IMG/VR virus record: IMGVR_UViG_3300027833_000012 | Coordinates: 1 to 48,256 of that record | DNA from: a virus | Taxonomy: Duplodnaviria; Heunggongvirae; Uroviricota; Caudoviricetes | Direction: 5' to 3' (one strand) | DNA length: 48,256 nucleotides | Shown here: positions 1 through 48,256 of the stretch, in pieces | How the letters are laid out: every line of letters starts with the position of its first letter | Numbering within the stretch: position 1 is the stretch's first letter | The notes under the pieces: generated by a model | Database searches by the model: none | What the model was told of the DNA's origin: nothing | Seen by the model: the letters and a program-made list of their open reading frames with translations, nothing else | Translations under genes and position numbers: made by a program

Positions 1-215
1 ATATTATGTGCTAAATTAGGTTTAACACCTACTAGCTCAGAATTTCTTTTATTATAAAACTCTAACAAATTAGTTCTATTCTTATGCCAAGCATCAATTG
101 TTGCCACTTCTTCAACCTTAACATTATTCCAAGTAGAATTTGCCCCACCTCTGAAAGTTTCTATACCAGATTCTGCTGAAATACCAGCTCCAGTAAAAAT
201 TACTATTTTTTTCAT
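1..215 (-). CDS. cobB: Sir2/CobB-family NAD-dependent deacylase, N-terminal part (runs off the left edge; missing from ORF track)
   Basis: Manual translation from ATG at 215: MKKIVIFTGAGISAESGIETFRGGANSTWNNVKVEEVATIDAWHKNRTNLLEFYNKRNSELVGVKPNLAHN, containing the sirtuin GAGISAESG-x-TFR motif. Confidence 0.88.
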   Translation of the reverse strand, partial: MKKIVIFTGAGISAESGIETFRGGANSTWNNVKVEEVATIDAWHKNRTNLLEFYNKRNSELVGVKPNLAHN

Positions 216-766
216 AATTTATCGTATTTTAAAATACCCTTTAATGTGTCAGCAAATCTTTCATCATGTATTGACTCAGCCATTGATTTCATTTCACCAC
301 CATACCTATACATTGAGATTGTATTTTCTAAACGCTTAACTAACCTTCTATGCTTGAAAATTGGTTTAACTAAGGTCCAATCAGTATCACCATCAAACCC
401 AGCTTTATCATCAAACAATACATTCATATAAGGTTTAGTGTCGTAACAACCATAACCATTAGCTTGTGTCTTAACCTCTGGGTTAACATTAACATATTCA
501 AAGTTAATACCATAACTTTTAAATAATTTAACATATTCTTCGATTTCATGTGGGTGTGAACATGTATACATGATTAAACATATATCATCCATATCACTAA
601 TCATCTTTAATACTTCCCTTGCGTCTGGGTAAAATTCTTTAGGTATATTACCCGCTTGGTAATTAGGTTTAATTACTGTTGAATGTAAGTCTACAAGGTA
701 GAATATTTTATCCCAAACTCTATCTTCCATCGCAGTAAAACCGTTATGTATTGCTCTTGCTATCAT
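212..766 (-). CDS. HAD-superfamily hydrolase-like protein
   Basis: N-terminal VDLHSTV (DxxxT-like motif I) and C-terminal VLFDDKAG (motif IV-like). Confidence 0.5.
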   Translation of the reverse strand: MIARAIHNGFTAMEDRVWDKIFYLVDLHSTVIKPNYQAGNIPKEFYPDAREVLKMISDMDDICLIMYTCSHPHEIEEYVKLFKSYGINFEYVNVNPEVKTQANGYGCYDTKPYMNVLFDDKAGFDGDTDWTLVKPIFKHRRLVKRLENTISMYRYGGEMKSMAESIHDERFADTLKGILKYDKL

Positions 767-768
767 AT

Positions 769-951
769 TTATTTTTTTATATAATTTTTATAATCAATTC
801 TTTTCATGGAGTAAAATGTACCTTCGTGTTCAAAAAACATAACATCACCAATATAGGAAATTTTATCCATTTTCCAAGTTAATATTTCCTTAACTTCAAT
901 ATTTATTTCCCCAGAGTTAGCAATCCCTAACCTTAATGTTTTTTTATTCAT
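769..951 (-). CDS. hypothetical protein
   Basis: 60-aa ORF tightly packed in the operon. Confidence 0.6.
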   Translation of the reverse strand: MNKKTLRLGIANSGEINIEVKEILTWKMDKISYIGDVMFFEHEGTFYSMKRIDYKNYIKK

Positions 952-963
952 TATATTAATTTA

Positions 964-1416
964 CTATGTCCAAATTATTTCAACACCACATTCTTTCAAC
1001 ATTATTATAGATTCAACCCAAGATTCACCCCACTTTTTATGGTTGAAATCAGGCTTAGGTGCGTATATTTTTTTAACACCAACTTGTATTAACCCTCTAG
1101 TACAATCTATACAAGGAAAGTATGTGACAAAAGCATTACTACCCTTTAAACTAATACCATTTCTAGCGGCATTGTATATTGCATTCCTTTCCGAATGCTC
1201 CGTCCACATATATTTGCTCGGTTTTTCATACCTTCTCTGGTCAGTATCATCGTCGGCACCTCTAGGGAACCCATTATATCCCCTAGATAATACATCATTT
1301 TCATCATTAGTTATAACACAACCAACTTTAGTACCCTTATCTTTTGACCACTCAGCAATATACTTAGCGTCGTCAACGAACCTTTGTTCCCATTTATTTA
1401 ATTTCTTTTTCTCCAT
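964..1416 (-). CDS. dCMP deaminase (ComEB/T4 Cd family)
   Basis: HSERNAI and PCIDC zinc motifs, KVGCVI and GYNGFPRG. Confidence 0.92.
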   Translation of the reverse strand: MEKKKLNKWEQRFVDDAKYIAEWSKDKGTKVGCVITNDENDVLSRGYNGFPRGADDDTDQRRYEKPSKYMWTEHSERNAIYNAARNGISLKGSNAFVTYFPCIDCTRGLIQVGVKKIYAPKPDFNHKKWGESWVESIIMLKECGVEIIWT

Positions 1417-1579
1417 TAACTTTTTGTATTTTTATTGGTATTACCGTCCAAGTTTCATCTGGATATTTAACTTGGAACGAAAACTTTATCTTATCTAGGT
1501 CATGCTGTGTTAAATAAATTATTAACCACAATAATTTACTATATAATTTAGCTTGCCATTTATTTTTAAAACTAACCAT
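1394..1579 (-). CDS. hypothetical protein
   Basis: 61-aa ORF in operon context. Confidence 0.5.
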   Translation of the reverse strand: MVSFKNKWQAKLYSKLLWLIIYLTQHDLDKIKFSFQVKYPDETWTVIPIKIQKVNGEKEIK

Positions 1580-1583
1580 ATAA

Positions 1584-1811
1584 TTAACTTGTCGTTAATG
1601 ATTTACCAAAAGTAATTAGAAAAATACCCACAACAATTGCAATAATATCCTTAAAAACCATAAACATAATATCAATTACTAACTCTTTAGGTGTAATGGT
1701 TTCAAAGTTAACAATAACGTCATATATTTGAAACCCTAATATAAAGATACCCCCTAATACTGCTATCAAAATACCAAGTATCATTAGTACAAATCCTAAT
1801 ACATTTTTCAT
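1584..1811 (-). CDS. small two-TM membrane protein
   Basis: Two hydrophobic stretches. Confidence 0.6.
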   Translation of the reverse strand: MKNVLGFVLMILGILIAVLGGIFILGFQIYDVIVNFETITPKELVIDIMFMVFKDIIAIVVGIFLITFGKSLTTS

Positions 1812-1823
1812 AATTTATTTATT

Positions 1824-3476
1824 TTAATAGTTATTTTTATCTTTATTTGGGGCATATTTCTCTAATAACTCCAATCTTTTATTAAGAACCTTCTCACTAG
1901 CTGGGTAAAAATTATCACCTCTATTTAAACTCTTAGGCATAAGACTCATTTGCTTATTCTTTCTATCCCTTATTGTTAAGAAGTCATCGTCTTGACCTTC
2001 ACCGAATGGTTTATAAATGTTAGTACCATCAAAGAATGAAACCATAGCATCTTCACCATCTTCATAATCAAAAACAATTGTTGTTTTATTCTTAATAGCT
2101 TCTTCAGAACGTAACAATTTAAATGGTCCTGGTAATGTTGTTTTACCTAAAGTTTCTGAAAATTTAACAACACCAACATCTTCTGAACCCATAGCACATA
2201 AGGCATACTTACCTGATAAGTTATCTCTCTTAAGGTTGTTTCTTCCTCCACCACCTTGTCCGAATAATCCCCAAGCATATGGTGCGTAACCCTTTTCAAT
2301 CATGGCCATCATAATGTCCCACATGTTTTGGTGTGTCATACCATCACCCTCTATAAATCTAAGGGTTGTACCAAAATACCATGTCTTACCATTAATTACT
2401 TCACTAGTACAAAGCCCATTCTTTATAGCTAATTCTATTGTCCAAATAACCTGTTCCAATGCATCCCCAGAATCTGGTCTTGCCACTACAATTTTACCGT
2501 TATTTAACTCAACACTTTTTTGTGCTAAAGGAAGTAACATATTTTCTACAGCATAAAAGTAATCGTTACAGTCGGCTACCATAGAAATAAAAGAATTATC
2601 AGTACAAGAATTGTATATAGCTTGGTAACAGTCATTTTCAAATTCAAAACCTTGTACGTTTCTATGTGCTAAAGCATTTACTGAATTACCAACTGGGGTT
2701 TCACCAGAATTTTTCCAAGCTTGGTATGCACCAGAGCATGTGTCAGTTCCAGGGAATGTGTATAATTGTGCCTTACCCATTATTTCAGATTCTCTAGCAC
2801 AAATACCAGCTCTATCACCAAAGTCAGTTAACATAATTGAGGCTAGGAAAGTTGTTTCCTCATCACTTAAATTTGGATTAACCATGTTAACCATACTTTT
2901 TAATTTAAGTAACCAGTGCTCATTTTGAGTTATCTTTTCTGATACCGCCCAAGTTTGTAATAATTTAGATTCAAACCAAGCTGCTAATATACCCATTCCA
3001 TCAACATCACAAACTATTTGCATGTAAGGTTCATTTGGATACACAACAGAACCTTCTGGTAATGCTTTAATCTTAATTGGTGGACGACCATTAAATTCAT
3101 CTACCACTCTTCTCCATATATTTTCTGGGAATTCATACTCAGATAAGCCATTTGGACCTACTTTAAAGGTGGATAAGAATCTTTTGGTATCATCAATCTC
3201 TTGGTGAGTAATCGGCTCATAGAACAGTTCTTCTAGGATATCACCTAGACCACCAAAAATGATTCTATTATCACCCTCAGTGTAAATTGCAGAATCGATT
3301 GTGATTAATTGTTTTCTAAATACACAGTAATATGTTGACTTATTTTTAACTAATTCACTCTCAAATTTATTTGAACCAACTGTATATGCATCAGCAGTTA
3401 ACAATCTAGGTGTCTTATAAATTTTCTTATTAGGTAAAATAACTTCTCTTTTGATTTCCTTTACTTCTATACTCAT
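1824..3476 (-). CDS. nadV: nicotinamide phosphoribosyltransferase (NAMPT/NadV)
   Basis: LLTADAY, DFGDRAG, AHRNVQ, ARPDSGD, GQGGGG and LKRD motifs; adjacent to NMNAT-Nudix. Confidence 0.88.
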   Translation of the reverse strand: MSIEVKEIKREVILPNKKIYKTPRLLTADAYTVGSNKFESELVKNKSTYYCVFRKQLITIDSAIYTEGDNRIIFGGLGDILEELFYEPITHQEIDDTKRFLSTFKVGPNGLSEYEFPENIWRRVVDEFNGRPPIKIKALPEGSVVYPNEPYMQIVCDVDGMGILAAWFESKLLQTWAVSEKITQNEHWLLKLKSMVNMVNPNLSDEETTFLASIMLTDFGDRAGICARESEIMGKAQLYTFPGTDTCSGAYQAWKNSGETPVGNSVNALAHRNVQGFEFENDCYQAIYNSCTDNSFISMVADCNDYFYAVENMLLPLAQKSVELNNGKIVVARPDSGDALEQVIWTIELAIKNGLCTSEVINGKTWYFGTTLRFIEGDGMTHQNMWDIMMAMIEKGYAPYAWGLFGQGGGGRNNLKRDNLSGKYALCAMGSEDVGVVKFSETLGKTTLPGPFKLLRSEEAIKNKTTIVFDYEDGEDAMVSFFDGTNIYKPFGEGQDDDFLTIRDRKNKQMSLMPKSLNRGDNFYPASEKVLNKRLELLEKYAPNKDKNNY

Positions 3477-3498
3477 TTAATATCTTTTTTTGTTAATA

Positions 3499-3506
3499 CA
3501 AATATA
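3499..3506 (-). promoter_or_regulatory. Bacteroidota sigma-A type -7 element (TATATTTG), representative of about 27 similar sites
   Basis: TAnnTTTG on the minus strand just upstream of gene blocks; also at 5062, 6686, 7981, 9901, 10354, 16863, 18079, 18680, 25782, 28273, 30173, 31530, 33562, 39482, 42475, 44050 and 47528. Confidence 0.8.
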
Positions 3507-3530
3507 CATCTTTTATTTCAATTTTACAAA

Positions 3531-4070
3531 TTAAATAGGGTAGTATTTAACTATTTCCTTTAATATATTTTCTTCAACCATTGTATCACCTATAATTTCT
3601 TTATAATCTATTTTAAAGTCAGACAATAAACCTCTAACATTATCATCTACAATTTTTGCTTCATCATTTGTTTGAGTTCTACCCTTTGGGTTGTAAGGTT
3701 TATCTCTTATTATGAAAAAATTTAAAGTATTAACATCATCTCTGTGATGTTCAGCACACGCTAATTGCTTTAGTATTGGTGATGTCTTAGTCCAATCACA
3801 ATACACCATACCCATTACTGGTGGTGAGTCAGTTATTATAATATCAACCTTACCCTTAAGTCTAAATATCCTATTATGCTGTTCACCATATATGTGAATT
3901 TGATTATCTAAAGTTTTAAGATTCTCACCCCAAACTAAATCTTTAGCATATTCTTGAACATATTCACAATTTACACCCCTCTTTTTTAGTTTATTAAATA
4001 AACCAGATGCTGTTGTTGATTTACCACTCCCTGGTCCACCAAACAAATTAATTACAATTGTTTTATCCAT
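3531..4070 (-). CDS. P-loop kinase, NadR C-terminal/AAA_28-like (possible nicotinamide riboside kinase)
   Basis: GGPGSGKST Walker A, EYVQEYAKDLVW, IITDSP; located between NAMPT and NadM. Confidence 0.7.
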   Translation of the reverse strand: MDKTIVINLFGGPGSGKSTTASGLFNKLKKRGVNCEYVQEYAKDLVWGENLKTLDNQIHIYGEQHNRIFRLKGKVDIIITDSPPVMGMVYCDWTKTSPILKQLACAEHHRDDVNTLNFFIIRDKPYNPKGRTQTNDEAKIVDDNVRGLLSDFKIDYKEIIGDTMVEENILKEIVKYYPI

Positions 4071-4071
4071 A

Positions 4072-5037
4072 TTACTTTTTATTAAAAAAAGGTTCTTTAA
4101 AGTATATATTATTTTTAATTATCTTTAATAGTGGTATGTGTTCTTCCATAATGGTATCTTCACTTAACATATCGAAATCGAATAGTTTACATTCAACTAT
4201 ATCATCTGAAGCCTCAAGTTTTTTAATATCCCATATTTCACCACAAAATAATGATGTCATGATAGTATCACGTTCTCCACGATATCTCCAATCATCAATT
4301 TTTGTTGACCCTAAGAAAGTTAAAGATTTTAAATCACACTTAGTCTCTTCTTTGAATTCCCTAAGAGCAGCATCTTCTAATGAATCATCTGTTGTGTCAA
4401 CATAACCACCTATAAATCTAAACTTAGGTTCGTTTTGTTTTCTACCCATTAGTATTTTACCTTCCCTAGTCCAACCTATAACATCAACAGTTGGATTAGG
4501 TTTAGCATATCTACCAAAATTAGCCTTAATTACACCTTCACGACCACTTAATGAAGTGATTCTAGTCTTAGAAGTTTCTAATCTAATTTCAGTTGCAGAG
4601 ATGGCTTTGGTACGGGTACCAGATAATTCTATGGTTTCATACTTACCCTCATAGTATGGTATGAATGAATCTCTACCACCATATAAAACAGCTGATGAAT
4701 TACCAAAAGCGTTAGATATTTGAGTATCTAATTTATTAGACCAAATATCATCGTATCGTTCATCAAGTTGTGGTAATATTACGATATTATCGTTACAGTA
4801 ATGCTGTTCTATCATAATTTTCCTAGTTAAAAAATCCAATGGATTTTTTTCTGTTTGAGTAACTCTAGAGACCCCTAAGAAAATTATAACACTATTATGT
4901 TTAGAAATAACATATTCTATTAGTTCTCTGTGTTTTTCGTGTAGGTAAGGTGTTTGAAAACGTCCTACAATGACACCTACATCTATGTTTGAAGTATCAA
5001 TTGAACCGTCAATTGGTTTTAGTTTATATATCTCCAT
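4072..5037 (-). CDS. nadM: bifunctional NMN adenylyltransferase / Nudix (ADP-ribose) hydrolase
   Basis: GRFQ-x3-H-x2-H nucleotidyltransferase motif, ISATEIR, Nudix box GGYVDTTDDSLEDAALREFKEET. Confidence 0.9.
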   Translation of the reverse strand: MEIYKLKPIDGSIDTSNIDVGVIVGRFQTPYLHEKHRELIEYVISKHNSVIIFLGVSRVTQTEKNPLDFLTRKIMIEQHYCNDNIVILPQLDERYDDIWSNKLDTQISNAFGNSSAVLYGGRDSFIPYYEGKYETIELSGTRTKAISATEIRLETSKTRITSLSGREGVIKANFGRYAKPNPTVDVIGWTREGKILMGRKQNEPKFRFIGGYVDTTDDSLEDAALREFKEETKCDLKSLTFLGSTKIDDWRYRGERDTIMTSLFCGEIWDIKKLEASDDIVECKLFDFDMLSEDTIMEEHIPLLKIIKNNIYFKEPFFNKK

Positions 5038-5071
5038 ATTTATATCTTATTAAAGTTTACACAAAGATACT

Positions 5072-5104
5072 AAAAAAAAATGACTAAAGCAAAAACTTTA
5101 GTCA
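5072..5104 (-). terminator. intrinsic terminator
   Basis: TGACTAAAG/CTTTAGTCA hairpin followed by a T-run on the minus strand. Confidence 0.75.
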
Positions 5105-5238
5105 CTAAATAATAATGAAATTAATAAAAATATTATACCTAACCATTTTAGTTTAAGGTAAAAACATATCATAGATATGGTAAATATTGGGGCTATAAAA
5201 ACCCCAAATATCGCTAGTATTATAAATAACCCCAACAT
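5098..5238 (-). CDS. 46-aa hydrophobic membrane peptide (not in ORF track)
   Basis: Manual translation MLGLFIILAIFGVFIAPIFTISMICFYLKLKWLGIIFLLISLLFSD; fills the gap after 5240..5824. Confidence 0.6.
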   Translation of the reverse strand: MLGLFIILAIFGVFIAPIFTISMICFYLKLKWLGIIFLLISLLFSD

Positions 5239-5239
5239 A

Positions 5240-5824
5240 TTAATTGTCGAACTTTTCTCTAAGTGCTTTTAATTGTGGTAAATCACCCAATGCGTAAGTT
5301 GCACTAGCATCACTCTTCTTTAGGTGTTTATTGATAACATTTTGAACTTCAACATTTTGTATATTTTCACCCCTCTTATAAAATTCTTTTTTGTTAATGT
5401 TTTTCAATAACCAAGAAACATGTTTGTCACCAAGCAATACTTTAGTGATAATCCATTCATGTAGTGCTCTATAAGTATTTATAGATAAAAACGTATCAGT
5501 CTTACTTCCTTGAACTGCTAAACTTCTATCACCAACTAGTTTAGCCATAGGTGACTCAACATTTGAATTTTCATCAAACATAGTGTGTAAGTGTTTAAAG
5601 AAGTTTTCTTTAAATTCTTCACTTTGTATTCCATCAAGTATATCCCCAACTGAAATTAAAGATTCATTAGTTATGGCACACTTGAATTTACCCTTTGGTT
5701 TCATGAAAACCTTATCCATTTTTTTCTCAGGAAAATAAGACCTGATTAAGTGGTTTAAGAACCCCTTACTCTTTTCATTAGATAATAATTCATCTAATTT
5801 TTTAAAGATGTTTTCTTTAATCAT
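5240..5824 (-). CDS. hypothetical protein
   Basis: 194-aa ORF, no recognised motif. Confidence 0.7.
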   Translation of the reverse strand: MIKENIFKKLDELLSNEKSKGFLNHLIRSYFPEKKMDKVFMKPKGKFKCAITNESLISVGDILDGIQSEEFKENFFKHLHTMFDENSNVESPMAKLVGDRSLAVQGSKTDTFLSINTYRALHEWIITKVLLGDKHVSWLLKNINKKEFYKRGENIQNVEVQNVINKHLKKSDASATYALGDLPQLKALREKFDN

Positions 5825-5839
5825 ATTTAATTTATATAT

Positions 5840-6247
5840 TTAGTTTTGTAATAATTTTCTAACTAATGTTGATGCAAGTTTACCATCATATTGACCAGGA
5901 AATTCTTCCTTCAAAAATGTCATCAACACACCCATACTTTTCATACCTTCAATATTATTATCTCTAATGTAGTTTGATAAGTAAGATGTTAAGTCTTCTT
6001 CTGACATTTGACTTGGTACGTACCTATTTAATATTTCCATTTCAGTTTCTGTTAGACAAGAAACTCCATCCTTATCTAATGATTTCTTAACCATAGACTT
6101 TAATTTAGCTACAACATCAGCATCATCTGGTGTTTTATTATCCCTAGTAACTTCTGATTTTAAAAAGCCTAAATAATCTTTTTCTTCCATTCTCTTAGCT
6201 TTATAAGCTAACATGAAATCTTTACTAATTTTGTCAATAATTTTCAT
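5840..6247 (-). CDS. GatB/YqeY domain protein
   Basis: AYKAK...LKSEV N-terminus and MKSMGVLM...GQYDGKLASTLVRKLL C-terminus typical of YqeY. Confidence 0.8.
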   Translation of the reverse strand: MKIIDKISKDFMLAYKAKRMEEKDYLGFLKSEVTRDNKTPDDADVVAKLKSMVKKSLDKDGVSCLTETEMEILNRYVPSQMSEEDLTSYLSNYIRDNNIEGMKSMGVLMTFLKEEFPGQYDGKLASTLVRKLLQN

Positions 6248-6655
6248 TTATTTAATTTTAAGATAAAAATGATAACCAATATCATTTTCTGTTGAATAAT
6301 ATACCCATTTAACTTCACCTCTTTGAACTTTATCACCCATATCTTTAAACTTACTAGGTTTAGACCTTTCACTAACTTTAACATAATCAGCTGGATTATG
6401 ACTCCTTTTAGAATACTTGTTCATGGTTTTAACTTCCGATTTAACCAATGAAGCATCTTTAGGTGGTGCTGACTTATTTAAGTTTCTCTTACGAGTTGTA
6501 GGTTTTTTAATAACCTTTTTACTTACAACTTCTTTAGGTTTCTTATTAGTAGTTTTTTTAGTTACGGTGCTAGTTTTTTTCTTAGTAGGTGCTTTCTTAG
6601 TAGTGGGTTTAACTACTTTTTTACTTGCCGTTTTCTTTACAACTTTTTTTGCCAT
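6248..6655 (-). CDS. Lys-rich basic (histone H1-like N-terminus) protein
   Basis: AKKVVKKTASKKVVKPTTKKAPTKKK low-complexity segment. Confidence 0.55.
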   Translation of the reverse strand: MAKKVVKKTASKKVVKPTTKKAPTKKKTSTVTKKTTNKKPKEVVSKKVIKKPTTRKRNLNKSAPPKDASLVKSEVKTMNKYSKRSHNPADYVKVSERSKPSKFKDMGDKVQRGEVKWVYYSTENDIGYHFYLKIK

Positions 6656-6744
6656 ATATTATAACTATTTGTAATATCTTATAGTCAAATATACGCATTA
6701 ATTTAAATAAAATAAAGTATTTAACTTATTTTATTCTTGATAAT

Positions 6745-6879
6745 TTAATACCTTCTAATCATTACTTTGTCTATTTTAAAAAAATCCTTAATCTTTGTAA
6801 ATAAAAGAAAAATCTTAACTTTTATTTTACTCTTTAATGGAATCTCTTTAAGTGTCTTCTCTAGTGTTTTATTTCTCAT
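6745..6879 (-). CDS. 44-aa basic hypothetical protein (not in ORF track)
   Basis: Manual translation MRNKTLEKTLKEIPLKSKIKVKIFLLFTKIKDFFKIDKVMIRRY; overlaps the stop of the upstream gene. Confidence 0.4.
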   Translation of the reverse strand: MRNKTLEKTLKEIPLKSKIKVKIFLLFTKIKDFFKIDKVMIRRY

Positions 6880-7111
6880 CTTTTAATATGTAATCTTTAT
6901 TAAACATCCCAAAAATAAACCCTCGAACCCATTCGTGACTTTGTTTTTTAATAAATACATCATTTATTTTGTTTACTAAATCTAAATATTTTTCGGAACC
7001 TACTAAATACTCAATGGTGTAATTTCCATCTCTCTTTTCTGTGTATATTAACACATCTTTATAGTTGTAACATACTACAATATCTGATGCTTTGTTTTTC
7101 TTATTTAACAT
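6869..7111 (-). CDS. hypothetical protein
   Basis: 80-aa ORF in an overlapping gene chain. Confidence 0.55.
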   Translation of the reverse strand: MLNKKNKASDIVVCYNYKDVLIYTEKRDGNYTIEYLVGSEKYLDLVNKINDVFIKKQSHEWVRGFIFGMFNKDYILKDEK

Positions 7112-7308
7112 ATAAATTTATCACATAATTCATCTAAAGTGTTCTCTATTTCACTAATTTTACCTTTTAAATAACCCATATCGAAACCCCCATGATATGT
7201 GTATTTAGTTTCATTACCGTTATGTTTTGATTCTAGTAATTTTTTTTGCACAATTAATCTATTCAATCGCCTTTTAAGCTTCTCTGTGTTAATGGTTTTA
7301 TCCTTCAT
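7105..7308 (-). CDS. hypothetical protein
   Basis: 67-aa ORF in an overlapping gene chain. Confidence 0.6.
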   Translation of the reverse strand: MKDKTINTEKLKRRLNRLIVQKKLLESKHNGNETKYTYHGGFDMGYLKGKISEIENTLDELCDKFIC

Positions 7309-7462
7309 AAGTTGTATTTTTATCAGTTAATTTTTTGTATTCGTATTCCATTGATTCTAAACTACCAGTATCTATGGTGATATTATATTTAAAAATCCAC
7401 CAAGTAACTTCTTTTGTTAGATAAAATAAACCATTATCATACATTTTTATATTATAAACCAT
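7298..7462 (-). CDS. 54-aa hypothetical protein (not in ORF track)
   Basis: Manual translation MVYNIKMYDNGLFYLTKEVTWWIFKYNITIDTGSLESMEYEYKKLTDKNTTYEG fills the gap. Confidence 0.5.
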   Translation of the reverse strand: MVYNIKMYDNGLFYLTKEVTWWIFKYNITIDTGSLESMEYEYKKLTDKNTTYEG

Positions 7463-7468
7463 ATAATA

Positions 7469-7771
7469 TTATTTAAATTGTTCTAAGACTTCCTTACCAA
7501 TTTCACTAATGAAATAAGTAGGGTGCCAGGCATCCATATAATCAGTAACTAAATTGTATTTAGCTAATTCATAAATTAACTCTAATGTTCCACGATGATT
7601 TCTACTTAAAAACCATTCTTCAGTTCTACCATGTTCTAAATGTATGTCAGACTTTAAAAACTCTTCTAAAGTTTCATATCGATTATCCCTATACTCAGCA
7701 TAAGTTATTGTGTTTAACTCTTTCAACAAGTCTAATGCCGCTTCTGATAATTTAATTGTAATACTAACCAT
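7469..7771 (-). CDS. hypothetical protein
   Basis: 100-aa ORF. Confidence 0.65.
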   Translation of the reverse strand: MVSITIKLSEAALDLLKELNTITYAEYRDNRYETLEEFLKSDIHLEHGRTEEWFLSRNHRGTLELIYELAKYNLVTDYMDAWHPTYFISEIGKEVLEQFK

Positions 7772-7774
7772 AAT

Positions 7775-7963
7775 TTAATCTTTTGTTTTATCGTAAATAA
7801 AGATTATACTAATTACTGTTAAAATAAAACCACTCCAAAATGTTCCAACAGCTTCAACCTTCACCATGATTAATTCATTAAGACACCACCATCTCCAATA
7901 TGCTATATTAGCAAATAAAATTATAAAACAAATTGTGTAATTTAAATATTCTTTAGTATCCAT
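7775..7963 (-). CDS. small membrane protein
   Basis: Two hydrophobic segments; follows the promoter at 7981. Confidence 0.6.
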   Translation of the reverse strand: MDTKEYLNYTICFIILFANIAYWRWWCLNELIMVKVEAVGTFWSGFILTVISIIFIYDKTKD

Positions 7964-8019
7964 AATCTTTATATTTTTAACAAATATATGAATAATTATG
8001 GATACTCACAAGTTTAATA

Positions 8020-8775
8020 CTACTTTTTTTTGATATTTTTAAAACAAATTGATAAACCTATAACACAAGAGAATAAAAATATGTAAAGGCCAGTAATATA
8101 ACCACCACTAGGTTGGTTCAAAGTAATATGTAAATCATATATACCATGTAATACTGATGCGACTATAAGTCCAGTTGTGTATAGTAAAACTTTTCTAATT
8201 TTTTTAAATTTATTTAAGAATGCACCAGATATGGAATTATTAACCAATTTAGTTATATCACTCTTAGCTATAAAGTAACCCATATAAAGACCAAATATTA
8301 AGTGTGCAACATTCGCAGTAAATGAACGCCAAAATATCATTTGAAATGGTGTAGTTGTACTTAACGCATAAAAAACATTCTCAACACCAGCAAATCCTAG
8401 TGCGACAATACCACAATAAACCATTGTTGCCGTTGGTGAATTTACTATAGGGTTTTTAAGTGATTTTAGGTAGTAGGTTATTGAAGTGAATGTGACTAAC
8501 TTACAAAATTCTTCGCCAACACCCACTTCTATGAAATACTTAACATGTTGGTATGAGAAATTATCGATGAATCTATTTGTTAATGTGTTAGCTAGATTAC
8601 CCCAAAATGGTAATAAATCATCTAAGGTTAATAATAGACCAACCGATAAGGTTCCAAATATAAAATATATTAATAATTTCTTTATTGTAACCACATTATA
8701 AGGTAAATTAAAATAAAAATATAAGCAATAGATTATTGCTGGTAAAAACGAACATAAAAAAATAACTACTTCCAT
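8020..8775 (-). CDS. prsW: PrsW-family intramembrane glutamic protease
   Basis: GEEFCK, GFAGVENVFY, AHLIFG and LHGIYD motifs in a multi-TM protein. Confidence 0.88.
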   Translation of the reverse strand: MEVVIFLCSFLPAIIYCLYFYFNLPYNVVTIKKLLIYFIFGTLSVGLLLTLDDLLPFWGNLANTLTNRFIDNFSYQHVKYFIEVGVGEEFCKLVTFTSITYYLKSLKNPIVNSPTATMVYCGIVALGFAGVENVFYALSTTTPFQMIFWRSFTANVAHLIFGLYMGYFIAKSDITKLVNNSISGAFLNKFKKIRKVLLYTTGLIVASVLHGIYDLHITLNQPSGGYITGLYIFLFSCVIGLSICFKNIKKK

Positions 8776-8807
8776 ACTTATAAATACGTTTTTAAACCAA
8801 AAAAATA

Positions 8808-9374
8808 TTAATTTTTAAATTTATATTTTTTCTTAGTACCATCAGCCTTACTATAAGTAATACTGATAGGTTTTAATTCAATAACCTCATCATCAGTTAA
8901 GTCTCTAACGTAAGATTCACCCTTACCAGCCTTAACATATGCTATCGTTGCGTGTGCATGATACTCGTCGTAATCACTAGTATAAGGTAATGTCTTTAAC
9001 AAATCATTCATCTTAGTTAAAGATTCATCAACAATGTTAAATTTAACAACATCAAAACCTTTATCTTTATTGTCAAATATATCTATCTTATTTAACTTAA
9101 TTGTAGGTTGTGTTATCTTATCAATTATTTTTTCAACATCTGAATCTGGTACATCTGAATGTATACCATATAATAATGTTATATGTGGTTCATCTTCCCT
9201 TCCATAACCTGGGTCTTCTTTAGTACCCTTATATAATTCATCCTCACTTATTTCACCTTGAATGTTATCATAATCCGTCTTAGATAGTTTTAAATCAAGC
9301 ATAACACACCCATAGCTATAAGTGTTCCCCTTAACTTCATTTAAAATACCATTAAAAATATCACCTATCTTCAT
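8808..9374 (-). CDS. 2H phosphoesterase (Acb1/T4 57B-like or RNA cyclic phosphodiesterase)
   Basis: Two HxT motifs: EPHITLLYG and YHAHATIAY. Confidence 0.82.
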   Translation of the reverse strand: MKIGDIFNGILNEVKGNTYSYGCVMLDLKLSKTDYDNIQGEISEDELYKGTKEDPGYGREDEPHITLLYGIHSDVPDSDVEKIIDKITQPTIKLNKIDIFDNKDKGFDVVKFNIVDESLTKMNDLLKTLPYTSDYDEYHAHATIAYVKAGKGESYVRDLTDDEVIELKPISITYSKADGTKKKYKFKN

Positions 9375-9640
9375 ACAAACCCTAAGTTTATTAATAAATC
9401 TTTTATTTCACTTGGCTCATCAACATTACCTATTGTATTCTTAGCTAACTTTATCAAACTACTTATTGAGTCTTCTAAGTTTTTATCCGTTATATCCACA
9501 TTAGATAAATAGAACAAACCATTATCAGGTGTTATACTAACCTTATGAAACCTTTTACCGTTAATTCTTTTTTCTACTCTGAAGTTCAAATCAACTTTAA
9601 CAGTTAAAGTAACCCCACCGTATTTTATTTCCTTAATCAT
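9371..9640 (-). CDS. hypothetical protein
   Basis: 89-aa ORF. Confidence 0.6.
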   Translation of the reverse strand: MIKEIKYGGVTLTVKVDLNFRVEKRINGKRFHKVSITPDNGLFYLSNVDITDKNLEDSISSLIKLAKNTIGNVDEPSEIKDLLINLGFV

Positions 9641-9647
9641 TCCTATA

Positions 9648-9896
9648 TTATTTTATAAAATTATCTTGTAAATACTTAATACACATCTCTGCGGACTTTT
9701 TAGAGTCGAAATAACCCTTTTCTTCACCATATTGTATCAAAGTGCCAATTGCATTGCAAACAGTCGTCATATCGTCTAATATTACTTTTTTTTCTGAACT
9801 CTCATTGTTTATTTCATCAACCATGTCTTCTGGTTTTGTAATGAATAGTGGGGTGTCCCTTTCAGTATCTAAATCTATTATAATTATATTCTTCAT
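9648..9896 (-). CDS. hypothetical protein
   Basis: 82-aa ORF directly after the promoter at 9901. Confidence 0.65.
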   Translation of the reverse strand: MKNIIIIDLDTERDTPLFITKPEDMVDEINNESSEKKVILDDMTTVCNAIGTLIQYGEEKGYFDSKKSAEMCIKYLQDNFIK

Positions 9897-9940
9897 AAAA
9901 CAAATATACTACTTTTTTATTGTAAAATCAATTTAATATA

Positions 9941-9968
9941 AAAAAAAATAGCACTTAAGTGCTATTTT
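9941..9968 (-). terminator. intrinsic terminator
   Basis: AAAATAGCAC-TTAA-GTGCTATTTT hairpin with T-run. Confidence 0.75.
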
Positions 9969-10327
9969 AATGTGTTAAATGTTTTAGTATAACTTTCTAA
10001 CTTACCATTCTCTTTAAATGATACTATTAATATGTGCTTACCAGGTTTTACTGTTGTTATTACCCTTAAACCAGAACTATACTTACAAGAACCTTCTTGT
10101 TTGAAATTATGTTTATATTTTTTATCCTTTGTTTTTTTAAAAGTTTTATATATTTTTTCTTCCCATAATTCAACCTTAACATATTCCTTCAACTTAGGAC
10201 CATTTAATTTGATATAATTAACATCTAAAACTTCTAATACAAAACCCTTTAAATTGATTTTATCTTGTGATTGTACACTAGTTAATGTTATTAGTAATAG
10301 CAATAAAATATTTGGGGATACTTTCAT
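9962..10327 (-). CDS. secreted hypothetical protein
   Basis: N-terminal signal peptide ILLLLLITLTSVQSQ. Confidence 0.6.
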   Translation of the reverse strand: MKVSPNILLLLLITLTSVQSQDKINLKGFVLEVLDVNYIKLNGPKLKEYVKVELWEEKIYKTFKKTKDKKYKHNFKQEGSCKYSSGLRVITTVKPGKHILIVSFKENGKLESYTKTFNTLK

Positions 10328-10412
10328 GATTTTTAGTTTAGATTAATAATACTCAAATATACAATTTTTTTATTAATTATGAAAGTTTTTTTAACAATTT
10401 ATTTACATTAAT

Positions 10413-11678
10413 TTAATCACAAGCTCCATCAAGACTAAATCCTGTTCTACCAACTGGTGAGTAAACAGATAAATTAGCATCTTGACCCTTAGTGTCAATT
10501 TTTAAATCAGTATCACCTATATTATAGAAAACAAAAGATTTCTGACCAGAATCCCATAAACTTTTTAATTTCTTAATACCAGATTTAACTTCACCTCTTC
10601 TATCTTTTAATGCATCGTGACTTTTATCCTTAAGCATTGCACTAACTAACTCTTCAAATGAATTAAATGTATGTGTTTGTTTTTCAACAGCCTTACCTTG
10701 CATAGCTGGTAAATCTGGATAATTAACCAAATTTTGAGTTAATTCAGCAATATATTGTGGTACATATGTCCATTCACCATATTTGTGGTTTGCAGATGCA
10801 AAATACCCAGTATCCATTAATGTTTGACCATCTGAACTAACTACTTGAAATCTATCAGGAATTGAACCTGGATTAGCATTTAGTGAACCAGTACCATTAA
10901 CTGGTTGTTGGTGACTTATGAAACCTTTTGAAGCTTCCGCTTGTTCACCATCTTTATCAACATCAATATCACAAAATGATTCACCTTGTGCAAATACTTC
11001 AATCTTAACGAATTGGTCCTTTGAATATTTTTCAGCATCCTTATCTTCACCATCCCAAGGTTCATCACCTATCTTAACGTCCATATCAACCTCTATCTCA
11101 TCACCTAATACACTCTTAATTATTGATTGTAATGTCTCACCTCTTTTTAATGCTAAAGAACCTCTTTTTTTAAATGGTGCTTGGTTAGGAACTTGAGATT
11201 CTGATGCAGTAACCTTAACTTTATAATTAGAAGTACCATTATTATCCATAAAGGTTTTTAGTTCTTTTAGAACTGATTCATAATTACCTTGTAATTCATA
11301 ACTACCACTACTAAAATTATCAGATAAATTTCTAGTGAATTTAGAATCTGGATTAGCTTTAATCTTACCACCACCACCACCAGAAGTGTCTTTCATAATT
11401 TGAGTTAATTCTTGCTTAACATCATTAGGTGCACTTTGAATAGCACTACTAAAGGCAGTGTTAGCCATTAAACTAGTTAACACTGCTGCCGTTAAGAGAC
11501 CCTTTTTACTAGACTTAAGTAATTTACTAAATCTATCTAGTATACCACTACCATCAGCTTCGTTTAATTCATCACCAATTACAAAGTCAATAACTTTTTT
11601 ATCAGTATTTGTTAAATTATTTGAATTGTGGTTCTCTATAAGACCTTCCCTAAGTAACTTTTTTATTGTTGATTTCAT
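10413..11678 (-). CDS. putative virion-associated protein with LLRE propeptide and an OmpA-like central segment
   Basis: MKSTIKKLLRE N-terminus; FSSGSYEL...ASESQVPN...LALKRGETL weakly resembles OmpA_C; ATATTTAT motif upstream. Confidence 0.45.
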   Translation of the reverse strand: MKSTIKKLLREGLIENHNSNNLTNTDKKVIDFVIGDELNEADGSGILDRFSKLLKSSKKGLLTAAVLTSLMANTAFSSAIQSAPNDVKQELTQIMKDTSGGGGGKIKANPDSKFTRNLSDNFSSGSYELQGNYESVLKELKTFMDNNGTSNYKVKVTASESQVPNQAPFKKRGSLALKRGETLQSIIKSVLGDEIEVDMDVKIGDEPWDGEDKDAEKYSKDQFVKIEVFAQGESFCDIDVDKDGEQAEASKGFISHQQPVNGTGSLNANPGSIPDRFQVVSSDGQTLMDTGYFASANHKYGEWTYVPQYIAELTQNLVNYPDLPAMQGKAVEKQTHTFNSFEELVSAMLKDKSHDALKDRRGEVKSGIKKLKSLWDSGQKSFVFYNIGDTDLKIDTKGQDANLSVYSPVGRTGFSLDGACD

Positions 11679-11694
11679 TTACTATCTTTTTATA

Positions 11695-11702
11695 ATAAAT
11701 AT
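11695..11702 (-). promoter_or_regulatory. candidate late promoter (A/G)TATTTAT
   Basis: Same motif just upstream of genes lacking TAnnTTTG, at 8780, 19745, 23864 and 39420. Confidence 0.5.
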
Positions 11703-11730
11703 CTAAGTTTTTAATAAACTTAAATAATTT

Positions 11731-12066
11731 TTATTTTAACTTTTTATAAAGGGTTTCATATATTGGTTCGTCACAATCAATCCAAATATCCCTACCTTCT
11801 GGGTAATATCCACCAACCCATTCACCTCTATCATTTTTAGTTTCAGGTATCATTTGAATAGTTTCATCAGTCCCTAAGTATTTCCAAGTTTTACCATTAT
11901 CTTTACTAACCCAATTAGTTCCTAAACCAAACCAAACTATTTTACCATCAGTCTGAACCACTCTCTCAATCCAATAACATTCTTCTCGATAATTCTCCGC
12001 TTTCTTAGGTTCACCTATTGGTTTATCTAATTCAAACCACTCATTTTTACTTTTACTAATCATCAT
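11731..12066 (-). CDS. hypothetical protein (Trp-rich)
   Basis: 111-aa ORF. Confidence 0.65.
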   Translation of the reverse strand: MMISKSKNEWFELDKPIGEPKKAENYREECYWIERVVQTDGKIVWFGLGTNWVSKDNGKTWKYLGTDETIQMIPETKNDRGEWVGGYYPEGRDIWIDCDEPIYETLYKKLK

Positions 12067-12758
12067 TTTATGTTTAATGTTTTTAAATTAAAAGTGATAG
12101 TTTCTTCAATTACTTCATCATTAAATAAAATGTCATAAGTTTTAATTTCATCTTCCTGTGATAAACCATGTAAGGTAAATATATTAAAATAATCAAACCT
12201 AATATTTCTAGTTTCAAAATTTGTCACAAATCTTGTATTTATTTCATCTCTTAATACATTCTTTGTTAATATAATTGGGATATCAATACTTCTATTGAAG
12301 TCAATTAAATACTCAACATACTTCCTTGGATTATAAAATGTATCATCCTTGTCTAATGTAGGTAAAAAATCTATTAATACAACATCAATTTTTTTTAACT
12401 CAACATACCTATTAATTGAATCTCTGATTTCATTTAAGTTATCACTAAATGATACATTTTTAACGGTTATGTCACCAATATTTTCATTATCTTCAATATA
12501 ATTTTTAACCTTATCTCTATCAATATCCCAAGACCCACTAATTACTCTAGCAATTTGTTTTTGCAATGCAAATGCAGTCATTTCTTGGGATAAAAATAAT
12601 ACATTCTTACCTTCAACACTTAAGTTTAATGTAATATTTAATAATGACATAGTTTTTCCACCCGCAGTAGGACCTTGAATTATAGTTATTTTTTCTTTAG
12701 TTAAACCATTAACTAAACTATTATCGATAGCCTTTATTCCAGTTTCTATTATTCCCAT
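12063..12758 (-). CDS. DnaB C-terminal/RecA-like ATPase, truncated and divergent
   Basis: GPTAGGKT Walker A, VLFLSQEM, VVLIDFL Walker B; no DnaB N-terminal domain. Confidence 0.65.
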   Translation of the reverse strand: MGIIETGIKAIDNSLVNGLTKEKITIIQGPTAGGKTMSLLNITLNLSVEGKNVLFLSQEMTAFALQKQIARVISGSWDIDRDKVKNYIEDNENIGDITVKNVSFSDNLNEIRDSINRYVELKKIDVVLIDFLPTLDKDDTFYNPRKYVEYLIDFNRSIDIPIILTKNVLRDEINTRFVTNFETRNIRFDYFNIFTLHGLSQEDEIKTYDILFNDEVIEETITFNLKTLNIK

Positions 12759-12759
12759 T

Positions 12760-13191
12760 TTATTTATTATTTAATTCTTCAAGTAGTTTAACAATTTTAC
12801 CATTTAATTCAACATTCTTAGATAGAAGTTCAATATCCTTTGGTGTTTCAACTTCGGTGTTATCAATGTCTTCAGCCTTTTTCTTTAATTTATTCATAAA
12901 TTTAACAACAATAAATAAAATAAAACCAATAACTAAAAATGTAGCAGATGACTCAATCAATTCACCGTAACCAATAGATATTTCCTTTATATCCCCATCA
13001 GCTTTTTTTAATATATAAACCTTATCCTTTAAGTTTATACCATTAGTTAAATAATCTAATGGTGGCATTATAATTCGTTTAACTAATACGTTCACAACAG
13101 TTTTAAATGATGCACCTATGATAATACCAATTGCCATATCAATCATATTACCCTTAACCGCAAAGTCCTTAAACTCTTTAATTATTTTCAT
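12760..13191 (-). CDS. mscL: large-conductance mechanosensitive channel
   Basis: KEFKDFAVKGNMIDMAIGIIIGASF...IIMPPL...YGELI...ELLSK signature. Confidence 0.93.
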   Translation of the reverse strand: MKIIKEFKDFAVKGNMIDMAIGIIIGASFKTVVNVLVKRIIMPPLDYLTNGINLKDKVYILKKADGDIKEISIGYGELIESSATFLVIGFILFIVVKFMNKLKKKAEDIDNTEVETPKDIELLSKNVELNGKIVKLLEELNNK

Positions 13192-13577
13192 AACCTTTCT
13201 TTAATATTAGTTAAAAGTCCAATCTCATTTGTGAATAATTGTTTTTTAAGTTCTTGCCTATCTTTATCAATAGCCTTCTTTATTCGTTTTTTTAATGAAT
13301 CAGTAAATGTGCTGGTTAGATTCTTCTTATAAAGGAACTTATGATTTGAAATGGTGATTGAATCGTTACTAACACATATGTATAATTCATCTTCCTCATC
13401 TATTAATAGGTATTCATCTGAAATAGGTGCGATTAACCTCTTAATGTCCTTATCTAAAGATTTATTTACAATATCTTTAATTAATACCTCATCTTCAGTT
13501 AAGTTATTTTTATAAGAATTTTTAAACTTAATTAACCAAAGTTTAAAACCCCTAAAAATATTTATTTTATCATCCAT
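13188..13577 (-). CDS. hypothetical protein
   Basis: 129-aa ORF. Confidence 0.65.
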   Translation of the reverse strand: MDDKINIFRGFKLWLIKFKNSYKNNLTEDEVLIKDIVNKSLDKDIKRLIAPISDEYLLIDEEDELYICVSNDSITISNHKFLYKKNLTSTFTDSLKKRIKKAIDKDRQELKKQLFTNEIGLLTNIKERL

Positions 13578-13589
13578 AATAACTTTATT

Positions 13590-14537
13590 TTAATTATTTA
13601 TGTAAAATATCTTGAAATACTTCTTAATTTCCAAGTATAGTTCAGAATCATTCTTTAATTGTATCTCTTCTCCATTATCAAAGAATGTATCCCATTCTTC
13701 AATAGATTTATTTTCACAACCTATGTTTAAACTACCATTTTCCATTTTATTAAATTGCCAAATACCTAAACCTAAAAAACCATTTTGCACAAAGCCATTT
13801 AACGATGTAATTTGATTACCCCTTAAAGTTAAAGTACCATTCTGCACGAAACCATCTAAGGATGTGATTTGATTGTCACTTAAAGATAAAATACCATTCT
13901 GTACAAAGCCTTTTAAAGATGTAATTTGATTGTTATCTAAAAATAAATCACCATTTTGAGTGAAGCCATCTAATGATGTAATTTGATTGTTATCTAAACC
14001 TAAAAAACCATTCTGCACGAAACCATCTAAGGATGTAATTTGATTGTTATCTAAATTTAAAGTATCATTTTGAGTGAAGCCATCTAAGGATGTAATCAAA
14101 TTGTTATCTAATTTTAAATATCCATTCTGTACGAAACCTTTTAAGGATGTAATTTGATTGTTTCTTAAATATAAATCACCATTTTGAACGAAACCTTTTA
14201 AAGATGTAATTTGATTACCACTTAACCATAAACCACCATTCTGTACAAAGCCATCTAAGGATGTAATCAAATTACCACTTAAATCTAAATCACCATTCTG
14301 TACGAATCCATCTAAGGATGTGATTTGGTTTTTACTTAAATCTAAAATACCATTTTGTACGAATCCATCTAAGGTTGTAATATGATTGTTATCTAACCAT
14401 AAAGTATCATTTTGTACGAAACCATCTAAGGATGTGATTTGGTTTTTACTTAAATATAATTCTTCAACTTGATGCATCTTACCACCAACCATTTTAAATG
14501 GTAAATCATTTTCTCTAATGTAATCACAAATATTCAT
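13590..14537 (-). CDS. leucine-rich repeat protein, 12 x 19-aa repeats
   Basis: GxLxLxxNQITSLDGFVQN repeats between conserved caps. Confidence 0.9.
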   Translation of the reverse strand: MNICDYIRENDLPFKMVGGKMHQVEELYLSKNQITSLDGFVQNDTLWLDNNHITTLDGFVQNGILDLSKNQITSLDGFVQNGDLDLSGNLITSLDGFVQNGGLWLSGNQITSLKGFVQNGDLYLRNNQITSLKGFVQNGYLKLDNNLITSLDGFTQNDTLNLDNNQITSLDGFVQNGFLGLDNNQITSLDGFTQNGDLFLDNNQITSLKGFVQNGILSLSDNQITSLDGFVQNGTLTLRGNQITSLNGFVQNGFLGLGIWQFNKMENGSLNIGCENKSIEEWDTFFDNGEEIQLKNDSELYLEIKKYFKIFYINN

Positions 14538-15255
14538 AATACTATCTTTTTAATTATTTATGTAAAATATCTTGAAATACTTCTTAATTTCCAAGTATAG
14601 TTCAGAATCATTCTTTAATTGTATCTCATCACCATTATCGAAAAATTTATCCCATTCCTCAATAGATTTATTTTCACAACCTATGTTTAAACTACCATTT
14701 TCCATTTTTTCAAAGTGCCAAATACCTAAACCTAAAATACCATTCTGCACGAAACCATCTAAGGATGTGATTTGATTACCCCTTAAAGTTAAAGTACCAT
14801 TCTGCACGAAACCATCTAAGGATGTGATTTGATTGTTTCCTAAATTTAGGAAACCATTCTGCACGAAACCATCTAAGGATGTAATCAAATTGTCACTTAA
14901 AGATAAAATACCATTCTGTGCAAAGCCATCTAAGGATGTAATTTGATTACCACTTAAACATAAACCACCATTCTGTACAAAGCCATCTAAGGATGTAATC
15001 AAATTACCACTTAAATCTAAATCACCATTCTGTACGAATCCATCTAATGATGTAATTTGATTGTTACCTAAAGATAAAGGCCCATTTTGTACGAAACCAT
15101 CTAAGGATGTAATCAAATTACCACTTAAAGATAAAGTATCCATTTGTACGAATCCATCTAAGGATGTGATTTGGTTTTTACTTAAAGATAAAGGCCCATT
15201 TTGTACGAATCCATCTAAAGATGTGATATTTTTATTATCTAAATATAAAAATCCA
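13740..15255. repeat. 57-bp coding tandem repeats in the LRR genes
   Basis: Recurrent CCATT(C/T)TG(T/C)AC...CCATCTAAGGATGT(G/A)AT unit at 57-nt period. Confidence 0.9.
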
Positions 15256-15326
15256 TTTTGATGCATCTTTCCATCAACCATCTTAAATGGTAAATCATTC
15301 TCCCTAATATAATCGCAAATATTCAT
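14550..15326 (-). CDS. leucine-rich repeat protein, 9 x 19-aa repeats
   Basis: Same caps and repeat unit as 13590..14537. Confidence 0.9.
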   Translation of the reverse strand: MNICDYIRENDLPFKMVDGKMHQNGFLYLDNKNITSLDGFVQNGPLSLSKNQITSLDGFVQMDTLSLSGNLITSLDGFVQNGPLSLGNNQITSLDGFVQNGDLDLSGNLITSLDGFVQNGGLCLSGNQITSLDGFAQNGILSLSDNLITSLDGFVQNGFLNLGNNQITSLDGFVQNGTLTLRGNQITSLDGFVQNGILGLGIWHFEKMENGSLNIGCENKSIEEWDKFFDNGDEIQLKNDSELYLEIKKYFKIFYINN

Positions 15327-15358
15327 ACTATCTTTATTTTAATTATTGTTGTTGATTA

Positions 15359-15366
15359 CAAATATA
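15359..15366 (-). promoter_or_regulatory. TAnnTTTG promoter of the LRR pair, duplicated upstream of the third LRR gene (34245-34252)
   Basis: About 50 nt nearly identical (attgttgattacaaatatacgaataatatttcaa...ctaccaaac) at both loci. Confidence 0.8.
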
Positions 15367-15401
15367 CGAATAATATTTCAATCTACCAAACTTTTACACA
15401 A

Positions 15402-15656
15402 CTATATACTAGTAAAATGCTCATCACAAGATTTACAATGGTGATGTTTAACTATTTCAGTAGACATACCAGAACCACATATTGGACAATCATAAACTTT
15501 GTTAAAGTAATTAACAACATAATCAATGGCTAACCCTAATTCTTTAGGGTTAGCCATTGGTATACTATTAGGAATCTCATCATTTCTTCTCCATTTATTA
15601 TGTTCCTCTAATATTAAAATAGATTCTTTTAATTTATCTTCCATGTAATTCTTCAA
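15402..15656 (-). CDS. hypothetical protein with C-terminal zinc ribbon
   Basis: CPICG...HCKSC. Confidence 0.6.
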   Translation of the reverse strand: MKNYMEDKLKESILILEEHNKWRRNDEIPNSIPMANPKELGLAIDYVVNYFNKVYDCPICGSGMSTEIVKHHHCKSCDEHFTSI

Positions 15657-15813
15657 CTTTTACAACCGTTTCATATATAGGTGGGTCCACCAGAAACATG
15701 ACTTTACCCTCCCCAACTTTTGGTTTTAAAAAGGATTCAATTATTAAAGTTTCTTCACTTAATAATTCACCCCTTTGGGTTCTATGGATTGTTAATTTAT
15801 ATTTACCCAACAT
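15634..15813 (-). CDS. 59-aa hypothetical protein (not in ORF track)
   Basis: Manual translation MLGKYKLTIHRTQRGELLSEETLIIESFLKPKVGEGKVMFLVDPPIYETVVKVEELHGR bridges the two flanking genes. Confidence 0.5.
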   Translation of the reverse strand: MLGKYKLTIHRTQRGELLSEETLIIESFLKPKVGEGKVMFLVDPPIYETVVKVEELHGR

Positions 15814-16846
15814 GACTTAAAAGTAAGTTATATAGTAATTTAATACAAGCATTTACATCATCCTTATGTACTGTTTCAACAGTTGTATGCATATACCTCA
15901 TACCTAACTTTAAAAGTCCTGTAGCGGCTCCATTTGGGAAAGCATAAGAATCTGCATTGGTACCAGAATGACCACCACTAGCAGTTAATTGATACTTTAT
16001 ATCATTACTAATAGCAGTTTCAACTAACAATTCATACATATCATTATGTATTGACGGAGCACTCATAATTACAGCACCATCACCAGCAGTTATACTACCT
16101 TGTAAATTTGGATTGTATGCTGGACTCGTTGTATCATGACATACATCAATAGCAATTGCTATATCTGGCTTTATATCACTAGAAGCCATTTGAGCCCCAT
16201 GTAGTCCAACTTCCTCTTGTACTGAATTTACTATAATTAAATTAACATTTAACTTTATATTATTCTTTTCTAATTTCCTTAAGACTTGTGATGTTATATA
16301 ACCACCTATCTTGTCATCTAAAGCTCTACCACAATAATAAGGTCCTAATTTCATAAACCCATCAACCATAGTAATTGGCTTACCTACCGTTATACCCATC
16401 GCTAAAACCTCTTCTTTAGTTGAAGCTCCAACATCAATAAAACAATCTTCTTTTTTTGATTCAAACTTTCTCTTATGTACGTGTATCGCTGGATGACCGA
16501 ATACACCAACAACTGGTTCATCCTTATCTACCCATATATTCACCCTTGAACTAGGGGTTATTGTAATATCTGAACCACCTAATGTTCCAACTTTAATAAA
16601 CCCTGAAGGTGTTATGTCAAAAACAAAGAATCCGATTTCATCACAATGTGCATCTAATACTATTGTTGGTAATTTTTCATCATATTCTTGGTAATGTGCA
16701 TAAGCATTACCATATGTACTTATTTCTACATCATATGCAAATTTACTTACGTAATCAACCCATACTTGTTGACCACCTAACTTCATTTCATACCCACTAG
16801 GTGATGGTGTATTTATGTACTCTTTAAGGAATTCTTCTTTTTTCAT
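15803..16846 (-). CDS. M42-family metallo-aminopeptidase
   Basis: DAHCDEIG, ALDDKIG, VQEEVGLHGA, IAIDVCH and RYMHT motifs. Confidence 0.9.
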   Translation of the reverse strand: MKKEEFLKEYINTPSPSGYEMKLGGQQVWVDYVSKFAYDVEISTYGNAYAHYQEYDEKLPTIVLDAHCDEIGFFVFDITPSGFIKVGTLGGSDITITPSSRVNIWVDKDEPVVGVFGHPAIHVHKRKFESKKEDCFIDVGASTKEEVLAMGITVGKPITMVDGFMKLGPYYCGRALDDKIGGYITSQVLRKLEKNNIKLNVNLIIVNSVQEEVGLHGAQMASSDIKPDIAIAIDVCHDTTSPAYNPNLQGSITAGDGAVIMSAPSIHNDMYELLVETAISNDIKYQLTASGGHSGTNADSYAFPNGAATGLLKLGMRYMHTTVETVHKDDVNACIKLLYNLLLSHVG

Positions 16847-16897
16847 ATATTATTATTTTTAACAAATATACTATTTTTTTTATAAAAAAACAATCTT

Positions 16898-18049
16898 TTA
16901 GAAAGGTAATTCTTCAACTTCCTTTGACCTATTATTATAAGCATCCGTTATAAACTCCGTATATTCAGCGTTGAATGATTCAATATTATTTCTAACATCA
17001 TTATATATGTTTTCTGGTACACTAGAATTATTAAACCCTTTAAATTGTCTTAAGACTAATTTTACCCCTTTATAACTATTAATACCAACTTCTAATGTAT
17101 AATCACCAATACTAAGTATTCCACTATTCCCACTATTAATATTTTCAATATATGAAGCAACACAATGAGCTTTTTGCATACCTTCTAATGCTAATCGTTT
17201 TGTGGTTTTAATAATTTCATAATTAAATACCTCAGCAAATTTTAAATAAATCTCAAGATTTTTAAGTTCTCGGTTATCATATGAAAAAACTATATTGGTG
17301 ATTTCTTTAGCATAATTATCATGCTCATTACGTAATCTTTTTATAGACCAAGAACAATTTACAACCTTACCTAAAGTCTTGGCCATCTTTAACGTATCAT
17401 AAAATAAATTATACTCCCCATCACTTATATAATGAAAATTTTCAATATTCTTATAATATGATGAATAATGATGAATATAAGTATAACTATAGTTATGTTT
17501 AGTCGATAACTTTTTTATAACGTTATTCGGTAATTTATAAATAAATTTTTTCATCTTAGTTCCAGAATATAATTTATTTTTAATTATAGTATTAAAAGAA
17601 AGTTTACGTAAATCACCCATATTACCATCATTACATATTTCCCATAGTGTTCTAACCCAACTAAACTTTTCTGTTAAGCATTTTAAAATGTCATCTCTAT
17701 AGTCATAACGTACTGTTGTATTTAAAGCATCAATAGTTAATAATCTAACCGTTTTACCATGAGCAAAATAAAATTTACCACCCTTATAAATTACATTACA
17801 TACACGTTTTTCAGATGAATACATTTTATTAACCTTACTAATACCGTATTTCTTAACTAGAAGTATAATATTAAAATCACCATTATCTTTCTCAAATAAT
17901 TTAATGTAGTATTTATGATAATCTTCTGGAACATTATTCATAAAGACCACCCTGGTAAAATATTTATTCTTCTTATATAACTCAACAAGGTTGGTTATAT
18001 TTTTATTCTCGTAATCCTTTACCATTGTAAACTTATCTCCAACTGCCAT
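16898..18049 (-). CDS. PcfJ-like domain protein
   Basis: C-terminal LALEGMQKAHCVASY...TLEV...LRQFKGFNN. Confidence 0.7.
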   Translation of the reverse strand: MAVGDKFTMVKDYENKNITNLVELYKKNKYFTRVVFMNNVPEDYHKYYIKLFEKDNGDFNIILLVKKYGISKVNKMYSSEKRVCNVIYKGGKFYFAHGKTVRLLTIDALNTTVRYDYRDDILKCLTEKFSWVRTLWEICNDGNMGDLRKLSFNTIIKNKLYSGTKMKKFIYKLPNNVIKKLSTKHNYSYTYIHHYSSYYKNIENFHYISDGEYNLFYDTLKMAKTLGKVVNCSWSIKRLRNEHDNYAKEITNIVFSYDNRELKNLEIYLKFAEVFNYEIIKTTKRLALEGMQKAHCVASYIENINSGNSGILSIGDYTLEVGINSYKGVKLVLRQFKGFNNSSVPENIYNDVRNNIESFNAEYTEFITDAYNNRSKEVEELPF

Positions 18050-18107
18050 ATCTTATTATTAATTTTTATTGTTCTACACAAAGATATTAAAAATATTTCA
18101 TATAAAC

Positions 18108-18134
18108 AAAAAAAACCATAACTTTCGTTATGGC
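18108..18134 (-). terminator. terminator closing tRNA operon 1
   Basis: CCATAAC-GAAA-GTTATGG hairpin plus T-run on the minus strand. Confidence 0.8.
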
Positions 18135-18139
18135 TTGTG

Positions 18140-18250
18140 TGGGGTGTGAGGGAATCGAACCACTCGTTTGTCAATTTTACAGATTGTTTTTTTTATGTTT
18201 GCTGCAATTATTCTTTACAGAATAAGTTTTTCCAACATTTTAAACACCCC
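18140..18250 (-). ncRNA. tRNA-Tyr(GTA)-like RNA with CAGCAA-containing insertion
   Basis: Acceptor GGGGTGT/ACACCCC-A, T-loop GTTCGATT, anticodon hairpin CAAT-CTGTAAA-ATTG, extra TTATTCT/AGAATAA stem followed by TTGCAGCAA. Confidence 0.6.
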
Positions 18251-18259
18251 TTGTTATAG

Positions 18260-18330
18260 AGCACAATGTGAGAATCAAACTCCGTCTTCTACTTGGAAGG
18301 TAGACGCTTTATCATTAAGCTACATCATGC
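18260..18330 (-). tRNA. tRNA-Gly(TCC)
   Basis: Cloverleaf, loop CTTCCAA, U73; T-loop TTTGATT divergent. Confidence 0.8.
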
Positions 18331-18409
18331 ATTGGTCTTTATGTAGGTGGTACCACCTTGTAGAGCCATAAAGAAACTTAACCTACTTTATCATATTGAA
18401 TTAATAAAA

Positions 18410-18661
18410 TTATTTATTTCTAAATTCTAACTCTTTTTTAATTTTTTCATATACTTCACAAGATTTTCTGTATTCCTGGATAAAAAAACCTCTTTCACAC
18501 CCTTTTAAAGGTAAATGTAACATACTACTATCAGAGAAGTTAATATCCTTTAACTTCTCTGATTTTATTTTTTTTAATTGTGTTTTATTAAATGTTGAAA
18601 TATCATTTAACTCAAAAGCTTCTAATAAATCATCTAAACTCATTTTACTGTAATTATTCAT
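18410..18661 (-). CDS. hypothetical protein inside the tRNA array, with its own TAnnTTTG promoter
   Basis: 83-aa ORF; promoter at 18680-18687. Confidence 0.6.
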   Translation of the reverse strand: MNNYSKMSLDDLLEAFELNDISTFNKTQLKKIKSEKLKDINFSDSSMLHLPLKGCERGFFIQEYRKSCEVYEKIKKELEFRNK

Positions 18662-18717
18662 ATCTTTATGTTTTAATTACAAATATACAAATTAATTATC
18701 ATAATTACAAATTATTG

Positions 18718-18786
18718 AGCGAGAAATGGGACTCGAACCCACAACCTTCTGATTGGCCAGACGCTCTACCATTGAGCTATTCTCGC
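18718..18786 (-). pseudogene. tRNA-Gly(GCC)-like gene with a 3-nt deletion in the anticodon arm
   Basis: Near copy of 18973..19044, but the arm reads TCTG-GCCAA-TCAGA instead of TCTGG-TTNCCAA-TCAGA. Confidence 0.6.
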
Positions 18787-18835
18787 AATTTATAGTCTTT
18801 CCTATTGTCACCATTTGAAGGAGTGGGTTTCTCCT

Positions 18836-18912
18836 TGGAGCACACAGACGGGTTCGAACCGACAACCTCCGCATTACAAGTGCGGGACTACTTCCACATG
18901 AGCTTTGTGTGC
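18836..18912 (-). tRNA. tRNA-Thr(TGT), CCA encoded
   Basis: CCGCA-CTTGTAA-TGCGG arm, GCACACA/TGTGTGC acceptor. Confidence 0.85.
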
Positions 18913-18972
18913 ATTTGTATGTCTTTACCTCAGTAACATACGTGAAAGATTTAATACTTCTTAACTACTCTG

Positions 18973-19044
18973 AGCGAGAAAGGAATTTCGAAATCCCGAC
19001 CTTCTGATTGGTAACCAGACGCTCTGCCTCTGAGCTATTCTCGC
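18973..19044 (-). tRNA. tRNA-Gly(ACC), A34 anticodon
   Basis: Gly-type body GCGAGAATAGCTCAG...TTCTCGC-U73; loop TTACCAA. Confidence 0.75.
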
Positions 19045-19094
19045 ATTTCTAATTCTACGCTCGTCCAAAGGAGTCTATGAATTAGTAACAGTCT

Positions 19095-19730
19095 TCACTC
19101 CTTTTTCATTTTTCGACCCAATCTCCAGCCTTCTGGAATTAAATCGCCTTTATTTATTTTCTTACTTTCAACTTCATTGGTAATCCAACACTTACCGAAT
19201 TGAGAATTATTTGACCCAACATTTTTAGACTTCCTCATCTTCTTTTTAGTTTCCTCACTATGTAATTTACCTTTAAATGTTGCTAATCTACCTTTTAAAG
19301 CTTTTTTAACTTTTTCTTTATATTTTGGGTCTTTATGCAAATTTTTAGTTATTTCACTTTTAATTTTCCTACCTTCATCACTTTTCCAAAATATATTACC
19401 AGCTTCAGAACATTTTTTCTGATGTTCTTCATCCCTAAAACCACCTTGACCACCTACTCTTAGATTCATACAGTCAACCTTTGCAATCTCGTTAAGATTA
19501 ACTATTTCTTCTTCTCTAGATTTTAAAATTTCTCTAGTTTCACAATACTCAAGTATTTCACTAATGAAATTATCTTTTCCATGTTTTCTAATAGCTAATT
19601 TAATTCTATTTCCACTACCTAAATAACCATCATCTAAGTTATCTGTACTATGCATCCCTATATAATATTTACCACTTAATACGTTTGTGGTTTTATATAT
19701 GAAGTGATACTTTTTTTCTTTTCTTGCCAT
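19095..19730 (-). mobile_element. free-standing Seg-like GIY-YIG homing endonuclease with NUMOD3-like motif, inserted in the tRNA array
   Basis: FIYKTTN...YYIGMH...YLGSG...AIRKHGKDNF..EILE; HSEETKKKMRKSK...NSQFG. Confidence 0.88.
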
Positions 19731-19789
19731 ATCTATCTTTTACAATAAATATGCAGAAAAACGTTAAAAGTACAAAAACGTGTCTAAAG

Positions 19790-19871
19790 TGGGCCCAGAG
19801 GGATTCGAACCCCCAATGTCTTTCGACCACAGATTTACAATCTGCTGAGCGACCAGTTGCTCAATGAACCC
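19790..19871 (-). tRNA. tRNA-Tyr(GTA)
   Basis: GCAGA-TTGTAAA-TCTGT arm, class II variable arm. Confidence 0.9.
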
Positions 19872-19882
19872 ATTTAATATTG

Positions 19883-19954
19883 AGCTGATATCCAAAATCG
19901 AATTGGAATTTCTACCATACCAAGGTAGCGTAATAGCCGTTATACTATACCAGC
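19883..19954 (-). tRNA. tRNA-Thr(GGT)
   Basis: CTACC-TTGGTAT-GGTAG arm. Confidence 0.85.
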
Positions 19955-19959
19955 ATTTG

Positions 19960-20030
19960 TACCCCCTAACGGTATTGAACCGATTTCCCCTATTTAAAAG
20001 ATAGGTGCTTCACCTTAAAGCTTAGAAGGC
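19960..20030 (-). tRNA. tRNA-Lys(TTT)
   Basis: CCTAT-CTTTTAA-ATAGG arm (U31-A39). Confidence 0.88.
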
Positions 20031-20036
20031 GTATTG

Positions 20037-20124
20037 TCCGAGAGGTGGGACTCGAACCCACGGTGGAGTCATTAACTCGTCTGGTTAAAAGCCAGGACCG
20101 TTCGCCAACTACGGATACTCTCGG
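20037..20124 (-). tRNA. tRNA-Lys(TTT) with long variable arm
   Basis: CTGG-CTTTTAA-CCAG arm followed by a GAGT-TAATG-ACTC variable hairpin; 88 nt. Confidence 0.78.
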
Positions 20125-20130
20125 ATATTG

Positions 20131-20212
20131 TGGGTCCAGAGGGATTCGAACCCCCAACGCCTTTCGGCCACAAATTTACAGTCTGCTGAGCGACCAGTTG
20201 CTCAATGAACCC
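20131..20212 (-). tRNA. tRNA-Tyr(GTA)
   Basis: Loop CTGTAAA; paralogue of 19790..19871. Confidence 0.9.
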
Positions 20213-20233
20213 ATTTATTTCACAAATTATTTG

Positions 20234-20304
20234 TCGATAGACCAGGAGTTAAACCTGGACCTACACCCCCAATGGATGTCGCACTGTCATTATACTATCT
20301 ATCG
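20234..20304 (-). tRNA. tRNA-like gene, undetermined (Pro-like C1-G72/A73; loop CATTGGG)
   Basis: Acceptor, D and T stems pair; A33 and T-loop TTTAACT are non-canonical. Confidence 0.5.
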
Positions 20305-20309
20305 AATTG

Positions 20310-20380
20310 TTACCCTCACGAGATTCGAACTCATACAACAAAAGTCAAAGTTTTGTATGCTACCATTACATCAGAGGGCA
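20310..20380 (-). tRNA. tRNA-Gln(TTG)
   Basis: CAAAA-CTTTGAC-TTTTG arm, U1-A72. Confidence 0.88.
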
Positions 20381-20386
20381 AAATAG

Positions 20387-20486
20387 AGTAGAAAGGGGGA
20401 TTCGAACCCGTAGTTATATTGAGTACTCTTTAACTACACCCACTTGGAACCTCGATGTTCCCGTGCTATCATTACACTATTTCTAC
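20387..20486 (-). tRNA. tRNA-like gene, undetermined (6-nt loop ATCGAG, very long variable arm)
   Basis: GTAGAAA/TTTCTAC acceptor, GGAAC/GTTCC stem, GTAGTTA/TAACTAC variable hairpin, GGTTCGAATCC T-arm. Confidence 0.5.
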
Positions 20487-20491
20487 ATTTG

Positions 20492-20561
20492 TCTAATGGG
20501 ACAGATTCGAACTGTCGTACTTCAGATACCAAATCTGACATGACCCTGGCTTCGCCACTAG
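20492..20561 (-). tRNA. tRNA-Pro(TGG), divergent D-arm
   Basis: TCAGA-TTTGGTA-TCTGA arm, C1-G72, A73. Confidence 0.72.
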
Positions 20562-20620
20562 ATAATTTTAATTCTACGCTTAAACTTCAAGATTCCTATG
20601 AATTAATAACAGTCTACTAG

Positions 20621-20695
20621 TCGAATAGAGAGGACTCGAACCTCCATGATGTCCTAGTCCCAAACTAGGCGACTTACCAATTAGTCCACTACTCG
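20621..20695 (-). tRNA. tRNA-Pro(TGG)
   Basis: CCTAG-TTTGGGA-CTAGG arm, C1-G72, A73. Confidence 0.9.
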
Positions 20696-20704
20696 AATTA
20701 TTTG

Positions 20705-20800
20705 TCGGGGGTATGGGATTCGAACCCATGGCAAATACGAACAGCGTACCCGCACTGGTTTCCAAGACCAGCCACTTCAACCTTACTCGTGCAACCCCCG
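20705..20800 (-). tRNA. tRNA-Pro(TGG) with long variable arm
   Basis: CTGGT-CTTGGAA-ACCAG arm, C1-G72/A73, ~25-nt variable hairpin GCGGGTACG...CGTATTTGC. Confidence 0.7.
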
Positions 20801-20890
20801 ATAATTACACTTCCACGTCATTGGTATAGTGCGAACCCAATTGTTATTTTATTATTCCAATATGTCAATGAACTACTTATTATTAAACGC

Positions 20891-20926
20891 AAAAAACCCA
20901 GTTAAAATTTTTATCTTAACTGGGCT
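20891..20926 (-). terminator. attenuator terminator of tRNA operon 1
   Basis: GCCCAGTTAA...TTAACTGGGT plus T-run; leader segment GACTGGGT (20998-21005) can pair with its 5' arm. Confidence 0.85.
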
Positions 20927-20958
20927 TCTTTATCGTATTTTTTTTTGGTTTAAATGAA

Positions 20959-21066
20959 TTAACCAATTAATTCATCACTTCCTTTTTTATACAACTCACC
21001 CAGTCTGCTCGGCTTTTGGCCTTGCGGATACTGTTTCCCTTGATATGTCGTTGTATAATTTTTCAT
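20959..21066 (-). CDS. leader peptide 1, MKNYTTTYQGKQYPQGQKPSRLGELYKKGSDELIG (35 aa)
   Basis: Lies between promoter 21112 and terminator 20891; codons 2-19 are 17/18 K/Y/T/Q/G/P, the tRNA species found downstream. Confidence 0.85.
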   Translation of the reverse strand: MKNYTTTYQGKQYPQGQKPSRLGELYKKGSDELIG

Positions 21067-21111
21067 CTTAATTTTTCTTTATGGGTTTATACCCTTTGTT
21101 AATATATATGA

Positions 21112-21119
21112 CAAAGATA
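21112..21119 (-). promoter_or_regulatory. TATCTTTG promoter of tRNA operon 1, with upstream TTGACAAA
   Basis: About 60 nt near-identical to the promoter at 35699. Confidence 0.82.
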
Positions 21120-21206
21120 CTAAAAGTTATCTAATTTGTCAAGTTTTTTTTAATTTATTTTTTAATTTATTTATAATTCACTGACTATCAGTTTATTATA
21201 TCTTTG

Positions 21207-21280
21207 TAGCGAGAGTCGGATTCGAACCGACGACCTCCAGATTATGAGCCTGGCGAGCTGACCTACTGCTCTATCTCGCA
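21207..21280 (-). tRNA. tRNA-Met(CAT), initiator-like
   Basis: Unpaired 1:72, fMet-type D-arm TAGAGCAG..GG..AGCTCG, loop CTCATAA. Confidence 0.85.
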
Positions 21281-21286
21281 ATTTAG

Positions 21287-21359
21287 TAGCGGGGGTAGGA
21301 TTCGAACCTACGACCTCCAGATTATGAGCCTGGCGAGCTAACCACTGCTCTACCCCGCA
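21287..21359 (-). tRNA. tRNA-Met(CAT), initiator-like
   Basis: Paralogue of 21207..21280. Confidence 0.85.
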
Positions 21360-21365
21360 ATTTTG

Positions 21366-21539
21366 TTGCCACGATGGGAATCGAACCCACTGCCTCTTCC
21401 TCCAACGGAAGCGAGCTTTGTATTTTTAAAGTTAGCTAAATTCAATTTAGTGATTTGCAACTCACCTCGTTTAAAAACTAACAGTTACTGAATACTTTGC
21501 AATTATATTCAGAGAAATACCCCAATGCTCCACATGACG
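21366..21539 (-). ncRNA. tRNA-Pro-like RNA with a ~110-nt structured insertion in the D-loop
   Basis: CGTCATG/CGTGGCA acceptor, GAGC...GCTC D-stem enclosing the insertion, CTTCC-GTTGGA-GGAAG arm, GTGGG-TTCGATT-CCCAT T-arm. Confidence 0.6.
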
Positions 21540-21550
21540 AATTTATTTAG

Positions 21551-21626
21551 CAGTAATAATCAGACTCGAACTGATACCTTGACAACCCATGTCGCCCTAT
21601 GCTATGACACACAACACCCTATTACT
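21551..21626 (-). tRNA. tRNA-like gene, undetermined (loop CATGGG)
   Basis: AGTAATA/TATTACT acceptor and canonical T-arm; anticodon loop not 7 nt. Confidence 0.5.
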
Positions 21627-21739
21627 AGTTTAGACAGCGGAGGAACATTTTAATTAAAGACTCCGATAGTTCTTTGTTTGTCTCTTATCTTTAATGTAGG
21701 GTCCGAGGACCATCGACTAACATTTAAGACGTATTCTTA

Positions 21740-21810
21740 GTAGAGTATACGGATTTGATACCATATTTCCAACTTTAATAGGTTGGCGACTTACTTAGTC
21801 GAGTACTCTA
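21740..21810 (-). tRNA. tRNA-like gene, undetermined (8-nt loop CTATTAAA)
   Basis: TAGAGTA/TACTCTA acceptor, GACT/AGTC D-stem, CCAAC/GTTGG stem, degenerate T-loop. Confidence 0.45.
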
Positions 21811-21814
21811 TTTC

Positions 21815-22600
21815 TTAGCTTGAGTGTTAAGCTTTGATGTTACCATTTTTAACTGTTTCCAGTCTATCACACACCTTCAATTTCTATCTGGTAGATAACA
21901 TTAAGTTGACCTCAGAGTGGTCATTACTCTTTTACATATCCTTATATAAACACTTTCGACACCCAGTCTCCTTGCGAGAGTTAAAAGGGGCTAACCTTCT
22001 ACTTATGACATCTAATTGTTGTTTTAACTTCAACCTTGAGAGTATCCATTATCTATATATTACAACAGAATAACTTAATTTTCAAGATATGTCTATCAGA
22101 ACTTTTTCTTACCAATGTTAATTTTTTAAACAAAATTTTATCTTAATAAGTTCCCTCACAGTTCAGAGTGTGTCTGATAGTTGACATTCGTGCTACCTTT
22201 TGAGTAGTTTAGAATACGACACTCCGATGTAATGTTTTACCATCACGTCAATTAAATTACTTCAAACATACGTGAGCCCTACCGAAGTAGGTAACCCACA
22301 GTTATCCCATAACCTTTCATGATGATTTCAGCTTAATATTTTTTAAATCTTCAGCCGAAATCTAACTACTTATTTATTGATTATTTCTAATCTCAAACCT
22401 CTGAGTTAAAGGTTAAGTGACTCCTAACAGTGTTATCTCGTCACCCATCGTAGCTTGCTTACCTGGATTATAAGCTCCCTCCGAAGAGTTAGCCTTATAA
22501 CGCAATAACACATCCACACTAAGCTTCACGTATTATCACTTTATCCCATCACTGGTTTATCCTTTTGTTACCCGAAGGTAACTGGAGCATAAGCACCCCA
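21815..22600 (-). ncRNA. large (~790 nt) structured non-coding RNA
   Basis: No minus-strand ORF in the ORF track, higher GC than flanks, UUCG and GNRA hairpins, 5'/3' long-range pairing, tandem promoters upstream. Confidence 0.7.
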
Positions 22601-22638
22601 ATATTTTCAATATTTTAATGAACTTTTTATTTCTCTTA

Positions 22639-22731
22639 CAAAGATACTAATTTTTTTATTAGTATGCAAGTTTTTTTTAAACTTTTTTTTTGTAATTTAA
22701 ATAACCTTTTTTTATTTCTTTTACAAAGATA
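22639..22731 (-). promoter_or_regulatory. tandem TATCTTTG promoters (22639-22646 and 22724-22731) for the ncRNA/tRNA-Met unit
   Basis: Two -7 boxes with upstream TTGCAT/TTGACA; boxA-like AGTTCATTAAAATATTG follows. Confidence 0.75.
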
Positions 22732-22771
22732 CTAAACTTTATCCGTTTTGTCAAGTTTTTTTTAAACTTTT

Positions 22772-23485
22772 TTACAAAATATTTTTAATATCCATTAATA
22801 TACCTCTTAATTCCCTTATTTTATCGATGTTTAAGGTATCTCTAAAGGCGTGTAATTCTTTAAACATCAAGTTATTATCTTCATCAAATAACTTTTTCCA
22901 ATCATTATAGACTCCTTGTAGTTCTGGTTTTTCTTTAACTAACCTTTCAAATCCTGGTACGTTAATTTCACCACCTCTAAATATTTCAGAGTTTTGAATT
23001 TTACTTTGGTCAATATTACCTTGACTATCCATAATATTTTTACTATCCATGAAAGCTTGTTCAACTTCTGATGGACTTAAGTTTGGGTCCATTAGGATTT
23101 CTTCTTGAAATTTGTTTAGAACTGGAGTTAGAGCTGAGTCACCTAGTACTGGTTTTATCAATTCTTCAAACGATTCTAATTTCTTATTAACTAGTTTTCT
23201 TTTTTTAATGAGTATCATATCTTGAGTTGTCTTTGTTATGATATCATCTATATGTTTTGCTAGTTGGTTGTTATAAAAATTCTTATGCCATTCTCTAAAG
23301 TTTGGTCCTAATTCATCTGATTTTTCATTCCAATCAAATTTATTAGTATAATTATCATATTCATCCAATGTACTCTTAATTTCATCTGGTAACTTTGTGA
23401 AATCAAATAAAGGTGCGTTATCATCTTCATTTAGTTTAATTCCAGAAAGTTTTTTAAACTCTCTTAATAATTTTCTCTTATCCAT
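22772..23485 (-). CDS. hypothetical protein with LLRE/LNE N-terminus (putative virion internal protein)
   Basis: MDKRKLLREFKKLSGIKLNED. Confidence 0.65.
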   Translation of the reverse strand: MDKRKLLREFKKLSGIKLNEDDNAPLFDFTKLPDEIKSTLDEYDNYTNKFDWNEKSDELGPNFREWHKNFYNNQLAKHIDDIITKTTQDMILIKKRKLVNKKLESFEELIKPVLGDSALTPVLNKFQEEILMDPNLSPSEVEQAFMDSKNIMDSQGNIDQSKIQNSEIFRGGEINVPGFERLVKEKPELQGVYNDWKKLFDEDNNLMFKELHAFRDTLNIDKIRELRGILMDIKNIL

Positions 23486-23487
23486 AT

Positions 23488-23829
23488 TTATTTTTTAAAA
23501 TACTTAAGTAATTTTTTAAAGAATGATATAATCTTATAGGTTTTTGGTTTATACTCTAAGTAATCTTCAGCTGTTAATTCATCTTCAATACCCTTAGTTA
23601 TTTTACTTATTAGTATTCTTTTTCTAATAGTAAATGGTTCAATCATTTGATATTGTTTATGTTCTTTAAAAACTAAGAGCCATTTATCAATTAAACCAAC
23701 TTCATCAATCTTAGATAATTTAAGCGTTTCACTTTCTCTATCTAGTAAAAGTAATAATGTTTTAACTTTTTTATCAAAATCTTTATCTTCGTTGAACTTA
23801 ACTTTTCTGTATTTACCTAAATCTAACAT
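23488..23829 (-). CDS. hypothetical protein
   Basis: 113-aa ORF behind the ATATTTAT motif. Confidence 0.6.
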   Translation of the reverse strand: MLDLGKYRKVKFNEDKDFDKKVKTLLLLLDRESETLKLSKIDEVGLIDKWLLVFKEHKQYQMIEPFTIRKRILISKITKGIEDELTAEDYLEYKPKTYKIISFFKKLLKYFKK

Positions 23830-23890
23830 ACTTTATAAAATTTAATTATTATTCTTTATACTAATAAATATATGGTATATAAGTATAACA

Positions 23891-24160
23891 TCATTTATTA
23901 GTGTCCTTATCTTTATTAGCCTTTATCATATCCCTAATTTTAGCAGCTTTTTCATATTCTTCAGACTTTATTGCGTTTGTAAGTTGGATATCTAAGGGGA
24001 TAGGTTTATCCCCAGGTGTGGATAACATGATAATCTTAACTAATTCCTTACCATCACTATTCCATTCTAATTTTTTGAACTCATATCCGTTCTCTTTAAA
24101 ATAACTTACTTTATCTGGTTCCCCTAAAGGTTCAAATAAATCATCGAAAAATTCATCCAT
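23891..24160 (-). CDS. small protein with C-terminal UVR (UvrB/UvrC) coiled-coil motif
   Basis: LDIQLTNAIKSEEYEKAAKIRDMIK. Confidence 0.75.
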   Translation of the reverse strand: MDEFFDDLFEPLGEPDKVSYFKENGYEFKKLEWNSDGKELVKIIMLSTPGDKPIPLDIQLTNAIKSEEYEKAAKIRDMIKANKDKDTNK

Positions 24161-24163
24161 AAT

Positions 24164-24997
24164 TTAATGTTTCATCATTTTATCGTCAATTTCTTGTACT
24201 AAATTTAAGTGTTCTAAACCAAATTCTTTCCAAGCTAACCCCATTTCTTTAAGGTCGTAGTGTGCTACAATTGTTGCATATTCTCTATTATTTAAATCTG
24301 GATAACCAACAACATAAATACTATCCGCTAATTCAACTGCTAATCTTAATTCATGTGTTGAATAGATTATAGTGTTTAATTCATGGTCTTCTTTTATTAA
24401 TTCAAATGATTTTTTAACATCTCTTATATTACCGACATCTAACCCACTAAATGGTTCATCTAATACCATGAAGTGTCCAGATGTTAATATTTGTTCTATT
24501 ATGGCGGTCCTTTGTCTTTGACCACCAGATAACTCACATGGGTATTGTTTCCTTTGATTTTCAAGACCCCATTCACCTAAATATTTATTTATTGTATTAG
24601 TTTTTTCCTCCTTAGTCATATTACTATTCCTTAAGGCATAATTAAATATTTGTTCAACAGTCTTATGTCTAAATAGAGTGTATTTTTGGTCTACAAAGCC
24701 AACATCACCTTCACTTACAATCTTAGCATCATTAGTTTCTAAGGTATCTATTTCGGTTATTAATACTTCACCATTCTTAGGTTTAACAAGACCAGTTAAA
24801 GCTTTAAATAACGTAGATTTACCTCTTCCAGACCTACCTACTATTGCAATTACTTGTCCAGTGGTGTGACCTTCTCTAACAACATCTTTTTCTACTAGAT
24901 TAACATCCTTTAAAACAACCTTATAGTCTGAACCTTCACCATACCCTAATTCAACATTATCCAAGTAAAGTATTGTATCTTTTAATTCGTATTTCAT
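24164..24997 (-). CDS. ABC transporter ATP-binding protein (NitT/TauT-like)
   Basis: GRSGRGKST, LSGGQRQR, LDEPFSGLD, H-switch STHE. Confidence 0.92.
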   Translation of the reverse strand: MKYELKDTILYLDNVELGYGEGSDYKVVLKDVNLVEKDVVREGHTTGQVIAIVGRSGRGKSTLFKALTGLVKPKNGEVLITEIDTLETNDAKIVSEGDVGFVDQKYTLFRHKTVEQIFNYALRNSNMTKEEKTNTINKYLGEWGLENQRKQYPCELSGGQRQRTAIIEQILTSGHFMVLDEPFSGLDVGNIRDVKKSFELIKEDHELNTIIYSTHELRLAVELADSIYVVGYPDLNNREYATIVAHYDLKEMGLAWKEFGLEHLNLVQEIDDKMMKH

Positions 24998-25764
24998 ATT
25001 TTTGAGTATCTAAATGTTATTTTTCTAAATTTAGTGATTAATGTGTCCATACCAACACCTACTAATAATATCACAATTTGTAGGGCCACTATTCTACCGT
25101 GATTACCTAACTTATCTGAATTCTTAATTAAAAAACCAAGACCACCAGAAGCAACCATAATGCTCTCAACTGTTACTAACATCATCCACACTATTGCTAA
25201 GTTCTGTCTTATTATTTCCACTACATGGTCAAATCTACCCTTAATTACAACTTCCCATAGTATTTCCCACCTACTACAACCTAAAGCCCTAGCATGGTCA
25301 AATTCTCTATCCTCAATATCATTTAACATAGATATTAATGAGGTTATTAAGTAAGTTGTCATAAATATAACTAAGACACCAATTTGAACATCTCTACCAC
25401 TACTTAGTATTATTGTTATGTAAAATGCCACACCAGCTAATGGTAAGTAACGACAACTAGATATAAATTTACCTATTGGTTTTAATATTGGTATTGTTGT
25501 TGAGTAAGCAAAAAATAATGCTACTACTATCGATATAACTACGGCTCTTAAACAAAGCCATATAGAGCTAAATAAATGTGTGACTAACCCTTCATTCCAA
25601 AGTCCAATAAAACCCTCACCTACTTGAGATAAGGTAGGAAACATGTGTCTATCACCTAGACTATATACGGACCAAATAACCAATATAAATAATAACCAAA
25701 CTAATTGTATGGTTAAACTTTTACTTTTACTAACCTTTTCAAAAGGTCTTAATATTTTTTTCAT
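24994..25764 (-). CDS. ABC transporter permease (NitT/TauT-like)
   Basis: Multi-TM; EFDHARALGCSRWEILWEVVI EAA-like loop. Confidence 0.85.
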   Translation of the reverse strand: MKKILRPFEKVSKSKSLTIQLVWLLFILVIWSVYSLGDRHMFPTLSQVGEGFIGLWNEGLVTHLFSSIWLCLRAVVISIVVALFFAYSTTIPILKPIGKFISSCRYLPLAGVAFYITIILSSGRDVQIGVLVIFMTTYLITSLISMLNDIEDREFDHARALGCSRWEILWEVVIKGRFDHVVEIIRQNLAIVWMMLVTVESIMVASGGLGFLIKNSDKLGNHGRIVALQIVILLVGVGMDTLITKFRKITFRYSKI

Positions 25765-25822
25765 ATTATTTATTCTTTATACAAATATAACACTTATTTA
25801 TTTACTGTGCAACTATTTTAAC

Positions 25823-25850
25823 AAAAAAAGCTACCATATAGGTAGCTTTT
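25823..25850 (-). terminator. intrinsic terminator
   Basis: AAAAGCTACC-ATATA-GGTAGCTTTT. Confidence 0.75.
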
Positions 25851-25867
25851 TATTTAGTATTTAATTA

Positions 25868-26323
25868 TTATAAGTTTAAATAAACTCCTGGACTTACATA
25901 CACAGTACCATTCCAGTTAGAAACTTGAACAAATGTTCCAAAATCTTTAAATTCTTTACTTATACCTAACCCATATTCAATGAACACATCACCTCTACCG
26001 AAAAAACTACCTACACCAGCTAATGCAAATCCATCTACATAACCTAATGATGTTGACACTGCGACTTTACCTTCATAGAAATATTCTCCAATTGTATCAG
26101 CAGTACTAAAACTATTTAACCCAGTTACAACAGCGAAAGATAGATTTTCATACATAACACCTAATTCGATTGATGCACATGACATTTCAGAAAATGTTGA
26201 GTCCGTACCATTATCATTACCAATGGATACACCAGTTGATATATAAGGACTTAATTTACTTTCACTTTGTGCTAATGATATTGTACTAATTAATAAAGTT
26301 AAAATTACTATTAAATTTTTCAT
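25868..26323 (-). CDS. putative small outer-membrane beta-barrel protein
   Basis: Signal peptide, alternating beta-strand pattern, C-terminal GVYLNL. Confidence 0.55.
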   Translation of the reverse strand: MKNLIVILTLLISTISLAQSESKLSPYISTGVSIGNDNGTDSTFSEMSCASIELGVMYENLSFAVVTGLNSFSTADTIGEYFYEGKVAVSTSLGYVDGFALAGVGSFFGRGDVFIEYGLGISKEFKDFGTFVQVSNWNGTVYVSPGVYLNL

Positions 26324-26412
26324 ATATTGTTTTTAATTTTAATAAGTCTGCAACCTTATAACCTTTAATTATAAGGTCTAAGACTTATATTTTTTTTTTG
26401 TTTACACTCTTA

Positions 26413-28230
26413 TTACTGTAAGAATGTTATTTCTACTCTACGATTAGATGCTCTACCACTTGAAGTATTGTTATTAGATACTGGTTGACTTGAACCCTTA
26501 CCATCTACTTCTTGTATCCTATCTCTAGATATCCCTCTATTAATTAAGTATTTTACTACTGATTGTGCTCTCTGTTTAGATAATGGTAAATTAACAGCTG
26601 AAGAACCAGTATTGTCAGTATGTCCAATTACTCTAACCTTTGTTTGTTCAGCTTGAATAAGTAAGTTATAAATTTTACTAATATCCCCATTAGACTCACT
26701 CTTAATAACATCGCTACCAGTTGAGAACTTAATTCTCCATTCACCATTAGCCATAACATTAGTTTTAGTTGGTGTGTAGTCTACTTTTTCAGTTACCCCA
26801 GCTTCAATGTCATTAATATTCTTCAAGAAGTATAAATTAACAGCTTCATTATAAGGTGTTACACCATCTACAGATTCATTAAAACCGAATGGATTTAATT
26901 CAGTTAAGTAAGTTGATACTTGATTATAAACTGACTTATATCTATTCACACCATCTGTGATACCGTAATATTGCATAGCATCTGAGTAAGTTAAAACTCT
27001 AGTACCTCCGATGTTATATTCAATACCATTTTTATTACCCTTTTGACCCTTAAACATATCATACCAGAACTTTGGTGTTTTCATCCCAAATGTTTTTTGA
27101 ACTGTTTCAGAACCTCTCACAGCCCACTCATCATATTGCTTAATTTGATTTGAAGCAGTAAGTGCTGACTTAAGGATATTAGAAACAACCTTTGGATGCT
27201 TAACTGCCCATTCTTTAACTACAATAAGCGTGGTTGCCATTTGATTCGGAAAGTCACTTGTAGATGCGATATCTGTAAAGCCTGATAGAGCATCAAATAC
27301 CATCTTATCACCTGGAGTCCATGTTGCACATCCATCAATTAACCTATCAACAGTTTCACCAGTTAATTTACCATCCTTAACTACCTTTAAACCAGTAACT
27401 TTAAAACCTGTAGTTTGTGAAGCGATTAATTCTTTAGCTGAATTAATGTAGTCATCATCCGCTGAAGGGAAGAAGTTTACTGCATCCGCATCATAAGTTG
27501 TAAAATCTGGATTAACTTTCAATCCATTTGCAAAACAATAGTTAAGTGTTGTTACCCAGTCACCATCACCAGGCACTACTGATATTACTGAACCTAACAT
27601 TGATTTAGGGTTAGTTTTCCATTCTAATGGACCAATTAATTTATCCTCACCATTAGACATTCCAAATGCACCTACAACTTGAACATGATATTTATCCTTA
27701 CCAAACTTTTTATCTAATTGAGATTGCATGGTTGAGATATAGAATGGTGCTCCATCACCCATAATCATAATACCCATTGCTGACTTGTCTGACTTAGGAT
27801 ATTCTTGACCACTATCATACTCTTCAATAAATTTCATCTGCATAGACCTTAAATCCTTAAGCCAATCTTGTCTTATGATTTCTAAGTTAACACCATTTTG
27901 TTCCATTAAAGAACCCTTTGTAGTTCTTGGACCACCATTAGAAACTATAATTGGTGTTTGTCCGTTCCAAGCATAACCAGCTAACCTAACTAGAGGTGTT
28001 TTAGTTATTGAAGTTGAAGCTTCATTTGTCGGTAACGACATTAAATTAGAATGTGTAACATTATCTAATTTCTGGTTGTCTACAACCATTACATCTAACT
28101 TTTTAGATTCACCAACTCTTAATCCTGGAGCTAAGTAAAATAGTCCTACACCTAAGACTGCTAAAACCATTACTAACATTAACCCCTCAGCAAATGTAGT
28201 TAATCCTTTTCTTTTAAAAATTTTTCCCAT
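26413..28230 (-). CDS. membrane-anchored ABC substrate-binding protein fused to C-terminal OmpA domain
   Basis: N-terminal TM; C-terminal FSTGS...VIGHTDNTGS...NLPLSKQRAQSV...NRRVEI. Confidence 0.85.
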   Translation of the reverse strand: MGKIFKRKGLTTFAEGLMLVMVLAVLGVGLFYLAPGLRVGESKKLDVMVVDNQKLDNVTHSNLMSLPTNEASTSITKTPLVRLAGYAWNGQTPIIVSNGGPRTTKGSLMEQNGVNLEIIRQDWLKDLRSMQMKFIEEYDSGQEYPKSDKSAMGIMIMGDGAPFYISTMQSQLDKKFGKDKYHVQVVGAFGMSNGEDKLIGPLEWKTNPKSMLGSVISVVPGDGDWVTTLNYCFANGLKVNPDFTTYDADAVNFFPSADDDYINSAKELIASQTTGFKVTGLKVVKDGKLTGETVDRLIDGCATWTPGDKMVFDALSGFTDIASTSDFPNQMATTLIVVKEWAVKHPKVVSNILKSALTASNQIKQYDEWAVRGSETVQKTFGMKTPKFWYDMFKGQKGNKNGIEYNIGGTRVLTYSDAMQYYGITDGVNRYKSVYNQVSTYLTELNPFGFNESVDGVTPYNEAVNLYFLKNINDIEAGVTEKVDYTPTKTNVMANGEWRIKFSTGSDVIKSESNGDISKIYNLLIQAEQTKVRVIGHTDNTGSSAVNLPLSKQRAQSVVKYLINRGISRDRIQEVDGKGSSQPVSNNNTSSGRASNRRVEITFLQ

Positions 28231-28336
28231 AATACTTTTTTTATTATTTATTTATTGTTATTAATTAGATGACAAATATACGAACTTTTTATGGTTCTCA
28301 CAAATATTTGTCATCTTTTTTTATTTTTTTTTTACT

Positions 28337-29440
28337 TTAAAATATTCCTTCACCAAATCCACCAGAATTTAACTTATCTTCATGTGTGAATTCATAGTCT
28401 TCACCACTATAAGCCTTAGCTGATTTAGTTATATTAATACCAGTGTTAATGTCATCAGCTAAATTACTTAAGTTATCAAATAATTCATCAGAATCTAATG
28501 GGTAGTTTGTCATTAGATAATCTATATCTTTTAAATTACCGTTAGTTTCAGCAATATCTTGTGCTATTGTAGATGTTACAATATCTAAAGCATAATCTAA
28601 CTCCCAACCAGTTGTTTCACCCATAGCACTCTTTGCCGCTTGAGTAGCATTCTTAGATTCTTGAGCAAATGCATAATCATCCTTAAGAATTGATATAGTA
28701 GCGTCGAAATCAAGAATTTTAATTTCCATAGCTGATTCAACCATACCCAACCTTTGACCAAATTTTTTCATCATATTAGCTCTTGTACCATACTTAATAA
28801 CAAATTGTTGTTTTTGTTTAAGCATATTACCCTTTCTATTCCCTTCAGCAGTCTTGTGCCTAAATTCTTTAGCTAAATTTATGTATTTATCGTCATTTTT
28901 AGCCTTTTCACCCATTTTTTGGACTAGTACTTTCATCTTACCCTTAATATCACTGGTATCTTGACTTATCTTAACTATTTGTTTTTGCAAGTGTTTACTA
29001 GTTTCCTCAGCTTCAGCGGCACCTACCTCACTTTTCCTTTTAAGGTCCATAATTTTACCCTTAGATTGGTGAACTTTAGTTTTATTTAACTTCATTTCAG
29101 CCTTATGCTTTTCTAATTCAGCAAATGGGTCGTGCTTTATTAAACTCTTGTGTAAAAATCTAGTAAATAAACGTATACCCTTAATTATTACTGGTGACAT
29201 TATTACTAATGCTACAACTATAAATAATGTAGCTGAGATTGCTAAGACTTGACCTATAGCTTTAAAAACCACTGGTAATACATAAATCCAAGAAAAATAC
29301 ATAACTGCTATTAATATCCCTAATTTAAGGAACCAGAATATACCCTTTTCACCCTTTCTAAATGACTCTATTTTTTTACCTATTTCACCTTCTTCAAAGT
29401 GTTGAAGGTACGGTAGAGTATTTTGATAATCTTTTTTCAT
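28337..29440 (-). CDS. two-TM, long coiled-coil protein
   Basis: Two N-terminal TM segments then heptad-rich helix; co-operonic with the ABC genes. Confidence 0.6.
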   Translation of the reverse strand: MKKDYQNTLPYLQHFEEGEIGKKIESFRKGEKGIFWFLKLGILIAVMYFSWIYVLPVVFKAIGQVLAISATLFIVVALVIMSPVIIKGIRLFTRFLHKSLIKHDPFAELEKHKAEMKLNKTKVHQSKGKIMDLKRKSEVGAAEAEETSKHLQKQIVKISQDTSDIKGKMKVLVQKMGEKAKNDDKYINLAKEFRHKTAEGNRKGNMLKQKQQFVIKYGTRANMMKKFGQRLGMVESAMEIKILDFDATISILKDDYAFAQESKNATQAAKSAMGETTGWELDYALDIVTSTIAQDIAETNGNLKDIDYLMTNYPLDSDELFDNLSNLADDINTGINITKSAKAYSGEDYEFTHEDKLNSGGFGEGIF

Positions 29441-29454
29441 AATTTATTTATTTT

Positions 29455-30147
29455 TTAGTTAATATTTTGTTTAACTCCGTTTACTACTTTTAATATTGAT
29501 TTTACAATTGTATCTCTGGCAATATCATTAGCCATTAATTTACATTTAATTTCAGTAATAATAGGTGAATATTTGTTGTCAATTTCTCTTAACTCACCCT
29601 CTTTAGACTTCTTTAATTGTTGTAAACTATATATTTGAGAATCGATATCTGATAATTCTTTAGTTAAGGCTTGCTCTTCTGAATTTTTAGAATTTAACGT
29701 TTCATTACTCTTCGATTGACCATTTTCGTCATAGTGTTTATGAACCTTAGTAATTTCATCTAAGTAATAGTCAGATTGCTTTAATAATGTAGTTTTTGTA
29801 ACACTAGCATCCATAGCCTTAGCCATTGTAAAAGCCATATCATACATAGCACTATTATCTATACCAGACTTAGATACCGCTTTATAATATTCGTAAAAAT
29901 CATAACCATCTAAATTCAGACCATCAAAACCTTGCTCATATAAACCCATAATCTTTTCTAAGTGTGGTTCACAAGATGGATTACTTGGTGTTACATCGAT
30001 TGTCTTTTTAGGGAAAGTAGTGGCTATTTTTGAATAATCCACATTTTCACCCATTGGTTCGAAGTTACTCTTAAAAGTCTTAGTTTCTTTAACTTCTTTT
30101 TTCTCACTTTCACCTTCGTTGGTGAAAAATAAATCTTTAAATCCCAT
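29455..30147 (-). CDS. hypothetical coiled-coil protein
   Basis: First gene of the operon after the promoter at 30173. Confidence 0.65.
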   Translation of the reverse strand: MGFKDLFFTNEGESEKKEVKETKTFKSNFEPMGENVDYSKIATTFPKKTIDVTPSNPSCEPHLEKIMGLYEQGFDGLNLDGYDFYEYYKAVSKSGIDNSAMYDMAFTMAKAMDASVTKTTLLKQSDYYLDEITKVHKHYDENGQSKSNETLNSKNSEEQALTKELSDIDSQIYSLQQLKKSKEGELREIDNKYSPIITEIKCKLMANDIARDTIVKSILKVVNGVKQNIN

Positions 30148-30224
30148 ATTTTATTTATTAAAATTATTTACACAAAGATATGTAAAATAAATCGTTCTAC
30201 CAAATATTATTTAATTTAATTAAT

Positions 30225-30342
30225 CAGAATGGTATATTACGTGCTCTACCCCTGAGCTACCGAGGCTACGAAGAACCCCAGGTTGGATTCGAACCAACGA
30301 CCCCGACCTTAAAAGAGTATAGTTAATTGCTGAAACCATTCT
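30225..30342 (-). ncRNA. circularly permuted tRNA-mimic (Y-RNA/YrlA-like topology) with CAGCAA motif
   Basis: AGAATGGT...ACCATTCT terminal stem; order is TTCAGCAA, Lys-like loop CTTTTAA, T-arm GTTGG-TTCGAAT-CCAAC, acceptor closed by a loop, D-arm AGCTCAGGGGTAGAGC. Confidence 0.7.
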
Positions 30343-30433
30343 TTATTTCCTTAAAAAAAACAACTTATTAACAAAACAAGTTTTTGAGTTGGAACAGACT
30401 TCCAACTCAATACATTGCAAATATACTACTAAT

Positions 30434-30817
30434 TTATTTATTTTGCAACTTTGTGACCAAGTTTATTTTACCATAATATTCTTTTCTTATTTCTTCATCA
30501 AACACTTCAAAAGAGTCAATATATATTGAATAGTTTTTTGGGTTATGGATATCATTAGTTAAAGGAACATAACACCCAGTTTTAGTACCTACTTTACAAT
30601 TTTGGGTACAACGTATTTTACAACGCCCCTCAATATCGTAAATGTAAATTTCCTTAACGTAAGGTCTAAATTCTTTATAATAATTAATATGTTCAGATAA
30701 AGTTCTAAACCTACAAGTACGTCTACTTGTTTTCCAATATTTAACCTCACCATTAAATAATTGAGGGTTAACAGTATCTTCATTTTGTTCTCTATCATCT
30801 ACAAAATATATTTCCAT
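30434..30817 (-). CDS. hypothetical protein
   Basis: 127-aa ORF. Confidence 0.6.
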   Translation of the reverse strand: MEIYFVDDREQNEDTVNPQLFNGEVKYWKTSRRTCRFRTLSEHINYYKEFRPYVKEIYIYDIEGRCKIRCTQNCKVGTKTGCYVPLTNDIHNPKNYSIYIDSFEVFDEEIRKEYYGKINLVTKLQNK

Positions 30818-30847
30818 AATTTATTTATTTTACAACTTAAATGTTAA

Positions 30848-31540
30848 TTAATCTCTAATATTATCCCACTTACGTAATAAAACACTTGGACTAAAGGCTT
30901 CTTCGCTATTAAGATTTTCAACTAATAATTTTGCAACTTTTTCGTATAATTGATGATATTTCTTTTCATAATCTAATACCTCTATATATTTTGAATCTAC
31001 ATAATCAGTTAACCAAACACCATTTTTTGATTTATAGAATTTACAACCATCTTCAATCATTTTAGTAGTATTAACCTCAAGTATGATAGGTTTACCTCTA
31101 CGACTACCAACATTTTTAGCTGTACCAATATCACTACTTAAATGTACATGTTGTCTATTCATCTTTTTTAATCCCATGGATTTTATATCCTTTAGATATT
31201 TTTCTACTGTACCATGGTATAAAATACTTGGTGGTACAAGTTCTTCCATATCTAAATCAACATTAATGGAATGACCTTGATTGGCTCTAATTGCTGATTT
31301 ATTGTTATTAAATGTAAATCTTTTTTTATCGTTTGATTCTACAATTTCTATTAATTCATCGTATAGTAGGGTTATACCCTTAATTTCATAAATGTTAATT
31401 AATAACTCATCTACATTCACCCAACCTTTATCATCCATTTTTAAATTAAGTATGTGGGGTTTATGTCTAAGTACTAGACTTAATAATTTACTAATTTTTT
31501 TCATAATATTATTTTTATTATTCATATTACAAATATACAT
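30848..31540 (-). CDS. kptA: RNA 2'-phosphotransferase (Tpt1/KptA); true start probably downstream of promoter 31530
   Basis: SKLLSLVLRH, NDKKRF, IRANQGHS, LYHGT, RQHVHLS, NGVWLT. Confidence 0.93.
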   Translation of the reverse strand: MYICNMNNKNNIMKKISKLLSLVLRHKPHILNLKMDDKGWVNVDELLINIYEIKGITLLYDELIEIVESNDKKRFTFNNNKSAIRANQGHSINVDLDMEELVPPSILYHGTVEKYLKDIKSMGLKKMNRQHVHLSSDIGTAKNVGSRRGKPIILEVNTTKMIEDGCKFYKSKNGVWLTDYVDSKYIEVLDYEKKYHQLYEKVAKLLVENLNSEEAFSPSVLLRKWDNIRD

Positions 31541-31578
31541 AAAAAAAATAAGACTAACAAATAAATGTTAATCTTATT
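31541..31578 (-). terminator. terminator closing tRNA operon 2
   Basis: AATAAGATTAACA...TGTTAGTCTTATT plus T-run. Confidence 0.75.
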
Positions 31579-31583
31579 TCTAG

Positions 31584-31655
31584 CCGTCCATCTCAGAATC
31601 GAACTGAGAGCAACCGAGAGACAGTCGGTCATGTTAGCCATTACACCAATGGACG
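31584..31655 (-). tRNA. tRNA-Asp(GTC)
   Basis: ACCGA-CTGTCTC-TCGGT arm, G73. Confidence 0.88.
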
Positions 31656-31660
31656 GAATA

Positions 31661-31731
31661 GGAATATTGTAGGATTCGAACCTACGACTGCGGCTCTTTG
31701 GCCACCGTGCTAACCTCTACACTAAATATTC
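31661..31731 (-). tRNA. tRNA-like gene, undetermined (6-nt loop CAAAGA)
   Basis: Intact acceptor, D and T arms; GTGGC/GCCGC stem. Confidence 0.5.
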
Positions 31732-31828
31732 TAACTATCTACAAATGACTGCCATCATCCTTCAATAGAACAGCCTTGATACTTCATTTCAGTTGGCAGA
31801 CTTACTCAAATTTATCTCACTGTTTTTG

Positions 31829-31901
31829 TGGAGCTACTCGGAATCGAACCGAGGACTGGGATTTGCAAAACCCCTATTTTAGCCAATTAAACTATAACCC
31901 C
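31829..31901 (-). tRNA. tRNA-Ala(TGC)
   Basis: Loop TTTGCAA, G3:U70. Confidence 0.9.
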
Positions 31902-32043
31902 ATTTTTGTTAGATTTCGTACCGTTATCACACTTCAGTACAAGTCGCTATCAATTTATCTAACACACTTCCAATGCTACCTATCTAGGTTATTTAAACAC
32001 CTTTGCGTCCCTAGCGGTATTGTGTGACACCGTTTCTTTATTG

Positions 32044-32116
32044 TATTCCAGAAGGGAATCGAACCCTCATTTTGCGATAGAAAGTCGCACGTCCTAAGCC
32101 ATTAGACGACTGGAAC
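32044..32116 (-). tRNA. tRNA-Glu(TTC)
   Basis: TGCGA-CTTTCTA-TCGCA arm. Confidence 0.88.
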
Positions 32117-32209
32117 ATTTGTAATTCTTCCTTTACTTATATTAACACTCCGATTGAACTTAATCTATCCCAGGCGTTACTTCCTGGCTCGTCTGGTATT
32201 AATATCTAG

Positions 32210-32283
32210 CGGATGTCACGGGGGTCGAACCCGCAATCTTCTGAGTGACAGTCAGATATGTTACCAATCAACACCTCACATCC
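32210..32283 (-). tRNA. tRNA-Asp(GTC)
   Basis: TCTGA-CTGTCAC-TCAGA arm, G73. Confidence 0.88.
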
Positions 32284-32354
32284 GTTTTATAGTCTTTCCT
32301 AACAGTCATACTCAATACATTGGCTGGTTGTAAATCAGCTATACAATGCGTTTG

Positions 32355-32428
32355 TAACCCTAGTGGGAGTCGAACCCACGACCTTATCCTTGAAAGGGAT
32401 ACGACTTTTCCTATTCGTCCATAGGGTC
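32355..32428 (-). tRNA. tRNA-Glu(TTC)
   Basis: TATCC-CTTTCAA-GGATA arm. Confidence 0.88.
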
Positions 32429-32553
32429 ATATAATAATAGGTGGAAAGAGTTTTATTTTGCTCTTATTACATGCACGACTTTGTGCAAAACTCACAAATA
32501 CCGATGAATTTAATCATTATCACTTAAAGCGTTTCGATATCTATTATTTATTG

Positions 32554-32629
32554 CCGTCCTAGAGGGGTTCGAACCCTCGTTTTTGAGCAGAGACAGTGCA
32601 AATCCCCTTCCAATGGGGCTCATAAGACG
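32554..32629 (-). tRNA. tRNA-Asp(GTC), weak anticodon stem
   Basis: GCA-CTGTCTC-TGC arm, G73. Confidence 0.75.
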
Positions 32630-32633
32630 TTAG

Positions 32634-32706
32634 TGAGGGCAACTGGTATCGAACCAGTATCTTTCGGGCTTCAACCGAACGCATAGACCATCTTTGCTAT
32701 ACCCCC
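32634..32706 (-). tRNA. tRNA-Phe(GAA)
   Basis: TTCGG-TTGAAGC-CCGAA arm, A73. Confidence 0.88.
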
Positions 32707-32719
32707 TTGTTTGTTATGT

Positions 32720-32727
32720 CAAAGATA
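32720..32727 (-). promoter_or_regulatory. internal TATCTTTG promoter-like site just upstream of tRNA-Phe
   Basis: TAnnTTTG match 14 nt before the tRNA. Confidence 0.55.
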
Positions 32728-32763
32728 CAAAAAATAAATTTAACTACCAAACTTTTTTTTTAA

Positions 32764-33081
32764 TTAATAACCATTTTCTTTTTTCCATTGGTCATGCATA
32801 AAAACCACTTTACCATATGCTGAACCTTTACCTTCAGTAATGTTTATGAAACCATTTTCTTCAGTTATTACTGATTCTTCTGGTCTAACTGAACCTCTAT
32901 ACTTCTTCCCATAACTACCAGTTAGTTCTTTTGTGGCTGGGTCAATATCACCCCAAGTACTATGACCATTACCTATCCATTCTATATAGTATTTCTTTCC
33001 AGTTTCTGGGAAATACATTATTTCTCTTCCAGTTTCATCTCTATTAACTAAGAAATCTTTAATCACATTTTTCATAACCAT
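32764..33081 (-). CDS. hypothetical protein, first gene after attenuator 2
   Basis: 105-aa ORF (WGDIDPATKELTGSYGKKYRGSV). Confidence 0.75.
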   Translation of the reverse strand: MVMKNVIKDFLVNRDETGREIMYFPETGKKYYIEWIGNGHSTWGDIDPATKELTGSYGKKYRGSVRPEESVITEENGFINITEGKGSAYGKVVFMHDQWKKENGY

Positions 33082-33094
33082 TTAAATTTAAAGC

Positions 33095-33124
33095 AAAAAA
33101 AAACTCGAATCTTTCGAATCGAGC
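33095..33124 (-). terminator. attenuator terminator of tRNA operon 2
   Basis: GCTCGATTC-GAAA-GATTCGAGT plus T9; leader segment GGTCGAGT (33165-33172) can pair with its 5' arm. Confidence 0.8.
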
Positions 33125-33149
33125 TTGTTATTTAGTTTAGTTGTTACAC

Positions 33150-33242
33150 TTAACTTTTGACACTACTCGACCTCCCCAGGCTAAAATCAGCCTCGGCATT
33201 TGCTTCAAACGCAAAATCAAATATGTAGTTAAATGTATTCAT
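33150..33242 (-). CDS. leader peptide 2, MNTFNYIFDFAFEANAEADFSLGRSSSVKS (30 aa)
   Basis: Lies between promoter 33303 and terminator 33095; codons 4-20 are 13/17 F/D/A/E, the tRNA species found downstream. Confidence 0.85.
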   Translation of the reverse strand: MNTFNYIFDFAFEANAEADFSLGRSSSVKS

Positions 33243-33302
33243 CTTTTTTATTTTTATAATTTTAATCAGAAGTATCTTTTACCTCTTTATTTTAAATATA
33301 CA

Positions 33303-33310
33303 CAAATATA
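33303..33310 (-). promoter_or_regulatory. TATATTTG promoter of tRNA operon 2
   Basis: -7 box with upstream TTGCAC. Confidence 0.78.
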
Positions 33311-33339
33311 CTAAAAGTTTATTTATTGTGCAAGTTTTT

Positions 33340-33546
33340 TTATTTATTTATTTCTGCAACGTCAGAAATTTTAACTTTAAATCTAATTCTTTCACCAGAA
33401 TCAGTCTTTTCCATAATTAATATTGTTGGTGATAAATCAACTGTGTCAAAAGTTTTGAACGTATTTAAAATAGTAAAATCACTATCTTTTAATGTCTCAC
33501 TTAATTTCTCAAATATTTCACTATAAATTTTATTATTATCCATCAT
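33340..33546 (-). CDS. hypothetical protein
   Basis: 68-aa ORF after the promoter at 33562. Confidence 0.6.
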   Translation of the reverse strand: MMDNNKIYSEIFEKLSETLKDSDFTILNTFKTFDTVDLSPTILIMEKTDSGERIRFKVKISDVAEINK

Positions 33547-33609
33547 TATTTCATTACACTACAAATATACTAACAATTATTCTTAATGTCAAGTATATTT
33601 GTATTTATT

Positions 33610-34215
33610 TTAATTATTTATATAAAATATCTTGAAATACTTCTTAATATCCAAGTATAGTTCAGAATCATTCTTTAATTCTATCTCATCTCCATTATCG
33701 AAGAATGTATCCCATTCTTCAATAGATTTATTTTTACAACCTATATTTAAAGTTCCATTTTCTTTTTTTTCAAATGACCAGTAGGCTATTTTTAAATCTC
33801 CATTTTGAACGAAACCTTTTAGAGATGTAATCAAATTGTTTCTTAAAGCTAAAGTTCCATTTTGCACGAAACCTTTTAAAGATGTGATTCGATTGTTTGC
33901 TAAATTTAGGGTACCATTCTGCACGAAACCATCTAAGGATGTGATTTGGTTTTTACTTAAAGATAAAAAACCATTTTGCACAAAGCCATTTAAGGATGTG
34001 ATTTGATTACCACTTAAAAATAAATATCCATTTTGTACGAATCCATCTAAGGATGTGATTTGGTTGTTTCTTAAATCTAAAATACCATTTTGTACGAACC
34101 CATCTAAGGATGTGATATTTTTATTATCTAAATCTAAAATACCATTTTGATGCATCTTTCCATCAACCATCTTAAATGGTAAATCATTCTCTCTAATATA
34201 GTCACAAATATTCAT
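33610..34215 (-). CDS. leucine-rich repeat protein, 6 x 19-aa repeats
   Basis: Same caps and repeat unit as 13590..15326. Confidence 0.9.
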   Translation of the reverse strand: MNICDYIRENDLPFKMVDGKMHQNGILDLDNKNITSLDGFVQNGILDLRNNQITSLDGFVQNGYLFLSGNQITSLNGFVQNGFLSLSKNQITSLDGFVQNGTLNLANNRITSLKGFVQNGTLALRNNLITSLKGFVQNGDLKIAYWSFEKKENGTLNIGCKNKSIEEWDTFFDNGDEIELKNDSELYLDIKKYFKIFYINN

Positions 34216-34276
34216 AATATATTTATTTTAATTATTGTTGATTACAAATATACGAATAATATTTCAAACTACCAAA

Positions 34277-34444
34277 CTATTCTGAAATTAATTCTAATAA
34301 CATAGATAATGGAAATAATATTACATTAATTAAAAATATTATAATTAACTTAAATTTATTTATATTATTTTTATAATATAATTTAATTATTGTATCACCC
34401 CATAATATACCTATTATTACATATATTACTATATATTCTAACAT
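34277..34444 (-). CDS. 55-aa two-TM membrane peptide (not in ORF track)
   Basis: Manual translation MLEYIVIYVIIGILWGDTIIKLYYKNNINKFKLIIIFLINVILFPLSMLLELISE; TAATTTTG at 34475. Confidence 0.5.
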   Translation of the reverse strand: MLEYIVIYVIIGILWGDTIIKLYYKNNINKFKLIIIFLINVILFPLSMLLELISE

Positions 34445-34540
34445 TATTATATATTATTTTTATATTTCGTTAAGACAAAATTACTGATATTATTTTTAAT
34501 ATGCAACATTTTTTATAATTTATCATAAATATACATATAT

Positions 34541-34570
34541 AAAAAAAGATACCCGTAATGAATATCTTTT
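34541..34570 (-). terminator. terminator closing tRNA operon 3
   Basis: AAAGATA...TATCTTT hairpin plus T-run. Confidence 0.65.
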
Positions 34571-34579
34571 AAACTTAGT

Positions 34580-34658
34580 TGGTACCCCTGGTGGGAATCG
34601 AACCCACGAAACAATGGTTTCTAAGACCATTCTGCATTCCAACGTGCAGCACAAGGGC
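34580..34658 (-). tRNA. tRNA-Leu(TAG), short variable region, CCA encoded
   Basis: ATGGT-CTTAGAA-ACCAT arm, A73. Confidence 0.85.
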
Positions 34659-34805
34659 TTATTTTATTCTTATTGTAATATAATAAACTTTATCAACAAA
34701 ATCATGTTCCCATCTAACTATGTTAACCCTTTTTTCCCATTCCTTGGTCCTAAATTTAGATTCTGACCAATTCTCTTCTTTTACAGTAAATACATGTGTT
34801 TTCAT
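34659..34805 (-). CDS. 48-aa hypothetical protein within the tRNA array (not in ORF track)
   Basis: Manual translation MKTHVFTVKEENWSESKFRTKEWEKRVNIVRWEHDFVDKVYYITIRIK exactly fills the spacer. Confidence 0.55.
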   Translation of the reverse strand: MKTHVFTVKEENWSESKFRTKEWEKRVNIVRWEHDFVDKVYYITIRIK

Positions 34806-34825
34806 TTCAAATTATTATATATTAG

Positions 34826-34901
34826 TACCCGAAGTGGGAATCGAACCCACGAAACGACAGAGTTTAAGTCTGTTGTGCATTCCAACGTGCACCATTCGGG
34901 C
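34826..34901 (-). tRNA. tRNA-Leu(TAA), short variable region
   Basis: ACAGA-CTTAAAC-TCTGT arm; identical to 35067..35142. Confidence 0.85.
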
Positions 34902-34906
34902 AATTG

Positions 34907-34977
34907 TAGCTTCAGATGGAATCGAACCATCGCCCCTTGCATGTAAAACAAGTACGCTCCCATTACGCCATGAAGCC
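34907..34977 (-). tRNA. tRNA-Val(TAC)
   Basis: CTTGT-TTTACAT-GCAAG arm. Confidence 0.88.
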
Positions 34978-34983
34978 AATTAG

Positions 34984-35057
34984 TACCCCTACCTGGAATC
35001 GAACCAGGGACTTATTGCTTGTAAAACAATCGCTCTGAACCACTGAGCTATAGAGGT
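34984..35057 (-). tRNA. tRNA-Val(TAC)
   Basis: ATTGT-TTTACAA-GCAAT arm. Confidence 0.88.
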
Positions 35058-35066
35058 TTATATTAG

Positions 35067-35142
35067 TACCCGAAGTGGGAATCGAACCCACGAAACGACA
35101 GAGTTTAAGTCTGTTGTGCATTCCAACGTGCACCATTCGGGC
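35067..35142 (-). tRNA. tRNA-Leu(TAA), short variable region
   Basis: Identical copy of 34826..34901. Confidence 0.85.
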
Positions 35143-35148
35143 AATTAA

Positions 35149-35409
35149 TTAAATGGTTTCCCACCTAATCATATCATCTGAGTTATCACCATCAAGAGCT
35201 TTTATCGCCTTTCTAATGTATCTCATAAAGATAGATGCTTTATCTTCTAATTCAAAGGTAGCATTACCTACTTCATTGTTATCTGTAACGTCAATAGGGA
35301 AGGTGTAAAGCGTCTTATCTACTAATACGGTATAATATAACCTACCATTCTTACAATAAGCTAATTTAGCTTTATTTCCCTTTACAATTTCAATCATTTT
35401 ATGTTTCAT
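35149..35409 (-). CDS. hypothetical protein within the attenuated tRNA array
   Basis: 86-aa ORF (YTFPIDV...GNATFELEDKASIFMRYIRKAI). Confidence 0.72.
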   Translation of the reverse strand: MKHKMIEIVKGNKAKLAYCKNGRLYYTVLVDKTLYTFPIDVTDNNEVGNATFELEDKASIFMRYIRKAIKALDGDNSDDMIRWETI

Positions 35410-35428
35410 AACTTATAATTTATATTAG

Positions 35429-35501
35429 AGTCCCTAATCAGATTCGAACTGATACCTTACGGGTTGCAACCGCACGCCTTTGCCATTTTGACTATAGGGA
35501 C
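35429..35501 (-). tRNA. tRNA-Cys(GCA)
   Basis: TGCGG-TTGCAAC-CCGTA arm, U73. Confidence 0.88.
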
Positions 35502-35535
35502 AAAAAAAAGTCCGATACTTTTATGTATCGGACTT
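35502..35535 (-). terminator. attenuator terminator of tRNA operon 3
   Basis: AAGTCCGATAC...GTATCGGACTT plus T8 abutting tRNA-Cys; leader segment CTATCGGGTT (35579-35588) can pair with its 5' arm. Confidence 0.88.
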
Positions 35536-35564
35536 ACTATATTATTTAAATGAAATCAACTCAC

Positions 35565-35648
35565 TCAATTAACAGCATAACCCGATAGGTCTACTAAGAC
35601 TAGTAAACATAAACAAAGGACTGATAATATGTTGTTAATTATATTCAT
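35565..35648 (-). CDS. leader peptide 3, MNIINNILSVLCLCLLVLVDLSGYAVN (27 aa)
   Basis: Lies between promoter 35699 and terminator 35502; codons 8-21 are 12/14 L/V/C, the tRNA species found downstream. Confidence 0.88.
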   Translation of the reverse strand: MNIINNILSVLCLCLLVLVDLSGYAVN

Positions 35649-35698
35649 TTTTAATTTAAATTTTGTGGCACTTTTTGTACCGTTATTAATATATATGA

Positions 35699-35706
35699 CA
35701 AAGATA
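35699..35706 (-). promoter_or_regulatory. TATCTTTG promoter of tRNA operon 3
   Basis: Near-identical context to the promoter at 21112. Confidence 0.82.
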
Positions 35707-35747
35707 CTAAAAGTTATTCAATTTGTCAAGTTTTTTTTTAATTTATT

Positions 35748-37340
35748 TTATAAATCTTCAGTATACCCGTTATAATCTTGTCTTTTAAAATCTGATTCTG
35801 GAAATACCATGTTTTTAATTTTAGTTAAAATGTTAGCAGTCTTCTTATCCATATTTAAATTTAATCTAACTTCTTCACTTTCATTATGGAGACCTCTAGT
35901 CAATAATTTAATCACTTGGTAAAGCTCATCATCTTTAAAATTAGATGAGTTATTAGCGTTACCTTTAGATATGTGTAGTTTATTAAAAATCTTAGCGTTA
36001 TTAGGGTTTTCCAATGCATCTTTAAGACTTTGTTTATCAATACTGTAATCGTTAGTTTTAATACCCATTTTCCTATAAGTGTCAACATATAAAGAATGAC
36101 TAAACTTTAAATTACCTTCAAAATCATTTTTAACCTTTTTTAATAATTGTTCTGAAATTACATTTGTGTCAAATATGATATTTAATTCGTTATTATAATA
36201 TTTAAAATTACTTATTGTCATATCCATACCGCTTAATGTTAAAGTTTTACCTTTAAACATACGTAAAGCGTCATCCATTAGGTTCACACCTCTACTTTCC
36301 CTATCTTTTTGCATTTTATCAGCAGCTCTTCTATATCTCTGAATTAATTCAGTGGCTATTTTTTTAACTTCTTGAGGTGTTGGTTCTGGAGGTAATTCCT
36401 CTATTATCTCTTGTTCAATCTGTTCTGGTTCAATCTGTTCTTGTTCTGGAGAATCTTTTAATTTATCCGCTATCTTCTGTGCGAATTTACCGATTAAATC
36501 CTTAATACCTTCATTAAGTACTACCTTATTTTCGCTAGTAAGAGTATTCTCATATACTCTTTCTCTCTCACCTTCTGGTTTTTTTGAATTTTTAATAGCC
36601 CATTGTAACCTATCTCTAAAACCTTTATCAATTATTACACTATCATCATTAATCTCTGGGTCAATAGTATTAAATAATTTATCTAAAAATTTCTTATCTT
36701 TTAACCTACCAACAGTTACATATTCATGTTTTTTACCATTATGATGTTGATAGACTTTATGAGTTATTATGTCAACAAATATACTTTCTGTTTTATCATT
36801 ATTTGCATTCTCTCCATCTCTTATTAAAAAATTTAATGTAAATCCAGGATTATTATGTGAGTTACCATAATAGGCGTGCACAAATTTATATGGTATATGT
36901 ATATCCTTTAATACATCCTTTACTGTTGGTAAGAAATAAATTTCAGTTCCTTTAAATTTCCTTAAACCATGATTTATTAATTCATTAGCTTTATCTTCAC
37001 CATAATCACTAATGTCACTAGGTGTATTAAGTGCTATCATTGCAGCTCTGCTATATTTTTGGAAATAATTATTTGCTATTTTTTTAACTTCTTGAGGAGT
37101 TGGTTCTGGAGGTAATTCCTCTATTATCTCTTGTTCAATTTGTTCTGGTTCAATCTGTTCTGCTTCTGGAGAATCTTTTAATTTATCCGCTATCTTCTGT
37201 GCGAATTTACCAATTAAATCCTTAATTCCCTCATTAAGTACCACCTTATTTTCATTAGTAAGACTACCCTTATTTAAGTGTCTTTGTTCAGCTAATAAAT
37301 TAGCCTTAAGCATGTTTAATTTTTTATCTTTTCTTCTCAT
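35748..37340 (-). CDS. putative virion internal protein with a duplicated ~63-aa header module
   Basis: MRRKDKKLNMLKANLLAEQ start; LTxENKVVLNEGIKDLIG...PPEPTPQEVKKIA occurs twice. Confidence 0.7.
   Translation of the reverse strand: MRRKDKKLNMLKANLLAEQRHLNKGSLTNENKVVLNEGIKDLIGKFAQKIADKLKDSPEAEQIEPEQIEQEIIEELPPEPTPQEVKKIANNYFQKYSRAAMIALNTPSDISDYGEDKANELINHGLRKFKGTEIYFLPTVKDVLKDIHIPYKFVHAYYGNSHNNPGFTLNFLIRDGENANNDKTESIFVDIITHKVYQHHNGKKHEYVTVGRLKDKKFLDKLFNTIDPEINDDSVIIDKGFRDRLQWAIKNSKKPEGERERVYENTLTSENKVVLNEGIKDLIGKFAQKIADKLKDSPEQEQIEPEQIEQEIIEELPPEPTPQEVKKIATELIQRYRRAADKMQKDRESRGVNLMDDALRMFKGKTLTLSGMDMTISNFKYYNNELNIIFDTNVISEQLLKKVKNDFEGNLKFSHSLYVDTYRKMGIKTNDYSIDKQSLKDALENPNNAKIFNKLHISKGNANNSSNFKDDELYQVIKLLTRGLHNESEEVRLNLNMDKKTANILTKIKNMVFPESDFKRQDYNGYTEDL
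36355..37263. repeat. ~190-bp direct repeat (about 36355-36543 and 37075-37263)
   Basis: Near-identical nucleotide blocks 720 nt apart. Confidence 0.9.
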
Positions 37341-37348
37341 ATTTATTT

Positions 37349-38356
37349 TTATTTATATGGGTATTTACCCATCCATTTATTAACTACCTCTGGATTAAAT
37401 TTTTTAATGTTATGTACATATTTAAAGTCAAAATCATAATACCTAATATCTTCTTTATTTAAGTCTGACATAACCTTAACTTCGGGACCGTTGAAATCTA
37501 TCCTTAAATCACCATTTAAGTTGTCTAACTCGATTAAGTTGTACTTATTTTTTAAGTAATCACTAACACCAGACATCATAAGGTTAACATAGTTAAATAA
37601 ACCTTTAAGTCTATGTTGTAAGTTACCTAAAGCATTAAATATAAAATCAACGTCGTTGAAGTCAATTTCTTCTTCATCATAATATTCTAATAATTCATTC
37701 TTATCTAATTTCATAACATTATCCTTAACCAACTTGATTAATTCATTAGATAAGGTTTCAAAGTAAAATTCAGATATATAATATGACGTTTCATTAGGGT
37801 CTACATTTAACTTCCCATCAATCATTTCATCATATAAGTAAAAGTCAATTATACTACTAATATCTTCATCGAATAAATTTGTTAGTTCACTATAACCCTT
37901 ATTAGTTTTAATGTTGAATGTTTTATTTAAACCATCACTTTCATCTTCAGAATCAGACTTACTTATTATTAATACTGGTGATTTTTCAGCACCTAACTTA
38001 TTAGCTGCAAACATTCTGTGTCTACCTTCTTGAGTTTTATCTATATAATTTAAATAGCCCATATTATAAGTAACACCATTTTGCATGTTATTCATAATCT
38101 TTTTTACGTTTGGTGGATAAAGGATGTTTAGTTGTTCATCATATGAAGTTCCTTGCATTTTTGCTACTTCATTTAAGTATTCCTTAGATGTCATATATTT
38201 AACCTCAGCTTTATAATCACTATACTTTCCTGGTAATTTATCATAATTACCTAACATTAATTCTTTATAATCGGGAATATCAATATCAGCCTTTATAAAT
38301 TTATTACTTTGTTCTAATAAATTTTCCCTTAATTTTATTTTAATGAATCCTTTCAT
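37349..38356 (-). CDS. protein with LRE/LLE N-terminus and ParB/Srx-like N-terminal domain
   Basis: MKGFIKIKLRENLLEQ; MGYLNY..TQEGRHRMFAANKLG. Confidence 0.5.
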   Translation of the reverse strand: MKGFIKIKLRENLLEQSNKFIKADIDIPDYKELMLGNYDKLPGKYSDYKAEVKYMTSKEYLNEVAKMQGTSYDEQLNILYPPNVKKIMNNMQNGVTYNMGYLNYIDKTQEGRHRMFAANKLGAEKSPVLIISKSDSEDESDGLNKTFNIKTNKGYSELTNLFDEDISSIIDFYLYDEMIDGKLNVDPNETSYYISEFYFETLSNELIKLVKDNVMKLDKNELLEYYDEEEIDFNDVDFIFNALGNLQHRLKGLFNYVNLMMSGVSDYLKNKYNLIELDNLNGDLRIDFNGPEVKVMSDLNKEDIRYYDFDFKYVHNIKKFNPEVVNKWMGKYPYK

Positions 38357-38357
38357 A

Positions 38358-39401
38358 TTAAAATAATTCTAATTGTCCGTTACGAAATACTGGGGATTTA
38401 ACATAGAAGAACCATTTACCATCTTCAGTAGCCACAAAGTAAACTTCACTAGCTGATATTATTTCCCTCTTATCATTATCACCAATTAAATAAAACCATG
38501 GTGCTTCATCAAATGGGTTATATTGTACTTGTGACATACCACTTGTATTACCACTATCTGTTGCGACTACTGTACCTGAAACACCAGCAATTAATTGTCT
38601 AGTACCAGCGTTACCATCGTCTTCTTTAGATTTTTTAATTCTATTAGCACCACTTTCAGAAGTTTGGAATACTATGTTACCTTTTAATCTAACTTCATTT
38701 GTATACATGTTAGCTAAATTACCCTTCTTACCACTACTATTAGTTGTATAAATACCAACCATACCATTCTTACCTTGATTTCGATGTGTCCTATTGGTGT
38801 GGAACCATAAGTTTTGACCAATTAAATCTTCAGTGTCCACATATTTATCAAGTGGTTTTAACTTTTCGTAATACATTTCTCTTAGTAGGGTTTTAACAAT
38901 GTTTTTAGTACTTTCTTTCATAGTATCATTTCCACATTTATGACATATATATTTATCGTGTGGTTCTGTTTCAGATTCTTTCCAAGACCAACCACAATCA
39001 TAACAGTTTATCTTTTTATCTTTCTTACCAACACTCTCATTTTGAGGTTGATATAATACAAAATTAGCATTAGGAAAAAGAACTATCTCACCTGTACCAT
39101 ATTTTTTTGTTCTAGTGACTATTGAATCATAACCCTTAGACATTAATTTCTTAGTTAAGGATTTACCCTTTGCTTTATATTTTTTTGCTAAGTCTCTCTT
39201 ATAATCTATAACATCTTCATACCCATCTAAATCTATAATTAAGGGTTTATTAAGGTTAGCTTTACCACTAACCCATCCAGGAAGTTCTATAGTACCTGGT
39301 GTTTTTTCTAAAACATAAGTTCCATGGGGTTCAACATCTTGACCATAAGTTGAACCGTGGTAAGAAGCTGATTCCATATTTTTTATTATGTCTAATTCCA
39401 T
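38358..39401 (-). CDS. multidomain protein: ART-like N-terminal domain, zinc ribbon, LLRE linker, unknown C-terminal domain
   Basis: YHGS...GTYV...KGYDSIV...GEIVLF; CYDCGWSW...CHKCG; KTLLREM. Confidence 0.5.
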   Translation of the reverse strand: MELDIIKNMESASYHGSTYGQDVEPHGTYVLEKTPGTIELPGWVSGKANLNKPLIIDLDGYEDVIDYKRDLAKKYKAKGKSLTKKLMSKGYDSIVTRTKKYGTGEIVLFPNANFVLYQPQNESVGKKDKKINCYDCGWSWKESETEPHDKYICHKCGNDTMKESTKNIVKTLLREMYYEKLKPLDKYVDTEDLIGQNLWFHTNRTHRNQGKNGMVGIYTTNSSGKKGNLANMYTNEVRLKGNIVFQTSESGANRIKKSKEDDGNAGTRQLIAGVSGTVVATDSGNTSGMSQVQYNPFDEAPWFYLIGDNDKREIISASEVYFVATEDGKWFFYVKSPVFRNGQLELF

Positions 39402-39553
39402 AGTATTATAACTTTAATAATAAATATAAGTTATTGGTTAAAAAGTAAGGTTTAACTTAATTCTTTTAACCTTTCTAACTACAAATATATGGTTTTTTTA
39501 TTTTATAATCAAATAATAATTGACTTATTTATTTATTTAAAGTATATTTAGAT

Positions 39554-39874
39554 ATGGGTATAGTTTATTTATTAAGGGTGGATAATGGTGATGAATTTTT
39601 ATATAAGATTGGTATTACTAAGTATACAGCTGAAAAAAGAATTAAGGGTGGTTTACAAACGGGTAATGGTAATGAAATTACGGTTATTAATACATTTGAG
39701 ACAAAGTATAATAATAAGATTGAAAACTCATTACATAGAATGTTCGGAACCAATAGAAAGAAGGGTGAGTGGTTTAATTTGGATATTGAAACCGTTAAAG
39801 GTTTTATAGATAAATGTCAGACACTACACGATAATTTTATTTATTTAGAGAAAATGAAGAATCCCTTTATTTAA
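39554..39874 (+). CDS. GIY-YIG nuclease (T5orf172/MUG113-like); the only convincing plus-strand gene
   Basis: IVYLL...YKIGIT...RIKGGLQTGNG...IENSLHRMF...GEWF. Confidence 0.85.
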   Translation: MGIVYLLRVDNGDEFLYKIGITKYTAEKRIKGGLQTGNGNEITVINTFETKYNNKIENSLHRMFGTNRKKGEWFNLDIETVKGFIDKCQTLHDNFIYLEKMKNPFI

Positions 39875-40868
39875 GGGATTCTTCATTCAATAGTTTAAAT
39901 GTTTTAAATAATAAGCGTCTAGGTCTTGATATAATGTATTCATCATATTCATACCCTAAGAATTCAATATGTTCTTTAAATTTCTTAATACATTCACCTA
40001 ACAACTTACCACTAATACCAAATTCTTTAATAATCATCTTACCGTTAAACTTAGTACTTACAAATTGTTTTTTAGTCATTTTATAATTTATTTCAGAAGT
40101 ATGTAAATCAATATCACACTCTGGAAATTTATCTTTAATAACTGAAATATTATTACTCTTTAAATTACTAACATATGATTTATCATAATCTTCATGTGGT
40201 ACTCCACTAATATAAGTAAGGAAGCCCATATAAGATTGTCTTCTAACGTCACGACCTCTATTAACCTTAGTTAAATTCTCAATCTGAAATATCCAAGGTG
40301 TGTAATACTTTGAAGTCATTACATAATCATATATATCTTCTATAGTTTGAAATCCCTTAGTAAATCTATCATAATCATACCCTAAGAATTCAAATATCTT
40401 TCTGAAATCCTTAGACACCATAATTTTAAATTTATTATTGGAATCATAAATATGATTTATCCATAAACCTTCCATACCATACTTAAAACCAATAGATTGA
40501 GCTATCTTACCGAAGTAATTACCAAATCCATAATCATAGTAATGACAGTAACTTTCAAAATCTTCTTCTTTACATGTAATTAAATCTATCTGAGTTGAAT
40601 CATAATCAAATGAATGACAATTACCATTATGAAATATCTCACCTGGTTTAAATACTCTATTTATGTATTCATCAATATTAAAATTTGTATCTGTAACTAC
40701 ACAAATTATGTCAATATCACCATGACTCTCTTTATTCTTGTAATTTTTAACTACCCTTAAGTTTGTGAAATCAGAAAACATTATTGTAACTAATTCCTTA
40801 CATAGTTTTAGGTACTTTTCATTACTACACCTCTCTGTATGTACTATTTTTAACGCTTTCCCTCCCAT
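39867..40868 (-). CDS. Pol-beta superfamily nucleotidyltransferase
   Basis: KESHGDIDII (G-D-x-D) and later TQIDLI third aspartate. Confidence 0.7.
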   Translation of the reverse strand: MGGKALKIVHTERCSNEKYLKLCKELVTIMFSDFTNLRVVKNYKNKESHGDIDIICVVTDTNFNIDEYINRVFKPGEIFHNGNCHSFDYDSTQIDLITCKEEDFESYCHYYDYGFGNYFGKIAQSIGFKYGMEGLWINHIYDSNNKFKIMVSKDFRKIFEFLGYDYDRFTKGFQTIEDIYDYVMTSKYYTPWIFQIENLTKVNRGRDVRRQSYMGFLTYISGVPHEDYDKSYVSNLKSNNISVIKDKFPECDIDLHTSEINYKMTKKQFVSTKFNGKMIIKEFGISGKLLGECIKKFKEHIEFLGYEYDEYIISRPRRLLFKTFKLLNEESLK

Positions 40869-40869
40869 T

Positions 40870-41160
40870 TTATTTATCTTTATTTATAAAAACTTTATAT
40901 ACTATAACATCTTGATTACGAATACTTAATAAATATTCTCTAGTTATTGGACATCTATTAATCATTAACTCATTTTTAAATTCTTCTGAATTAGGGTCTA
41001 TTTTTGTTAATTCAAACATATCATGTAATTGTTCTAAGTTTGAATTTCTAATCATATTTATAAGCATTTCTTTATATATGTATTCATCACCTAGAGCCAT
41101 ACTATCCTTAATAAGTTTTAAATACTCATTAGTAATTTTATGTTCACTTCTATGTTCCAT
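40870..41160 (-). CDS. hypothetical protein
   Basis: 96-aa ORF. Confidence 0.6.
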   Translation of the reverse strand: MEHRSEHKITNEYLKLIKDSMALGDEYIYKEMLINMIRNSNLEQLHDMFELTKIDPNSEEFKNELMINRCPITREYLLSIRNQDVIVYKVFINKDK

Positions 41161-41161
41161 T

Positions 41162-42451
41162 TTAATTCTGTATTTCGATTAAGTATGCAATTGTACACTG
41201 CTTACCGTTATATATTATAAATTCATCATTTCTTAAATCAACACCACCATGTGCATATACACTATCATAACCTTCATTATCCATAACCTTTTTAGATAAC
41301 TTATAACAAGAACTATCATGAGTCTTAATGTGTTTTTGGTTACCAACATGTACATCAAATAAAGCTAAATAACCCTTATTCGAACCACCATTAGTCCAAT
41401 AAGAACCCCTAAGTGAACTATAACCTATCGATTTTTGAGCCTTATTAGCAAAATAAATACCATCACCAAACATACTACCAGTATGTATAGCACCAGAAGG
41501 TCTAATCATAAGTCCAGTTTGTATGATATTAAACCAATTTTCATTCCTGGAACCATGCCAGTAAAGTCTATTCTTTTTAACTCTAGCTTTATTAAAGTTT
41601 TCATCAAAATCAGCTTGAGTTCTTTCATTGATACACTTAAATATTTTCTTAGCTTGTTTTTTATTCTTACCTAATAACTTATATATTAATTTAAGTCTTT
41701 CTTCATCTTCCTCCACAGAAACTTTAAGACCCATTTGTTCAAGTAGTGTTATTTCATCACCCTTATCTTCACCAATCTTGGTGTTAACACTATCTCTTTG
41801 TTGTTTAAGTAATCTTACTTGACCAGCCATAGTATCAAGAGTATCTTGTTCATTAGATAAAAAATCATTTACCTTATCAAGATTATTTTTAACATCAGAA
41901 GTGTTAATTAAATAATCTCTAACATCTTTCATTTCTCTTGGTATTATACTGTATAAGCTAATTAATAATTCATTAAGTTTATTAACATCCATACCTATCT
42001 TAACTGATTTAACAGCATCATTAAGTATGTCTTGAGCCGAATCAATTTGTTTTTGTGTTACGGTATCTTGTGTAACCTTATAATTCTTCTGTATTGCTTT
42101 ATTTGCAAAACTCATTAATTCATCAAAAAGGTTTCTAACCTTAACACAACTAATATCAGCAGTTTTACTTTTATTAGTACCTGTATTATCAGTAATCTTT
42201 TCAGATACCATGTCGGTAACATCTTTATAACCCTTACTATTACTAGTCTTATTCTTATAAATTTTATTCCACTCGTATGATTGTTTATAAACAGTAGTTA
42301 ATCTCTTACCAACTCTACCATATTCACACTTTATCTTACCATCACTTTGTTCTTCCATGATGTAAACCTTATTAGATTGACCCGTCTTACCGTTATCAAC
42401 CGAAACGTGAATAAGCTTTGCAAATTTTAAACCGTTTTCTTTAACTATCAT
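41162..42451 (-). CDS. poly(ADP-ribose) polymerase-like protein (WGR domain, helical domain, catalytic ART domain)
   Basis: EYGRVG WGR-like motif; YSIIP helical domain; WHGS...MFGDGIYFA..KSIGYS...NDEFIIY with H-Y-E triad. Confidence 0.9.
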   Translation of the reverse strand: MIVKENGLKFAKLIHVSVDNGKTGQSNKVYIMEEQSDGKIKCEYGRVGKRLTTVYKQSYEWNKIYKNKTSNSKGYKDVTDMVSEKITDNTGTNKSKTADISCVKVRNLFDELMSFANKAIQKNYKVTQDTVTQKQIDSAQDILNDAVKSVKIGMDVNKLNELLISLYSIIPREMKDVRDYLINTSDVKNNLDKVNDFLSNEQDTLDTMAGQVRLLKQQRDSVNTKIGEDKGDEITLLEQMGLKVSVEEDEERLKLIYKLLGKNKKQAKKIFKCINERTQADFDENFNKARVKKNRLYWHGSRNENWFNIIQTGLMIRPSGAIHTGSMFGDGIYFANKAQKSIGYSSLRGSYWTNGGSNKGYLALFDVHVGNQKHIKTHDSSCYKLSKKVMDNEGYDSVYAHGGVDLRNDEFIIYNGKQCTIAYLIEIQN

Positions 42452-42515
42452 AATATTGTTTTTATTATTTAATACAAATATAAGGATAATAATTTAATAA
42501 AACAAATTATTATCC

Positions 42516-43019
42516 TTATATAAACCCCTTAACTATTAAATCATGTAAATAAATTGAATGTGGGGCCCACTTTTCATTTGCATATCCAAGACTCATATGT
42601 AACCCCCAGTGTGGTCTATCAAGACCTAATTCGGTTCTTATCCCATGTAATTCAAGTCTATGTTCTTGTGGTATCGTAAACCACCAATGTAATGTACTAC
42701 CAGGTTTAGATGAATCGGTCTTTGGTTGTAAGTCTAATATCACATCAATTTTAGTGTTATGATATTTCTCTTTAATTTCTAACCATTTACCATTTGATTC
42801 AGATTTTCTATCATTTATAAATGTGATATGTGGACCTCTTAATGGTCTATTAAGTTTTAGGTTATACCTCTTCTTTAAAAACCAATTGTAATAGTCAATC
42901 ATATCGTCATTAAATACAACCATAGCAATACATTTCCATGAACCTTGTTTATCATGTTTTTTAGTCATATTCTTAGGGTCAAATTTAATAACCCCACTAA
43001 CTTTAACAGTTGTCTTCAT
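42516..43019 (-). CDS. 2H phosphoesterase-like protein
   Basis: GPHITFIN and GLHMSLG HxT/S motifs. Confidence 0.7.
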   Translation of the reverse strand: MKTTVKVSGVIKFDPKNMTKKHDKQGSWKCIAMVVFNDDMIDYYNWFLKKRYNLKLNRPLRGPHITFINDRKSESNGKWLEIKEKYHNTKIDVILDLQPKTDSSKPGSTLHWWFTIPQEHRLELHGIRTELGLDRPHWGLHMSLGYANEKWAPHSIYLHDLIVKGFI

Positions 43020-43025
43020 TTACAG

Positions 43026-44027
43026 TTATTTTAAATTATACTTATTCAAAACATCTTCCCATTCTTCATTAGATATAAAATCTAGTATTTTAATGTTTAA
43101 TTCCCTTAATGAACCCTTACCTATAATTCCAAATGTTTGACTTTCGAAATTATCCTCAGATAAATTAATCCCACTAAACATATCTTTACCTATTAAGTAT
43201 TGTAATACTGGTGTATCATAGACAAAGGCATCTAAATCACCTTCATTCATAGCTATAAACGCTTCTTCAGGGTTATTATATGAAATATACTTAATATCGT
43301 TTGATTCTAAAAACTTAGAAACATGACTACCACTTATGGTAGCAACTTTACACTTATTTAAATCACCAAGCGTTATTGGTTCTTTTTCAGTTGCATTATC
43401 AATTTGTAGTATCATATAACCAGTTAATATCATTGATACCCACATAAGTGTTAAAGACATAAATTTACCAATCCTAGTCTTAGCAACAACATATCCTTCA
43501 CCAACTGTTGTCATTGTTGCTGAAACCCATATTAATGAATTCATATAACCCTTAACGTTTTTCTCAATCGCATCATTCTTCGTCGCTTCAATAAAGAAAA
43601 ATAGTCCACCAAGTAAAATTACAGTAATCGCTAACTTACCAATTGGTACTAATAAAGACATAAACCTAAAGTTAGATTTAGCATCATCTGTATAAGCTAT
43701 ACTAGTACTTGTAGCATAAAATGGTTGTGAAAAATTAACCTTAGATAATCTATCTTTAGTTATTGTTGTAGGTGCGAAAAAATAGTCAAAATCAACGCTA
43801 TCCTTAGCTATTCTATCAATGATATTATCATAACTTCCAGTAACCTCTACTAATTTATATGGTACATCAATACCCTTAACTAAATCAACACACAAACCAC
43901 TGTAATGACCATTATCATACTTCATGGTAAATGGTGGGTCCAATTTTACACCAACCTTAATCGTATCTTTTTCAATGTTTTGTGAAAAAGAAATCATACT
44001 AATTAAAAAAAATACTATACTTCTCAT
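43026..44027 (-). CDS. ionotropic glutamate receptor-like (GluR0-type) ligand-binding channel
   Basis: Split periplasmic binding domain (PPF...IT..R...FSQP; DAFVYD) interrupted by TM-pore-TM with ATMTTVGEG. Confidence 0.8.
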   Translation of the reverse strand: MRSIVFFLISMISFSQNIEKDTIKVGVKLDPPFTMKYDNGHYSGLCVDLVKGIDVPYKLVEVTGSYDNIIDRIAKDSVDFDYFFAPTTITKDRLSKVNFSQPFYATSTSIAYTDDAKSNFRFMSLLVPIGKLAITVILLGGLFFFIEATKNDAIEKNVKGYMNSLIWVSATMTTVGEGYVVAKTRIGKFMSLTLMWVSMILTGYMILQIDNATEKEPITLGDLNKCKVATISGSHVSKFLESNDIKYISYNNPEEAFIAMNEGDLDAFVYDTPVLQYLIGKDMFSGINLSEDNFESQTFGIIGKGSLRELNIKILDFISNEEWEDVLNKYNLK

Positions 44028-44060
44028 TGTTTATTATTTTAAGTTAATACAAATATACAT

Positions 44061-44100
44061 AAAAAAAAGGTGATTACAAAATATAATCACCTTTTTTTTT
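44061..44100 (-). terminator. intrinsic terminator (bidirectional)
   Basis: AAAAGGTGATTA...TAATCACCTTTT with A- and T-runs on both sides. Confidence 0.8.
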
Positions 44101-44105
44101 TAATA

Positions 44106-44642
44106 TTAATCATAACTACCACCAGAATCGTATGAACTAGAATCTGAGCTAGATGAGCTAGATGATGAACCGTAATCTGAACTAGATGAGCTAGATGATG
44201 AACCGTAATCCGAACTAGATGAACTGTAACTAGATGAACTGTAACTAGGTGATTCATAACTAGGTGATTCGTAACTAGGTGTACTATAATCTAAGTTAGT
44301 TGTTTCACTGACATTTTCATCAACATCTTCACTGAGATTTTCATCAACATCTTCATCTATAAAAAAATCATCAAATAAAAAATCAATAAGAATCAAATCA
44401 AGTATTAACTCACCAGTTTCATCATAATAATCCCAGTCATTCTTAGAAGTACCATCAGTACCTAATTTACACTTACCTGTGTAAGTTTTACCATTGTGAC
44501 TTCTAACCACCCTAAGATTAGGAGTCACTTGTTTTTTATAGGTTTTTTTAGTAACCTCTTCATTAGTCTTTTTATTTGTCATCTTATAGATACCAAACAT
44601 TAATAATACTACAACTAAACTTAATAATCCAATAATTTCCAT
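44106..44642 (-). CDS. membrane-anchored protein with Ser/Tyr/Asp-rich low-complexity tail
   Basis: N-terminal TM; SYESPSYESPSYSSSS...DYGSSSS repeats. Confidence 0.7.
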   Translation of the reverse strand: MEIIGLLSLVVVLLMFGIYKMTNKKTNEEVTKKTYKKQVTPNLRVVRSHNGKTYTGKCKLGTDGTSKNDWDYYDETGELILDLILIDFLFDDFFIDEDVDENLSEDVDENVSETTNLDYSTPSYESPSYESPSYSSSSYSSSSSDYGSSSSSSSSDYGSSSSSSSSDSSSYDSGGSYD

Positions 44643-44661
44643 TTCTTTTTTTTTTTAATAA

Positions 44662-45498
44662 TTAATAATAATGCACTTCCCATATAGGTGAGCAAAAATA
44701 AGGGTCATAATAAGAATCATAATATTCTATTTCAAATATCGGTTCTTCTACATATTCAACCTCGTATGTTATATATTCTTCATCATACTCTTCTTCATCC
44801 TCGTCATCTTCAAGATTTAATTCTAATTCATCTTGTTCTTCTTGAATTTTTAATAAATTATTCATGACTTTACTACCAGCCTCAACAATTAATTTCATGA
44901 CTTCTTCACCAGTATGGTTATCTTCAGCTAAATCATCTAAATAAATATTATTATTTACAATATCCATTATTTCAAACCAAATTGAACCTGTGGCTAAATC
45001 AGCTTCCCAAGTATCATCTTCCTCACAATTAAACTTGTTACCGTCAACAAATTCTAAAAATACTATTTCTACTGGGTTTATACCCTTTAATTCGCAAAGT
45101 GCTATTCTTAAATCTACAAAAGACTCATCATTTAATATCTCATCAAAATCCTCATCAGTATCTACGTTGAAGTATTCTTCATAAGCGAATGTCCCAGAAC
45201 CAGTATCAACTGCACTATATATTCGATAAACACGCCTAAATTCTTCTAATTTGGTTAGGTAATTAGTTAATAACTCACGACCTTTATTAGTTGGAACATA
45301 TTTATTACTTGTAATTGTAACATAACCCTTAGAATGCATATGAATAAGAAATGGTTCCAGGAATGTCTTATTACCCTCTAAAATTATTGGGTAAATATGG
45401 TTAAAATTAATTAGGTTTTCAAGAAGAAGTACCGAACAAAAGTACTTCTTCATGTCATCCGTTAATTTATACTTAGCTTCTTTAATTGTATCAGCCAT
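44662..45498 (-). CDS. hypothetical acidic protein of the PspA operon
   Basis: 278 aa, acidic Tyr-rich C-terminus. Confidence 0.65.
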   Translation of the reverse strand: MADTIKEAKYKLTDDMKKYFCSVLLLENLINFNHIYPIILEGNKTFLEPFLIHMHSKGYVTITSNKYVPTNKGRELLTNYLTKLEEFRRVYRIYSAVDTGSGTFAYEEYFNVDTDEDFDEILNDESFVDLRIALCELKGINPVEIVFLEFVDGNKFNCEEDDTWEADLATGSIWFEIMDIVNNNIYLDDLAEDNHTGEEVMKLIVEAGSKVMNNLLKIQEEQDELELNLEDDEDEEEYDEEYITYEVEYVEEPIFEIEYYDSYYDPYFCSPIWEVHYY

Positions 45499-46196
45499 TA
45501 TTTACCTTCGTTTATAAAGTCAGAGAATAGTTTATCATCGTCAGTTGTTGATGATTCAGATAATAATTTATTAATCCTATCCTCATCTGACATTGTTGAA
45601 TCTTCTAGAGATTGCCAAGCACTAGCTTCAGCGTTATTACTATTAATTTTCTTACTAAGTTCTTCTAATTCTGAATTAACTCCATCCAAATTTAAGGATG
45701 ATAATTCTTTAGTGATTTCTTTATTAGCTTTAGATGCTATCATTTCACCCTTACTAGTTTGAACTTTCTCTTCAGTACTTTTTATAGTATCCTTTAACTT
45801 AATTATCTTACTTTGTAAGTCTTGTACGATTAAAGATTGTTTTTTAGCAGCCTCATCTTTCTTATTAGCCTCATTTAATAGGTTTTCATGTTTATTTAAC
45901 ATGGTAGTGATATCAATCTTAGCTGTACTCTTACCAATAACCCCAGTATCCATCATTTTCTTTAACTTTACAGCTTTATCTCTAAATGATTGTGCTTGTG
46001 ATTTTAATTTAGCAGCTTCAGACTCTAACCCAATCTGAACAGCCTTTATTCTAGCCAAACCTTCCATTGATTTTGAAAGCATTTCTTTTAAATCAACAAC
46101 CTTTTGATTTAACAATTCAATAGGGTCTTCAATTTTATCAAGCATTGCATTAGCCTTACTTTTCCCTATTCCAAAAATTCTCTTTAATAATCCCAT
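45498..46196 (-). CDS. pspA: PspA/IM30-family protein
   Basis: MGLLKRIFGIGKSKANAMLDKIEDPIELLNQ amphipathic N-terminus plus long coiled coil. Confidence 0.85.
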   Translation of the reverse strand: MGLLKRIFGIGKSKANAMLDKIEDPIELLNQKVVDLKEMLSKSMEGLARIKAVQIGLESEAAKLKSQAQSFRDKAVKLKKMMDTGVIGKSTAKIDITTMLNKHENLLNEANKKDEAAKKQSLIVQDLQSKIIKLKDTIKSTEEKVQTSKGEMIASKANKEITKELSSLNLDGVNSELEELSKKINSNNAEASAWQSLEDSTMSDEDRINKLLSESSTTDDDKLFSDFINEGK

Positions 46197-46207
46197 ATAT
46201 TTACTTT

Positions 46208-47500
46208 TTATTTATTTATTATTTCATTTATAGACACTTCACTAACTGATAACCTATTATTAATCTTACTAATTTCATAGGCTTGCATCTTAATGATTTC
46301 TTGTTGTTCTTTAATTGCTCCAACTAAATATGCAACAGTCAAATCATAATTAACCCTCTTTCCATCTTCATCTGTTGTGACTAATAATGGTGCTACCTTT
46401 TCAACGTCTTGAGCGATGAAACCAACTTGTCTTGACTGGTCAAAATCAGTTCCAACCACACTTATGAAATCTTCATTAGTTTTTAAGACTGTAGTATCCC
46501 AATCATAAGTAACACCTTCTAACTTAGTCACAACACTTAAAGCGTTTTTTAATTCTGTAACATTTGTTTTGTAATTTACATCACTACGTCTACCAGAACT
46601 TCTACTCCTTGATGAAGAACGACTTCTTGATGGTCTAGATGTTCTTTTAGGTTTAGTTGTTTTAGGTTTACTAGTTGTTCTAGTGGTTGGTTTACTAGTT
46701 GATTTACTACTGGAGTTTTTAGTGAAACCACCCTTTTTTAAATTATTACTATTTTGCTTTTTAAAACTCTTATTAGCTGTTTTAGTATTAGCAATAGATT
46801 TCCTAGTTTTTGGTGAAGTCTTATTTACGTTTTTAGACTTAGTTTTAGGTGTATAAGTTTTGTTACTCTTAGTTACTGTCTTACTAACAGTAGTTCTTTG
46901 TGTTACTGTTCTAGTCGAATAAGCACTTCTAGAGACTACAACTCTAGGTGAGTAATATCTTGGGTAATGACCGTAGTAATAAGGTGTATGGTAATACATG
47001 GACCTACTAGGTGAGAATAACCAACTATAGAATACCATCTCACTCAATGAAGGTGAAAAACTGGACCTATAATTTGTGTTAGAACCATATAACTGTTCAG
47101 AACCAGACATGTTAATATTATACTCCCCATTAAGACCCTTTTCTACCTCTATGGTTGCAATATGAGTTGTTTCTTTATCAGAACCAGTTGTTAAATCTAA
47201 ACTCTTAACTTTACTAGTACCTTCATTCTCAGATACGTTAATAAAGTCAGTTTTACCATTACCATCTAAATCAAGATTGTTGATACCACCTTCTTTATTT
47301 AATTCTTTTTCTAAGGAAGGTGCATCTGTAACTTTACCATCTTGAAATAAAGAACCAACTAATTTTAAGTCTAGACCATCCGATGGTGATACTGTTGATA
47401 CAATATTCACTTCAGGAGTTTTAACTTGTTTTTTCTTTTCTGTACACGATACTAATACTAACGATAATGATAGTATTAGTAATTTAAAATTATTTTTCAT
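46208..47500 (-). CDS. lipoprotein with K/R/S-rich linker fused to a peptidase S74 intramolecular chaperone domain
   Basis: Lipobox LVLVSC; C-terminal SDVNYKTNV...LEGVTYDW...VGFIAQDVEKVAPLLV...VNY...LVGAIKEQQ. Confidence 0.75.
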   Translation of the reverse strand: MKNNFKLLILSLSLVLVSCTEKKKQVKTPEVNIVSTVSPSDGLDLKLVGSLFQDGKVTDAPSLEKELNKEGGINNLDLDGNGKTDFINVSENEGTSKVKSLDLTTGSDKETTHIATIEVEKGLNGEYNINMSGSEQLYGSNTNYRSSFSPSLSEMVFYSWLFSPSRSMYYHTPYYYGHYPRYYSPRVVVSRSAYSTRTVTQRTTVSKTVTKSNKTYTPKTKSKNVNKTSPKTRKSIANTKTANKSFKKQNSNNLKKGGFTKNSSSKSTSKPTTRTTSKPKTTKPKRTSRPSRSRSSSRSRSSGRRSDVNYKTNVTELKNALSVVTKLEGVTYDWDTTVLKTNEDFISVVGTDFDQSRQVGFIAQDVEKVAPLLVTTDEDGKRVNYDLTVAYLVGAIKEQQEIIKMQAYEISKINNRLSVSEVSINEIINK

Positions 47501-47562
47501 ATTTTTTATTTAAAATTATTGTTAATGCAAATATACATATATTTTTACTATTATACAAGAAA

Positions 47563-48255
47563 TTAAGCTAATTTTTTATTTAATAACACATTTCTTAAAA
47601 AATCATTATTAGGTCCACCTATCTTATCCACCCAAAATTTACGATTTTTATCATTTTCCTCTTCCCATTTTTTTAACTCCTTTTCATTTGGGAAATAATT
47701 TCTTTTACCAGCCCAAGGCTTACGAACATTAACATAATCTGGGTATAATTCTTTGTTATAAACCCTCTCATCAACTAAAAAACAAAAAGAAGATAATGTG
47801 TCATTTAAATCTGGTTCTTTCATTTCACCAATTAACACTTCATTTTCAATAAATGAATCTCTAAGTTTCTGCATGGAACCATACCACTTACTATCCTTAT
47901 TATCGTTAGTAGTACCGCCATTTAATATGATGAAAGTTTCATATTCATCAGCCCATCTGTTAAAGTTTACTTTTAAACCAGGCATATCATTAACTAACCT
48001 ACCATACCTAACTACAGCATGTCCAAATTGTATACCCTTTTGAATACCACTTAAGTTATAAGGTACAAACCCATACATTCTCCAATCTAAATATTTTTCA
48101 GTTTTTCTAGGTGTTGAGTTAAGTTTAACTTTACAATCCTTTATAATGTCAAGAAATTTATACTTAGTTATATAAACCTCAAAATATACTTGTTCACCAC
48201 GCTTATTAGCAAAGTTATTTAAGTCTAATACCCTAATATTTAACTCAAGTGACCA
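47563..48255 (-). CDS. peptidyl-tRNA hydrolase 2-like protein, 5'-truncated by the window edge
   Basis: IQFGHAVV, FIILNGG and EPDLNDTLSSFCF resemble PTH2-like phage proteins; the frame stays open upstream of ATG 48078 to the window end. Confidence 0.5.
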   Translation of the reverse strand, partial: WSLELNIRVLDLNNFANKRGEQVYFEVYITKYKFLDIIKDCKVKLNSTPRKTEKYLDWRMYGFVPYNLSGIQKGIQFGHAVVRYGRLVNDMPGLKVNFNRWADEYETFIILNGGTTNDNKDSKWYGSMQKLRDSFIENEVLIGEMKEPDLNDTLSSFCFLVDERVYNKELYPDYVNVRKPWAGKRNYFPNEKELKKWEEENDKNRKFWVDKIGGPNNDFLRNVLLNKKLA

Positions 48256-48256
48256 T

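Follow-up and report, generated by a model that had tools for sequence, protein, structure and literature searches.

In the trp and his attenuators, the ribosome on the leader responds to the arrival of aminoacyl-tRNA, and in E. coli the pheST attenuator, with its pheM leader peptide, controls phenylalanyl-tRNA synthetase according to how much charged tRNA is available. T-boxes are another such control element, and we know of none upstream of tRNA genes. The tRNA arrays of phages have been discussed under codon-compensation and counter-defence hypotheses (PMC10264068, PMC11555353); neither of these papers mentions an attenuator, a leader or a terminator, and in the literature we found no published description of leader-peptide attenuation gating tRNA genes.

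Here, we examine the 187 kb genome of an uncultured marine phage in which four cassettes combine a short leader with a tRNA array, three of them in the window (the whole 48,256-nt stretch that was analysed) and one outside it. We consider it likely that each of the four is a transcription attenuator of the ribosome-mediated (leader-peptide) kind, placed over tRNA genes of the phage itself.

Anatomy of the cassettes

Units 1–3 lie on the minus strand, as do all of their features given below, and share one plan (3/3), in which a Bacteroidota-type promoter and an ORF of 27–35 codons lead to an intrinsic terminator, with the tRNA array after it. An earlier note on this DNA had described this layout, and the general plan stands; the departures from it are that array 1 is interrupted and that unit 2 contains an additional ORF as well as a further promoter-like site.

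The promoter of unit 1 (21112..21142) is of the Bacteroidota -33/-7 type, with TTGACA and TATCTTTG at a spacing of 17 nt, and is nearly identical to the promoters of units 3 and 4 across ~50 nt. Leader ORF 1 (L1; 20959..21066) encodes 35 aa, with K N Y T T T Y Q G K Q Y P Q G Q K P at residues 2–19, and this codon run (codons 2–19) uses rare synonymous codons too (acg, ggg, cag, ccg, ggc). The antiterminator strand, AGACTGGGTG (20997..21006; codons 21–24), has as its partner the 5' arm of attenuator terminator 1 (20891..20930), a hairpin of GCCCAGTTAAG / TTTTAACTGGG with a U-tract. Array 1 (18259..20800) reads Pro x2, a weak tRNA, Gln x2, Tyr, Lys x2, Thr(ggt), Tyr, Gly(acc), Thr(tgt), one unassigned tRNA and Gly(tcc), is interrupted by a GIY-YIG/NUMOD3 endonuclease ORF (19095–19730) and an 83-aa ORF, and ends at a closing terminator (18113..18136). 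Two tRNA-Met genes (21206–21359) stand upstream of the unit 1 promoter without a leader, apart from the four cassettes and behind a GOLLD-like RNA. RNA-repair genes such as Tpt1 adjoin the tRNA arrays of this phage.

Unit 2 begins at a promoter (33303..33336) with CTTG ... TATATTTG, followed by L2 (33150..33242; 30 aa), in whose run each of the four Ala codons occurs once. Its antiterminator strand is AGGTCGAGTA (33164..33173; codons 24–27), and attenuator terminator 2 (33094..33125) consists of GCTCGATTC-GAAA-GATTCGAG and a U-tract. A passenger ORF of 105 aa (32764..33081) separates this terminator from array 2 and is missing from the corresponding place in a 119-kb relative. Immediately 5' of tRNA-Phe, the sequence reads as a second promoter-like site (32715..32750; TTTG, 20 nt, TATCTTTG), which may partly free array 2 from attenuator 2. 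The array itself (31583..32706) comprises Phe, (Asp), Glu, Asp, Glu, Ala, one unassigned tRNA and Asp, giving an Asp count of 2–3, and is closed by an AT-rich hairpin and T8 at about 31541–31578.

In unit 3, the promoter (35699..35729) precedes L3 (35565..35648; 27 aa), whose Leu codons TTA and CTA/CTT correspond to the two Leu anticodons in array 3 (taa, tag). The antiterminator strand is CTATCGGGTTAT (35577..35588; codons 21–24). Attenuator terminator 3 (35502..35535) has an 11-bp stem and a U-tract that abuts tRNA-Cys, ending 1 nt before it. Array 3 (34580..35501) holds Cys, an 86-aa ORF, Leu(taa), Val x2, Leu(taa) and Leu(tag), with a weak closing hairpin and a T-run at about 34541–34570.

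For the tRNAs missing from these arrays, the earlier note had predicted a leader rich in R/H/I/N/S/W elsewhere in the genome, and such a leader was found at genome positions 69869–69964 (L4; MRTINIHMISSSNWRRNS). His, Trp, Ser, Asn, Ile, Met/Ile2(CAU) and Arg tRNAs lie downstream; relaxed tRNA detection adds two tRNAs for Ser(tga) and two with a CAU anticodon, suited to TCG/TCA, ATG and ATA codons. Together, the four cassettes cover 19 amino acids, split among them. A genome-wide search for a promoter, small ORF and terminator returned just two or three sites besides the four leaders.

Codon matching and conservation

Recounting the codon runs gave the matches claimed earlier: 17/18 in K,Y,T,Q,G,P for L1, 13/17 in F,D,A,E for L2 and 12/14 in L,V,C for L3. 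The sets had been described as nearly mutually exclusive, in agreement with a leader-by-array matrix of residues 2–21, where overlap is slight (columns arrays 1–4: L1 [17,0,0,3], L2 [2,13,0,5], L3 [0,1,12,7], L4 [1,1,0,17]). Against the phage's own amino-acid usage, binomial tails are 1e-6 for L1, 6e-5 for L2, 7e-6 for L3 and 3e-7 for L4. Among the 610 ATG ORFs of 22–60 aa in the whole genome, L1, L2 and L4 are each the sole top outlier for the amino-acid set of their own array, and L3 is tied second for L/V/C. The correspondence extends to codons: the array behind each leader supplies a cognate or wobble tRNA for nearly every codon of the run; the exceptions are AAT in L1, the initial N/I/Y codons of L2 and L3, and ACA in L4, and conversely Thr(ggt) of array 1 has no matching codon in L1.

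L4-type leaders occur on 46 metagenome contigs, and all those with enough downstream DNA show the same tRNA types, with a terminator 21–37 nt past the stop codon followed by His/Trp/Ser/Ile/Met(cat)/Asn/Arg arrays. Residues 1–18 of the peptide are almost invariant across these contigs. Codons are fixed at each position in the 32 unique L4-type ORFs, with Ser sites alternating between TCG and AGY; as the other positions meanwhile keep one exact codon, the frame appears to be read as codons. Moreover, the 119-kb relative has homologues of L1, L2 and L3, each upstream of the matching array, and leaders of these types are found on further contigs. The leader conservation on which the earlier claim had been staked is thus present for all four types.

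Covariation of leader and array, also anticipated in the earlier note, holds in part. For example, where a TARA relative has its L4-type array cut down to His, Ser, Ser, the leader lacks all three Arg codons and has additional Ser codons. The L1-type leader of this TARA relative, on the other hand, retains Lys and Gly codons above just Pro, Tyr and Gln tRNAs, so leader and array are not always in step. Nor is the design universal, since the 23-tRNA array of crAss001 is preceded by a plain promoter without leaders of this kind.

The predicted switch and competing readings

A copy of the terminator 3' arm inside each ORF had been claimed as well, and it lies within codons 21–27 of all three (CTGGGT in unit 1, TCGAG in unit 2, TATCGG in unit 3). 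Across relatives, the antiterminator strand covaries with the terminator 5' and 3' arms, in three-way compensatory classes (GTCGGGT/ACCCGAC, GTCAGGT/ACCTGAC and GGTCAAGGT/GCCTTGACC) and, in the L1 family, as CTGGG/CCCAG versus CGGGT/ACCCG. The full leader transcript folds into the terminator; once the 3' arm is left out, ORF codons ~20–27 become the partner of the 5' arm. From L1 to L4, the antiterminator elements reach -23.5 (the 94-nt element competing with terminator 1), -13.8, -19.9 and -14.5 kcal/mol and the terminators -18.8, -11.3, -16.4 and -15.4, so that the former are roughly equal to the latter in stability or exceed them. The outer antiterminator helix is short, with 5–9 bp enclosing an element of 60–94 nt. 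Shuffle tests of the ORF against the terminator 5' arm gave 0.009, 0.032, 0.10 and 0.053 for L1–L4, of which only the L3 value is weak, with an identical ORF position throughout.

We infer that the leader ORFs are translated, and likewise in which direction and how strongly regulation acts and what triggers it physiologically. Each of the four promoters would yield a short leader RNA on which a ribosome translates the 27–35-codon ORF, whose first ~20 codons would be those decoded by the tRNAs encoded downstream. The predicted long antiterminator would run from ORF codons ~20–27 through the remaining ORF and a hairpin spanning the stop codon to the terminator 5' arm. Slow decoding of any tested codon, whether its cognate tRNA were scarce, uncharged or cleaved, would stall the ribosome within the run; the antiterminator would then remain folded, no terminator would form, and RNA polymerase would continue into the array. 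With fast decoding, the ribosome would reach the stop codon and melt the antiterminator, and the freed 5' arm would pair with the 3' arm, stopping transcription upstream of the tRNAs. Each tRNA set is thus probably made while ribosomes slow at its codons, and because the read-through products are the tested tRNAs, each cassette would control the supply of its own set through a closed negative-feedback loop. Phage arrays could substitute for host tRNAs lost to nucleases; anticodon nucleases as the trigger of the leader attenuators are speculation.

The trp/his/phe-type geometry proposed earlier is upheld by the folds insofar as a simulated ribosome footprint at codons 5–17 keeps the antiterminator and one at codon 20 removes it; the arrangement is simpler than trp, with a clear 1:2 anti-antiterminator in L2 only. 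The further claim that the tRNAs are made only when their host counterparts fail is not supported, as the antiterminator of L1, L3 and L4 (3/4) folds even with no ribosome present. The default may therefore be ON, with translation switching the arrays OFF, and the OFF state would depend wholly on tight transcription-translation coupling, a requirement not established in these hosts.

The attenuators might be real yet sense translation in general, through ribosome availability, overall coupling or amino-acid starvation, and not particular downstream tRNAs; the codon match would then reflect only that the phage must use codons it can itself decode late in infection. A sensor that reads decoding speed could indeed not distinguish tRNA loss from amino-acid starvation, and with three antiterminators folding ribosome-free, any translation block would turn all arrays on. 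Such a sensor needs no partition, yet the four codon sets barely overlap and each equals its own array; position-specific codon conservation, with one codon per tRNA species, also favours specific sensing, which makes this reading unlikely.

Quite unlikely, too, is that the hairpins are insulating terminators or elements of tRNA-precursor processing or stability without a switch, the small ORFs mattering otherwise (protection of the 5' leader by translation, or stalled ribosomes triggering Rho or nuclease) and regulation having another mechanism or the opposite sign. The short outer helices would suit it, as would the position of terminator 3 against the RNase P site of tRNA-Cys and of the second promoter-like site of unit 2 downstream of the terminator. 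However, a plain terminator needs no ORF strand at codons 20–25 that covaries with both of its arms in many relatives, the antiterminators equal the terminators in stability, and within the genome this cassette type is nearly restricted to tRNA arrays.

The ORFs could also be functional micropeptides or sequence-specific arrest peptides that match their arrays incidentally, given the near-invariance of L4 residues 1–18 and the resemblance of L3 to a hydrophobic helix, L/V-rich small ORFs not being rare. We regard this as very improbable, since four unrelated peptides each fit their own array (3e-7 to 6e-5), the variable C-terminal halves follow RNA pairing and no peptide motif, and synonymous sites are fixed in a way that peptide function does not demand. 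Chance resemblance of small ORFs and hairpins in AT-rich spacers, favoured by nothing but the small size of the elements, was rejected as having next to no probability in view of the leader/array statistics, the correctly predicted fourth leader and conservation on dozens of contigs.

Relation to known systems

As probable leader-peptide attenuators, the cassettes can be set beside several described systems. T-box riboswitches are similar in that they, too, choose between terminator and antiterminator according to the state of a specific tRNA and act on translation-related genes, but they bind uncharged tRNA directly via a specifier codon without a ribosome, whereas the phage cassettes have an ORF that would be translated; Rfam returned no T-box match for them. 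The tRNA clusters of T4-like phages, T5, mycobacteriophages and crAss001 are likewise large phage-encoded arrays, for which earlier accounts differ in that they do not describe conditional control. The pheST/pheM system is alike as a leader-peptide attenuator over a component of the decoding apparatus, responsive to charged tRNA; it differs as a cellular operon that encodes a synthetase and senses one amino acid, whereas in the phage, tRNA genes would be gated and each leader would read several amino acids.

The enterobacterial leaders (trpL, hisL, pheL, leuL and thrL, and the multivalent ilvGMEDA and thr) share with the predicted phage switch a short translated ORF in which regulatory codons cluster, and a terminator 5' arm with an alternative upstream partner, ribosome position selecting the fold, and those of ilv and thr also sense several amino acids through one leader. 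The phage cassettes differ in being viral, in their Bacteroidota-type promoters and in forming four parallel units, and Rfam gave no leader family match for them. Furthermore, their predicted antiterminator incorporates the 3' half of the ORF itself together with its stop codon, and only L2 has a trp-like 1:2 hairpin. Finally, the enterobacterial leaders control biosynthetic enzymes, whereas the genes that the phage cassettes would control are tRNAs, and the product would therefore act straight back on the sensor.

Leader cassettes and their tRNA arrays

The record of this uncultured virus is a single contig of 187,484 bp, and the window, its first 48 kb, has a G+C content of about 30% and nearly all genes on the minus strand; ARAGORN and Rfam place 28 tRNA genes here, in three minus-strand arrays. 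The phage promoters are of the Bacteroidota type, with TTG at -33 and TAnnTTTG at -7. Directly downstream of array 2 lies a gene for a Tpt1/KptA RNA 2'-phosphotransferase (window 30848-31540, minus strand; Pfam E 2e-52), whose closest cellular homologues are found in Flavobacteriia and other Bacteroidota, pointing to a marine Bacteroidota member as the probable host.

As the earlier note had proposed, a promoter, a short ORF and an intrinsic terminator stand ahead of each array in all three window units. Together with a fourth unit found elsewhere in the genome, they provide four leader ORFs (L1 to L4) of 27-35 codons, each 40-60 nt past its TAnnTTTG promoter, with A-rich, unstructured sequence upstream. 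The early codon runs also have the composition first reported, with 17 of 18 codons for K, Y, T, Q, G or P in L1, 13 of 17 for F, D, A or E in L2 and 12 of 14 for L, V or C in L3, and the sets are nearly exclusive, the leader-by-array matrix over residues 2-21 being almost diagonal. Against the phage's own amino-acid usage, the binomial tails are 1e-6 (L1), 6e-5 (L2) and 7e-6 (L3). Ranked among the genome's 610 ATG-initiated ORFs of 22-60 aa, L1 and L2 are each the top outlier for the set of their own array, and L3 is tied second for its set because L/V-rich frames are common. Furthermore, a genome-wide search for a promoter, small ORF and hairpin with T-run returned the leaders plus only two or three further sites.

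The prediction that the tRNAs missing from the window would sit behind a leader rich in R, H, I, N, S and W was borne out at genome 69869-69964. There, a 31-codon ORF starting MRTINIHMISSSNWRRNSSR (L4), with the same promoter as the other units, precedes a fourth array (genome 67049-69487), in which relaxed tRNA detection finds two His, one Trp, two Ser(tga), one Ser(gga), one Ser(gct), two Asn, one Ile(gat), two CAU-anticodon and three Arg tRNAs. Seventeen of the first 20 residues after Met belong to the predicted set (binomial tail 3e-7), as do 17 of the 19 codons of the run, and the terminator (ACCCGA/TCGGGT) has a copy of CGGGT at L4 codons 22-24. Nineteen amino acids are thereby divided among the four leaders.

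The regulatory codons match their own arrays at the level of codon and anticodon, nearly every run codon being readable by a tRNA of the same array; the exceptions are AAT in L1, the starting N/I/Y codons of L2 and L3, and ACA in L4. Synonymous codons are broadly sampled: L2 uses the complete Ala set of four, L1 the complete Gly set of four, and L4 five of the six Ser codons. Many of the codons sampled are rare in the phage genome. In L4, ATA and ATG suit the two CAU-anticodon tRNAs, and TCG and TCA suit Ser(tga).

Several further features accompany the units. A small conserved 5' hairpin opens each leader RNA between promoter and start codon (for example GGGTataaACCC, GGTACaaaaaGTGCC and ACACTaaaaaAGTGT; window 21083-21096 and 35670-35686, minus strand; genome ~69985-70000; ~6020-6037 on the IMG/VR contig L016). 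The motif AGTTCATTGACATATT occurs right after attenuator terminator 1 (window 20859-20874, minus strand) and again in array 4 ahead of tRNA-Trp (genome ~69240-69255, minus strand), and could be a secondary promoter or processing signal. A cassette unlinked to tRNA genes, with promoter, 22-codon ORF (MDDDSIADITADLRFDRAILLF) and terminator, lies at genome 165406-165474 on the minus strand.

Protein-coding insertions are also present. Array 1 contains a GIY-YIG/NUMOD3 homing-endonuclease ORF (window 19095-19730, minus strand), and in the relative L064 the L1 terminator is directly followed by a different endonuclease-like ORF. Unit 2 carries a second promoter-like site and a 105-aa ORF lacking a Pfam family, inserted between attenuator 2 and tRNA-Phe (window 32764-33081, minus strand). 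A homologue 53% identical to the latter, likewise between tRNA genes, is found at L015:5995-6312, on an unrelated phage contig of higher G+C; L015 was the sole sequence reached from this ORF and has tRNAs, though no leader cassettes. The ORF may represent a small protein family travelling with tRNA arrays. In several relatives, a 58-62 aa ORF (…KLG.EK.K.F..DFDLIVDKYR.IA..TGY…) is conserved and separates the L4 terminator from the first tRNA (genome ~69620-69800, minus strand; L016:6225-6413; L071:6754-6930, on a TARA scaffold described below), a position that would place it under the attenuator as well.

Some tRNA genes are themselves unusual. A tRNA-Gly with anticodon ACC (A34; window 18972-19044) and two tRNAs whose anticodon loops ARAGORN could not read as seven-membered (18717-18786 and 31661-31731; all minus strand) may have altered anticodon loops of a type suggested to escape anticodon nucleases (PMC10264068). 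Standard ARAGORN missed or misread tRNA-like genes of array 4 at genome 67800-67990 and 68290-68420 (L002:1810-1972 and L002:2296-2414); two array 4 tRNA-like genes have odd cores, with CAU and GAU anticodon arms, and one gene of 118 nt has an insertion. The Met tRNAs stand apart from the four arrays, behind a long non-coding region. This strongly structured, ORF-free stretch of 1.26 kb (window 21360-22625, minus strand) lies upstream of a tRNA-Met pair, with two tandem phage promoters (~22726-22754 and 22640-22680) flanking its other side. It matches the GOLLD RNA model over the full model length at 57.7 bits, below the gathering score of 150 (E 5e-14; best match 21817-22227), with tRNA-like 3' modules at ~21550-21626 and 21365-21410. 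The stretch probably encodes a divergent giant RNA of the GOLLD type, transcribed together with the Met tRNAs.

Conservation and covariation in relatives

Metagenome contigs were searched with a degenerate pattern built on the first nine codons of L4, and 46 from lakes and seas matched. The L4-type ORFs have 28-36 codons where the contig end permits (two or three are cut short), and 18 residues are conserved, well past the nine fixed by the pattern. All contigs with at least 150 nt past the stop codon have a terminator after the ORF, and nearly all that continue further then carry tRNAs for His, Trp, Ser, Ile, Met(cat), Asn and Arg. Two longer contigs, L021 and L050, gave no ARAGORN tRNA past the leader. 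Across 32 unique ORFs, the codons are nearly fixed at each position (AGA, ACA, ATA, CAT, TCG, TGG, AGA, CGY, AAT) and the Ser positions alternate between TCG and AGY, an alternation that appears to mark selection on the translated frame and on particular tRNA species. Moreover, the strand at codons 20-25 covaries with the two arms of the terminator, falling into at least three compensatory classes, and L016 displays the same covariation.

The other leaders are conserved too. A 119-kb IMG/VR relative has homologues of L1, L2 and L3 ahead of Pro/Gln/Tyr/Lys/Thr/Gly, Phe/Glu/Asp and Cys/Val/Leu arrays, with substitutions that preserve pairing and with L2 directly ahead of tRNA-Phe. A profile-free search with the L1 peptide yielded four more representatives, each ahead of Pro/Gln/Tyr arrays, one with a compensatory switch from CTGGG/CCCAG to CGGGT/ACCCG. 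The Tpt1 homologue search returned mainly cellular Bacteroidota proteins plus one TARA scaffold (scaffold_2, 102.6 kb; L071), whose Tpt1 is 88% identical. No tRNAs lie near Tpt1 on this scaffold; elsewhere on it, at 3385-3793 and 6369-7095, much reduced arrays (Pro-Tyr-Gln and His-Ser-Ser) still follow leaders of the L1 and L4 types, with terminators that co-vary. The L4-type leader, ahead of His, Ser and Ser only, no longer has any of the three Arg codons and has additional Ser codons, in line with the expected covariation of leader and array; the L1-type leader has lost two of three Thr codons but retains those for Lys and Gly. Leader and array tend to change together, though not strictly, and L071 may represent a natural experiment in leader decay.

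Within the sources searched, the cassettes have limits. The neighbouring proteins (a 530-aa ORF, Tpt1 and a PcfJ-like protein) led to no relatives in IMG/VR, the L2 pattern had no match in IMG/VR, and the L4 pattern had none in 185,579 species genomes. By blastn, the leader regions matched no cultured phage, an array 3 query matched only cyanophage tRNA genes, and the comparisons with cultured phages found no carrier of the cassettes. The closest cultured relative by baseplate protein, Flavobacterium phage immuto, was rejected as a model at 27.5% identity and with 3 tRNAs, and crAss001 has 23 tRNAs, one promoter and no leader cassettes, so the design is not universal.

The predicted switch

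In this genome and 35 unique relatives, a G+C-rich hairpin with a U-tract lies 21-37 nt past the stop codon, and full leader transcripts fold into this terminator. When the terminator's 3' arm is left out, as in mid-transcription, its 5' arm instead binds ORF codons 21-27 in the folds, forming the base of a long composite hairpin that includes the ORF 3' end and a stop-codon hairpin; this antiterminator element is about as stable as the terminator, or more so. A modelled 28-nt ribosome footprint at codons 5-17 keeps the antiterminator, and one at codon 20 removes it. As far as predictions and covariation go, the antiterminator would therefore share the terminator's 5' arm, exclude the terminator and depend on ribosome position. 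The trp-type geometry proposed in the earlier note holds in part: the two structures alternate in the folds, but an anti-antiterminator (1:2) helix, in which the run binds the antiterminator strand and which would give termination of an untranslated leader, was seen in L2 only. The folds of L1, L3 and L4 produce the antiterminator even with no ribosome present and so predict read-through without translation.

The idea that a ribosome on the stop codon blocks the terminator directly is rejected, since the 21-37 nt gap is too long and a terminating ribosome leaves the terminator uncovered. Taken together, the folds, the footprint modelling and this gap lead to a reading by leader-peptide attenuation. 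A ribosome stalled in the run would let the antiterminator persist, and transcription would read into the tRNA array; a ribosome finishing the leader ORF would abolish the antiterminator, and transcription would terminate before the array. The cassettes themselves are real: the statistics are overwhelming, relatives conserve them, and covariation supports them. The attenuation mechanism is well founded on sequence and modelling, and we consider it probable.

Contigs from four public runs, three of them metatranscriptomes and the fourth with no library type on record, were compared with window 20300-21400. A few short contigs fit, including an identical 185-nt contig at 20687-20870 and another at 21012-21200, although ends, strand and level are not resolvable in them and DNA carry-over is possible.

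Significance and relation to known attenuators

The purpose of phage tRNA genes has been debated for some fifty years, the main ideas being codon compensation and escape from tRNA-cutting defences, and their regulatory wiring indicates what they are for. If the arrays are transcribed in proportion to slow reading of their own codons, phage tRNAs would be a demand-driven supply rather than a constitutive supplement, under a sensor that produces its own ligand. Anticodon nucleases as the trigger are speculation, as the sensor would read decoding speed only, though such a trigger would fit the neighbouring repair genes. Going further, the four cassettes could form a phage-borne, codon-resolved monitor of host decoding (19 amino acids, one fixed codon per supplied tRNA species) selected for counter-defence, with the cutting of particular tRNAs, by anticodon nucleases of the host or by systems that deplete tRNA, turning on only the matching array while Tpt1, an RtcB-like protein, a CCA-adding enzyme and Pth2 mend the rest. 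We regard this as rather unlikely; if true, it would be the first known inducible phage anti-defence response triggered by the damage itself. This leader family occurs commonly in metagenomes of both marine and freshwater origin, one type alone accounting for the 46 contigs, and the system may therefore shape how infections by abundant Bacteroidota phages unfold. Because the leaders are short, modular and orthogonal, and their four codon sets do not overlap, they are also attractive natural reporters of how fast chosen codons are decoded.

Among RNA regulators that sense tRNA, T-box riboswitches combine a stem I specifier loop with a conserved T-box sequence and do not require an ORF. The cassettes have no Rfam match to this family (RF00230), and their conserved ORF appears instead to be translated. 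Nor do they match the Rfam leader families (Trp RF00513, His RF00514, Thr RF00506, Leu RF00512 and others), the gathering-score hits in the window being tRNA only and the unit 4 locus matching no leader family at E<=0.1. In mechanism they resemble classical leader-peptide attenuation, with the multivalent ilv and thr leaders closest, and in the target of control the pheST attenuator comes nearest. Full-text literature searches and targeted reading turned up no account of tRNA genes controlled by a leader peptide, in agreement with the earlier note, which knew of no attenuator gating phage tRNA genes. Leader-peptide attenuation, familiar from metabolic and synthetase genes of cells, would with these cassettes reach tRNA genes and viruses; the novelty lies in the target, in a closed loop of feedback, in the viral setting and in the division of the code into four.

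Follow-up and report, generated by a model that had tools for sequence, protein, structure and literature searches.

An array of tRNA genes in a phage genome is preceded by a small unit, denoted cassette A in what follows, that consists of a promoter, a short open reading frame (ORF) whose codons call for the same six amino acids as the tRNAs downstream, an RNA segment capable of alternative pairing and an intrinsic terminator, and that is likely a ribosome-mediated (leader-peptide) transcription attenuator of the trp/his type gating the array. All of these elements were found in the sequence, supporting the attenuator interpretation put forward in a preliminary description of the region; the mechanism itself is inferred from sequence alone, in the absence of expression, ribosome-profiling or mutational data. 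Cassette A is one of four in the genome, and the match between leaders and arrays is not due to chance.

The window that we have analyzed, 48,256 nucleotides in length, opens a 187-kb IMG/VR phage record, of which it makes up the first 48 kb and for which CheckV estimates a completeness of 53% (the whole record is referred to below as G000). The genome is ∼29% GC with nearly all of the genes carried on the minus strand, and PHROG matches in the window are to a nicotinamide phosphoribosyltransferase, a PARP-like "polymerase", tail-fibre domains and a homing endonuclease. A genome-wide motif count gives 63 promoters of the Bacteroidota consensus, TTG-N17-22-TAnnTTTG, on the coding (minus) strand versus 15 on the plus strand. 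Shine-Dalgarno sequences are nearly absent, with an SD-like 4-mer in 6% of genes and A-rich upstream regions, as established from 119 long ORFs, and among cultured phages the PARP-like gene has counterparts above 30% identity in Cellulophaga phages only. Because of the promoter consensus, the SD-free genes and the PARP-like gene common to Cellulophaga phages, a marine bacterium belonging to the Bacteroidota is the most likely host. The sole match in a megablast search of the region against cultured phages was a tRNA-Met. A phage-encoded tmRNA lies outside the window (G000 84758-85124, minus strand).

Anatomy of cassette A and its tRNA array

The elements of cassette A and of the unit that follows it are listed below in the direction of transcription, with coordinates given in the numbering of the window.

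21137-21142, minus strand: promoter -33 element TTGACA, part of a promoter block of ∼50 nt
21112-21119, minus strand: promoter -7 element TATCTTTG, Bacteroidota TAnnTTTG type (motif search)
21083-21094, minus strand: small 5'-proximal hairpin GGGT-ATAA-ACCC in the 5' UTR (folding)
20959-21066, minus strand: leader ORF of 35 codons plus TAA, encoding MKNYTTTYQGKQYPQGQKPSRLGELYKKGSDELIG (translation)
21010-21063, minus strand: regulatory codon run, codons 2-19, with 17/18 Lys, Tyr, Thr, Gln, Gly or Pro
20998-21005, minus strand: antiterminator strand GACTGGGT, codons 21-23, 5' side of helix P1, pairing with 20925-20918
20932-20995, minus strand: inner antiterminator domain, helix P2 plus stop-codon hairpin (folding)
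20891-20925, minus strand: intrinsic terminator, hairpin 20925-20896 and a run of six T to 20891 (folding, ∼-17.5 kcal/mol)
18836-20800, minus strand: regulated array, Pro ×3, Gln ×2, Tyr, Lys ×2, Thr, Tyr, Gly(acc), Thr (tRNA search, Rfam)
18113-18786, minus strand: tail of the unit, with a Gly-like tRNA (18717-18786), an internal promoter (∼18710), an 83-aa ORF, tRNA-Gly(tcc) (18259-18330) and a closing terminator (18136-18113)

The preliminary description had placed an ORF, a codon run, a pairing segment, a hairpin over the stop codon and a terminator on the minus strand at this position, and each of these held; the ORF is 35 codons long, while only 23 residues had been quoted. The array composition given there was likewise correct with the exception of Gln, of which there are two rather than one.

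Transcription is inferred to start a few nucleotides past the -7 element, at ∼21107. Almost exact copies of the ∼50-nt promoter block occur at 35680-35732 of the window and at G000 69998-70047; across cassettes A (21090-21145), C and D this promoter and initial-transcript block is 92-96% identical, and the promoter of cassette B differs. Recent duplication, gene conversion or tight co-regulation are all possible origins of such near identity. Small hairpins analogous to that in the 5' UTR can be read, without folding calculations, in the three sister cassettes.

The leader ATG at 21066 is found in the A-rich, SD-free context that is typical of the long ORFs of this phage, and we infer from the sequence that the leader is translated. 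The sole residue of codons 2-19 outside the set is Asn at codon 3, for which the array holds no tRNA. Every one of the 17 in-set codons can be decoded by an anticodon of the array, which comprises Pro(tgg) ×3, Gln(ttg) ×2, Tyr(gta) ×2, Lys(ttt) ×2, Thr(ggt), Thr(tgt), Gly(acc), Gly(tcc) and the Gly-like gene: ACA and ACG by tgt, GGG by tcc, GGC by acc or the gcc-like gene, CAA and CAG by ttg, AAA and AAG by ttt, CCG by tgg and TAT by gta. The earlier impression that the leader uses atypical G/C-ending codons was also confirmed, as ACG, GGG, CAG, CCG (twice), GGC and AAG have relative usages of only 0.01-0.28 in the genome and 8 of 19 leader codons end in G or C, versus a genome-wide GC3 of 0.18.

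Several of the tRNA genes are unusual. One of the Pro(tgg) genes is a weak Rfam match (29.9 bits) with an anticodon loop that reads TGG. The tRNA-Pro(tgg) at 20704-20800 (minus strand) has 97 nt, its variable region including an additional hairpin of 9 bp, and the tRNA-Lys(ttt) at 20036-20124 (minus strand) measures 89 nt, both over-long for their identities. The Gly-like gene at 18717-18786 (minus strand) is a near copy of the adjoining Gly(acc) from which three anticodon-loop bases are missing, leaving a 6-nt loop, GCCAAT; neither this gene nor that at 31661-31731 (minus strand) was assigned an identity by Aragorn, whose intron and low-threshold settings returned spurious calls only. A homing-endonuclease ORF (19095-19730, minus strand; phrog_314, E=1.9e-41) splits the array between Gly(acc) and Tyr.

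It had been recognized in the preliminary description that a main tRNA transcript starting downstream of the terminator would refute attenuation. This is mostly not borne out: a motif scan of this strand shows no host-type TTG...TAnnTTTG promoter between 21112 and 18710. There is a sigma-70-like pair, TTGACA-17-AACAAT, at 20868-20840 in the 93-nt spacer between terminator and tRNA-Pro, lacking the host -7 motif. We have provisionally rejected it as the real promoter of the array, given that it has no TAnnTTTG box of the kind used throughout the genome and that the relatives described below have no such spacer; their first tRNA starts 16-23 nt past the T-run, so that there is no room for a separate promoter. 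Transcription of the last Gly tRNA is probably driven in addition from the internal promoter at 18710.

Upstream of cassette A lies an ORF-free region (22600-21400), 3' of twin host-type promoters at 22754 and 22669, that contains a match to GOLLD RNA (RF02032; 21817-22227, minus strand) spanning the full model, 1-416, with 57.7 bits and E=4.5e-14, below the gathering score of 150. This GOLLD-like stretch is followed by tRNA-like elements and two leaderless tRNA-Met genes (21359-21206). Since no terminator is seen between 21206 and 21142, transcripts from the GOLLD-like and tRNA-Met region may enter the leader.

Correspondence of leaders and arrays within and between phages

Four cassettes are present in the 187-kb record, denoted by the one-letter amino acid codes of their sets as A (KYTQGP), B (FEDA), C (LVC) and D (HWSNIR). 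The sister cassettes are as follows.

33095-33340, minus strand: cassette B, with promoter, leader ORF 33242-33150 containing the run FDFAFEANAEADF, and terminator 33129-33098
35502-35732, minus strand: cassette C, with the shared promoter block, leader ORF 35648-35565 containing the run VLCLCLLVLV, and terminator 35535-35508
G000 70045-69815, minus strand, outside the window: cassette D, with leader MRTINIHMISSSNWRRNSSR... before His, Trp, Ser, Ser, Asn, Asn, Ile and Arg ×3

The terminator of cassette C adjoins tRNA-Cys, with Leu, Val, Val, Leu and Leu thereafter. That of cassette B is followed by a 105-aa ORF and then by Phe, Glu, Asp, Glu, Ala, one unassigned tRNA and Asp; an ORF inserted between terminator and array is seen in this unit in both G000 and the related locus G004, and in G000 a further promoter-like site directly precedes tRNA-Phe. 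Together the four arrays cover 19 amino acids, and the two Met tRNAs are leaderless, behind their separate promoter pair. Just upstream of cassette D, outside the window, there is a tRNA with the CUA anticodon of amber suppressors (G000 70961-71037, minus strand).

In order to quantify the match each leader was given a segment score, with +1 for a residue within the set of the array, -2 for one outside it and the best segment taken, and compared with 632 small ORFs of 20-45 codons from all six frames. The leader of cassette A scores 16, the next best of the small ORFs reaches 8, and none of 200,000 i.i.d. peptides of phage composition attained 16. When all four leaders are scored against all four arrays the diagonal elements of the resulting matrix are 16, 10, 10 and 14, with off-diagonal elements of at most 6 and of at most 2 for the A leader against the other arrays. 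Each leader ranks first or second among the 632 ORFs for its own array (P ≤1e-5 under the i.i.d. null), and all of the array amino acids are found in the cognate leader in every case (6/6, 4/4, 3/3 and 6/6). A genome-wide search for a host promoter, a small ORF and a terminator in succession produced matches only ahead of tRNA arrays. The simple terminator scanner missed the bulged D-type terminators, and unit D as well as its counterpart in the relative G006 were placed by eye.

Related loci were obtained by means of the PARP-like ORF (41162-42451), which led to 15 loci with 52-69% identity whose tRNA regions were retrieved; searches with the array-flanking ORFs 35748-37340 and 16898-18049 gave no relatives. 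Homologues of all four cassettes are present in the relatives with array content kept, as illustrated by MTTTTTYQTQYQPKGGKPFKVTGYVKLLDLTTI before Pro, Gln, Lys, Lys, Gly, Gln, Gln, Tyr, Tyr, Thr and Thr, and a pattern search for the P1/terminator motif located further copies. At the start of the run, positions 2-6 exchange T, K and Q, so that changes stay within the set. Beyond the run the octamer GACTGGGT is retained, in a frame offset of 1 in G000 and L005 and of 2 in the other relatives; the peptide itself is not conserved (SRLGELYKKGSDELIG versus FKVTGYVKLLDLTTI), and the C-type leader of G002 is frameshifted relative to those of G004 and G006 with its nucleotides conserved. Past the run, the frame-independent octamer, the non-conserved C-terminal peptide and the frameshifted leader show that selection acts on the RNA. 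In the L/V/C family the in-ORF copy changes along with the terminator arm (TATCGGGT/GTCCGATA, GTGGGC/GCCCAT, TGGGCT/AGCCCA), and in the D family arm and in-ORF segment again vary together (GCGGGT/CCCGAT, GTCGGGT/CCCGAC). Taken together the alignments favour a regulatory RNA with a translated codon run over a conserved small protein. The correspondence is not without exception, as in relative L014 a Phe tRNA lies within an L/V/C unit whose leader has no Phe codon. In the huge phage LR756500.1, the best tblastn relative, the tRNAs are dispersed singly and no convincing matched leaders were seen.

The strongest comparative argument comes from the cultured Cellulophaga phage phi4:1 (NC_021788.1), of a different genus, which shares only the PARP/CCA-enzyme neighbourhood with the phage studied here. 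Between 87.0 and 90.0 kb it carries three cassettes that are not homologous to those above and that partition the amino acids differently, with leaders tracking the re-partitioned tRNAs.

phi4:1, unit 1: leader MKIQRLHLQELEQP... (run QRLHLQELEQP) before Pro, Glu, Gln, His, Leu, Leu, Arg
phi4:1, unit 2: leader with GTG start, QLTKTGITVIDKTKGARAYLGDTVIG, before Ala, Lys, Ile, Gly, Met, Asp, Thr, Val, Arg, Met
phi4:1, unit 3: leader MKTNYCTYNNSNWSFSY... before Tyr, Ser, Asn, Trp, Phe

The diagonal of the phi4:1 score matrix is 11, 18 and 5, the last becoming 10 once Asn is counted, and each of the three leaders matches its own array only. Annotation of these small ORFs is incomplete. The first is unannotated, with an ATG ∼4 nt past the -7 box (2066-2134 of L010, the retrieved locus of NC_021788.1), so that its mRNA is apparently leaderless. 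The annotated start of gp075 (L010 2990-3109) is a TTG that falls within the promoter of cassette 2, and the real leader probably begins at the downstream GTG. The 33-aa annotated ORF gp076 was considered as a leader and rejected, as it overlaps what appears by eye to be a tRNA-like stretch. Unrelated leaders end alike, in ...GSDELIG for cassette A (20980-20959) and in ...GDTVIG and ...GSDGLIG for phi4:1 (L010 ∼3085-3109 and 4846-4870), which may reflect a constraint on either RNA or peptide, and complementary arms CTGTTAT/ATAACAG can be read around the stop codon of phi4:1 unit 2, comparable to the stop-codon hairpin of cassette A.

Matches in the Caulobacter phage phiCbK (NC_019405.1, 47-52 kb) are suggestive and weaker, and we regard its cassettes as possible candidates only. 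Here MSKTYRQFVRQIQVVRNI... and a terminator precede Phe, Val, Ile, Ile, Val, Gln and Gln, and an ORF rich in S, L, K and P (gp335) and a terminator precede Pro, Pro, Lys, Lys, Leu ×3 and Ser ×2. One of the phiCbK small ORFs is annotated as a hypothetical protein; the rest are unannotated or mis-started.

Alternative folds, proposed mechanism and competing explanations

The pairing of codons 21-23 with the 5' arm of the terminator, suggested in the preliminary description, is confirmed. Helix P1, formed by GACTGGGT and GCCCAGTT (20925-20918), has 8 bp and a stability of -11.3 kcal/mol (p=0.007 versus dinucleotide shuffles), and encloses P2, in which GTTGTAT (20995-20989) pairs with ATACGAT (20938-20932), as well as a hairpin at 20976-20953 that spans the stop codon (20961-20959), also as had been described. 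The minimum free energy (MFE) of the complete antiterminator domain, P1, P2 and stop-codon hairpin, is -23.5 kcal/mol (z=-5.0 versus shuffles), compared with -17.5 kcal/mol for the terminator hairpin alone, and the leader as a whole is more stable than its shuffles, with z=-7.0. The leader has no match in Rfam above the gathering threshold, and a scan of the whole window at this threshold gave tRNAs only.

Cotranscriptional folding with and without a ribosome footprint had been proposed as a check of the model. In silico, transcripts cut before the 3' arm of the terminator pair the 5' arm with the ORF segment, and the antiterminator domain forms in them with a ribosome placed at codon 8, 12 or 16; for the full-length transcript the MFE structure is always the terminator. 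The antiterminator forms as well without a ribosome or with one at the stop codon, and for this reason thermodynamic folds do not separate the two states, whose discrimination would, we infer, rest on kinetics and sterics. A ribosome stalled at the last codons of the run (17-19) would itself cover GACTGGGT.

The same architecture recurs in all 20 units for which it was evaluated. The best duplex between ORF (plus spacer) and 5' arm is located directly after the run in each of these, at nt 44-78 (nt 55-78 in G000-type units, nt 44-61 in phi4:1), the stop codon is separated from the terminator by 23-36 nt, and the RNA between the last codon of the run and the terminator loop is invariably more stable than dinucleotide shuffles (mean z=-3.0), with most 5'-arm bases paired with ORF bases in its MFE structure. 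Matched ORF-arm pairs give duplexes of -11.0 kcal/mol on average versus -8.0 kcal/mol for pairs taken from other families (permutation p ∼1e-5), and the own pair ranks first in 9 of 15 representatives. Several B-type units, as well as phi4:1 unit 2, show weak P1 complementarity.

In the mechanism that we propose, host RNA polymerase would initiate at the TTGACA/TATCTTTG promoter and a ribosome would translate the 35-codon leader, of which codons 2-19 would be read by exactly those tRNA species that are encoded downstream. The 3' half of the ORF and the spacer would give rise to the antiterminator domain, with P1 occupying the 5' arm of the terminator. When the tRNAs are scarce, uncharged or damaged, slow decoding would leave the ribosome waiting upstream in the run, the domain would fold during transcription, P1 would capture the 5' arm before the 3' arm has been made and the polymerase would read into the tRNA genes. 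With fast decoding the ribosome would instead pass through codons 21-36, unwinding P1, P2 and the stop-codon hairpin, so that the terminator would form and transcription stop. The supply of six tRNA identities would in this way be under negative feedback. That ribosome position decides termination is an inference, not supported as yet by expression data, and the kinetic competition and its polarity are similarly inferred. Three features would find an explanation in the model, namely the extension of the ORF well beyond the run, the conservation of its 3' half at the level of RNA instead of peptide, and the hairpin across the stop codon.

Other explanations merit consideration. Translation of the leader might control the array by a different route or with the opposite polarity, read-through requiring efficient translation (a positive feedback, through ribosome-assisted antitermination or shielding from Rho or RNases), or it might tune the processing or stability of the precursor. 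In favour of this possibility, polarity is not set by thermodynamics, as the antiterminator forms in silico irrespective of the ribosome, and the G000 ORF runs 12 codons past GACTGGGT, so that a terminating ribosome leaves this strand uncovered. We nevertheless think it unlikely: the run ends just upstream of the arm-sequestering strand without overlapping it, which is the geometry expected if stalling gives read-through; a ribosome traversing the translated 3' half has to unwind the antiterminator domain, which is contained in it; and the canonical hairpin and T-run point to control of termination.

Far less probable, in our view, are explanations that dispense with the regulatory codons altogether. 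Were the ORF an ordinary small gene of the phage, equipped with a promoter and a terminator of its own and matching in composition by coincidence, the array would be expressed from other promoters or by constitutive leak-through. The sigma-70-like hexamers at 20868-20840 and the fact that small ORFs are common in phage tRNA regions speak for this. Against it, 4/4 cassettes here and 3/3 in phi4:1 match their own arrays only, the C-terminal peptide is not conserved and the shared nucleotides are read in different frames, there is no host-type promoter past the terminator nor room for one in the relatives, and cassettes of this kind are found only ahead of tRNA arrays. An RNA-only leader, in which a structured 5' element senses tRNA or protein directly in the manner of a T-box, or marks a processing site, with the ORF incidental, can draw on the high degree of structure (z=-7.0) and on conservation of the 3' half at the level of RNA. 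It provides no rationale, however, for a 17-codon, six-identity run that stays open and in frame in all relatives with swaps confined to the set, and the leader has no Rfam match at gathering threshold. It is also the case that a T-box senses one tRNA via one specifier codon. We consider both of these explanations very unlikely, and ribosome-mediated attenuation remains the preferred reading.

Relation to known systems and implications

The closest designs are the multivalent leaders of the enterobacterial ilvGMEDA (Ile/Leu/Val) and thr (Thr/Ile) operons, which together with trpL, hisL, leuL and pheL have in common with cassette A a promoter, a short ORF with a regulatory run, mutually exclusive antiterminator and terminator hairpins and the regulated genes beyond. 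In these systems, as proposed here, the speed of the ribosome on the run reports the supply of charged tRNA, and the multivalent leaders monitor more than one amino acid. The phage cassette differs in that it regulates tRNAs themselves and not biosynthetic enzymes, that a single leader covers six identities and samples synonymous codons, including rare ones, that it belongs to a Bacteroidota phage and has no Shine-Dalgarno sequence, and that the antiterminator is largely inside the 3' half of the ORF without a clear conserved 1:2 anti-antiterminator.

Among decoding-machinery targets the nearest example is pheST of E. coli, where the pheM leader controls phenylalanyl-tRNA synthetase by leader-peptide attenuation. 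As in cassette A a component of the decoding machinery is attenuated rather than a biosynthetic pathway, but the target is a synthetase, a single amino acid is monitored and the gene is cellular. T-box riboswitches also sense tRNA status and choose between antiterminator and terminator in a 5' leader; they bind one uncharged tRNA directly, without translation, whereas the phage sensor would be a translated multi-codon ORF, and no T-box was found in the window in the Rfam scan at gathering threshold. The cassettes of phi4:1 and the candidates in phiCbK have the same order of promoter, codon-matched mini-ORF, terminator and tRNA block as cassette A, but their leaders are non-homologous and their partition of amino acids is another one. 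In the full-text literature that we searched there is no description of leader-peptide control of tRNA genes.

A bolder reading, which we regard as rather less likely than not, is that the four cassettes form a complete, partitioned circuit for the surveillance of decoding. In such a circuit 19 amino acids would be distributed over four multivalent sensors with Met constitutive behind the GOLLD-like RNA, and each block would be induced on demand upon depletion, for example by host anticodon nucleases or through phage-driven loss of host tRNAs, serving both counter-defence and homeostasis. The design would have arisen or spread in unrelated lineages, namely Bacteroidota jumbo phages, Cellulophaga phi4:1 and possibly phiCbK.

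The tRNA genes of phages are commonly viewed as a fixed supplement for codon-usage mismatch or as spares against tRNA-cleaving defences, and the control of their expression is largely unknown. The presence of equivalent cassettes in the cultured phi4:1 makes the present idea directly testable, and the matching of leader to array offers an annotation rule for small ORFs in phage tRNA regions. For synthetic circuits, the cassettes suggest a naturally occurring component with which the availability of tRNAs could be reported. If the attenuator model is correct, tRNA genes would join amino-acid and synthetase genes as targets of attenuation, here with an unusually multivalent sensor that covers six identities and samples synonymous codons, and the phage would gauge the speed of decoding directly, topping up each subset of tRNAs only when it is needed.

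Follow-up and report, generated by a model that had tools for sequence, protein, structure and literature searches.

A divergent GOLLD RNA below the curated family threshold, encoded beside the tRNA genes of an uncultured AT-rich phage

Results

A structured, non-coding locus ahead of two tRNA-Met genes

The window, by which we mean the whole stretch of 48,256 nucleotides that was analysed (positions 1 to 48,256 of the IMG/VR record IMGVR_UViG_3300027833_000012), carries all its genes, together with 28 tRNA genes, on the minus strand. At 22606-21817 (minus), about 460 nt upstream of two tRNA-Met genes, lies an ORF-free and strongly structured RNA of approximately 790 nt, which is present as a single copy within the 187-kb virus record. 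A first-pass annotation, made from the letters of this DNA, had described a stretch without any coding ORF on the sense strand, and indeed each of the six frames contains between 12 and 31 stops. The one stretch that stays open for 80 aa runs antisense and is shortened to 54 aa in L001, an IMG/VR locus that is 95% identical to the window from the promoters to 21737. Within the region the GC content reaches about 0.38, the background being about 0.29. The minus strand folds at -199.8 kcal/mol (z -4.5), a value that none of 20 shuffles equalled; the fold of the plus strand is unexceptional (z -1.7). The five hairpins named in the annotation are all found in the minus-strand sequence:

22582-22567, minus: hairpin GTTACC-TTCG-GGTAAC, the UUCG hairpin of the 5′ domain (from the sequence)
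22500-22468, minus: hairpin TTATAAG..CTC-TTCG-GAG..CTTATAA (from the sequence)
22291-22278, minus: hairpin CCTAC-TTCG-GTAGG (from the sequence)
21980-21968, minus: hairpin CTC-GCAA-GGAG (from the sequence)
within 21864-21851, minus: hairpin CTG-GAAA-CAG (from the sequence)

The closing helix that had also been proposed, in which AGCTTAGTG (22525-22517) would pair with CACTCAAGCT at the 3′ end, found no support. Its 5′ arm lies inside an insertion present only in the window and L001, with a 1-nt deletion in the latter, and its 3′ arm instead forms a local, covarying hairpin, P27.

Assignment to the GOLLD family

GOLLD RNAs are encoded by phages and prophages near tRNA islands; they are about 800 nt long, and their 5′ domain is variable, their 3′ domain universally conserved and their linker disordered (PMC12286853; PMC12990946; PMC5737381). 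The corresponding Rfam model, RF02032, has 416 positions and covers the conserved 3′ domain. In a permissive Rfam cmscan of 21000-23000, this model matched 22227-21817 over positions 1-416 of its 416, untruncated, with 57.7 bits (E 6.7e-14), the score that is left after a composition correction of 24.9 bits. The gathering cut-off of the family is 150 bits and the RNA falls far below it, so that a default scan of the window lists tRNAs only. Neither strand of 21000-23000 was matched at E up to 10 by the models for ROOL, OLE, HEARO and group I/II introns. The cmscan against Rfam, put forward in the annotation as the deciding check, thus pointed to GOLLD, and the suspicion that this was a large ornate non-coding RNA of the GOLLD or ROOL kind beside a phage tRNA cluster is borne out. 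The suggestion that the family might be new gives way to that of a divergent GOLLD, in view of the full-length match, the intermediate relatives and the covarying GOLLD-derived helices.

A search of the whole record of the window with RF02032 returned no match, although cmscan of the 2-kb stretch does: in long inputs the weak GOLLD match is lost to the speed filters, and the same is true of L001, which scores 56.6 bits with the GOLLD model. Blastn of the region against 50,697 phage records gave nothing, and nhmmer with either domain gave no match at E up to 10 among loci that included canonical GOLLDs.

With the Rfam model, five canonical GOLLD loci scored 302, 293, 241, 226 and 180 bits. Clade members, all matched over the full length (E 5e-30 to 2.5e-12), scored 117, 115, 108, 102, 100, 97, 84 and 58 bits, and the gap between the window (58) and the canonical RNAs (180-302) is thereby filled. 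The match is significant and runs end to end in L001, in the lineages L150 and L157, and in seven clade loci, as it does in the window. In the other direction, two models built from the window and L001 only, R1 (P22-P27) and R2 (P17-P21), gave no match to canonical GOLLDs. A clade model, R3, run with the filters off, placed its best match exactly on the GOLLD 3′ end in four of eight canonical loci (L025, L019, L030 and L017), with E values of 0.06-0.7 only, and missed L027, L012, L024 and L130. We assign the RNA to GOLLD on the strength of its architecture and of transitive similarity, the curated threshold not being reached; the homology appears real but remote.

Structure and covariation of the 3′ domain

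The RNA has the two-domain layout of a GOLLD, with a 5′ domain of about 373 nt and a 3′ domain of 411 nt, the latter comprising the P13/P14 hairpin (65 nt), an A/U linker (52 nt) and a core (294 nt) with the long-range helix P17, P18 to P21a/b, the P22 pseudoknot, P23 to P26 and P27. The long-range helices were not recovered when RNAalifold was run de novo on the two near-identical copies, and the structure was therefore taken from the Rfam alignment, its helices transferred onto the window, and then tested. Its elements are the following:

22163-22227, minus: P13/P14 hairpin, with the invariant loop UCAAAAG at 22203-22197 (Rfam positions 1-62)
22111-22162, minus: J13/15 linker, variable and A/U-rich, without an embedded tRNA (the unstructured linker of Rfam)
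22098-22110, minus: junction motif AAGAAAAAGUUCU, canonical form AAGCAAAAGUCU (search pattern for L150, L153 and L157)
21934-22092, minus: core within the long-range helix P17, 22092-22084 with 21942-21934 (R2 and covariation)
22069-22052 and 22051-22025, minus: core hairpins (R2 and covariation)
22024-22020 with 21952-21948, minus: core junction stem (R2 and covariation)
22012-22007 with 21963-21958, minus: P21 stem (R2 and covariation)
22000-21983, minus: P21a (R2 and covariation)
21980-21968, minus: P21b, loop CGCAA (R2 and covariation)
21907-21930, minus: J17/22 and hairpin P22, the latter at 21923-21907 (from the sequence)
21899-21894 with 21844-21839, minus: P23 (R1 and covariation)
21893-21872, minus: P24 (R1 and covariation)
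inside the P23 domain 21839-21899, minus: invariant junction GUGUGUGA (R1 and covariation)
21864-21851, minus: P26, GAAA loop (R1 and covariation)
21817-21833, minus: P27, the 3′-terminal hairpin, with the invariant loop core CACUCA (end of the Rfam match)

All 19 pairs of P13/P14 form in the window, and this hairpin has undergone many compensatory changes in the clade (alignment columns 424-489). The linker that follows, J13/15, differs in length and in sequence among relatives. Comparison within the clade showed that the hairpin treated by cmscan as an insertion is P21a, so that P21a and P21b are both present. Against L001, the core shows nine differences, all of them located in loops or preserving a pair.

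R1 recovered 24 further loci at the expected coordinates (E 8e-12 to 0.2), and R2 recovered 27 further clade loci (E 1e-25 to 0.4) plus 51 metagenome loci. For P22-P27, 92.4% of the cells are paired, against 62.8% in shuffles, with a covariation score of 0.80 against 0.23 in shuffles and at most 0.15 when the partners were slid; 22 of the 27 pairs have changed on both sides. The values for P17-P21 are similar: 91.7% of cells paired against 67.4%, a score of 0.73 against 0.25 in shuffles and at most 0.16 with partners slid, and changes on both sides in 37 of 42 pairs. Within the first set, P23 is 99% paired and its six pairs have all changed on both sides; in P27, three of five have done so in the clade. 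The comparison with related phages that the annotation had called for thus revealed compensatory changes in 59 of the 69 pairs of the GOLLD-derived helices taken together, in alignments that were fitted to the tested structure, which favours that structure; the margin is large. The helices are maintained by compensatory changes in the relatives.

The L22-J17/22 pseudoknot, described for the env-38 GOLLD (PMC12286853), is not scored by the GOLLD covariance model. In the window, AGAGU (21930-21926) is complementary to the loop ACUCU (21918-21914). The complementarity is kept in L150 (5 bp) and L157 (4 bp) and absent in L153, and the pseudoknot covaries in the canonical L027 (GAGU/ACUC) and L017 (AAGG/CCUU). 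For the L20-J13/15 kissing loop, a comparison of the last 22 nt of J13/15 with the core yielded no covarying antiparallel run of columns, the variable part of the linker being unalignable.

The 5′ domain

The upstream half of the RNA holds the following features, besides the UUCG hairpin listed above:

22228-22600, minus: GOLLD 5′ domain, about 373 nt (fold z -4.9, RNAalifold)
22600-22583, minus: first hairpin of the 5′ domain (shared with canonical L027 and L012)
5′ domain, minus: motif GAUAAACCAGUGAUGGGAUAAAG, with CCAGUGAUGG at 22555-22546 (exact in viral and metagenome contigs)
22396-22375, minus: GAAA-loop hairpin inside UUGAG...CAAUA (5′ domain)

Folded alone, the 5′ domain was equalled by none of 100 shuffles (z -4.9). 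RNAalifold on plain MAFFT alignments, to which no structure was given, supported the P13/P14 hairpin and a conserved fold of the 5′ domain, with 82 pairs, 63 of them compensatory, for the clade, and 84 pairs, 35 of them compensatory, for the subgroup of the window. In the canonical L027, L012 and L025, CCAGYGATGG occurs about 300 nt ahead of the 3′ domain, at the place of the 5′ motif of the clade, and the order of leader, first hairpin and motif is common to the window RNA and to the canonical L027 and L012. The leader, the first hairpin and CCAGYGAUGG are all that the 5′ domains of L027, L012 and L025 have in common with it, the remainder being unalignable; the 5′ domain of GOLLD is known to be variable (PMC12286853).

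Relatives of the RNA

The canonical junction pattern was used to fetch accepted GOLLDs. The window version of the junction, AAAAGTTCT ... GAAAA ... GTTAT, used as a pattern, led to the lineages L150, L153 and L157, which align with the window over the whole 700-795 nt, promoters and leader included. Two other patterns were discarded: the first one, directed at the 3′ end, gave chance matches only, and a relaxed junction pattern gave mostly coding sequence among the matches listed. The 5′-domain motif ATAAWCCAGTRATGGNATAAAG occurs exactly in at least 32 viral and at least 99 metagenome contigs, and every contig with this motif, among those scored with the Rfam model, falls below the cut-off. 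The 26 alignable sequences (25 from viral contigs and the window) form 18 clusters at about 88% identity. L150 belongs to the window's own subgroup, with 62% identity and 97 bits. When one genome per bacterial or archaeal species was searched for the 5′ motif, it was found in a single contig, from an alphaproteobacterial MAG (L192), which R2 matches too (78.9 bits, E 3.1e-11).

An additional conserved 5′ extension, located about 100 nt upstream of the 5′ motif, is found in most of the other lineages of the clade and is lacking in the subgroup of the window; it contains GTTGTTACCCTCAGAGTTGAAATACTCATGGTGTGTGCGTTAAGC in L165, L167, L169, L172-L174, L177, L184, L188 and L191.

Synteny through the upstream 237-aa protein (22772-23485, minus), which belongs to no Pfam family, did not lead to the RNA: homologues 40-59% identical to it precede a gp25-like baseplate gene. 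In L002 and L004-L007 the homologues lie between ribonucleotide reductase and the gp25-like baseplate gene, and the window has the GOLLD and tRNA block there instead, so that the RNA and tRNA block is a variable insert.

Promoters, leader and transcription unit

Tandem promoters and a boxA-like sequence had been noted ahead of the RNA, and they were found, the boxA-like motif being kept in all four lineages of the subgroup:

22724-22754, minus: upstream promoter P1, TTG at 22754-22752 and TATCTTTG at 22731-22724, of the TAnnTTTG type (promoter scan)
22639-22669, minus: downstream promoter P2, TTG at 22669-22667 and TATCTTTG at 22646-22639 (from the sequence)
22613-22623, minus: boxA-like leader motif GTTCATTAAAA (its only minus-strand copy in the window)

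Both promoter copies sit inside an 85-nt tandem repeat, each with a TTG, about 20 nt and then TAGTATCTTTG. This box, which we take to be the TAnnTTTG type known in Bacteroidota, occurs 13 times in the window, always on the minus strand, against 2.2 copies expected; two boxes of this kind precede the RNA of L150 as well. Transcription from P2 would start near 22634. The leader motif GTTCATTAAAA resembles what we presume to be its counterpart, boxA, the antitermination signal of rRNA operons, and by analogy it may have an antitermination role. In the four subgroup lineages it stands, as GTTC(A/T)TTAAA, at a fixed distance before the first hairpin, and GTTCTTTGAA occupies the corresponding place in the leaders of the canonical GOLLDs L027 and L012; in the other clade lineages examined, the leaders lack the boxA-like motif. 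The next promoter is at about 21142, and up to that point no terminator is predicted, so the RNA is probably co-transcribed with three tRNA-like elements and the two tRNA-Met genes.

The 3′ end and its surroundings

The first of the tRNA-like elements lies immediately downstream of the RNA:

21740-21810, minus: tRNA-like cloverleaf, 6 nt after the end of the RNA (position and conservation)

Its acceptor stem is 7 bp long (TAGAGTA/TACTCTA), D and T arms are present, and the anticodon loop reads as 8 nt; neither ARAGORN nor the Rfam tRNA model at E up to 10 called the element (21810-21740). The element is 95% conserved in L001. At the same spacing from the RNA end, the acceptor is perfect and covarying in L150 (TGGAAGT/ACTTCCA) and L157 (TTGAACT/AGTTCAA). 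The cloverleaf is probably a processing handle, at which a cut by RNase P would set the 3′ end of the RNA. In L153 no tRNA follows, and an intrinsic terminator begins just past the homologous RNA end.

Several ribozymes were seen around the RNAs of other lineages. In L165, a pistol ribozyme (3451-3512, minus; 56.5 bits, above the cut-off) lies 5 nt past the GOLLD 3′ end, and in the L172 group a twister-P1-like match (L172:5001-5052, minus; 56.8 bits, below the cut-off) lies 2 nt past it. The pistol of L164 (4605-4666, plus) lies about 280 nt downstream of the GOLLD, and a device at the 3′ end is thus not universal; L178 has a hatchet (9177-9379, plus) about 760 nt upstream of the RNA.

The window also contains two more tRNA-like elements, both rejected by tRNA finders, between the GOLLD unit and tRNA-Met (21360-21740, minus). 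One is near 21625-21551. The other, at 21539-21366, carries an insert of about 110-140 nt that interrupts its D stem (GAGC/GCTC); at its 3′ end there is a weak match to the 3′ end of tmRNA (21375-21389, E 0.029). L001 is without this 21360-21740 stretch and goes directly to a tRNA. Elsewhere in the window, pairs of tRNAs with the same anticodon (Met, Pro, Gln, Tyr, Lys, Val, Leu-UAA, Asp and Glu) occur across 18259-21359 and 31583-35501 (minus), and some have one unusually long partner (Pro, 97 nt; Lys, 89 nt). Among other loci, the canonical GOLLD L017 (226 bits) has a tRNA gene within its J13/15 linker (7252-7324, minus), as reported for Mycolicibacterium GOLLDs, and about 530 nt downstream of the GOLLD in the clade contig L179, a tmRNA (2409-2847, minus; 70.7 bits) stands within a dense array of tRNAs.

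Discussion

Taken as a whole, the region 22606-21817 (minus) is very probably a GOLLD of a divergent clade, carried by an uncultured AT-rich giant phage, which would be processed and cage-forming. GOLLD RNA was reportedly described by Weinberg and colleagues in 2009. The window RNA shares with the family a length of about 790 nt, a variable 5′ domain and a conserved 3′ domain of about 410 nt, the UCAAAAG loop of P13/P14, the A/U-rich linker, the long-range P17, P21a and P21b with its CGCAA loop, the L22-J17/22 pseudoknot, the P23-P26 domain and a terminal hairpin with a CUCA loop. It is likewise phage-borne, located beside tRNA genes and provided with the 5′ motif CCAGYGAUGG. The differences are nonetheless considerable. 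The junction is AAGAAAAAGUUCU in the window and AAGCAAAAGUCU in the canonical form, L26 is a GAAA tetraloop where canonical GOLLDs have a 9-nt A-rich loop, and the GAGUA that precedes the 3′ strand of P17 is not kept. Moreover, the window RNA is very AT-rich (about 33% GC), and its 5′ domain is about 50 nt shorter than that of env-38.

Could these differences mean that we are dealing with a separate new family of large phage RNAs, GOLLD-like by convergence or by very remote ancestry? The score of 57.7 bits is sub-threshold, like those of the entire clade, which stays under the Rfam cut-off; there is no sequence-level similarity to canonical GOLLDs, which the window-derived models do not match, and the L26 and J13/15 motif are unlike the canonical forms. 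However, matches across the clade are full-length, with E values of 1e-12 to 1e-30, and the scores are graded continuously up to those of the canonical GOLLDs. The UCAAAAG and CGCAA loops, the pseudoknot, the CUCA terminal loop, the 5′ motif and the leader are all in common, and the clade model falls exactly on canonical 3′ ends. We consider a separate family improbable.

The position of the RNA at the head of a tRNA unit raises another question, namely whether it is a giant leader or processing scaffold that acts only in cis on the tRNA operon, and not a free-standing RNA. The boxA-like motif and the tandem promoters do resemble an rRNA operon leader, and the stretch from the RNA to the tRNA-like and tRNA-Met genes has no predicted terminator. 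Yet the homologue in L153 is directly followed by its own intrinsic terminator, with no tRNA, and canonical GOLLDs are found upstream or downstream of tRNAs, or with a tRNA embedded in the linker. In addition, the solved GOLLDs are stable RNA-only particles (PMC12286853). A role of this kind alone is highly improbable. As for a decaying remnant or an overlooked protein-coding gene, for which the 80-aa antisense open stretch might be invoked, this reading is already refuted, since L001, with its 95% identity, has this frame interrupted, 12-31 stops occur in each frame, helix substitutions among relatives are compensatory and the promoters are conserved.

We thus return to the divergent GOLLD and to the way in which it may be produced. 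Two tandem Bacteroidota-type promoters would drive the RNA as the first gene of a non-coding unit, in which the boxA-like leader would be followed by the GOLLD, the three tRNA-like elements and the two tRNA-Met genes. An RNase P cut at the tRNA-like element 6 nt downstream would release the 3′ end, and the processed RNA, together with copies of itself, would form a hollow RNA cage during infection. Cryo-EM has shown the env-38 GOLLD to be a 14-mer (PMC12286853), and the Streptococcus agalactiae (Sag) GOLLD, as reviewed, to be a 12-mer (PMC12990946). By analogy with these two solved cages, self-assembly into a hollow cage is the most likely behaviour of the window RNA. As to what such a cage might do, the constant association with tRNA genes suggests a part in tRNA supply or in translation. 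ROOL (RF03087), another large ornate phage-associated RNA found near tRNAs, also forms RNA-only cages; its sequence and secondary structure are unrelated, and its model gave no match at E up to 10.

Two known systems offer parallels for the ends of the RNA. Leaders of rRNA operons carry boxA and undergo antitermination by NusB/NusE. The window resembles them in having tandem promoters and then a motif like GCUCUUUAACAA (GUUCAUUAAAA in the window, GUUCUUUAAAA in L150 and L157), placed ahead of a long untranslated structured RNA with tRNAs; an action of Nus factors here is at most predicted. At the other end, mascRNA of MALAT1 and its MEN-beta equivalent provide cases in which a tRNA-like element forms the 3′ end of an RNA. 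Here too, a long non-coding RNA has a non-decoding cloverleaf immediately after its 3′ end, and an RNase P cut would make the mature end. The known case is eukaryotic, whereas cleavage in the window is deduced from position and conservation.

A more tentative proposal, which we consider less likely than not, may be added. The cage RNA of the subgroup might be made in the manner of an rRNA, from strong tandem promoters and through an antitermination leader of the boxA type, with a tRNA-like RNase P handle that cuts the exact 3′ end needed for assembly; the tRNA mimics could then be cargo or clients of the cage. Other lineages appear to use a different device at the same 3′ position, a pistol in L165, a twister-like element in the L172 group and an intrinsic terminator in L153.

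In conclusion, the window RNA is a member of a known family, and of a divergent clade which Rfam under-detects. Very few natural RNAs are known to build cages free of protein, and GOLLD is among them; as a sizeable clade lies below the curated threshold, surveys that rely on this threshold under-count the family. The clade supplies fresh and diverse sequences for covariation analysis and for testing which of the cage contacts are essential, for example through the GAAA tetraloop that takes the place of the canonical L26, or through the co-occurrence of P21a and P21b. Finally, the conserved boxA-like leader and the devices located exactly at the 3′ end suggest testable rules for the production of these RNAs.

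Follow-up and report, generated by a model that had tools for sequence, protein, structure and literature searches.

A likely leader-peptide attenuator ahead of a Phe/Asp/Glu/Ala tRNA array in a large uncultured marine phage

A tRNA array in a large phage genome is preceded by a short open reading frame (ORF) and an intrinsic terminator, and the ORF is crowded with codons for the amino acids that the downstream tRNAs serve. This arrangement raises the question of whether translation of the ORF governs transcription of the tRNA genes. An initial annotation of the locus, generated by a model from the sequence alone, had read it as an attenuator. The present analysis supports that reading, and all of its sequence-level predictions that could be tested were met. 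We consider the locus likely (probability about 0.75) to be a ribosome-mediated, or leader-peptide, transcription attenuator that senses the decoding speed of Phe, Asp, Ala and Glu codons and gates read-through into a 105-aa ORF and the tRNA array. This function is inferred from sequence, and no expression data support it.

Genome setting and anatomy of the unit

The window, by which we mean the whole stretch of 48,256 nucleotides that was analysed, represents the opening 48 kb of an IMG/VR virus record of 187 kb (IMGVR_UViG_3300027833_000012) with a CheckV completeness of 53%, and its source is described as a large uncultured marine phage. The genome has a G+C content of approximately 29% and all of its genes lie on the minus strand, as do all features described below. 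A motif of the form TTG-N19-21-TAnnTTTG precedes genes, with 59 occurrences on the coding strand vs 7 on the other, and Shine-Dalgarno-like 4-mers are rarer than expected upstream of ORFs (4 of 154 vs about 12 expected). Promoters with such a -33/-7 layout, together with this style of initiation, are of the Bacteroidota type, and the host is inferred to be probably a marine member of that phylum because both features match it. Across the genome ARAGORN called 39 tRNAs, which are grouped in four clusters. RNA-repair genes are also present, for example Tpt1/KptA immediately after the Phe/Asp/Glu/Ala array. As a side observation, this Tpt1/KptA RNA 2'-phosphotransferase (30848-31540, directly after the array; Pfam E = 2e-52) shares the window with a PARP-catalytic-domain protein and a NAPRTase-like protein (coordinates given for this group: 30848-31540, 41162-42451 and 1824-3476), and the three genes might point to NAD and RNA repair as a theme of the region around the tRNA island.

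The promoter of the unit (33303..33333) fits the genome motif and consists of a TTG at 33333..33331, a 20-nt spacer and TATATTTG at 33310..33303, with an A tract before it; the same A-tract form heads the three sister units described below and other RNA genes. Just past the likely transcript start a small 5' stem-loop, AGAGGU / ACUUCU, is predicted at 33268..33286. Stem-loops of 4-6 bp, differing in sequence, lie some 15-25 nt past the -7 box in each of the four units and of the relatives examined. Within the window they lie at approximately 33268-33286, 35665-35685 and 21090-21110, and it is their structure that is conserved, not their sequence.

The leader ORF (33150..33242) comprises 30 codons from an ATG at 33242 to a TAA at 33152..33150 and begins about 55 nt downstream of the -7 box. 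No Shine-Dalgarno sequence precedes it, and its upstream region is A-rich, like those of other genes of the phage. Codons 4-20 (33183..33233) form the sensing run, which contains TTT five times, GAT twice and GAA, GAG, GCG, GCA, GCC and GCT once each, together with AAC, TAC, ATA and AAT. Thus Phe (5), Ala (4, each Ala codon once), Asp (2) and Glu (2) account for 13 of its 17 codons. Both the leader peptide and this count had been given in the initial annotation, and both held, the peptide exactly as quoted. Over positions 2-20, 13 of 19 residues fall in the F/D/E/A set vs a background of 22.5%, calculated from the residues of 154 coding-strand ORFs of at least 100 aa (binomial P = 3e-5). Among the 632 ATG ORFs of 20-45 aa found on both strands of the whole genome, the leader is the top scorer for this set, with 13 vs 6 for the next best. 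These composition statistics are shown. The leader also has three Asn codons and one codon each for Thr, Tyr and Ile, for which the array offers no matching tRNA. An overlapping ORF in an alternative frame (33199..33137) was considered and rejected, its ATG being missing in relatives without the Asn-15 codon.

Between the leader ORF and the downstream genes lies an intrinsic terminator (33095..33125), composed of a hairpin at 33125..33102 and a 9-T tract reaching 33095. The hairpin starts 24 nt past the leader stop, has a GAAA loop and one U-U mismatch, and has an estimated stability of about -9.8 kcal/mol; the terminator of this phage is the weakest of the family. The 5' strand of the antiterminator, GGTCGAGT, spans codons 24-27 of the leader (33165..33172) and pairs with the 5' arm of the terminator. 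The duplex of GGUCGAGU (33172..33165) with that arm was calculated at -10.4 kcal/mol, a value equalled by only 0.7% of random genome windows (P = 0.007). The initial annotation had claimed that a segment following the sensing run can pair with the terminator 5' arm; this held, and covariation in relatives was found in addition. Only about 8 pairs, including three G-U, make up this antiterminator, a long-range helix that encloses about 45 nt. A further hairpin, within the ORF and immediately preceding the antiterminator segment, is predicted at 33177..33194 (GAGGCU, a loop of 4-6 nt, AGCCU(G)). Its variable pair is G-C, G-U or A-U in the distinct ORFs of relatives, never A-C, and it could possibly serve as a pause or protector hairpin.

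The tRNA array itself (31583..32706) was called by ARAGORN and Rfam as Phe, Glu, Asp, Glu, Ala, undetermined and Asp, at 32706..32633 (Phe, GAA), 32428..32354 (Glu, TTC), 32283..32209 (Asp, GTC), 32116..32043 (Glu, TTC), 31901..31828 (Ala, TGC), 31731..31661 (undetermined, with a 6-nt anticodon loop) and 31655..31583 (Asp, GTC). The order given in the initial annotation (Phe, Asp, Glu, Asp, Glu, Ala, undetermined, Asp) held except for its first Asp, which neither program called. The region concerned, at about 32629..32552, is nevertheless tRNA-like and has the Asp anticodon loop CUGUCUC, as in the Asp tRNA at 31655. An AU-rich hairpin followed by T9 (31541..31578) closes the array and overlaps the promoter of the Tpt1/KptA gene. 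Unusual tRNAs were observed at 31661-31731, 18717-18786, 32552-32629, 20704-20800 and 20036-20124. Two of them have 6-nt anticodon loops and anticodons that ARAGORN could not assign, and one Pro (97 nt) and one Lys (89 nt) tRNA are over-long beside copies of normal length. Most isoacceptors are present as pairs.

The attenuator had been placed ahead of the tRNAs, which held only in part: a 105-aa ORF (32764..33081) not mentioned in that proposal is the first gene after the terminator and separates it from tRNA-Phe. This ORF has 88 homologues, and those with fetched neighbourhoods lie in or beside phage tRNA arrays. It belongs to no Pfam or PHROG family; its structure model (pLDDT 79) matched no PDB fold, and the only AlphaFold DB match was an unnamed homologue. 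A caveat that a promoter-like site at 32720 could give basal, leader-independent expression was borne out as to the site. A second promoter, TTG-N20-TATCTTTG (32720..32750), fits the genome motif and ends 13 nt upstream of tRNA-Phe. Because this good promoter sits just before tRNA-Phe, the array should be transcribable in this phage without passing the attenuator, and the attenuator may here only add to a basal level, a function again inferred from sequence. No promoter motif was found between the terminator and the first tRNAs in the close relatives examined (L014, L012/L034 and L011), and the bypass promoter looks lineage-specific.

Sister units, relatives and covariation

Four cassettes of the same build occur in the genome, two of the sisters lying inside the window and one outside it. 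Unit A (20891..21142) has a promoter, a 35-codon leader (21066..20959) rich in K, Y, T, Q, G and P, and a terminator; 17 of 19 leader residues belong to the set of its own array (P = 2e-7), which carries tRNAs for Pro (two), Gln (two), Tyr, Lys (two), Thr, Tyr, Gly, Thr and Gly. Unit B is the Phe/Asp/Glu/Ala unit described above (leader 33242..33150; F, D, A and E; 13 of 19). Unit C (35502..35729) likewise combines a promoter, a 27-codon leader for Leu, Val and Cys (35648..35565; 11 of 19, P = 3e-5) and a terminator, followed by tRNAs Cys, Leu, Val, Val, Leu and Leu. Unit D lies outside the window at G000:C1:70044-69813 and has a leader of R, I, N, H, S and W (69964..69869; 17 of 19, P = 5e-8) and a terminator, with small ORFs and then tRNAs His, Trp, Ser, Ser, Asn, Asn, Ile and three Arg downstream. 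When the four leaders were compared with the four arrays, the true assignment was the best of the 24 permutations (58 vs 37 for the best other), and none of the off-diagonal comparisons was significant, including those of the F/D/A/E leader with the amino-acid sets of the other three arrays. The A-tract promoters and 5' regions of units A, C and D are nearly identical.

Several further elements were noted around these units. A 14-nt motif, TTCATTGACATATT, occurs at 20872 of the window and at G000:C1:69253, shortly upstream of tRNA-Pro in unit A and tRNA-Trp in unit D, and is conceivably an internal promoter or a processing signal. Within array A, between tRNA-Tyr and tRNA-Gly, lies a 211-aa ORF (19095-19730) that may conceivably be a homing-endonuclease-like insertion. 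Tandem A-tract promoters (22754 and 22669) head about 1.3 kb (22754-21360) of 35% G+C in which no ORF exceeds 26 aa; two Met tRNAs lie at its end. No Rfam family except tRNA reached threshold in this stretch, which might hold structured RNAs or odd tRNA-like genes.

Relatives of the leader were retrieved with a degenerate pattern derived from its conserved part, from TARA and other aquatic samples, with some contigs reaching up to 360 kb. A total of 40 loci (8 from IMG/VR and 32 from metagenomes) carried homologous leaders, representing 26 distinct ORF-plus-terminator versions. The genomic contexts of homologues of the 105-aa ORF also yielded F/D/A/E leaders with terminators and with Phe, Asp, Glu and Ala tRNAs. 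No close cultured relative emerged when 50,697 phage records were searched with 5 kb of sequence (megablast) and with the leader (blastn). A search with the Tpt1 gene revealed no related loci in IMG/VR and, in cultured phages, only distant unrelated genomes (Erwinia, Clostridioides and others).

The conservation seen in these relatives is shown. The leader ORF is intact, with ATG and stop, in the 26 distinct relatives, and in an alignment of five sequences the indels within the leader keep or restore the frame. A hairpin and T tract persist in the relatives, where the hairpin takes about 20 different sequences. In 35 of the 36 loci that retain DNA past the leader and terminator site, tRNAs for Phe, Asp, Glu or Ala, occasionally with Val, come next; the sole exception (L053) has no recognisable terminator, and a tRNA-Ala directly follows its ORF. 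The first tRNA lies about 10 nt past the T tract in most relatives. The 105-aa ORF, by comparison, changes array between phages: in a 369-kb relative (L021-L023) it lies in a Cys/Val/Leu array and the F/D/A/E leader abuts tRNA-Phe. From this relative and the spacing of about 10 nt, it follows that the leader belongs to the tRNAs and that the 105-aa gene is a movable passenger. In L010 and L024/L025 the 105-aa ORF lies in a tRNA island without a recognisable leader, so the leader is not universal with the ORF. Leader mini-ORFs are mostly left uncalled in annotation; among the fetched contigs, gene lists show one only on L016/L017.

At leader columns not fixed by the search pattern, residues are swapped mostly within the set (E/D, F/N/A, A/D/E/N, F/I, F/E/I and A/V). 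The F/E and A/D/E swaps, although chemically radical, call on the same set of tRNAs. Invariance of the AEADFSLG block is a product of the search pattern; L021, which was recovered independently of that pattern, has AEADESLG. Other kinds of leader also occur in relatives: a K/P/Y/D/A/G/C leader in distant relatives precedes Tyr, Gly, Pro, Asp, Ala, Cys and Lys tRNAs (15 of 19 residues, P = 9e-5), and several L/V/C leaders precede Cys, Val and Leu arrays.

Covariation between the antiterminator segment and the terminator arm is likewise shown. GGAUGAG(A/U) occurs with (U/A)CUCAUCC and GGUCGAG with CUCGAC; further pairs that change together are GGUCGAA with UUCGAC, GGGAGAG with CUCUCCC, and GGAUGG with CCAUCC. 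Because the variable terminators misalign, cognate and non-cognate duplexes were compared in place of pair counts from a MAFFT alignment. Cognate duplexes averaged -11.6 vs -8.1 kcal/mol for non-cognate ones, and none of 20,000 permutations reached the observed value. The test was not corrected for shared ancestry; at least seven helix types are present. The amino acids encoded by the antiterminator segment vary (RSS, RMR, ESS, WSS and RMD), and a constraint at the RNA level is indicated, residues 26-28 being free to change as the terminator arm changes.

Antiterminator formation was also modelled by folding, with each transcript cut at the middle of the terminator loop, which represents the state before the 3' arm exists. 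Across the four units the terminator 5' arm pairs in this model with a segment at codons 21-27 of the leader, and the antiterminator duplexes were more stable than 99.2%, 99.3%, 95.9% and 99.6% of random genome windows in units A, B, C and D, respectively. A ribosome modelled with its A site at codons 8-16 leaves the pairing intact, but one placed at the stop codon abolishes it; in the three sisters a ribosome at codon 20 already does so. When the 26 variants were examined with modelled footprints, the pairing probability was about 0.3-0.8 for a ribosome at codons 10-16, and in 24 of the variants it did not exceed 0.16 for one at the stop. The geometry is thus predicted to behave as in classical attenuation, in which a stalled ribosome spares the antiterminator and a ribosome at the stop covers it. 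With no ribosome modelled, the early coding region sequesters the segment in the Phe/Asp/Glu/Ala unit alone, a situation predicted to promote termination and resembling the trp leader. The three sisters depart from the trp leader here, in that their antiterminator forms in the model without any ribosome. This ribosome-footprint geometry rests on a thermodynamic model only.

Proposed mechanism and rival explanations

In the proposed mechanism, the promoter at 33333..33303 would supply transcription whose passage beyond 33125..33095 would be set by the leader. RNA polymerase would start near 33295, and a ribosome would load on the A-rich, Shine-Dalgarno-free leader. When cognate charged tRNAs are plentiful, the ribosome would reach codons 22-30 or the stop and cover GGUCGAGU, the terminator hairpin would form and transcription would end. 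When any cognate tRNA is scarce, the ribosome would linger within codons 4 to about 17 and leave GGUCGAGU free to pair with the emerging terminator 5' arm, so that no terminator would form and the tRNA genes would be transcribed. Since the products are the very tRNAs being tested, this would constitute negative feedback on tRNA supply. Translation of the leader, coupling of transcription and translation, the response to tRNA levels and the biological trigger are all inferred. Loss of host tRNAs during infection, for example through anticodon nucleases, is a plausible trigger by inference, because the genome carries a tRNA repair kit.

One rival explanation holds that the small ORF, equipped with a promoter and terminator of its own, makes a functional peptide, that the tRNAs are transcribed from their own promoter or promoters, and that the likeness in composition has some other cause. 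The high conservation of the AEADFSLG block, the separate promoter before tRNA-Phe in this phage and the completeness of the promoter-ORF-terminator cassette speak for it. However, the search pattern itself required that block, which at the RNA level also folds into a hairpin, the four peptides of this genome are unrelated and yet each mirrors its own array, radical swaps at variable positions stay inside the tRNA set, residues 26-28 vary in step with the terminator arm, and the relatives examined have no promoter motif between terminator and tRNAs; we regard this explanation as improbable. Similarly unconvincing is the proposal that the leader, though translated and matched to the tRNAs, acts not on termination but on RNase processing, precursor stability or protection from Rho, the hairpin being a leaky constitutive terminator. 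The weak terminator of this phage, the formation of the antiterminator without a ribosome in the model of three sister units, and the presence of a conserved 5' stem-loop of unknown role would fit it, but the antiterminator segment covaries specifically with the terminator 5' arm and is placed where a terminating ribosome covers it, which is the signature of a termination switch.

A T-box-like, tRNA-binding riboswitch, in which leader triplets pair with anticodons without translation, is consistent with the complementarity of these triplets to the anticodons of the downstream tRNAs. It is very hard to sustain, however, given that no T-box or other Rfam family matches, that indels leave the ORF open with its ATG and stop, either preserving the frame or restoring it, and that the cognate triplets all lie in one frame. 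Finally, an AT-rich intergenic ORF might by chance be rich in F/D/A/E beside an ordinary terminator, and short ORFs are indeed common at 29% G+C (632 ATG ORFs of 20-45 aa). Chance is all but excluded by the rank of the leader as first of these 632 by a wide margin (P = 3e-5), by the three further units that match their own arrays, and by the joint conservation of ORF, terminator and tRNA set in 26 distinct relatives.

The preferred reading thus remains ribosome-mediated attenuation, and a bolder form of it also appears likely to us: phage tRNA blocks would be autoregulated by decoding speed through modular leaders that list their own amino acids, this being the first such case and one widespread in large aquatic phages. 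The phage would in this way top up just those tRNAs that ribosomes find scarce, for example after loss of host tRNAs or cleavage by defence nucleases. If this is true, phages do not simply carry tRNAs to match codon usage; each set would be metered by ribosome speed. This would bear on why and when large phages use near-complete tRNA sets, with host shut-off, tRNA degradation and anticodon-nuclease defences as possible occasions. Such compact modular elements, with a different amino-acid set in each cassette, could also serve as in-cell sensors of the availability of specific tRNAs.

Comparison with known systems

No report of leader-peptide attenuation of tRNA genes, or of such attenuation in a virus, was found in the full-text literature searched, where the published cases concerned amino-acid and synthetase genes, and the sole jumbo-phage paper that matched the search mentions attenuators only in passing. 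An attenuator-like leader of E. coli pheU/pheV (tRNA-Phe) was considered and dropped as a precedent, since the upstream region of pheV in K-12 shows no such ORF. In Rfam searches for leader families, only tRNAs passed in the window; Trp_leader (RF00513) reached 17 bits vs a gathering score of 41 (E = 0.57). T-box (RF00230) gave no match even at E up to 10. T-box riboswitches resemble the present unit in that the state of tRNA is sensed and a terminator and antiterminator are switched ahead of translation-related genes. They differ in that no translation is involved: uncharged tRNA is bound directly by a specifier codon together with the T-box sequence, whereas here a reading frame is conserved.

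Genes for aminoacyl-tRNA synthetases can also be under leader-peptide attenuation. The E. coli pheST operon has a Phe-rich leader, pheM, and a His-codon leader lies upstream of hisS paralogues in bacilli (PMC2965389). The present unit resembles these leaders in its proposed action on a part of the translation machinery that serves the sensed amino acid. The pheST and hisS leaders, by contrast, target the charging enzyme, sense a single amino acid and are cellular rather than viral.

The general mechanism of leader-peptide attenuation has been described (PMC1183508). Multivalent examples include the ilvGMEDA leader (Ile/Leu/Val) and the thr leader (Thr/Ile), and trpL, hisL, pheL and leuL each sense a single amino acid. 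Like these attenuators of enterobacterial amino-acid operons, the Phe/Asp/Glu/Ala unit has a short leader ORF with dense regulatory codons for several amino acids and an intrinsic terminator opposed by a mutually exclusive antiterminator, and a stall within the run would lead to the antiterminator and a ribosome at the stop to termination. It does not meet the classical scope of genes for amino-acid biosynthesis, transport or synthetases, as a 105-aa ORF of unknown function and tRNAs lie downstream. It differs further in lacking sequence similarity to them, in its location in a phage, in its likely Bacteroidota-type setting without Shine-Dalgarno sequences, and in its long-range antiterminator helix, which encloses about 45 nt. 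The targets are tRNA genes and a small ORF instead of biosynthetic enzymes, and the sensed molecule is the product itself. The mechanism proposed is therefore a textbook one, and what is new lies in its putative target, tRNA genes, in its setting in a virus, and in the identity of the sensed molecule with the product.

Follow-up and report, generated by a model that had tools for sequence, protein, structure and literature searches.

A probable leader-peptide attenuator in front of a phage Cys-Leu-Val tRNA array, one of four paralogous leader units in the same genome

A short open reading frame rich in Leu, Val and Cys codons, followed by a strong terminator, stands between a promoter and a Cys-Leu-Val tRNA array in this phage genome, and we regard the unit (U3) as most likely a ribosome-mediated (leader-peptide) transcription attenuator of the trp/his/ilv type that gates a phage tRNA operon. 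The window, that is, the whole stretch of 48,256 nt analysed here, covers the opening 48 kb of an IMG/VR virus record of 187 kb (G000), and every gene in it lies on the minus strand. An attenuator at this place had been proposed in the initial annotation of the DNA, and the proposal has since been supported by the identification of a fourth unit, by a diagonal match between leaders and arrays, by homologs in other phages, by co-variation and by the lack of another promoter. U3 and the array behind it consist of the following features.

35739-35731, minus strand: A-tract (sequence reading)
35729-35699, minus strand: promoter of the form TTG-N20-TATCTTTG, with the -33 TTG at 35729-35727 and the -7 box TATCTTTG at 35706-35699 (pattern scan)
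35681-35667, minus strand: hairpin at the 5' end of the transcript, GGUAC-A5-GUGCC (fold)
35648-35565, minus strand: leader ORF with ATG start, 27 codons plus TGA (ORF call)
35627-35586, minus strand: sensor run, codons 8-21, of which 12/14 are Leu, Val or Cys (codon reading)
35608-35589, minus strand: hairpin within the sensor run (minimum-energy and centroid folds)
35588-35577, minus strand: predicted antiterminator strand (segment 2), codons 21-24 (duplex energy, folding, homolog co-variation)
35535-35508, minus strand: 11-bp stem of the intrinsic terminator, with U8 at 35509-35502 (terminator search, folding)
35501-35428, minus strand: tRNA-Cys(GCA), the first gene behind the terminator (ARAGORN; Rfam 56.6 bits)
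35409-35149, minus strand: 86-aa ORF inside the array (ORF call, no Pfam match)
35142-34580, minus strand: remainder of the array, tRNA-Leu(UAA), Val(UAC) x2, Leu(UAA), a 48-codon ORF and Leu(UAG) (ARAGORN, ORF call, Rfam)

The anatomy is that of an attenuator: promoter, ORF, terminator and tRNA genes are all present as previously described, and the string of codons given for the leader, TTA TCA GTC CTT TGT TTA TGT TTA CTA GTC TTA GTA GAC CTA, is exactly that of codons 8-21 (L S V L C L C L L V L V D L). The promoter was assigned by the pattern TTG...TAnnTTTG, which we take to be the sigma-A type promoter consensus of the Bacteroidota (Bacteroidetes), and its type suggests a host from this group. 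Near-identical copies of it stand at the head of further leader units, at 21142 and at about 70046. Besides the leader's own, no second promoter of the form TTG-N17-21-TAnnTTTG was found by pattern scan from 35760 to 34480; since the array has no other consensus promoter, its transcription must cross the terminator, which argues for conditional termination. The 5' hairpin may serve in RNA stabilisation, and hairpins of differing sequence occupy the equivalent place in two of the paralogous units described below (U1 and U4). The start region of the ORF is A/U-rich, unstructured and devoid of a Shine-Dalgarno sequence; the hairpin predicted within the sensor run could possibly be a pause element that is melted by the translating ribosome. 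A spacer of 29 nt separates the ORF from the terminator hairpin. Just 5' of the promoter, at 35748-37340, lies a 530-aa ORF with an internal duplication of about 60 residues, in which a long motif occurs twice. For the array itself, the order of the tRNA genes in the initial annotation, Cys(GCA), Leu(TAA), Val(TAC) x2, Leu(TAA), Leu(TAG), agrees with both ARAGORN and Rfam (48-70 bits). The U-tract had also been correctly placed just before tRNA-Cys, except that the gap of 1 nt does not exist, U8 touching G 35501 directly (0 nt). Relatives of the 86-aa array ORF adjoin tRNA genes in other phages; the loci reached through it were too distant, with mixed arrays, and our detector saw no leader in them.

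U3 is not alone. When the record was queried with the U3 leader region, the promoter, the 5' region and the first codons were found to recur at several places, and three copies have, like U3, an ORF of 27-35 codons followed by a strong terminator. All four tRNA arrays of the 187-kb record are preceded by the same module, the fourth of them outside the window.

U1, 21142-20895, minus strand: paralog of U3 with promoter 21142-21112, 35-codon leader 21066-20959 and terminator 20926-20895; array Pro Pro Gln Gln Tyr Lys Lys Thr Tyr ... Gly Thr Gly
U2, 33333-33102, minus strand: paralog of U3 with promoter 33333-33303, 30-codon leader 33242-33150 and terminator 33125-33102; array Phe Glu Asp Glu Ala Asp
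U3, the unit under study: array Cys Leu Val Val Leu Leu
U4, G000:C1:69817-70046, outside the window: paralog of U3 with promoter, 31-codon ORF rich in Arg/Ile/Asn/His/Ser/Trp and terminator; array His Trp Ser Ser Asn Asn Ile Arg Arg Arg at 69379-67049, separated from the terminator by two small ORFs and a tRNA-like element

The four arrays, with two Met tRNAs added, partition all 20 amino acids, and although the grouping follows no obvious chemical logic, the leaders still follow it. Between codons 2 and 20, the codons matching the unit's own array number 17, 13, 11 and 17 of 19 for U1 to U4 (binomial P 2e-7, 3e-5, 2e-5 and 5e-8); for U3, these are the 11/19 Leu, Val or Cys codons, against a share of 0.153 in the proteome (P=2.5e-5). 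A matrix of leaders against arrays, counted over 20 codons, is diagonal (17/0/0/3, 2/13/0/5, 0/1/12/7 and 1/1/0/17), and it is so in four genomes. The choice among synonymous codons adds little to this. The claim that the Leu codons of U3 match the supplied anticodons did not survive, because genome codon usage, with TTA at 72%, predicts the same (TTA x4, CTA x2, plus one CTT; p=0.36 by synonymous resampling, not significant alone). When all units are pooled, synonymous codons match the array anticodons weakly above expectation (p=0.015), and the codon-choice argument was dropped for U3.

The leaders of different classes open with a heptad close to M-(K/N/R)-T-(V/I)-N-N-I (35648-35628, 33242-33222 and 21066-21046, and likewise in the related genomes G001, G003 and G004 introduced below). 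The common promoter, 5' hairpin and N-terminal heptad suggest that one ancestral module was duplicated and that its sensor run was rewritten for each array. Some loci depart from the simple layout. At U2, the terminator is separated from tRNA-Phe by an ORF of ~100 aa (about 33081-32764) together with a second promoter (32750-32720), so that the U2 attenuator may be bypassed in this genome; in G001 and G004, the U2-type terminator directly adjoins tRNA-Phe. The region 21206-22754 contains two tRNA-Met(CAT) genes and tRNA-like sequences uncalled by ARAGORN, behind tandem strong promoters (22754, 22669). Both leader ORF and terminator are absent from this Met locus, and Met thus appears to be the sole amino acid without a sensor. 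Array A carries an inserted homing endonuclease gene (19095-19730, a 211-aa ORF with GIY-YIG (SegE-like) and NUMOD3 motifs), and ARAGORN reports tRNA-like genes with two-base 'anticodons' (type ???) at 18717-18786 in array A and at 31661-31731 in array B.

Relatives in other phages were found by way of a 605-aa OmpA-domain protein encoded between the arrays; they are viral contigs with about 70% identity at the protein level. The leader-terminator-array design is retained in G001 (a complete 362.5-kb genome with terminal repeats), G002, G003, G004 and at locus L101, and three of these have a homolog of U3.

G001: 30-codon leader, then Cys Val Val Leu x5 Met Val Leu
G004: 25-codon leader with GTG start, then Cys Leu Pro Val Val Leu x4
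L101: 24-codon leader, 10 nt before Cys Cys Val Val Leu x4

The comparison of homologous leaders that had been suggested as a check therefore speaks for the attenuator: the three other phages keep the Leu/Val/Cys composition and not the order. All four peptides share composition and N-terminus while the order of residues within the run differs, as expected for selection on codon content and not on peptide sequence. In the other leader classes, homologs carry synonymous changes within the sensor run. Leaders also track arrays that are altered or of another make-up. In G003, an Arg/Ser/Trp leader precedes a reduced Ser-Arg-Arg array, and in LR756500.1, a 462-kb GenBank 'uncultured phage' (locus L051/L052, 118985, minus strand), a leader of 24 codons, in which His, Glu, Val, Trp and Leu abound, is followed by a terminator, and the unit lies 30 nt before tRNA His-Glu-Val-Trp-Leu. 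The same record contains another possible leader at 95104, upstream of Lys-Met-Phe-Met. The match is imperfect for Pro (G004 array C) and Gln (G001 array B), neither of which has a codon in its own leader.

Regarding Val, the codon GTC occurs twice in the U3 leader (35621-35598), though it makes up 3.5% of the Val codons of the genome, and in the Leu/Val/Cys leaders of G000, G001 and G004 the commonest Val codon, GTT, accounts for 2/15 and for 0 within codons 8-21. Rare or hard-to-read Val codons might sharpen the sensor.

Searches with the nucleotide sequence reached less far. Megablast and blastn of the U3 unit against 50,697 phage records gave no homolog, only stray tRNA hits, and the sole result of an exact promoter-pattern scan was a near-identical copy of U1. 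A scan with the 15-mer ACAGTTAACAACATA recovered further leaders of the Phe/Asp/Glu/Ala type and, through L101, one extra Leu/Val/Cys leader; a scan with TTAACAACATATTAT gave nothing useful among the matches listed. In the Caulobacter phage phiCbK (JX100813.1:49540-49769), a 45-aa CDS (gp083) and a predicted terminator lie directly before Pro-Pro-Lys-Lys-Leu x3-Ser x2. By hand count, P/K/L/S make up 23/44 residues of gp083, which is also rich in Ala and Thr, both absent from the array. phiCbK is a cultured system in which the leader idea is testable.

The terminator of U3 has 11 pairs (about -16 kcal/mol), and the full transcript folds into it. Within the ORF, CTATCGGGTT (35588-35579) is a near copy of the terminator 3' arm and can pair with the 5' arm, as had been claimed: the duplex comprises 7-9 bp including two G-U pairs (-8.2 kcal/mol), and leaving the 3' arm out of the U3 fold places segment 2 opposite 35535-35525, at the base of a three-tier stem in the minimum-energy fold. 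Taken alone, the U3 antiterminator is not significant (codon-shuffle p=0.14), and it is the weakest among the 14 units compared. In the initial annotation, U3 had been called the cleanest of three cases, which holds for its geometry and fails for its energetics. In the homologs from G001 and G004, the corresponding duplexes reach -15.5 and -15.9 kcal/mol (codon-shuffle p<=0.0015), and the copy of the 3' arm embedded in the ORF tracks the terminator from one genome to the next (TATCGGGTT in U3, GTTCGAGCT in G001 and GTGTCGGACT in G004).

U3 in the window: segment 2 UAUCGGGUU, terminator 3' arm UAUCGGACUU
G001: segment 2 GUUCGAGCU, terminator 3' arm GUUCGAGCU
G004: segment 2 GUGUCGGACU, terminator 3' arm GUAUCGGAUU

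Co-variation was scored by duplex energies and permutation. Since MAFFT set the 5' arm of G001 one column off, duplex energies were used rather than a count of aligned structure pairs. Across the 14 units, duplexes between ORF and 5' arm average -12.0 kcal/mol for cognate and -8.3 kcal/mol for non-cognate combinations, and the cognate sum was reached in 0/100,000 permutations (p<1e-5). Segment 2 also ends at a similar place, between ORF nt 64 and 79 (codons 20-27), in 13/14 units. This co-variation is the strongest evidence that the predicted alternative pairing is real, and it supports the weak duplex of U3.

From this arrangement we infer that the leader ORF is translated, as well as the direction of the switch and the feedback. 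Host RNA polymerase would start at 35729-35699 and ribosomes would translate the 27-codon leader, the model assuming that transcription and translation are coupled in the host. When Leu, Val and Cys codons are decoded fast, the ribosome would arrive at codons 19-28 or the stop and cover or unwind segment 2 (35588-35577); the terminator hairpin (35535-35508) would then form, and transcription would stop in U8 before tRNA-Cys. When charged tRNA-Leu, Val or Cys is scarce, slow decoding would stall the ribosome in codons 8-17, the free segment 2 would pair with the emerging terminator 5' arm, the terminator would be blocked, and polymerase would continue into tRNA-Cys, the 86-aa ORF and the Leu-Val-Val-Leu-Leu tRNAs. 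The new tRNAs would hasten decoding and turn U3 off again, a negative feedback. Folding with a ribosome mask, in which a 28-nt footprint is placed at each codon and the folding is thermodynamic and not kinetic, puts the sequestered share of the 5' arm at about 80% for A-site positions 1-17 and at about 0% for positions from codon 19 to the stop. The modelling thus follows the classical logic, in which a stall in the Leu/Val/Cys run means read-through and smooth translation to the stop means termination. By the same folding, and unlike in trp and his, a ribosome held up at one of the last three or four sensor codons (18-21) would hide segment 2 and so promote termination. A further difference from trp and his concerns the paralogs whose ORFs have longer tails: there, segment 2 is out of reach of a ribosome at the stop, and an OFF state in these units would need kinetic coupling or extra hairpins or structures.

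Another possibility is that the leader does sense decoding speed and that a stalled or missing ribosome acts on Rho access, on RNase processing or on the stability of a leader-tRNA precursor, the hairpin serving chiefly for processing or stability. The position of the hairpin right against the RNase P site of tRNA-Cys, the weakness of the U3 antiterminator, and the paralogs with long ORF tails, in which a ribosome at the stop codon would not simply occlude segment 2, would all suit such a scheme. However, the hallmark of intrinsic termination, a G+C-rich stem with 5-10 U behind it, is present in all 14 units and at L101, and the co-variation between segment 2 and the 5' arm across genomes would be unexpected were the pairing irrelevant; we hold this alternative to be unlikely.

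What happens in the model when no ribosome is present bears on a further alternative. In ribosome-free folding, the antiterminator is preferred in 10/14 units, with a score of 0.79 for U3, and U3 is accordingly predicted by the model to be ON by default. Unlike the trp and his leaders, U3 has no clear 1:2 protector helix, which likewise predicts that it would be ON without translation. Both observations could be taken to mean that the units are switches of timing or of global translation capacity, ON when no ribosome trails the polymerase (very early in infection or upon translation shutdown) and OFF once translation is efficient, with the cognate codons secondary. Such a switch would leave unexplained that the codons of each leader match the array it precedes and that leaders track their arrays in G003 and LR756500.1, and we find it very unlikely. 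Least credible is that U3 is a gene for a small hydrophobic membrane or toxin-like peptide with its own terminator, whose tRNAs are expressed by leak-through and whose composition matches the array by coincidence, because, whereas a hydrophobic core of 13 residues, as is usual for small membrane peptides, and a Leu codon choice that mirrors genome usage speak for it, the homologs conserve composition over sequence, neither this nor the other leader peptides match any Pfam family, and the three paralogous leaders, with the same promoter and N-terminus, are hydrophilic and each match their own array (Lys/Tyr/Thr/Gln/Gly/Pro in U1, Phe/Asp/Glu/Ala in U2, Arg/Ser/Asn/His/Trp/Ile in U4). The hydrophobicity of U3 thus follows from sensing Leu, Val and Cys and is no sign of a membrane toxin.

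Read as a leader-peptide attenuator, U3 has its closest counterparts in enterobacterial systems. Attenuators of this kind sense several amino acids in ilvGMEDA/ilvBN (Leu, Val, Ile) and thr (Thr, Ile), and a single one in trpL, hisL, leuL and pheL. For pheL, the attenuation mechanism has been described (PMC3082878). Like the ilv and thr leaders, U3 has a short ORF with putative regulatory codons for several amino acids and then a predicted intrinsic terminator. As in those leaders, its putative antiterminator uses the end of the ORF and excludes the terminator, so that the position of the ribosome would pick the fold and slow decoding would lead to read-through. In contrast to the enterobacterial leaders, U3 would regulate tRNAs and not biosynthetic enzymes, the loop closing on decoding capacity instead of amino-acid supply; four paralogous sensors partition 19 amino acids in one phage genome; and the promoter is of the Bacteroidota type, with a start that has no Shine-Dalgarno sequence. 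The pheST operon of E. coli (pheM leader) is a cellular case in which leader-peptide attenuation controls a synthetase in response to one amino acid. As in pheST, attenuation at U3 would govern a translation component for the sensed amino acid, whereas the regulated genes are tRNA genes and viral. T-box riboswitches, too, sense tRNA charging, choose between terminator and antiterminator and control genes serving the same amino acid, but they bind uncharged tRNA directly, with a conserved fold and no ORF, while the sensing element of U3 is an ORF. None of the Rfam families Leu_leader, Thr_leader, His_leader, Trp_leader and T-box matched at gathering score; only sub-threshold, terminator-type matches were obtained (e.g. 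Thr_leader with 20.7 bits against a cut-off of 55), and T-box gave no hit. Full-text searches of the published literature turned up no account of tRNA genes controlled by leader peptides, be it in cells or in phages. What would be new here is that a known attenuation mechanism serves a class of genes for which it had not been described, in a modular layout with multiple sensors.

What phages gain from their tRNA genes has been a matter of debate for decades, and to our knowledge the regulation of these genes is almost unexplored. The main ideas are codon compensation and escape from tRNA-cleaving defences (e.g. PMC10264068). One could imagine that the four units together form a four-channel homeostat of decoding speed, in which four sensors covering 19 amino acids each activate the tRNAs for slowly read codons, and which would act as a counter-defence sensor answering host tRNA loss, beyond compensation of codon usage. 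We put this forward as a tentative possibility. Host tRNA loss would, in such a scheme, come from anticodon nucleases, from other tRNA-targeting defences or from the phage's own shut-off of the host, and the phage would detect and answer it during infection, a form of counter-defence sensing. If U3 and its paralogs do work as attenuators, classical attenuation would extend to RNA genes, and each unit would be a small natural device that gauges decoding speed for as many as six to eight amino acids together. The dependence of phage tRNA expression on tRNA depletion would also be open to direct test. The tRNA supply of the phage would be driven by demand, host ribosomes gauging the decoding speed of each codon group and the matching tRNAs being made.
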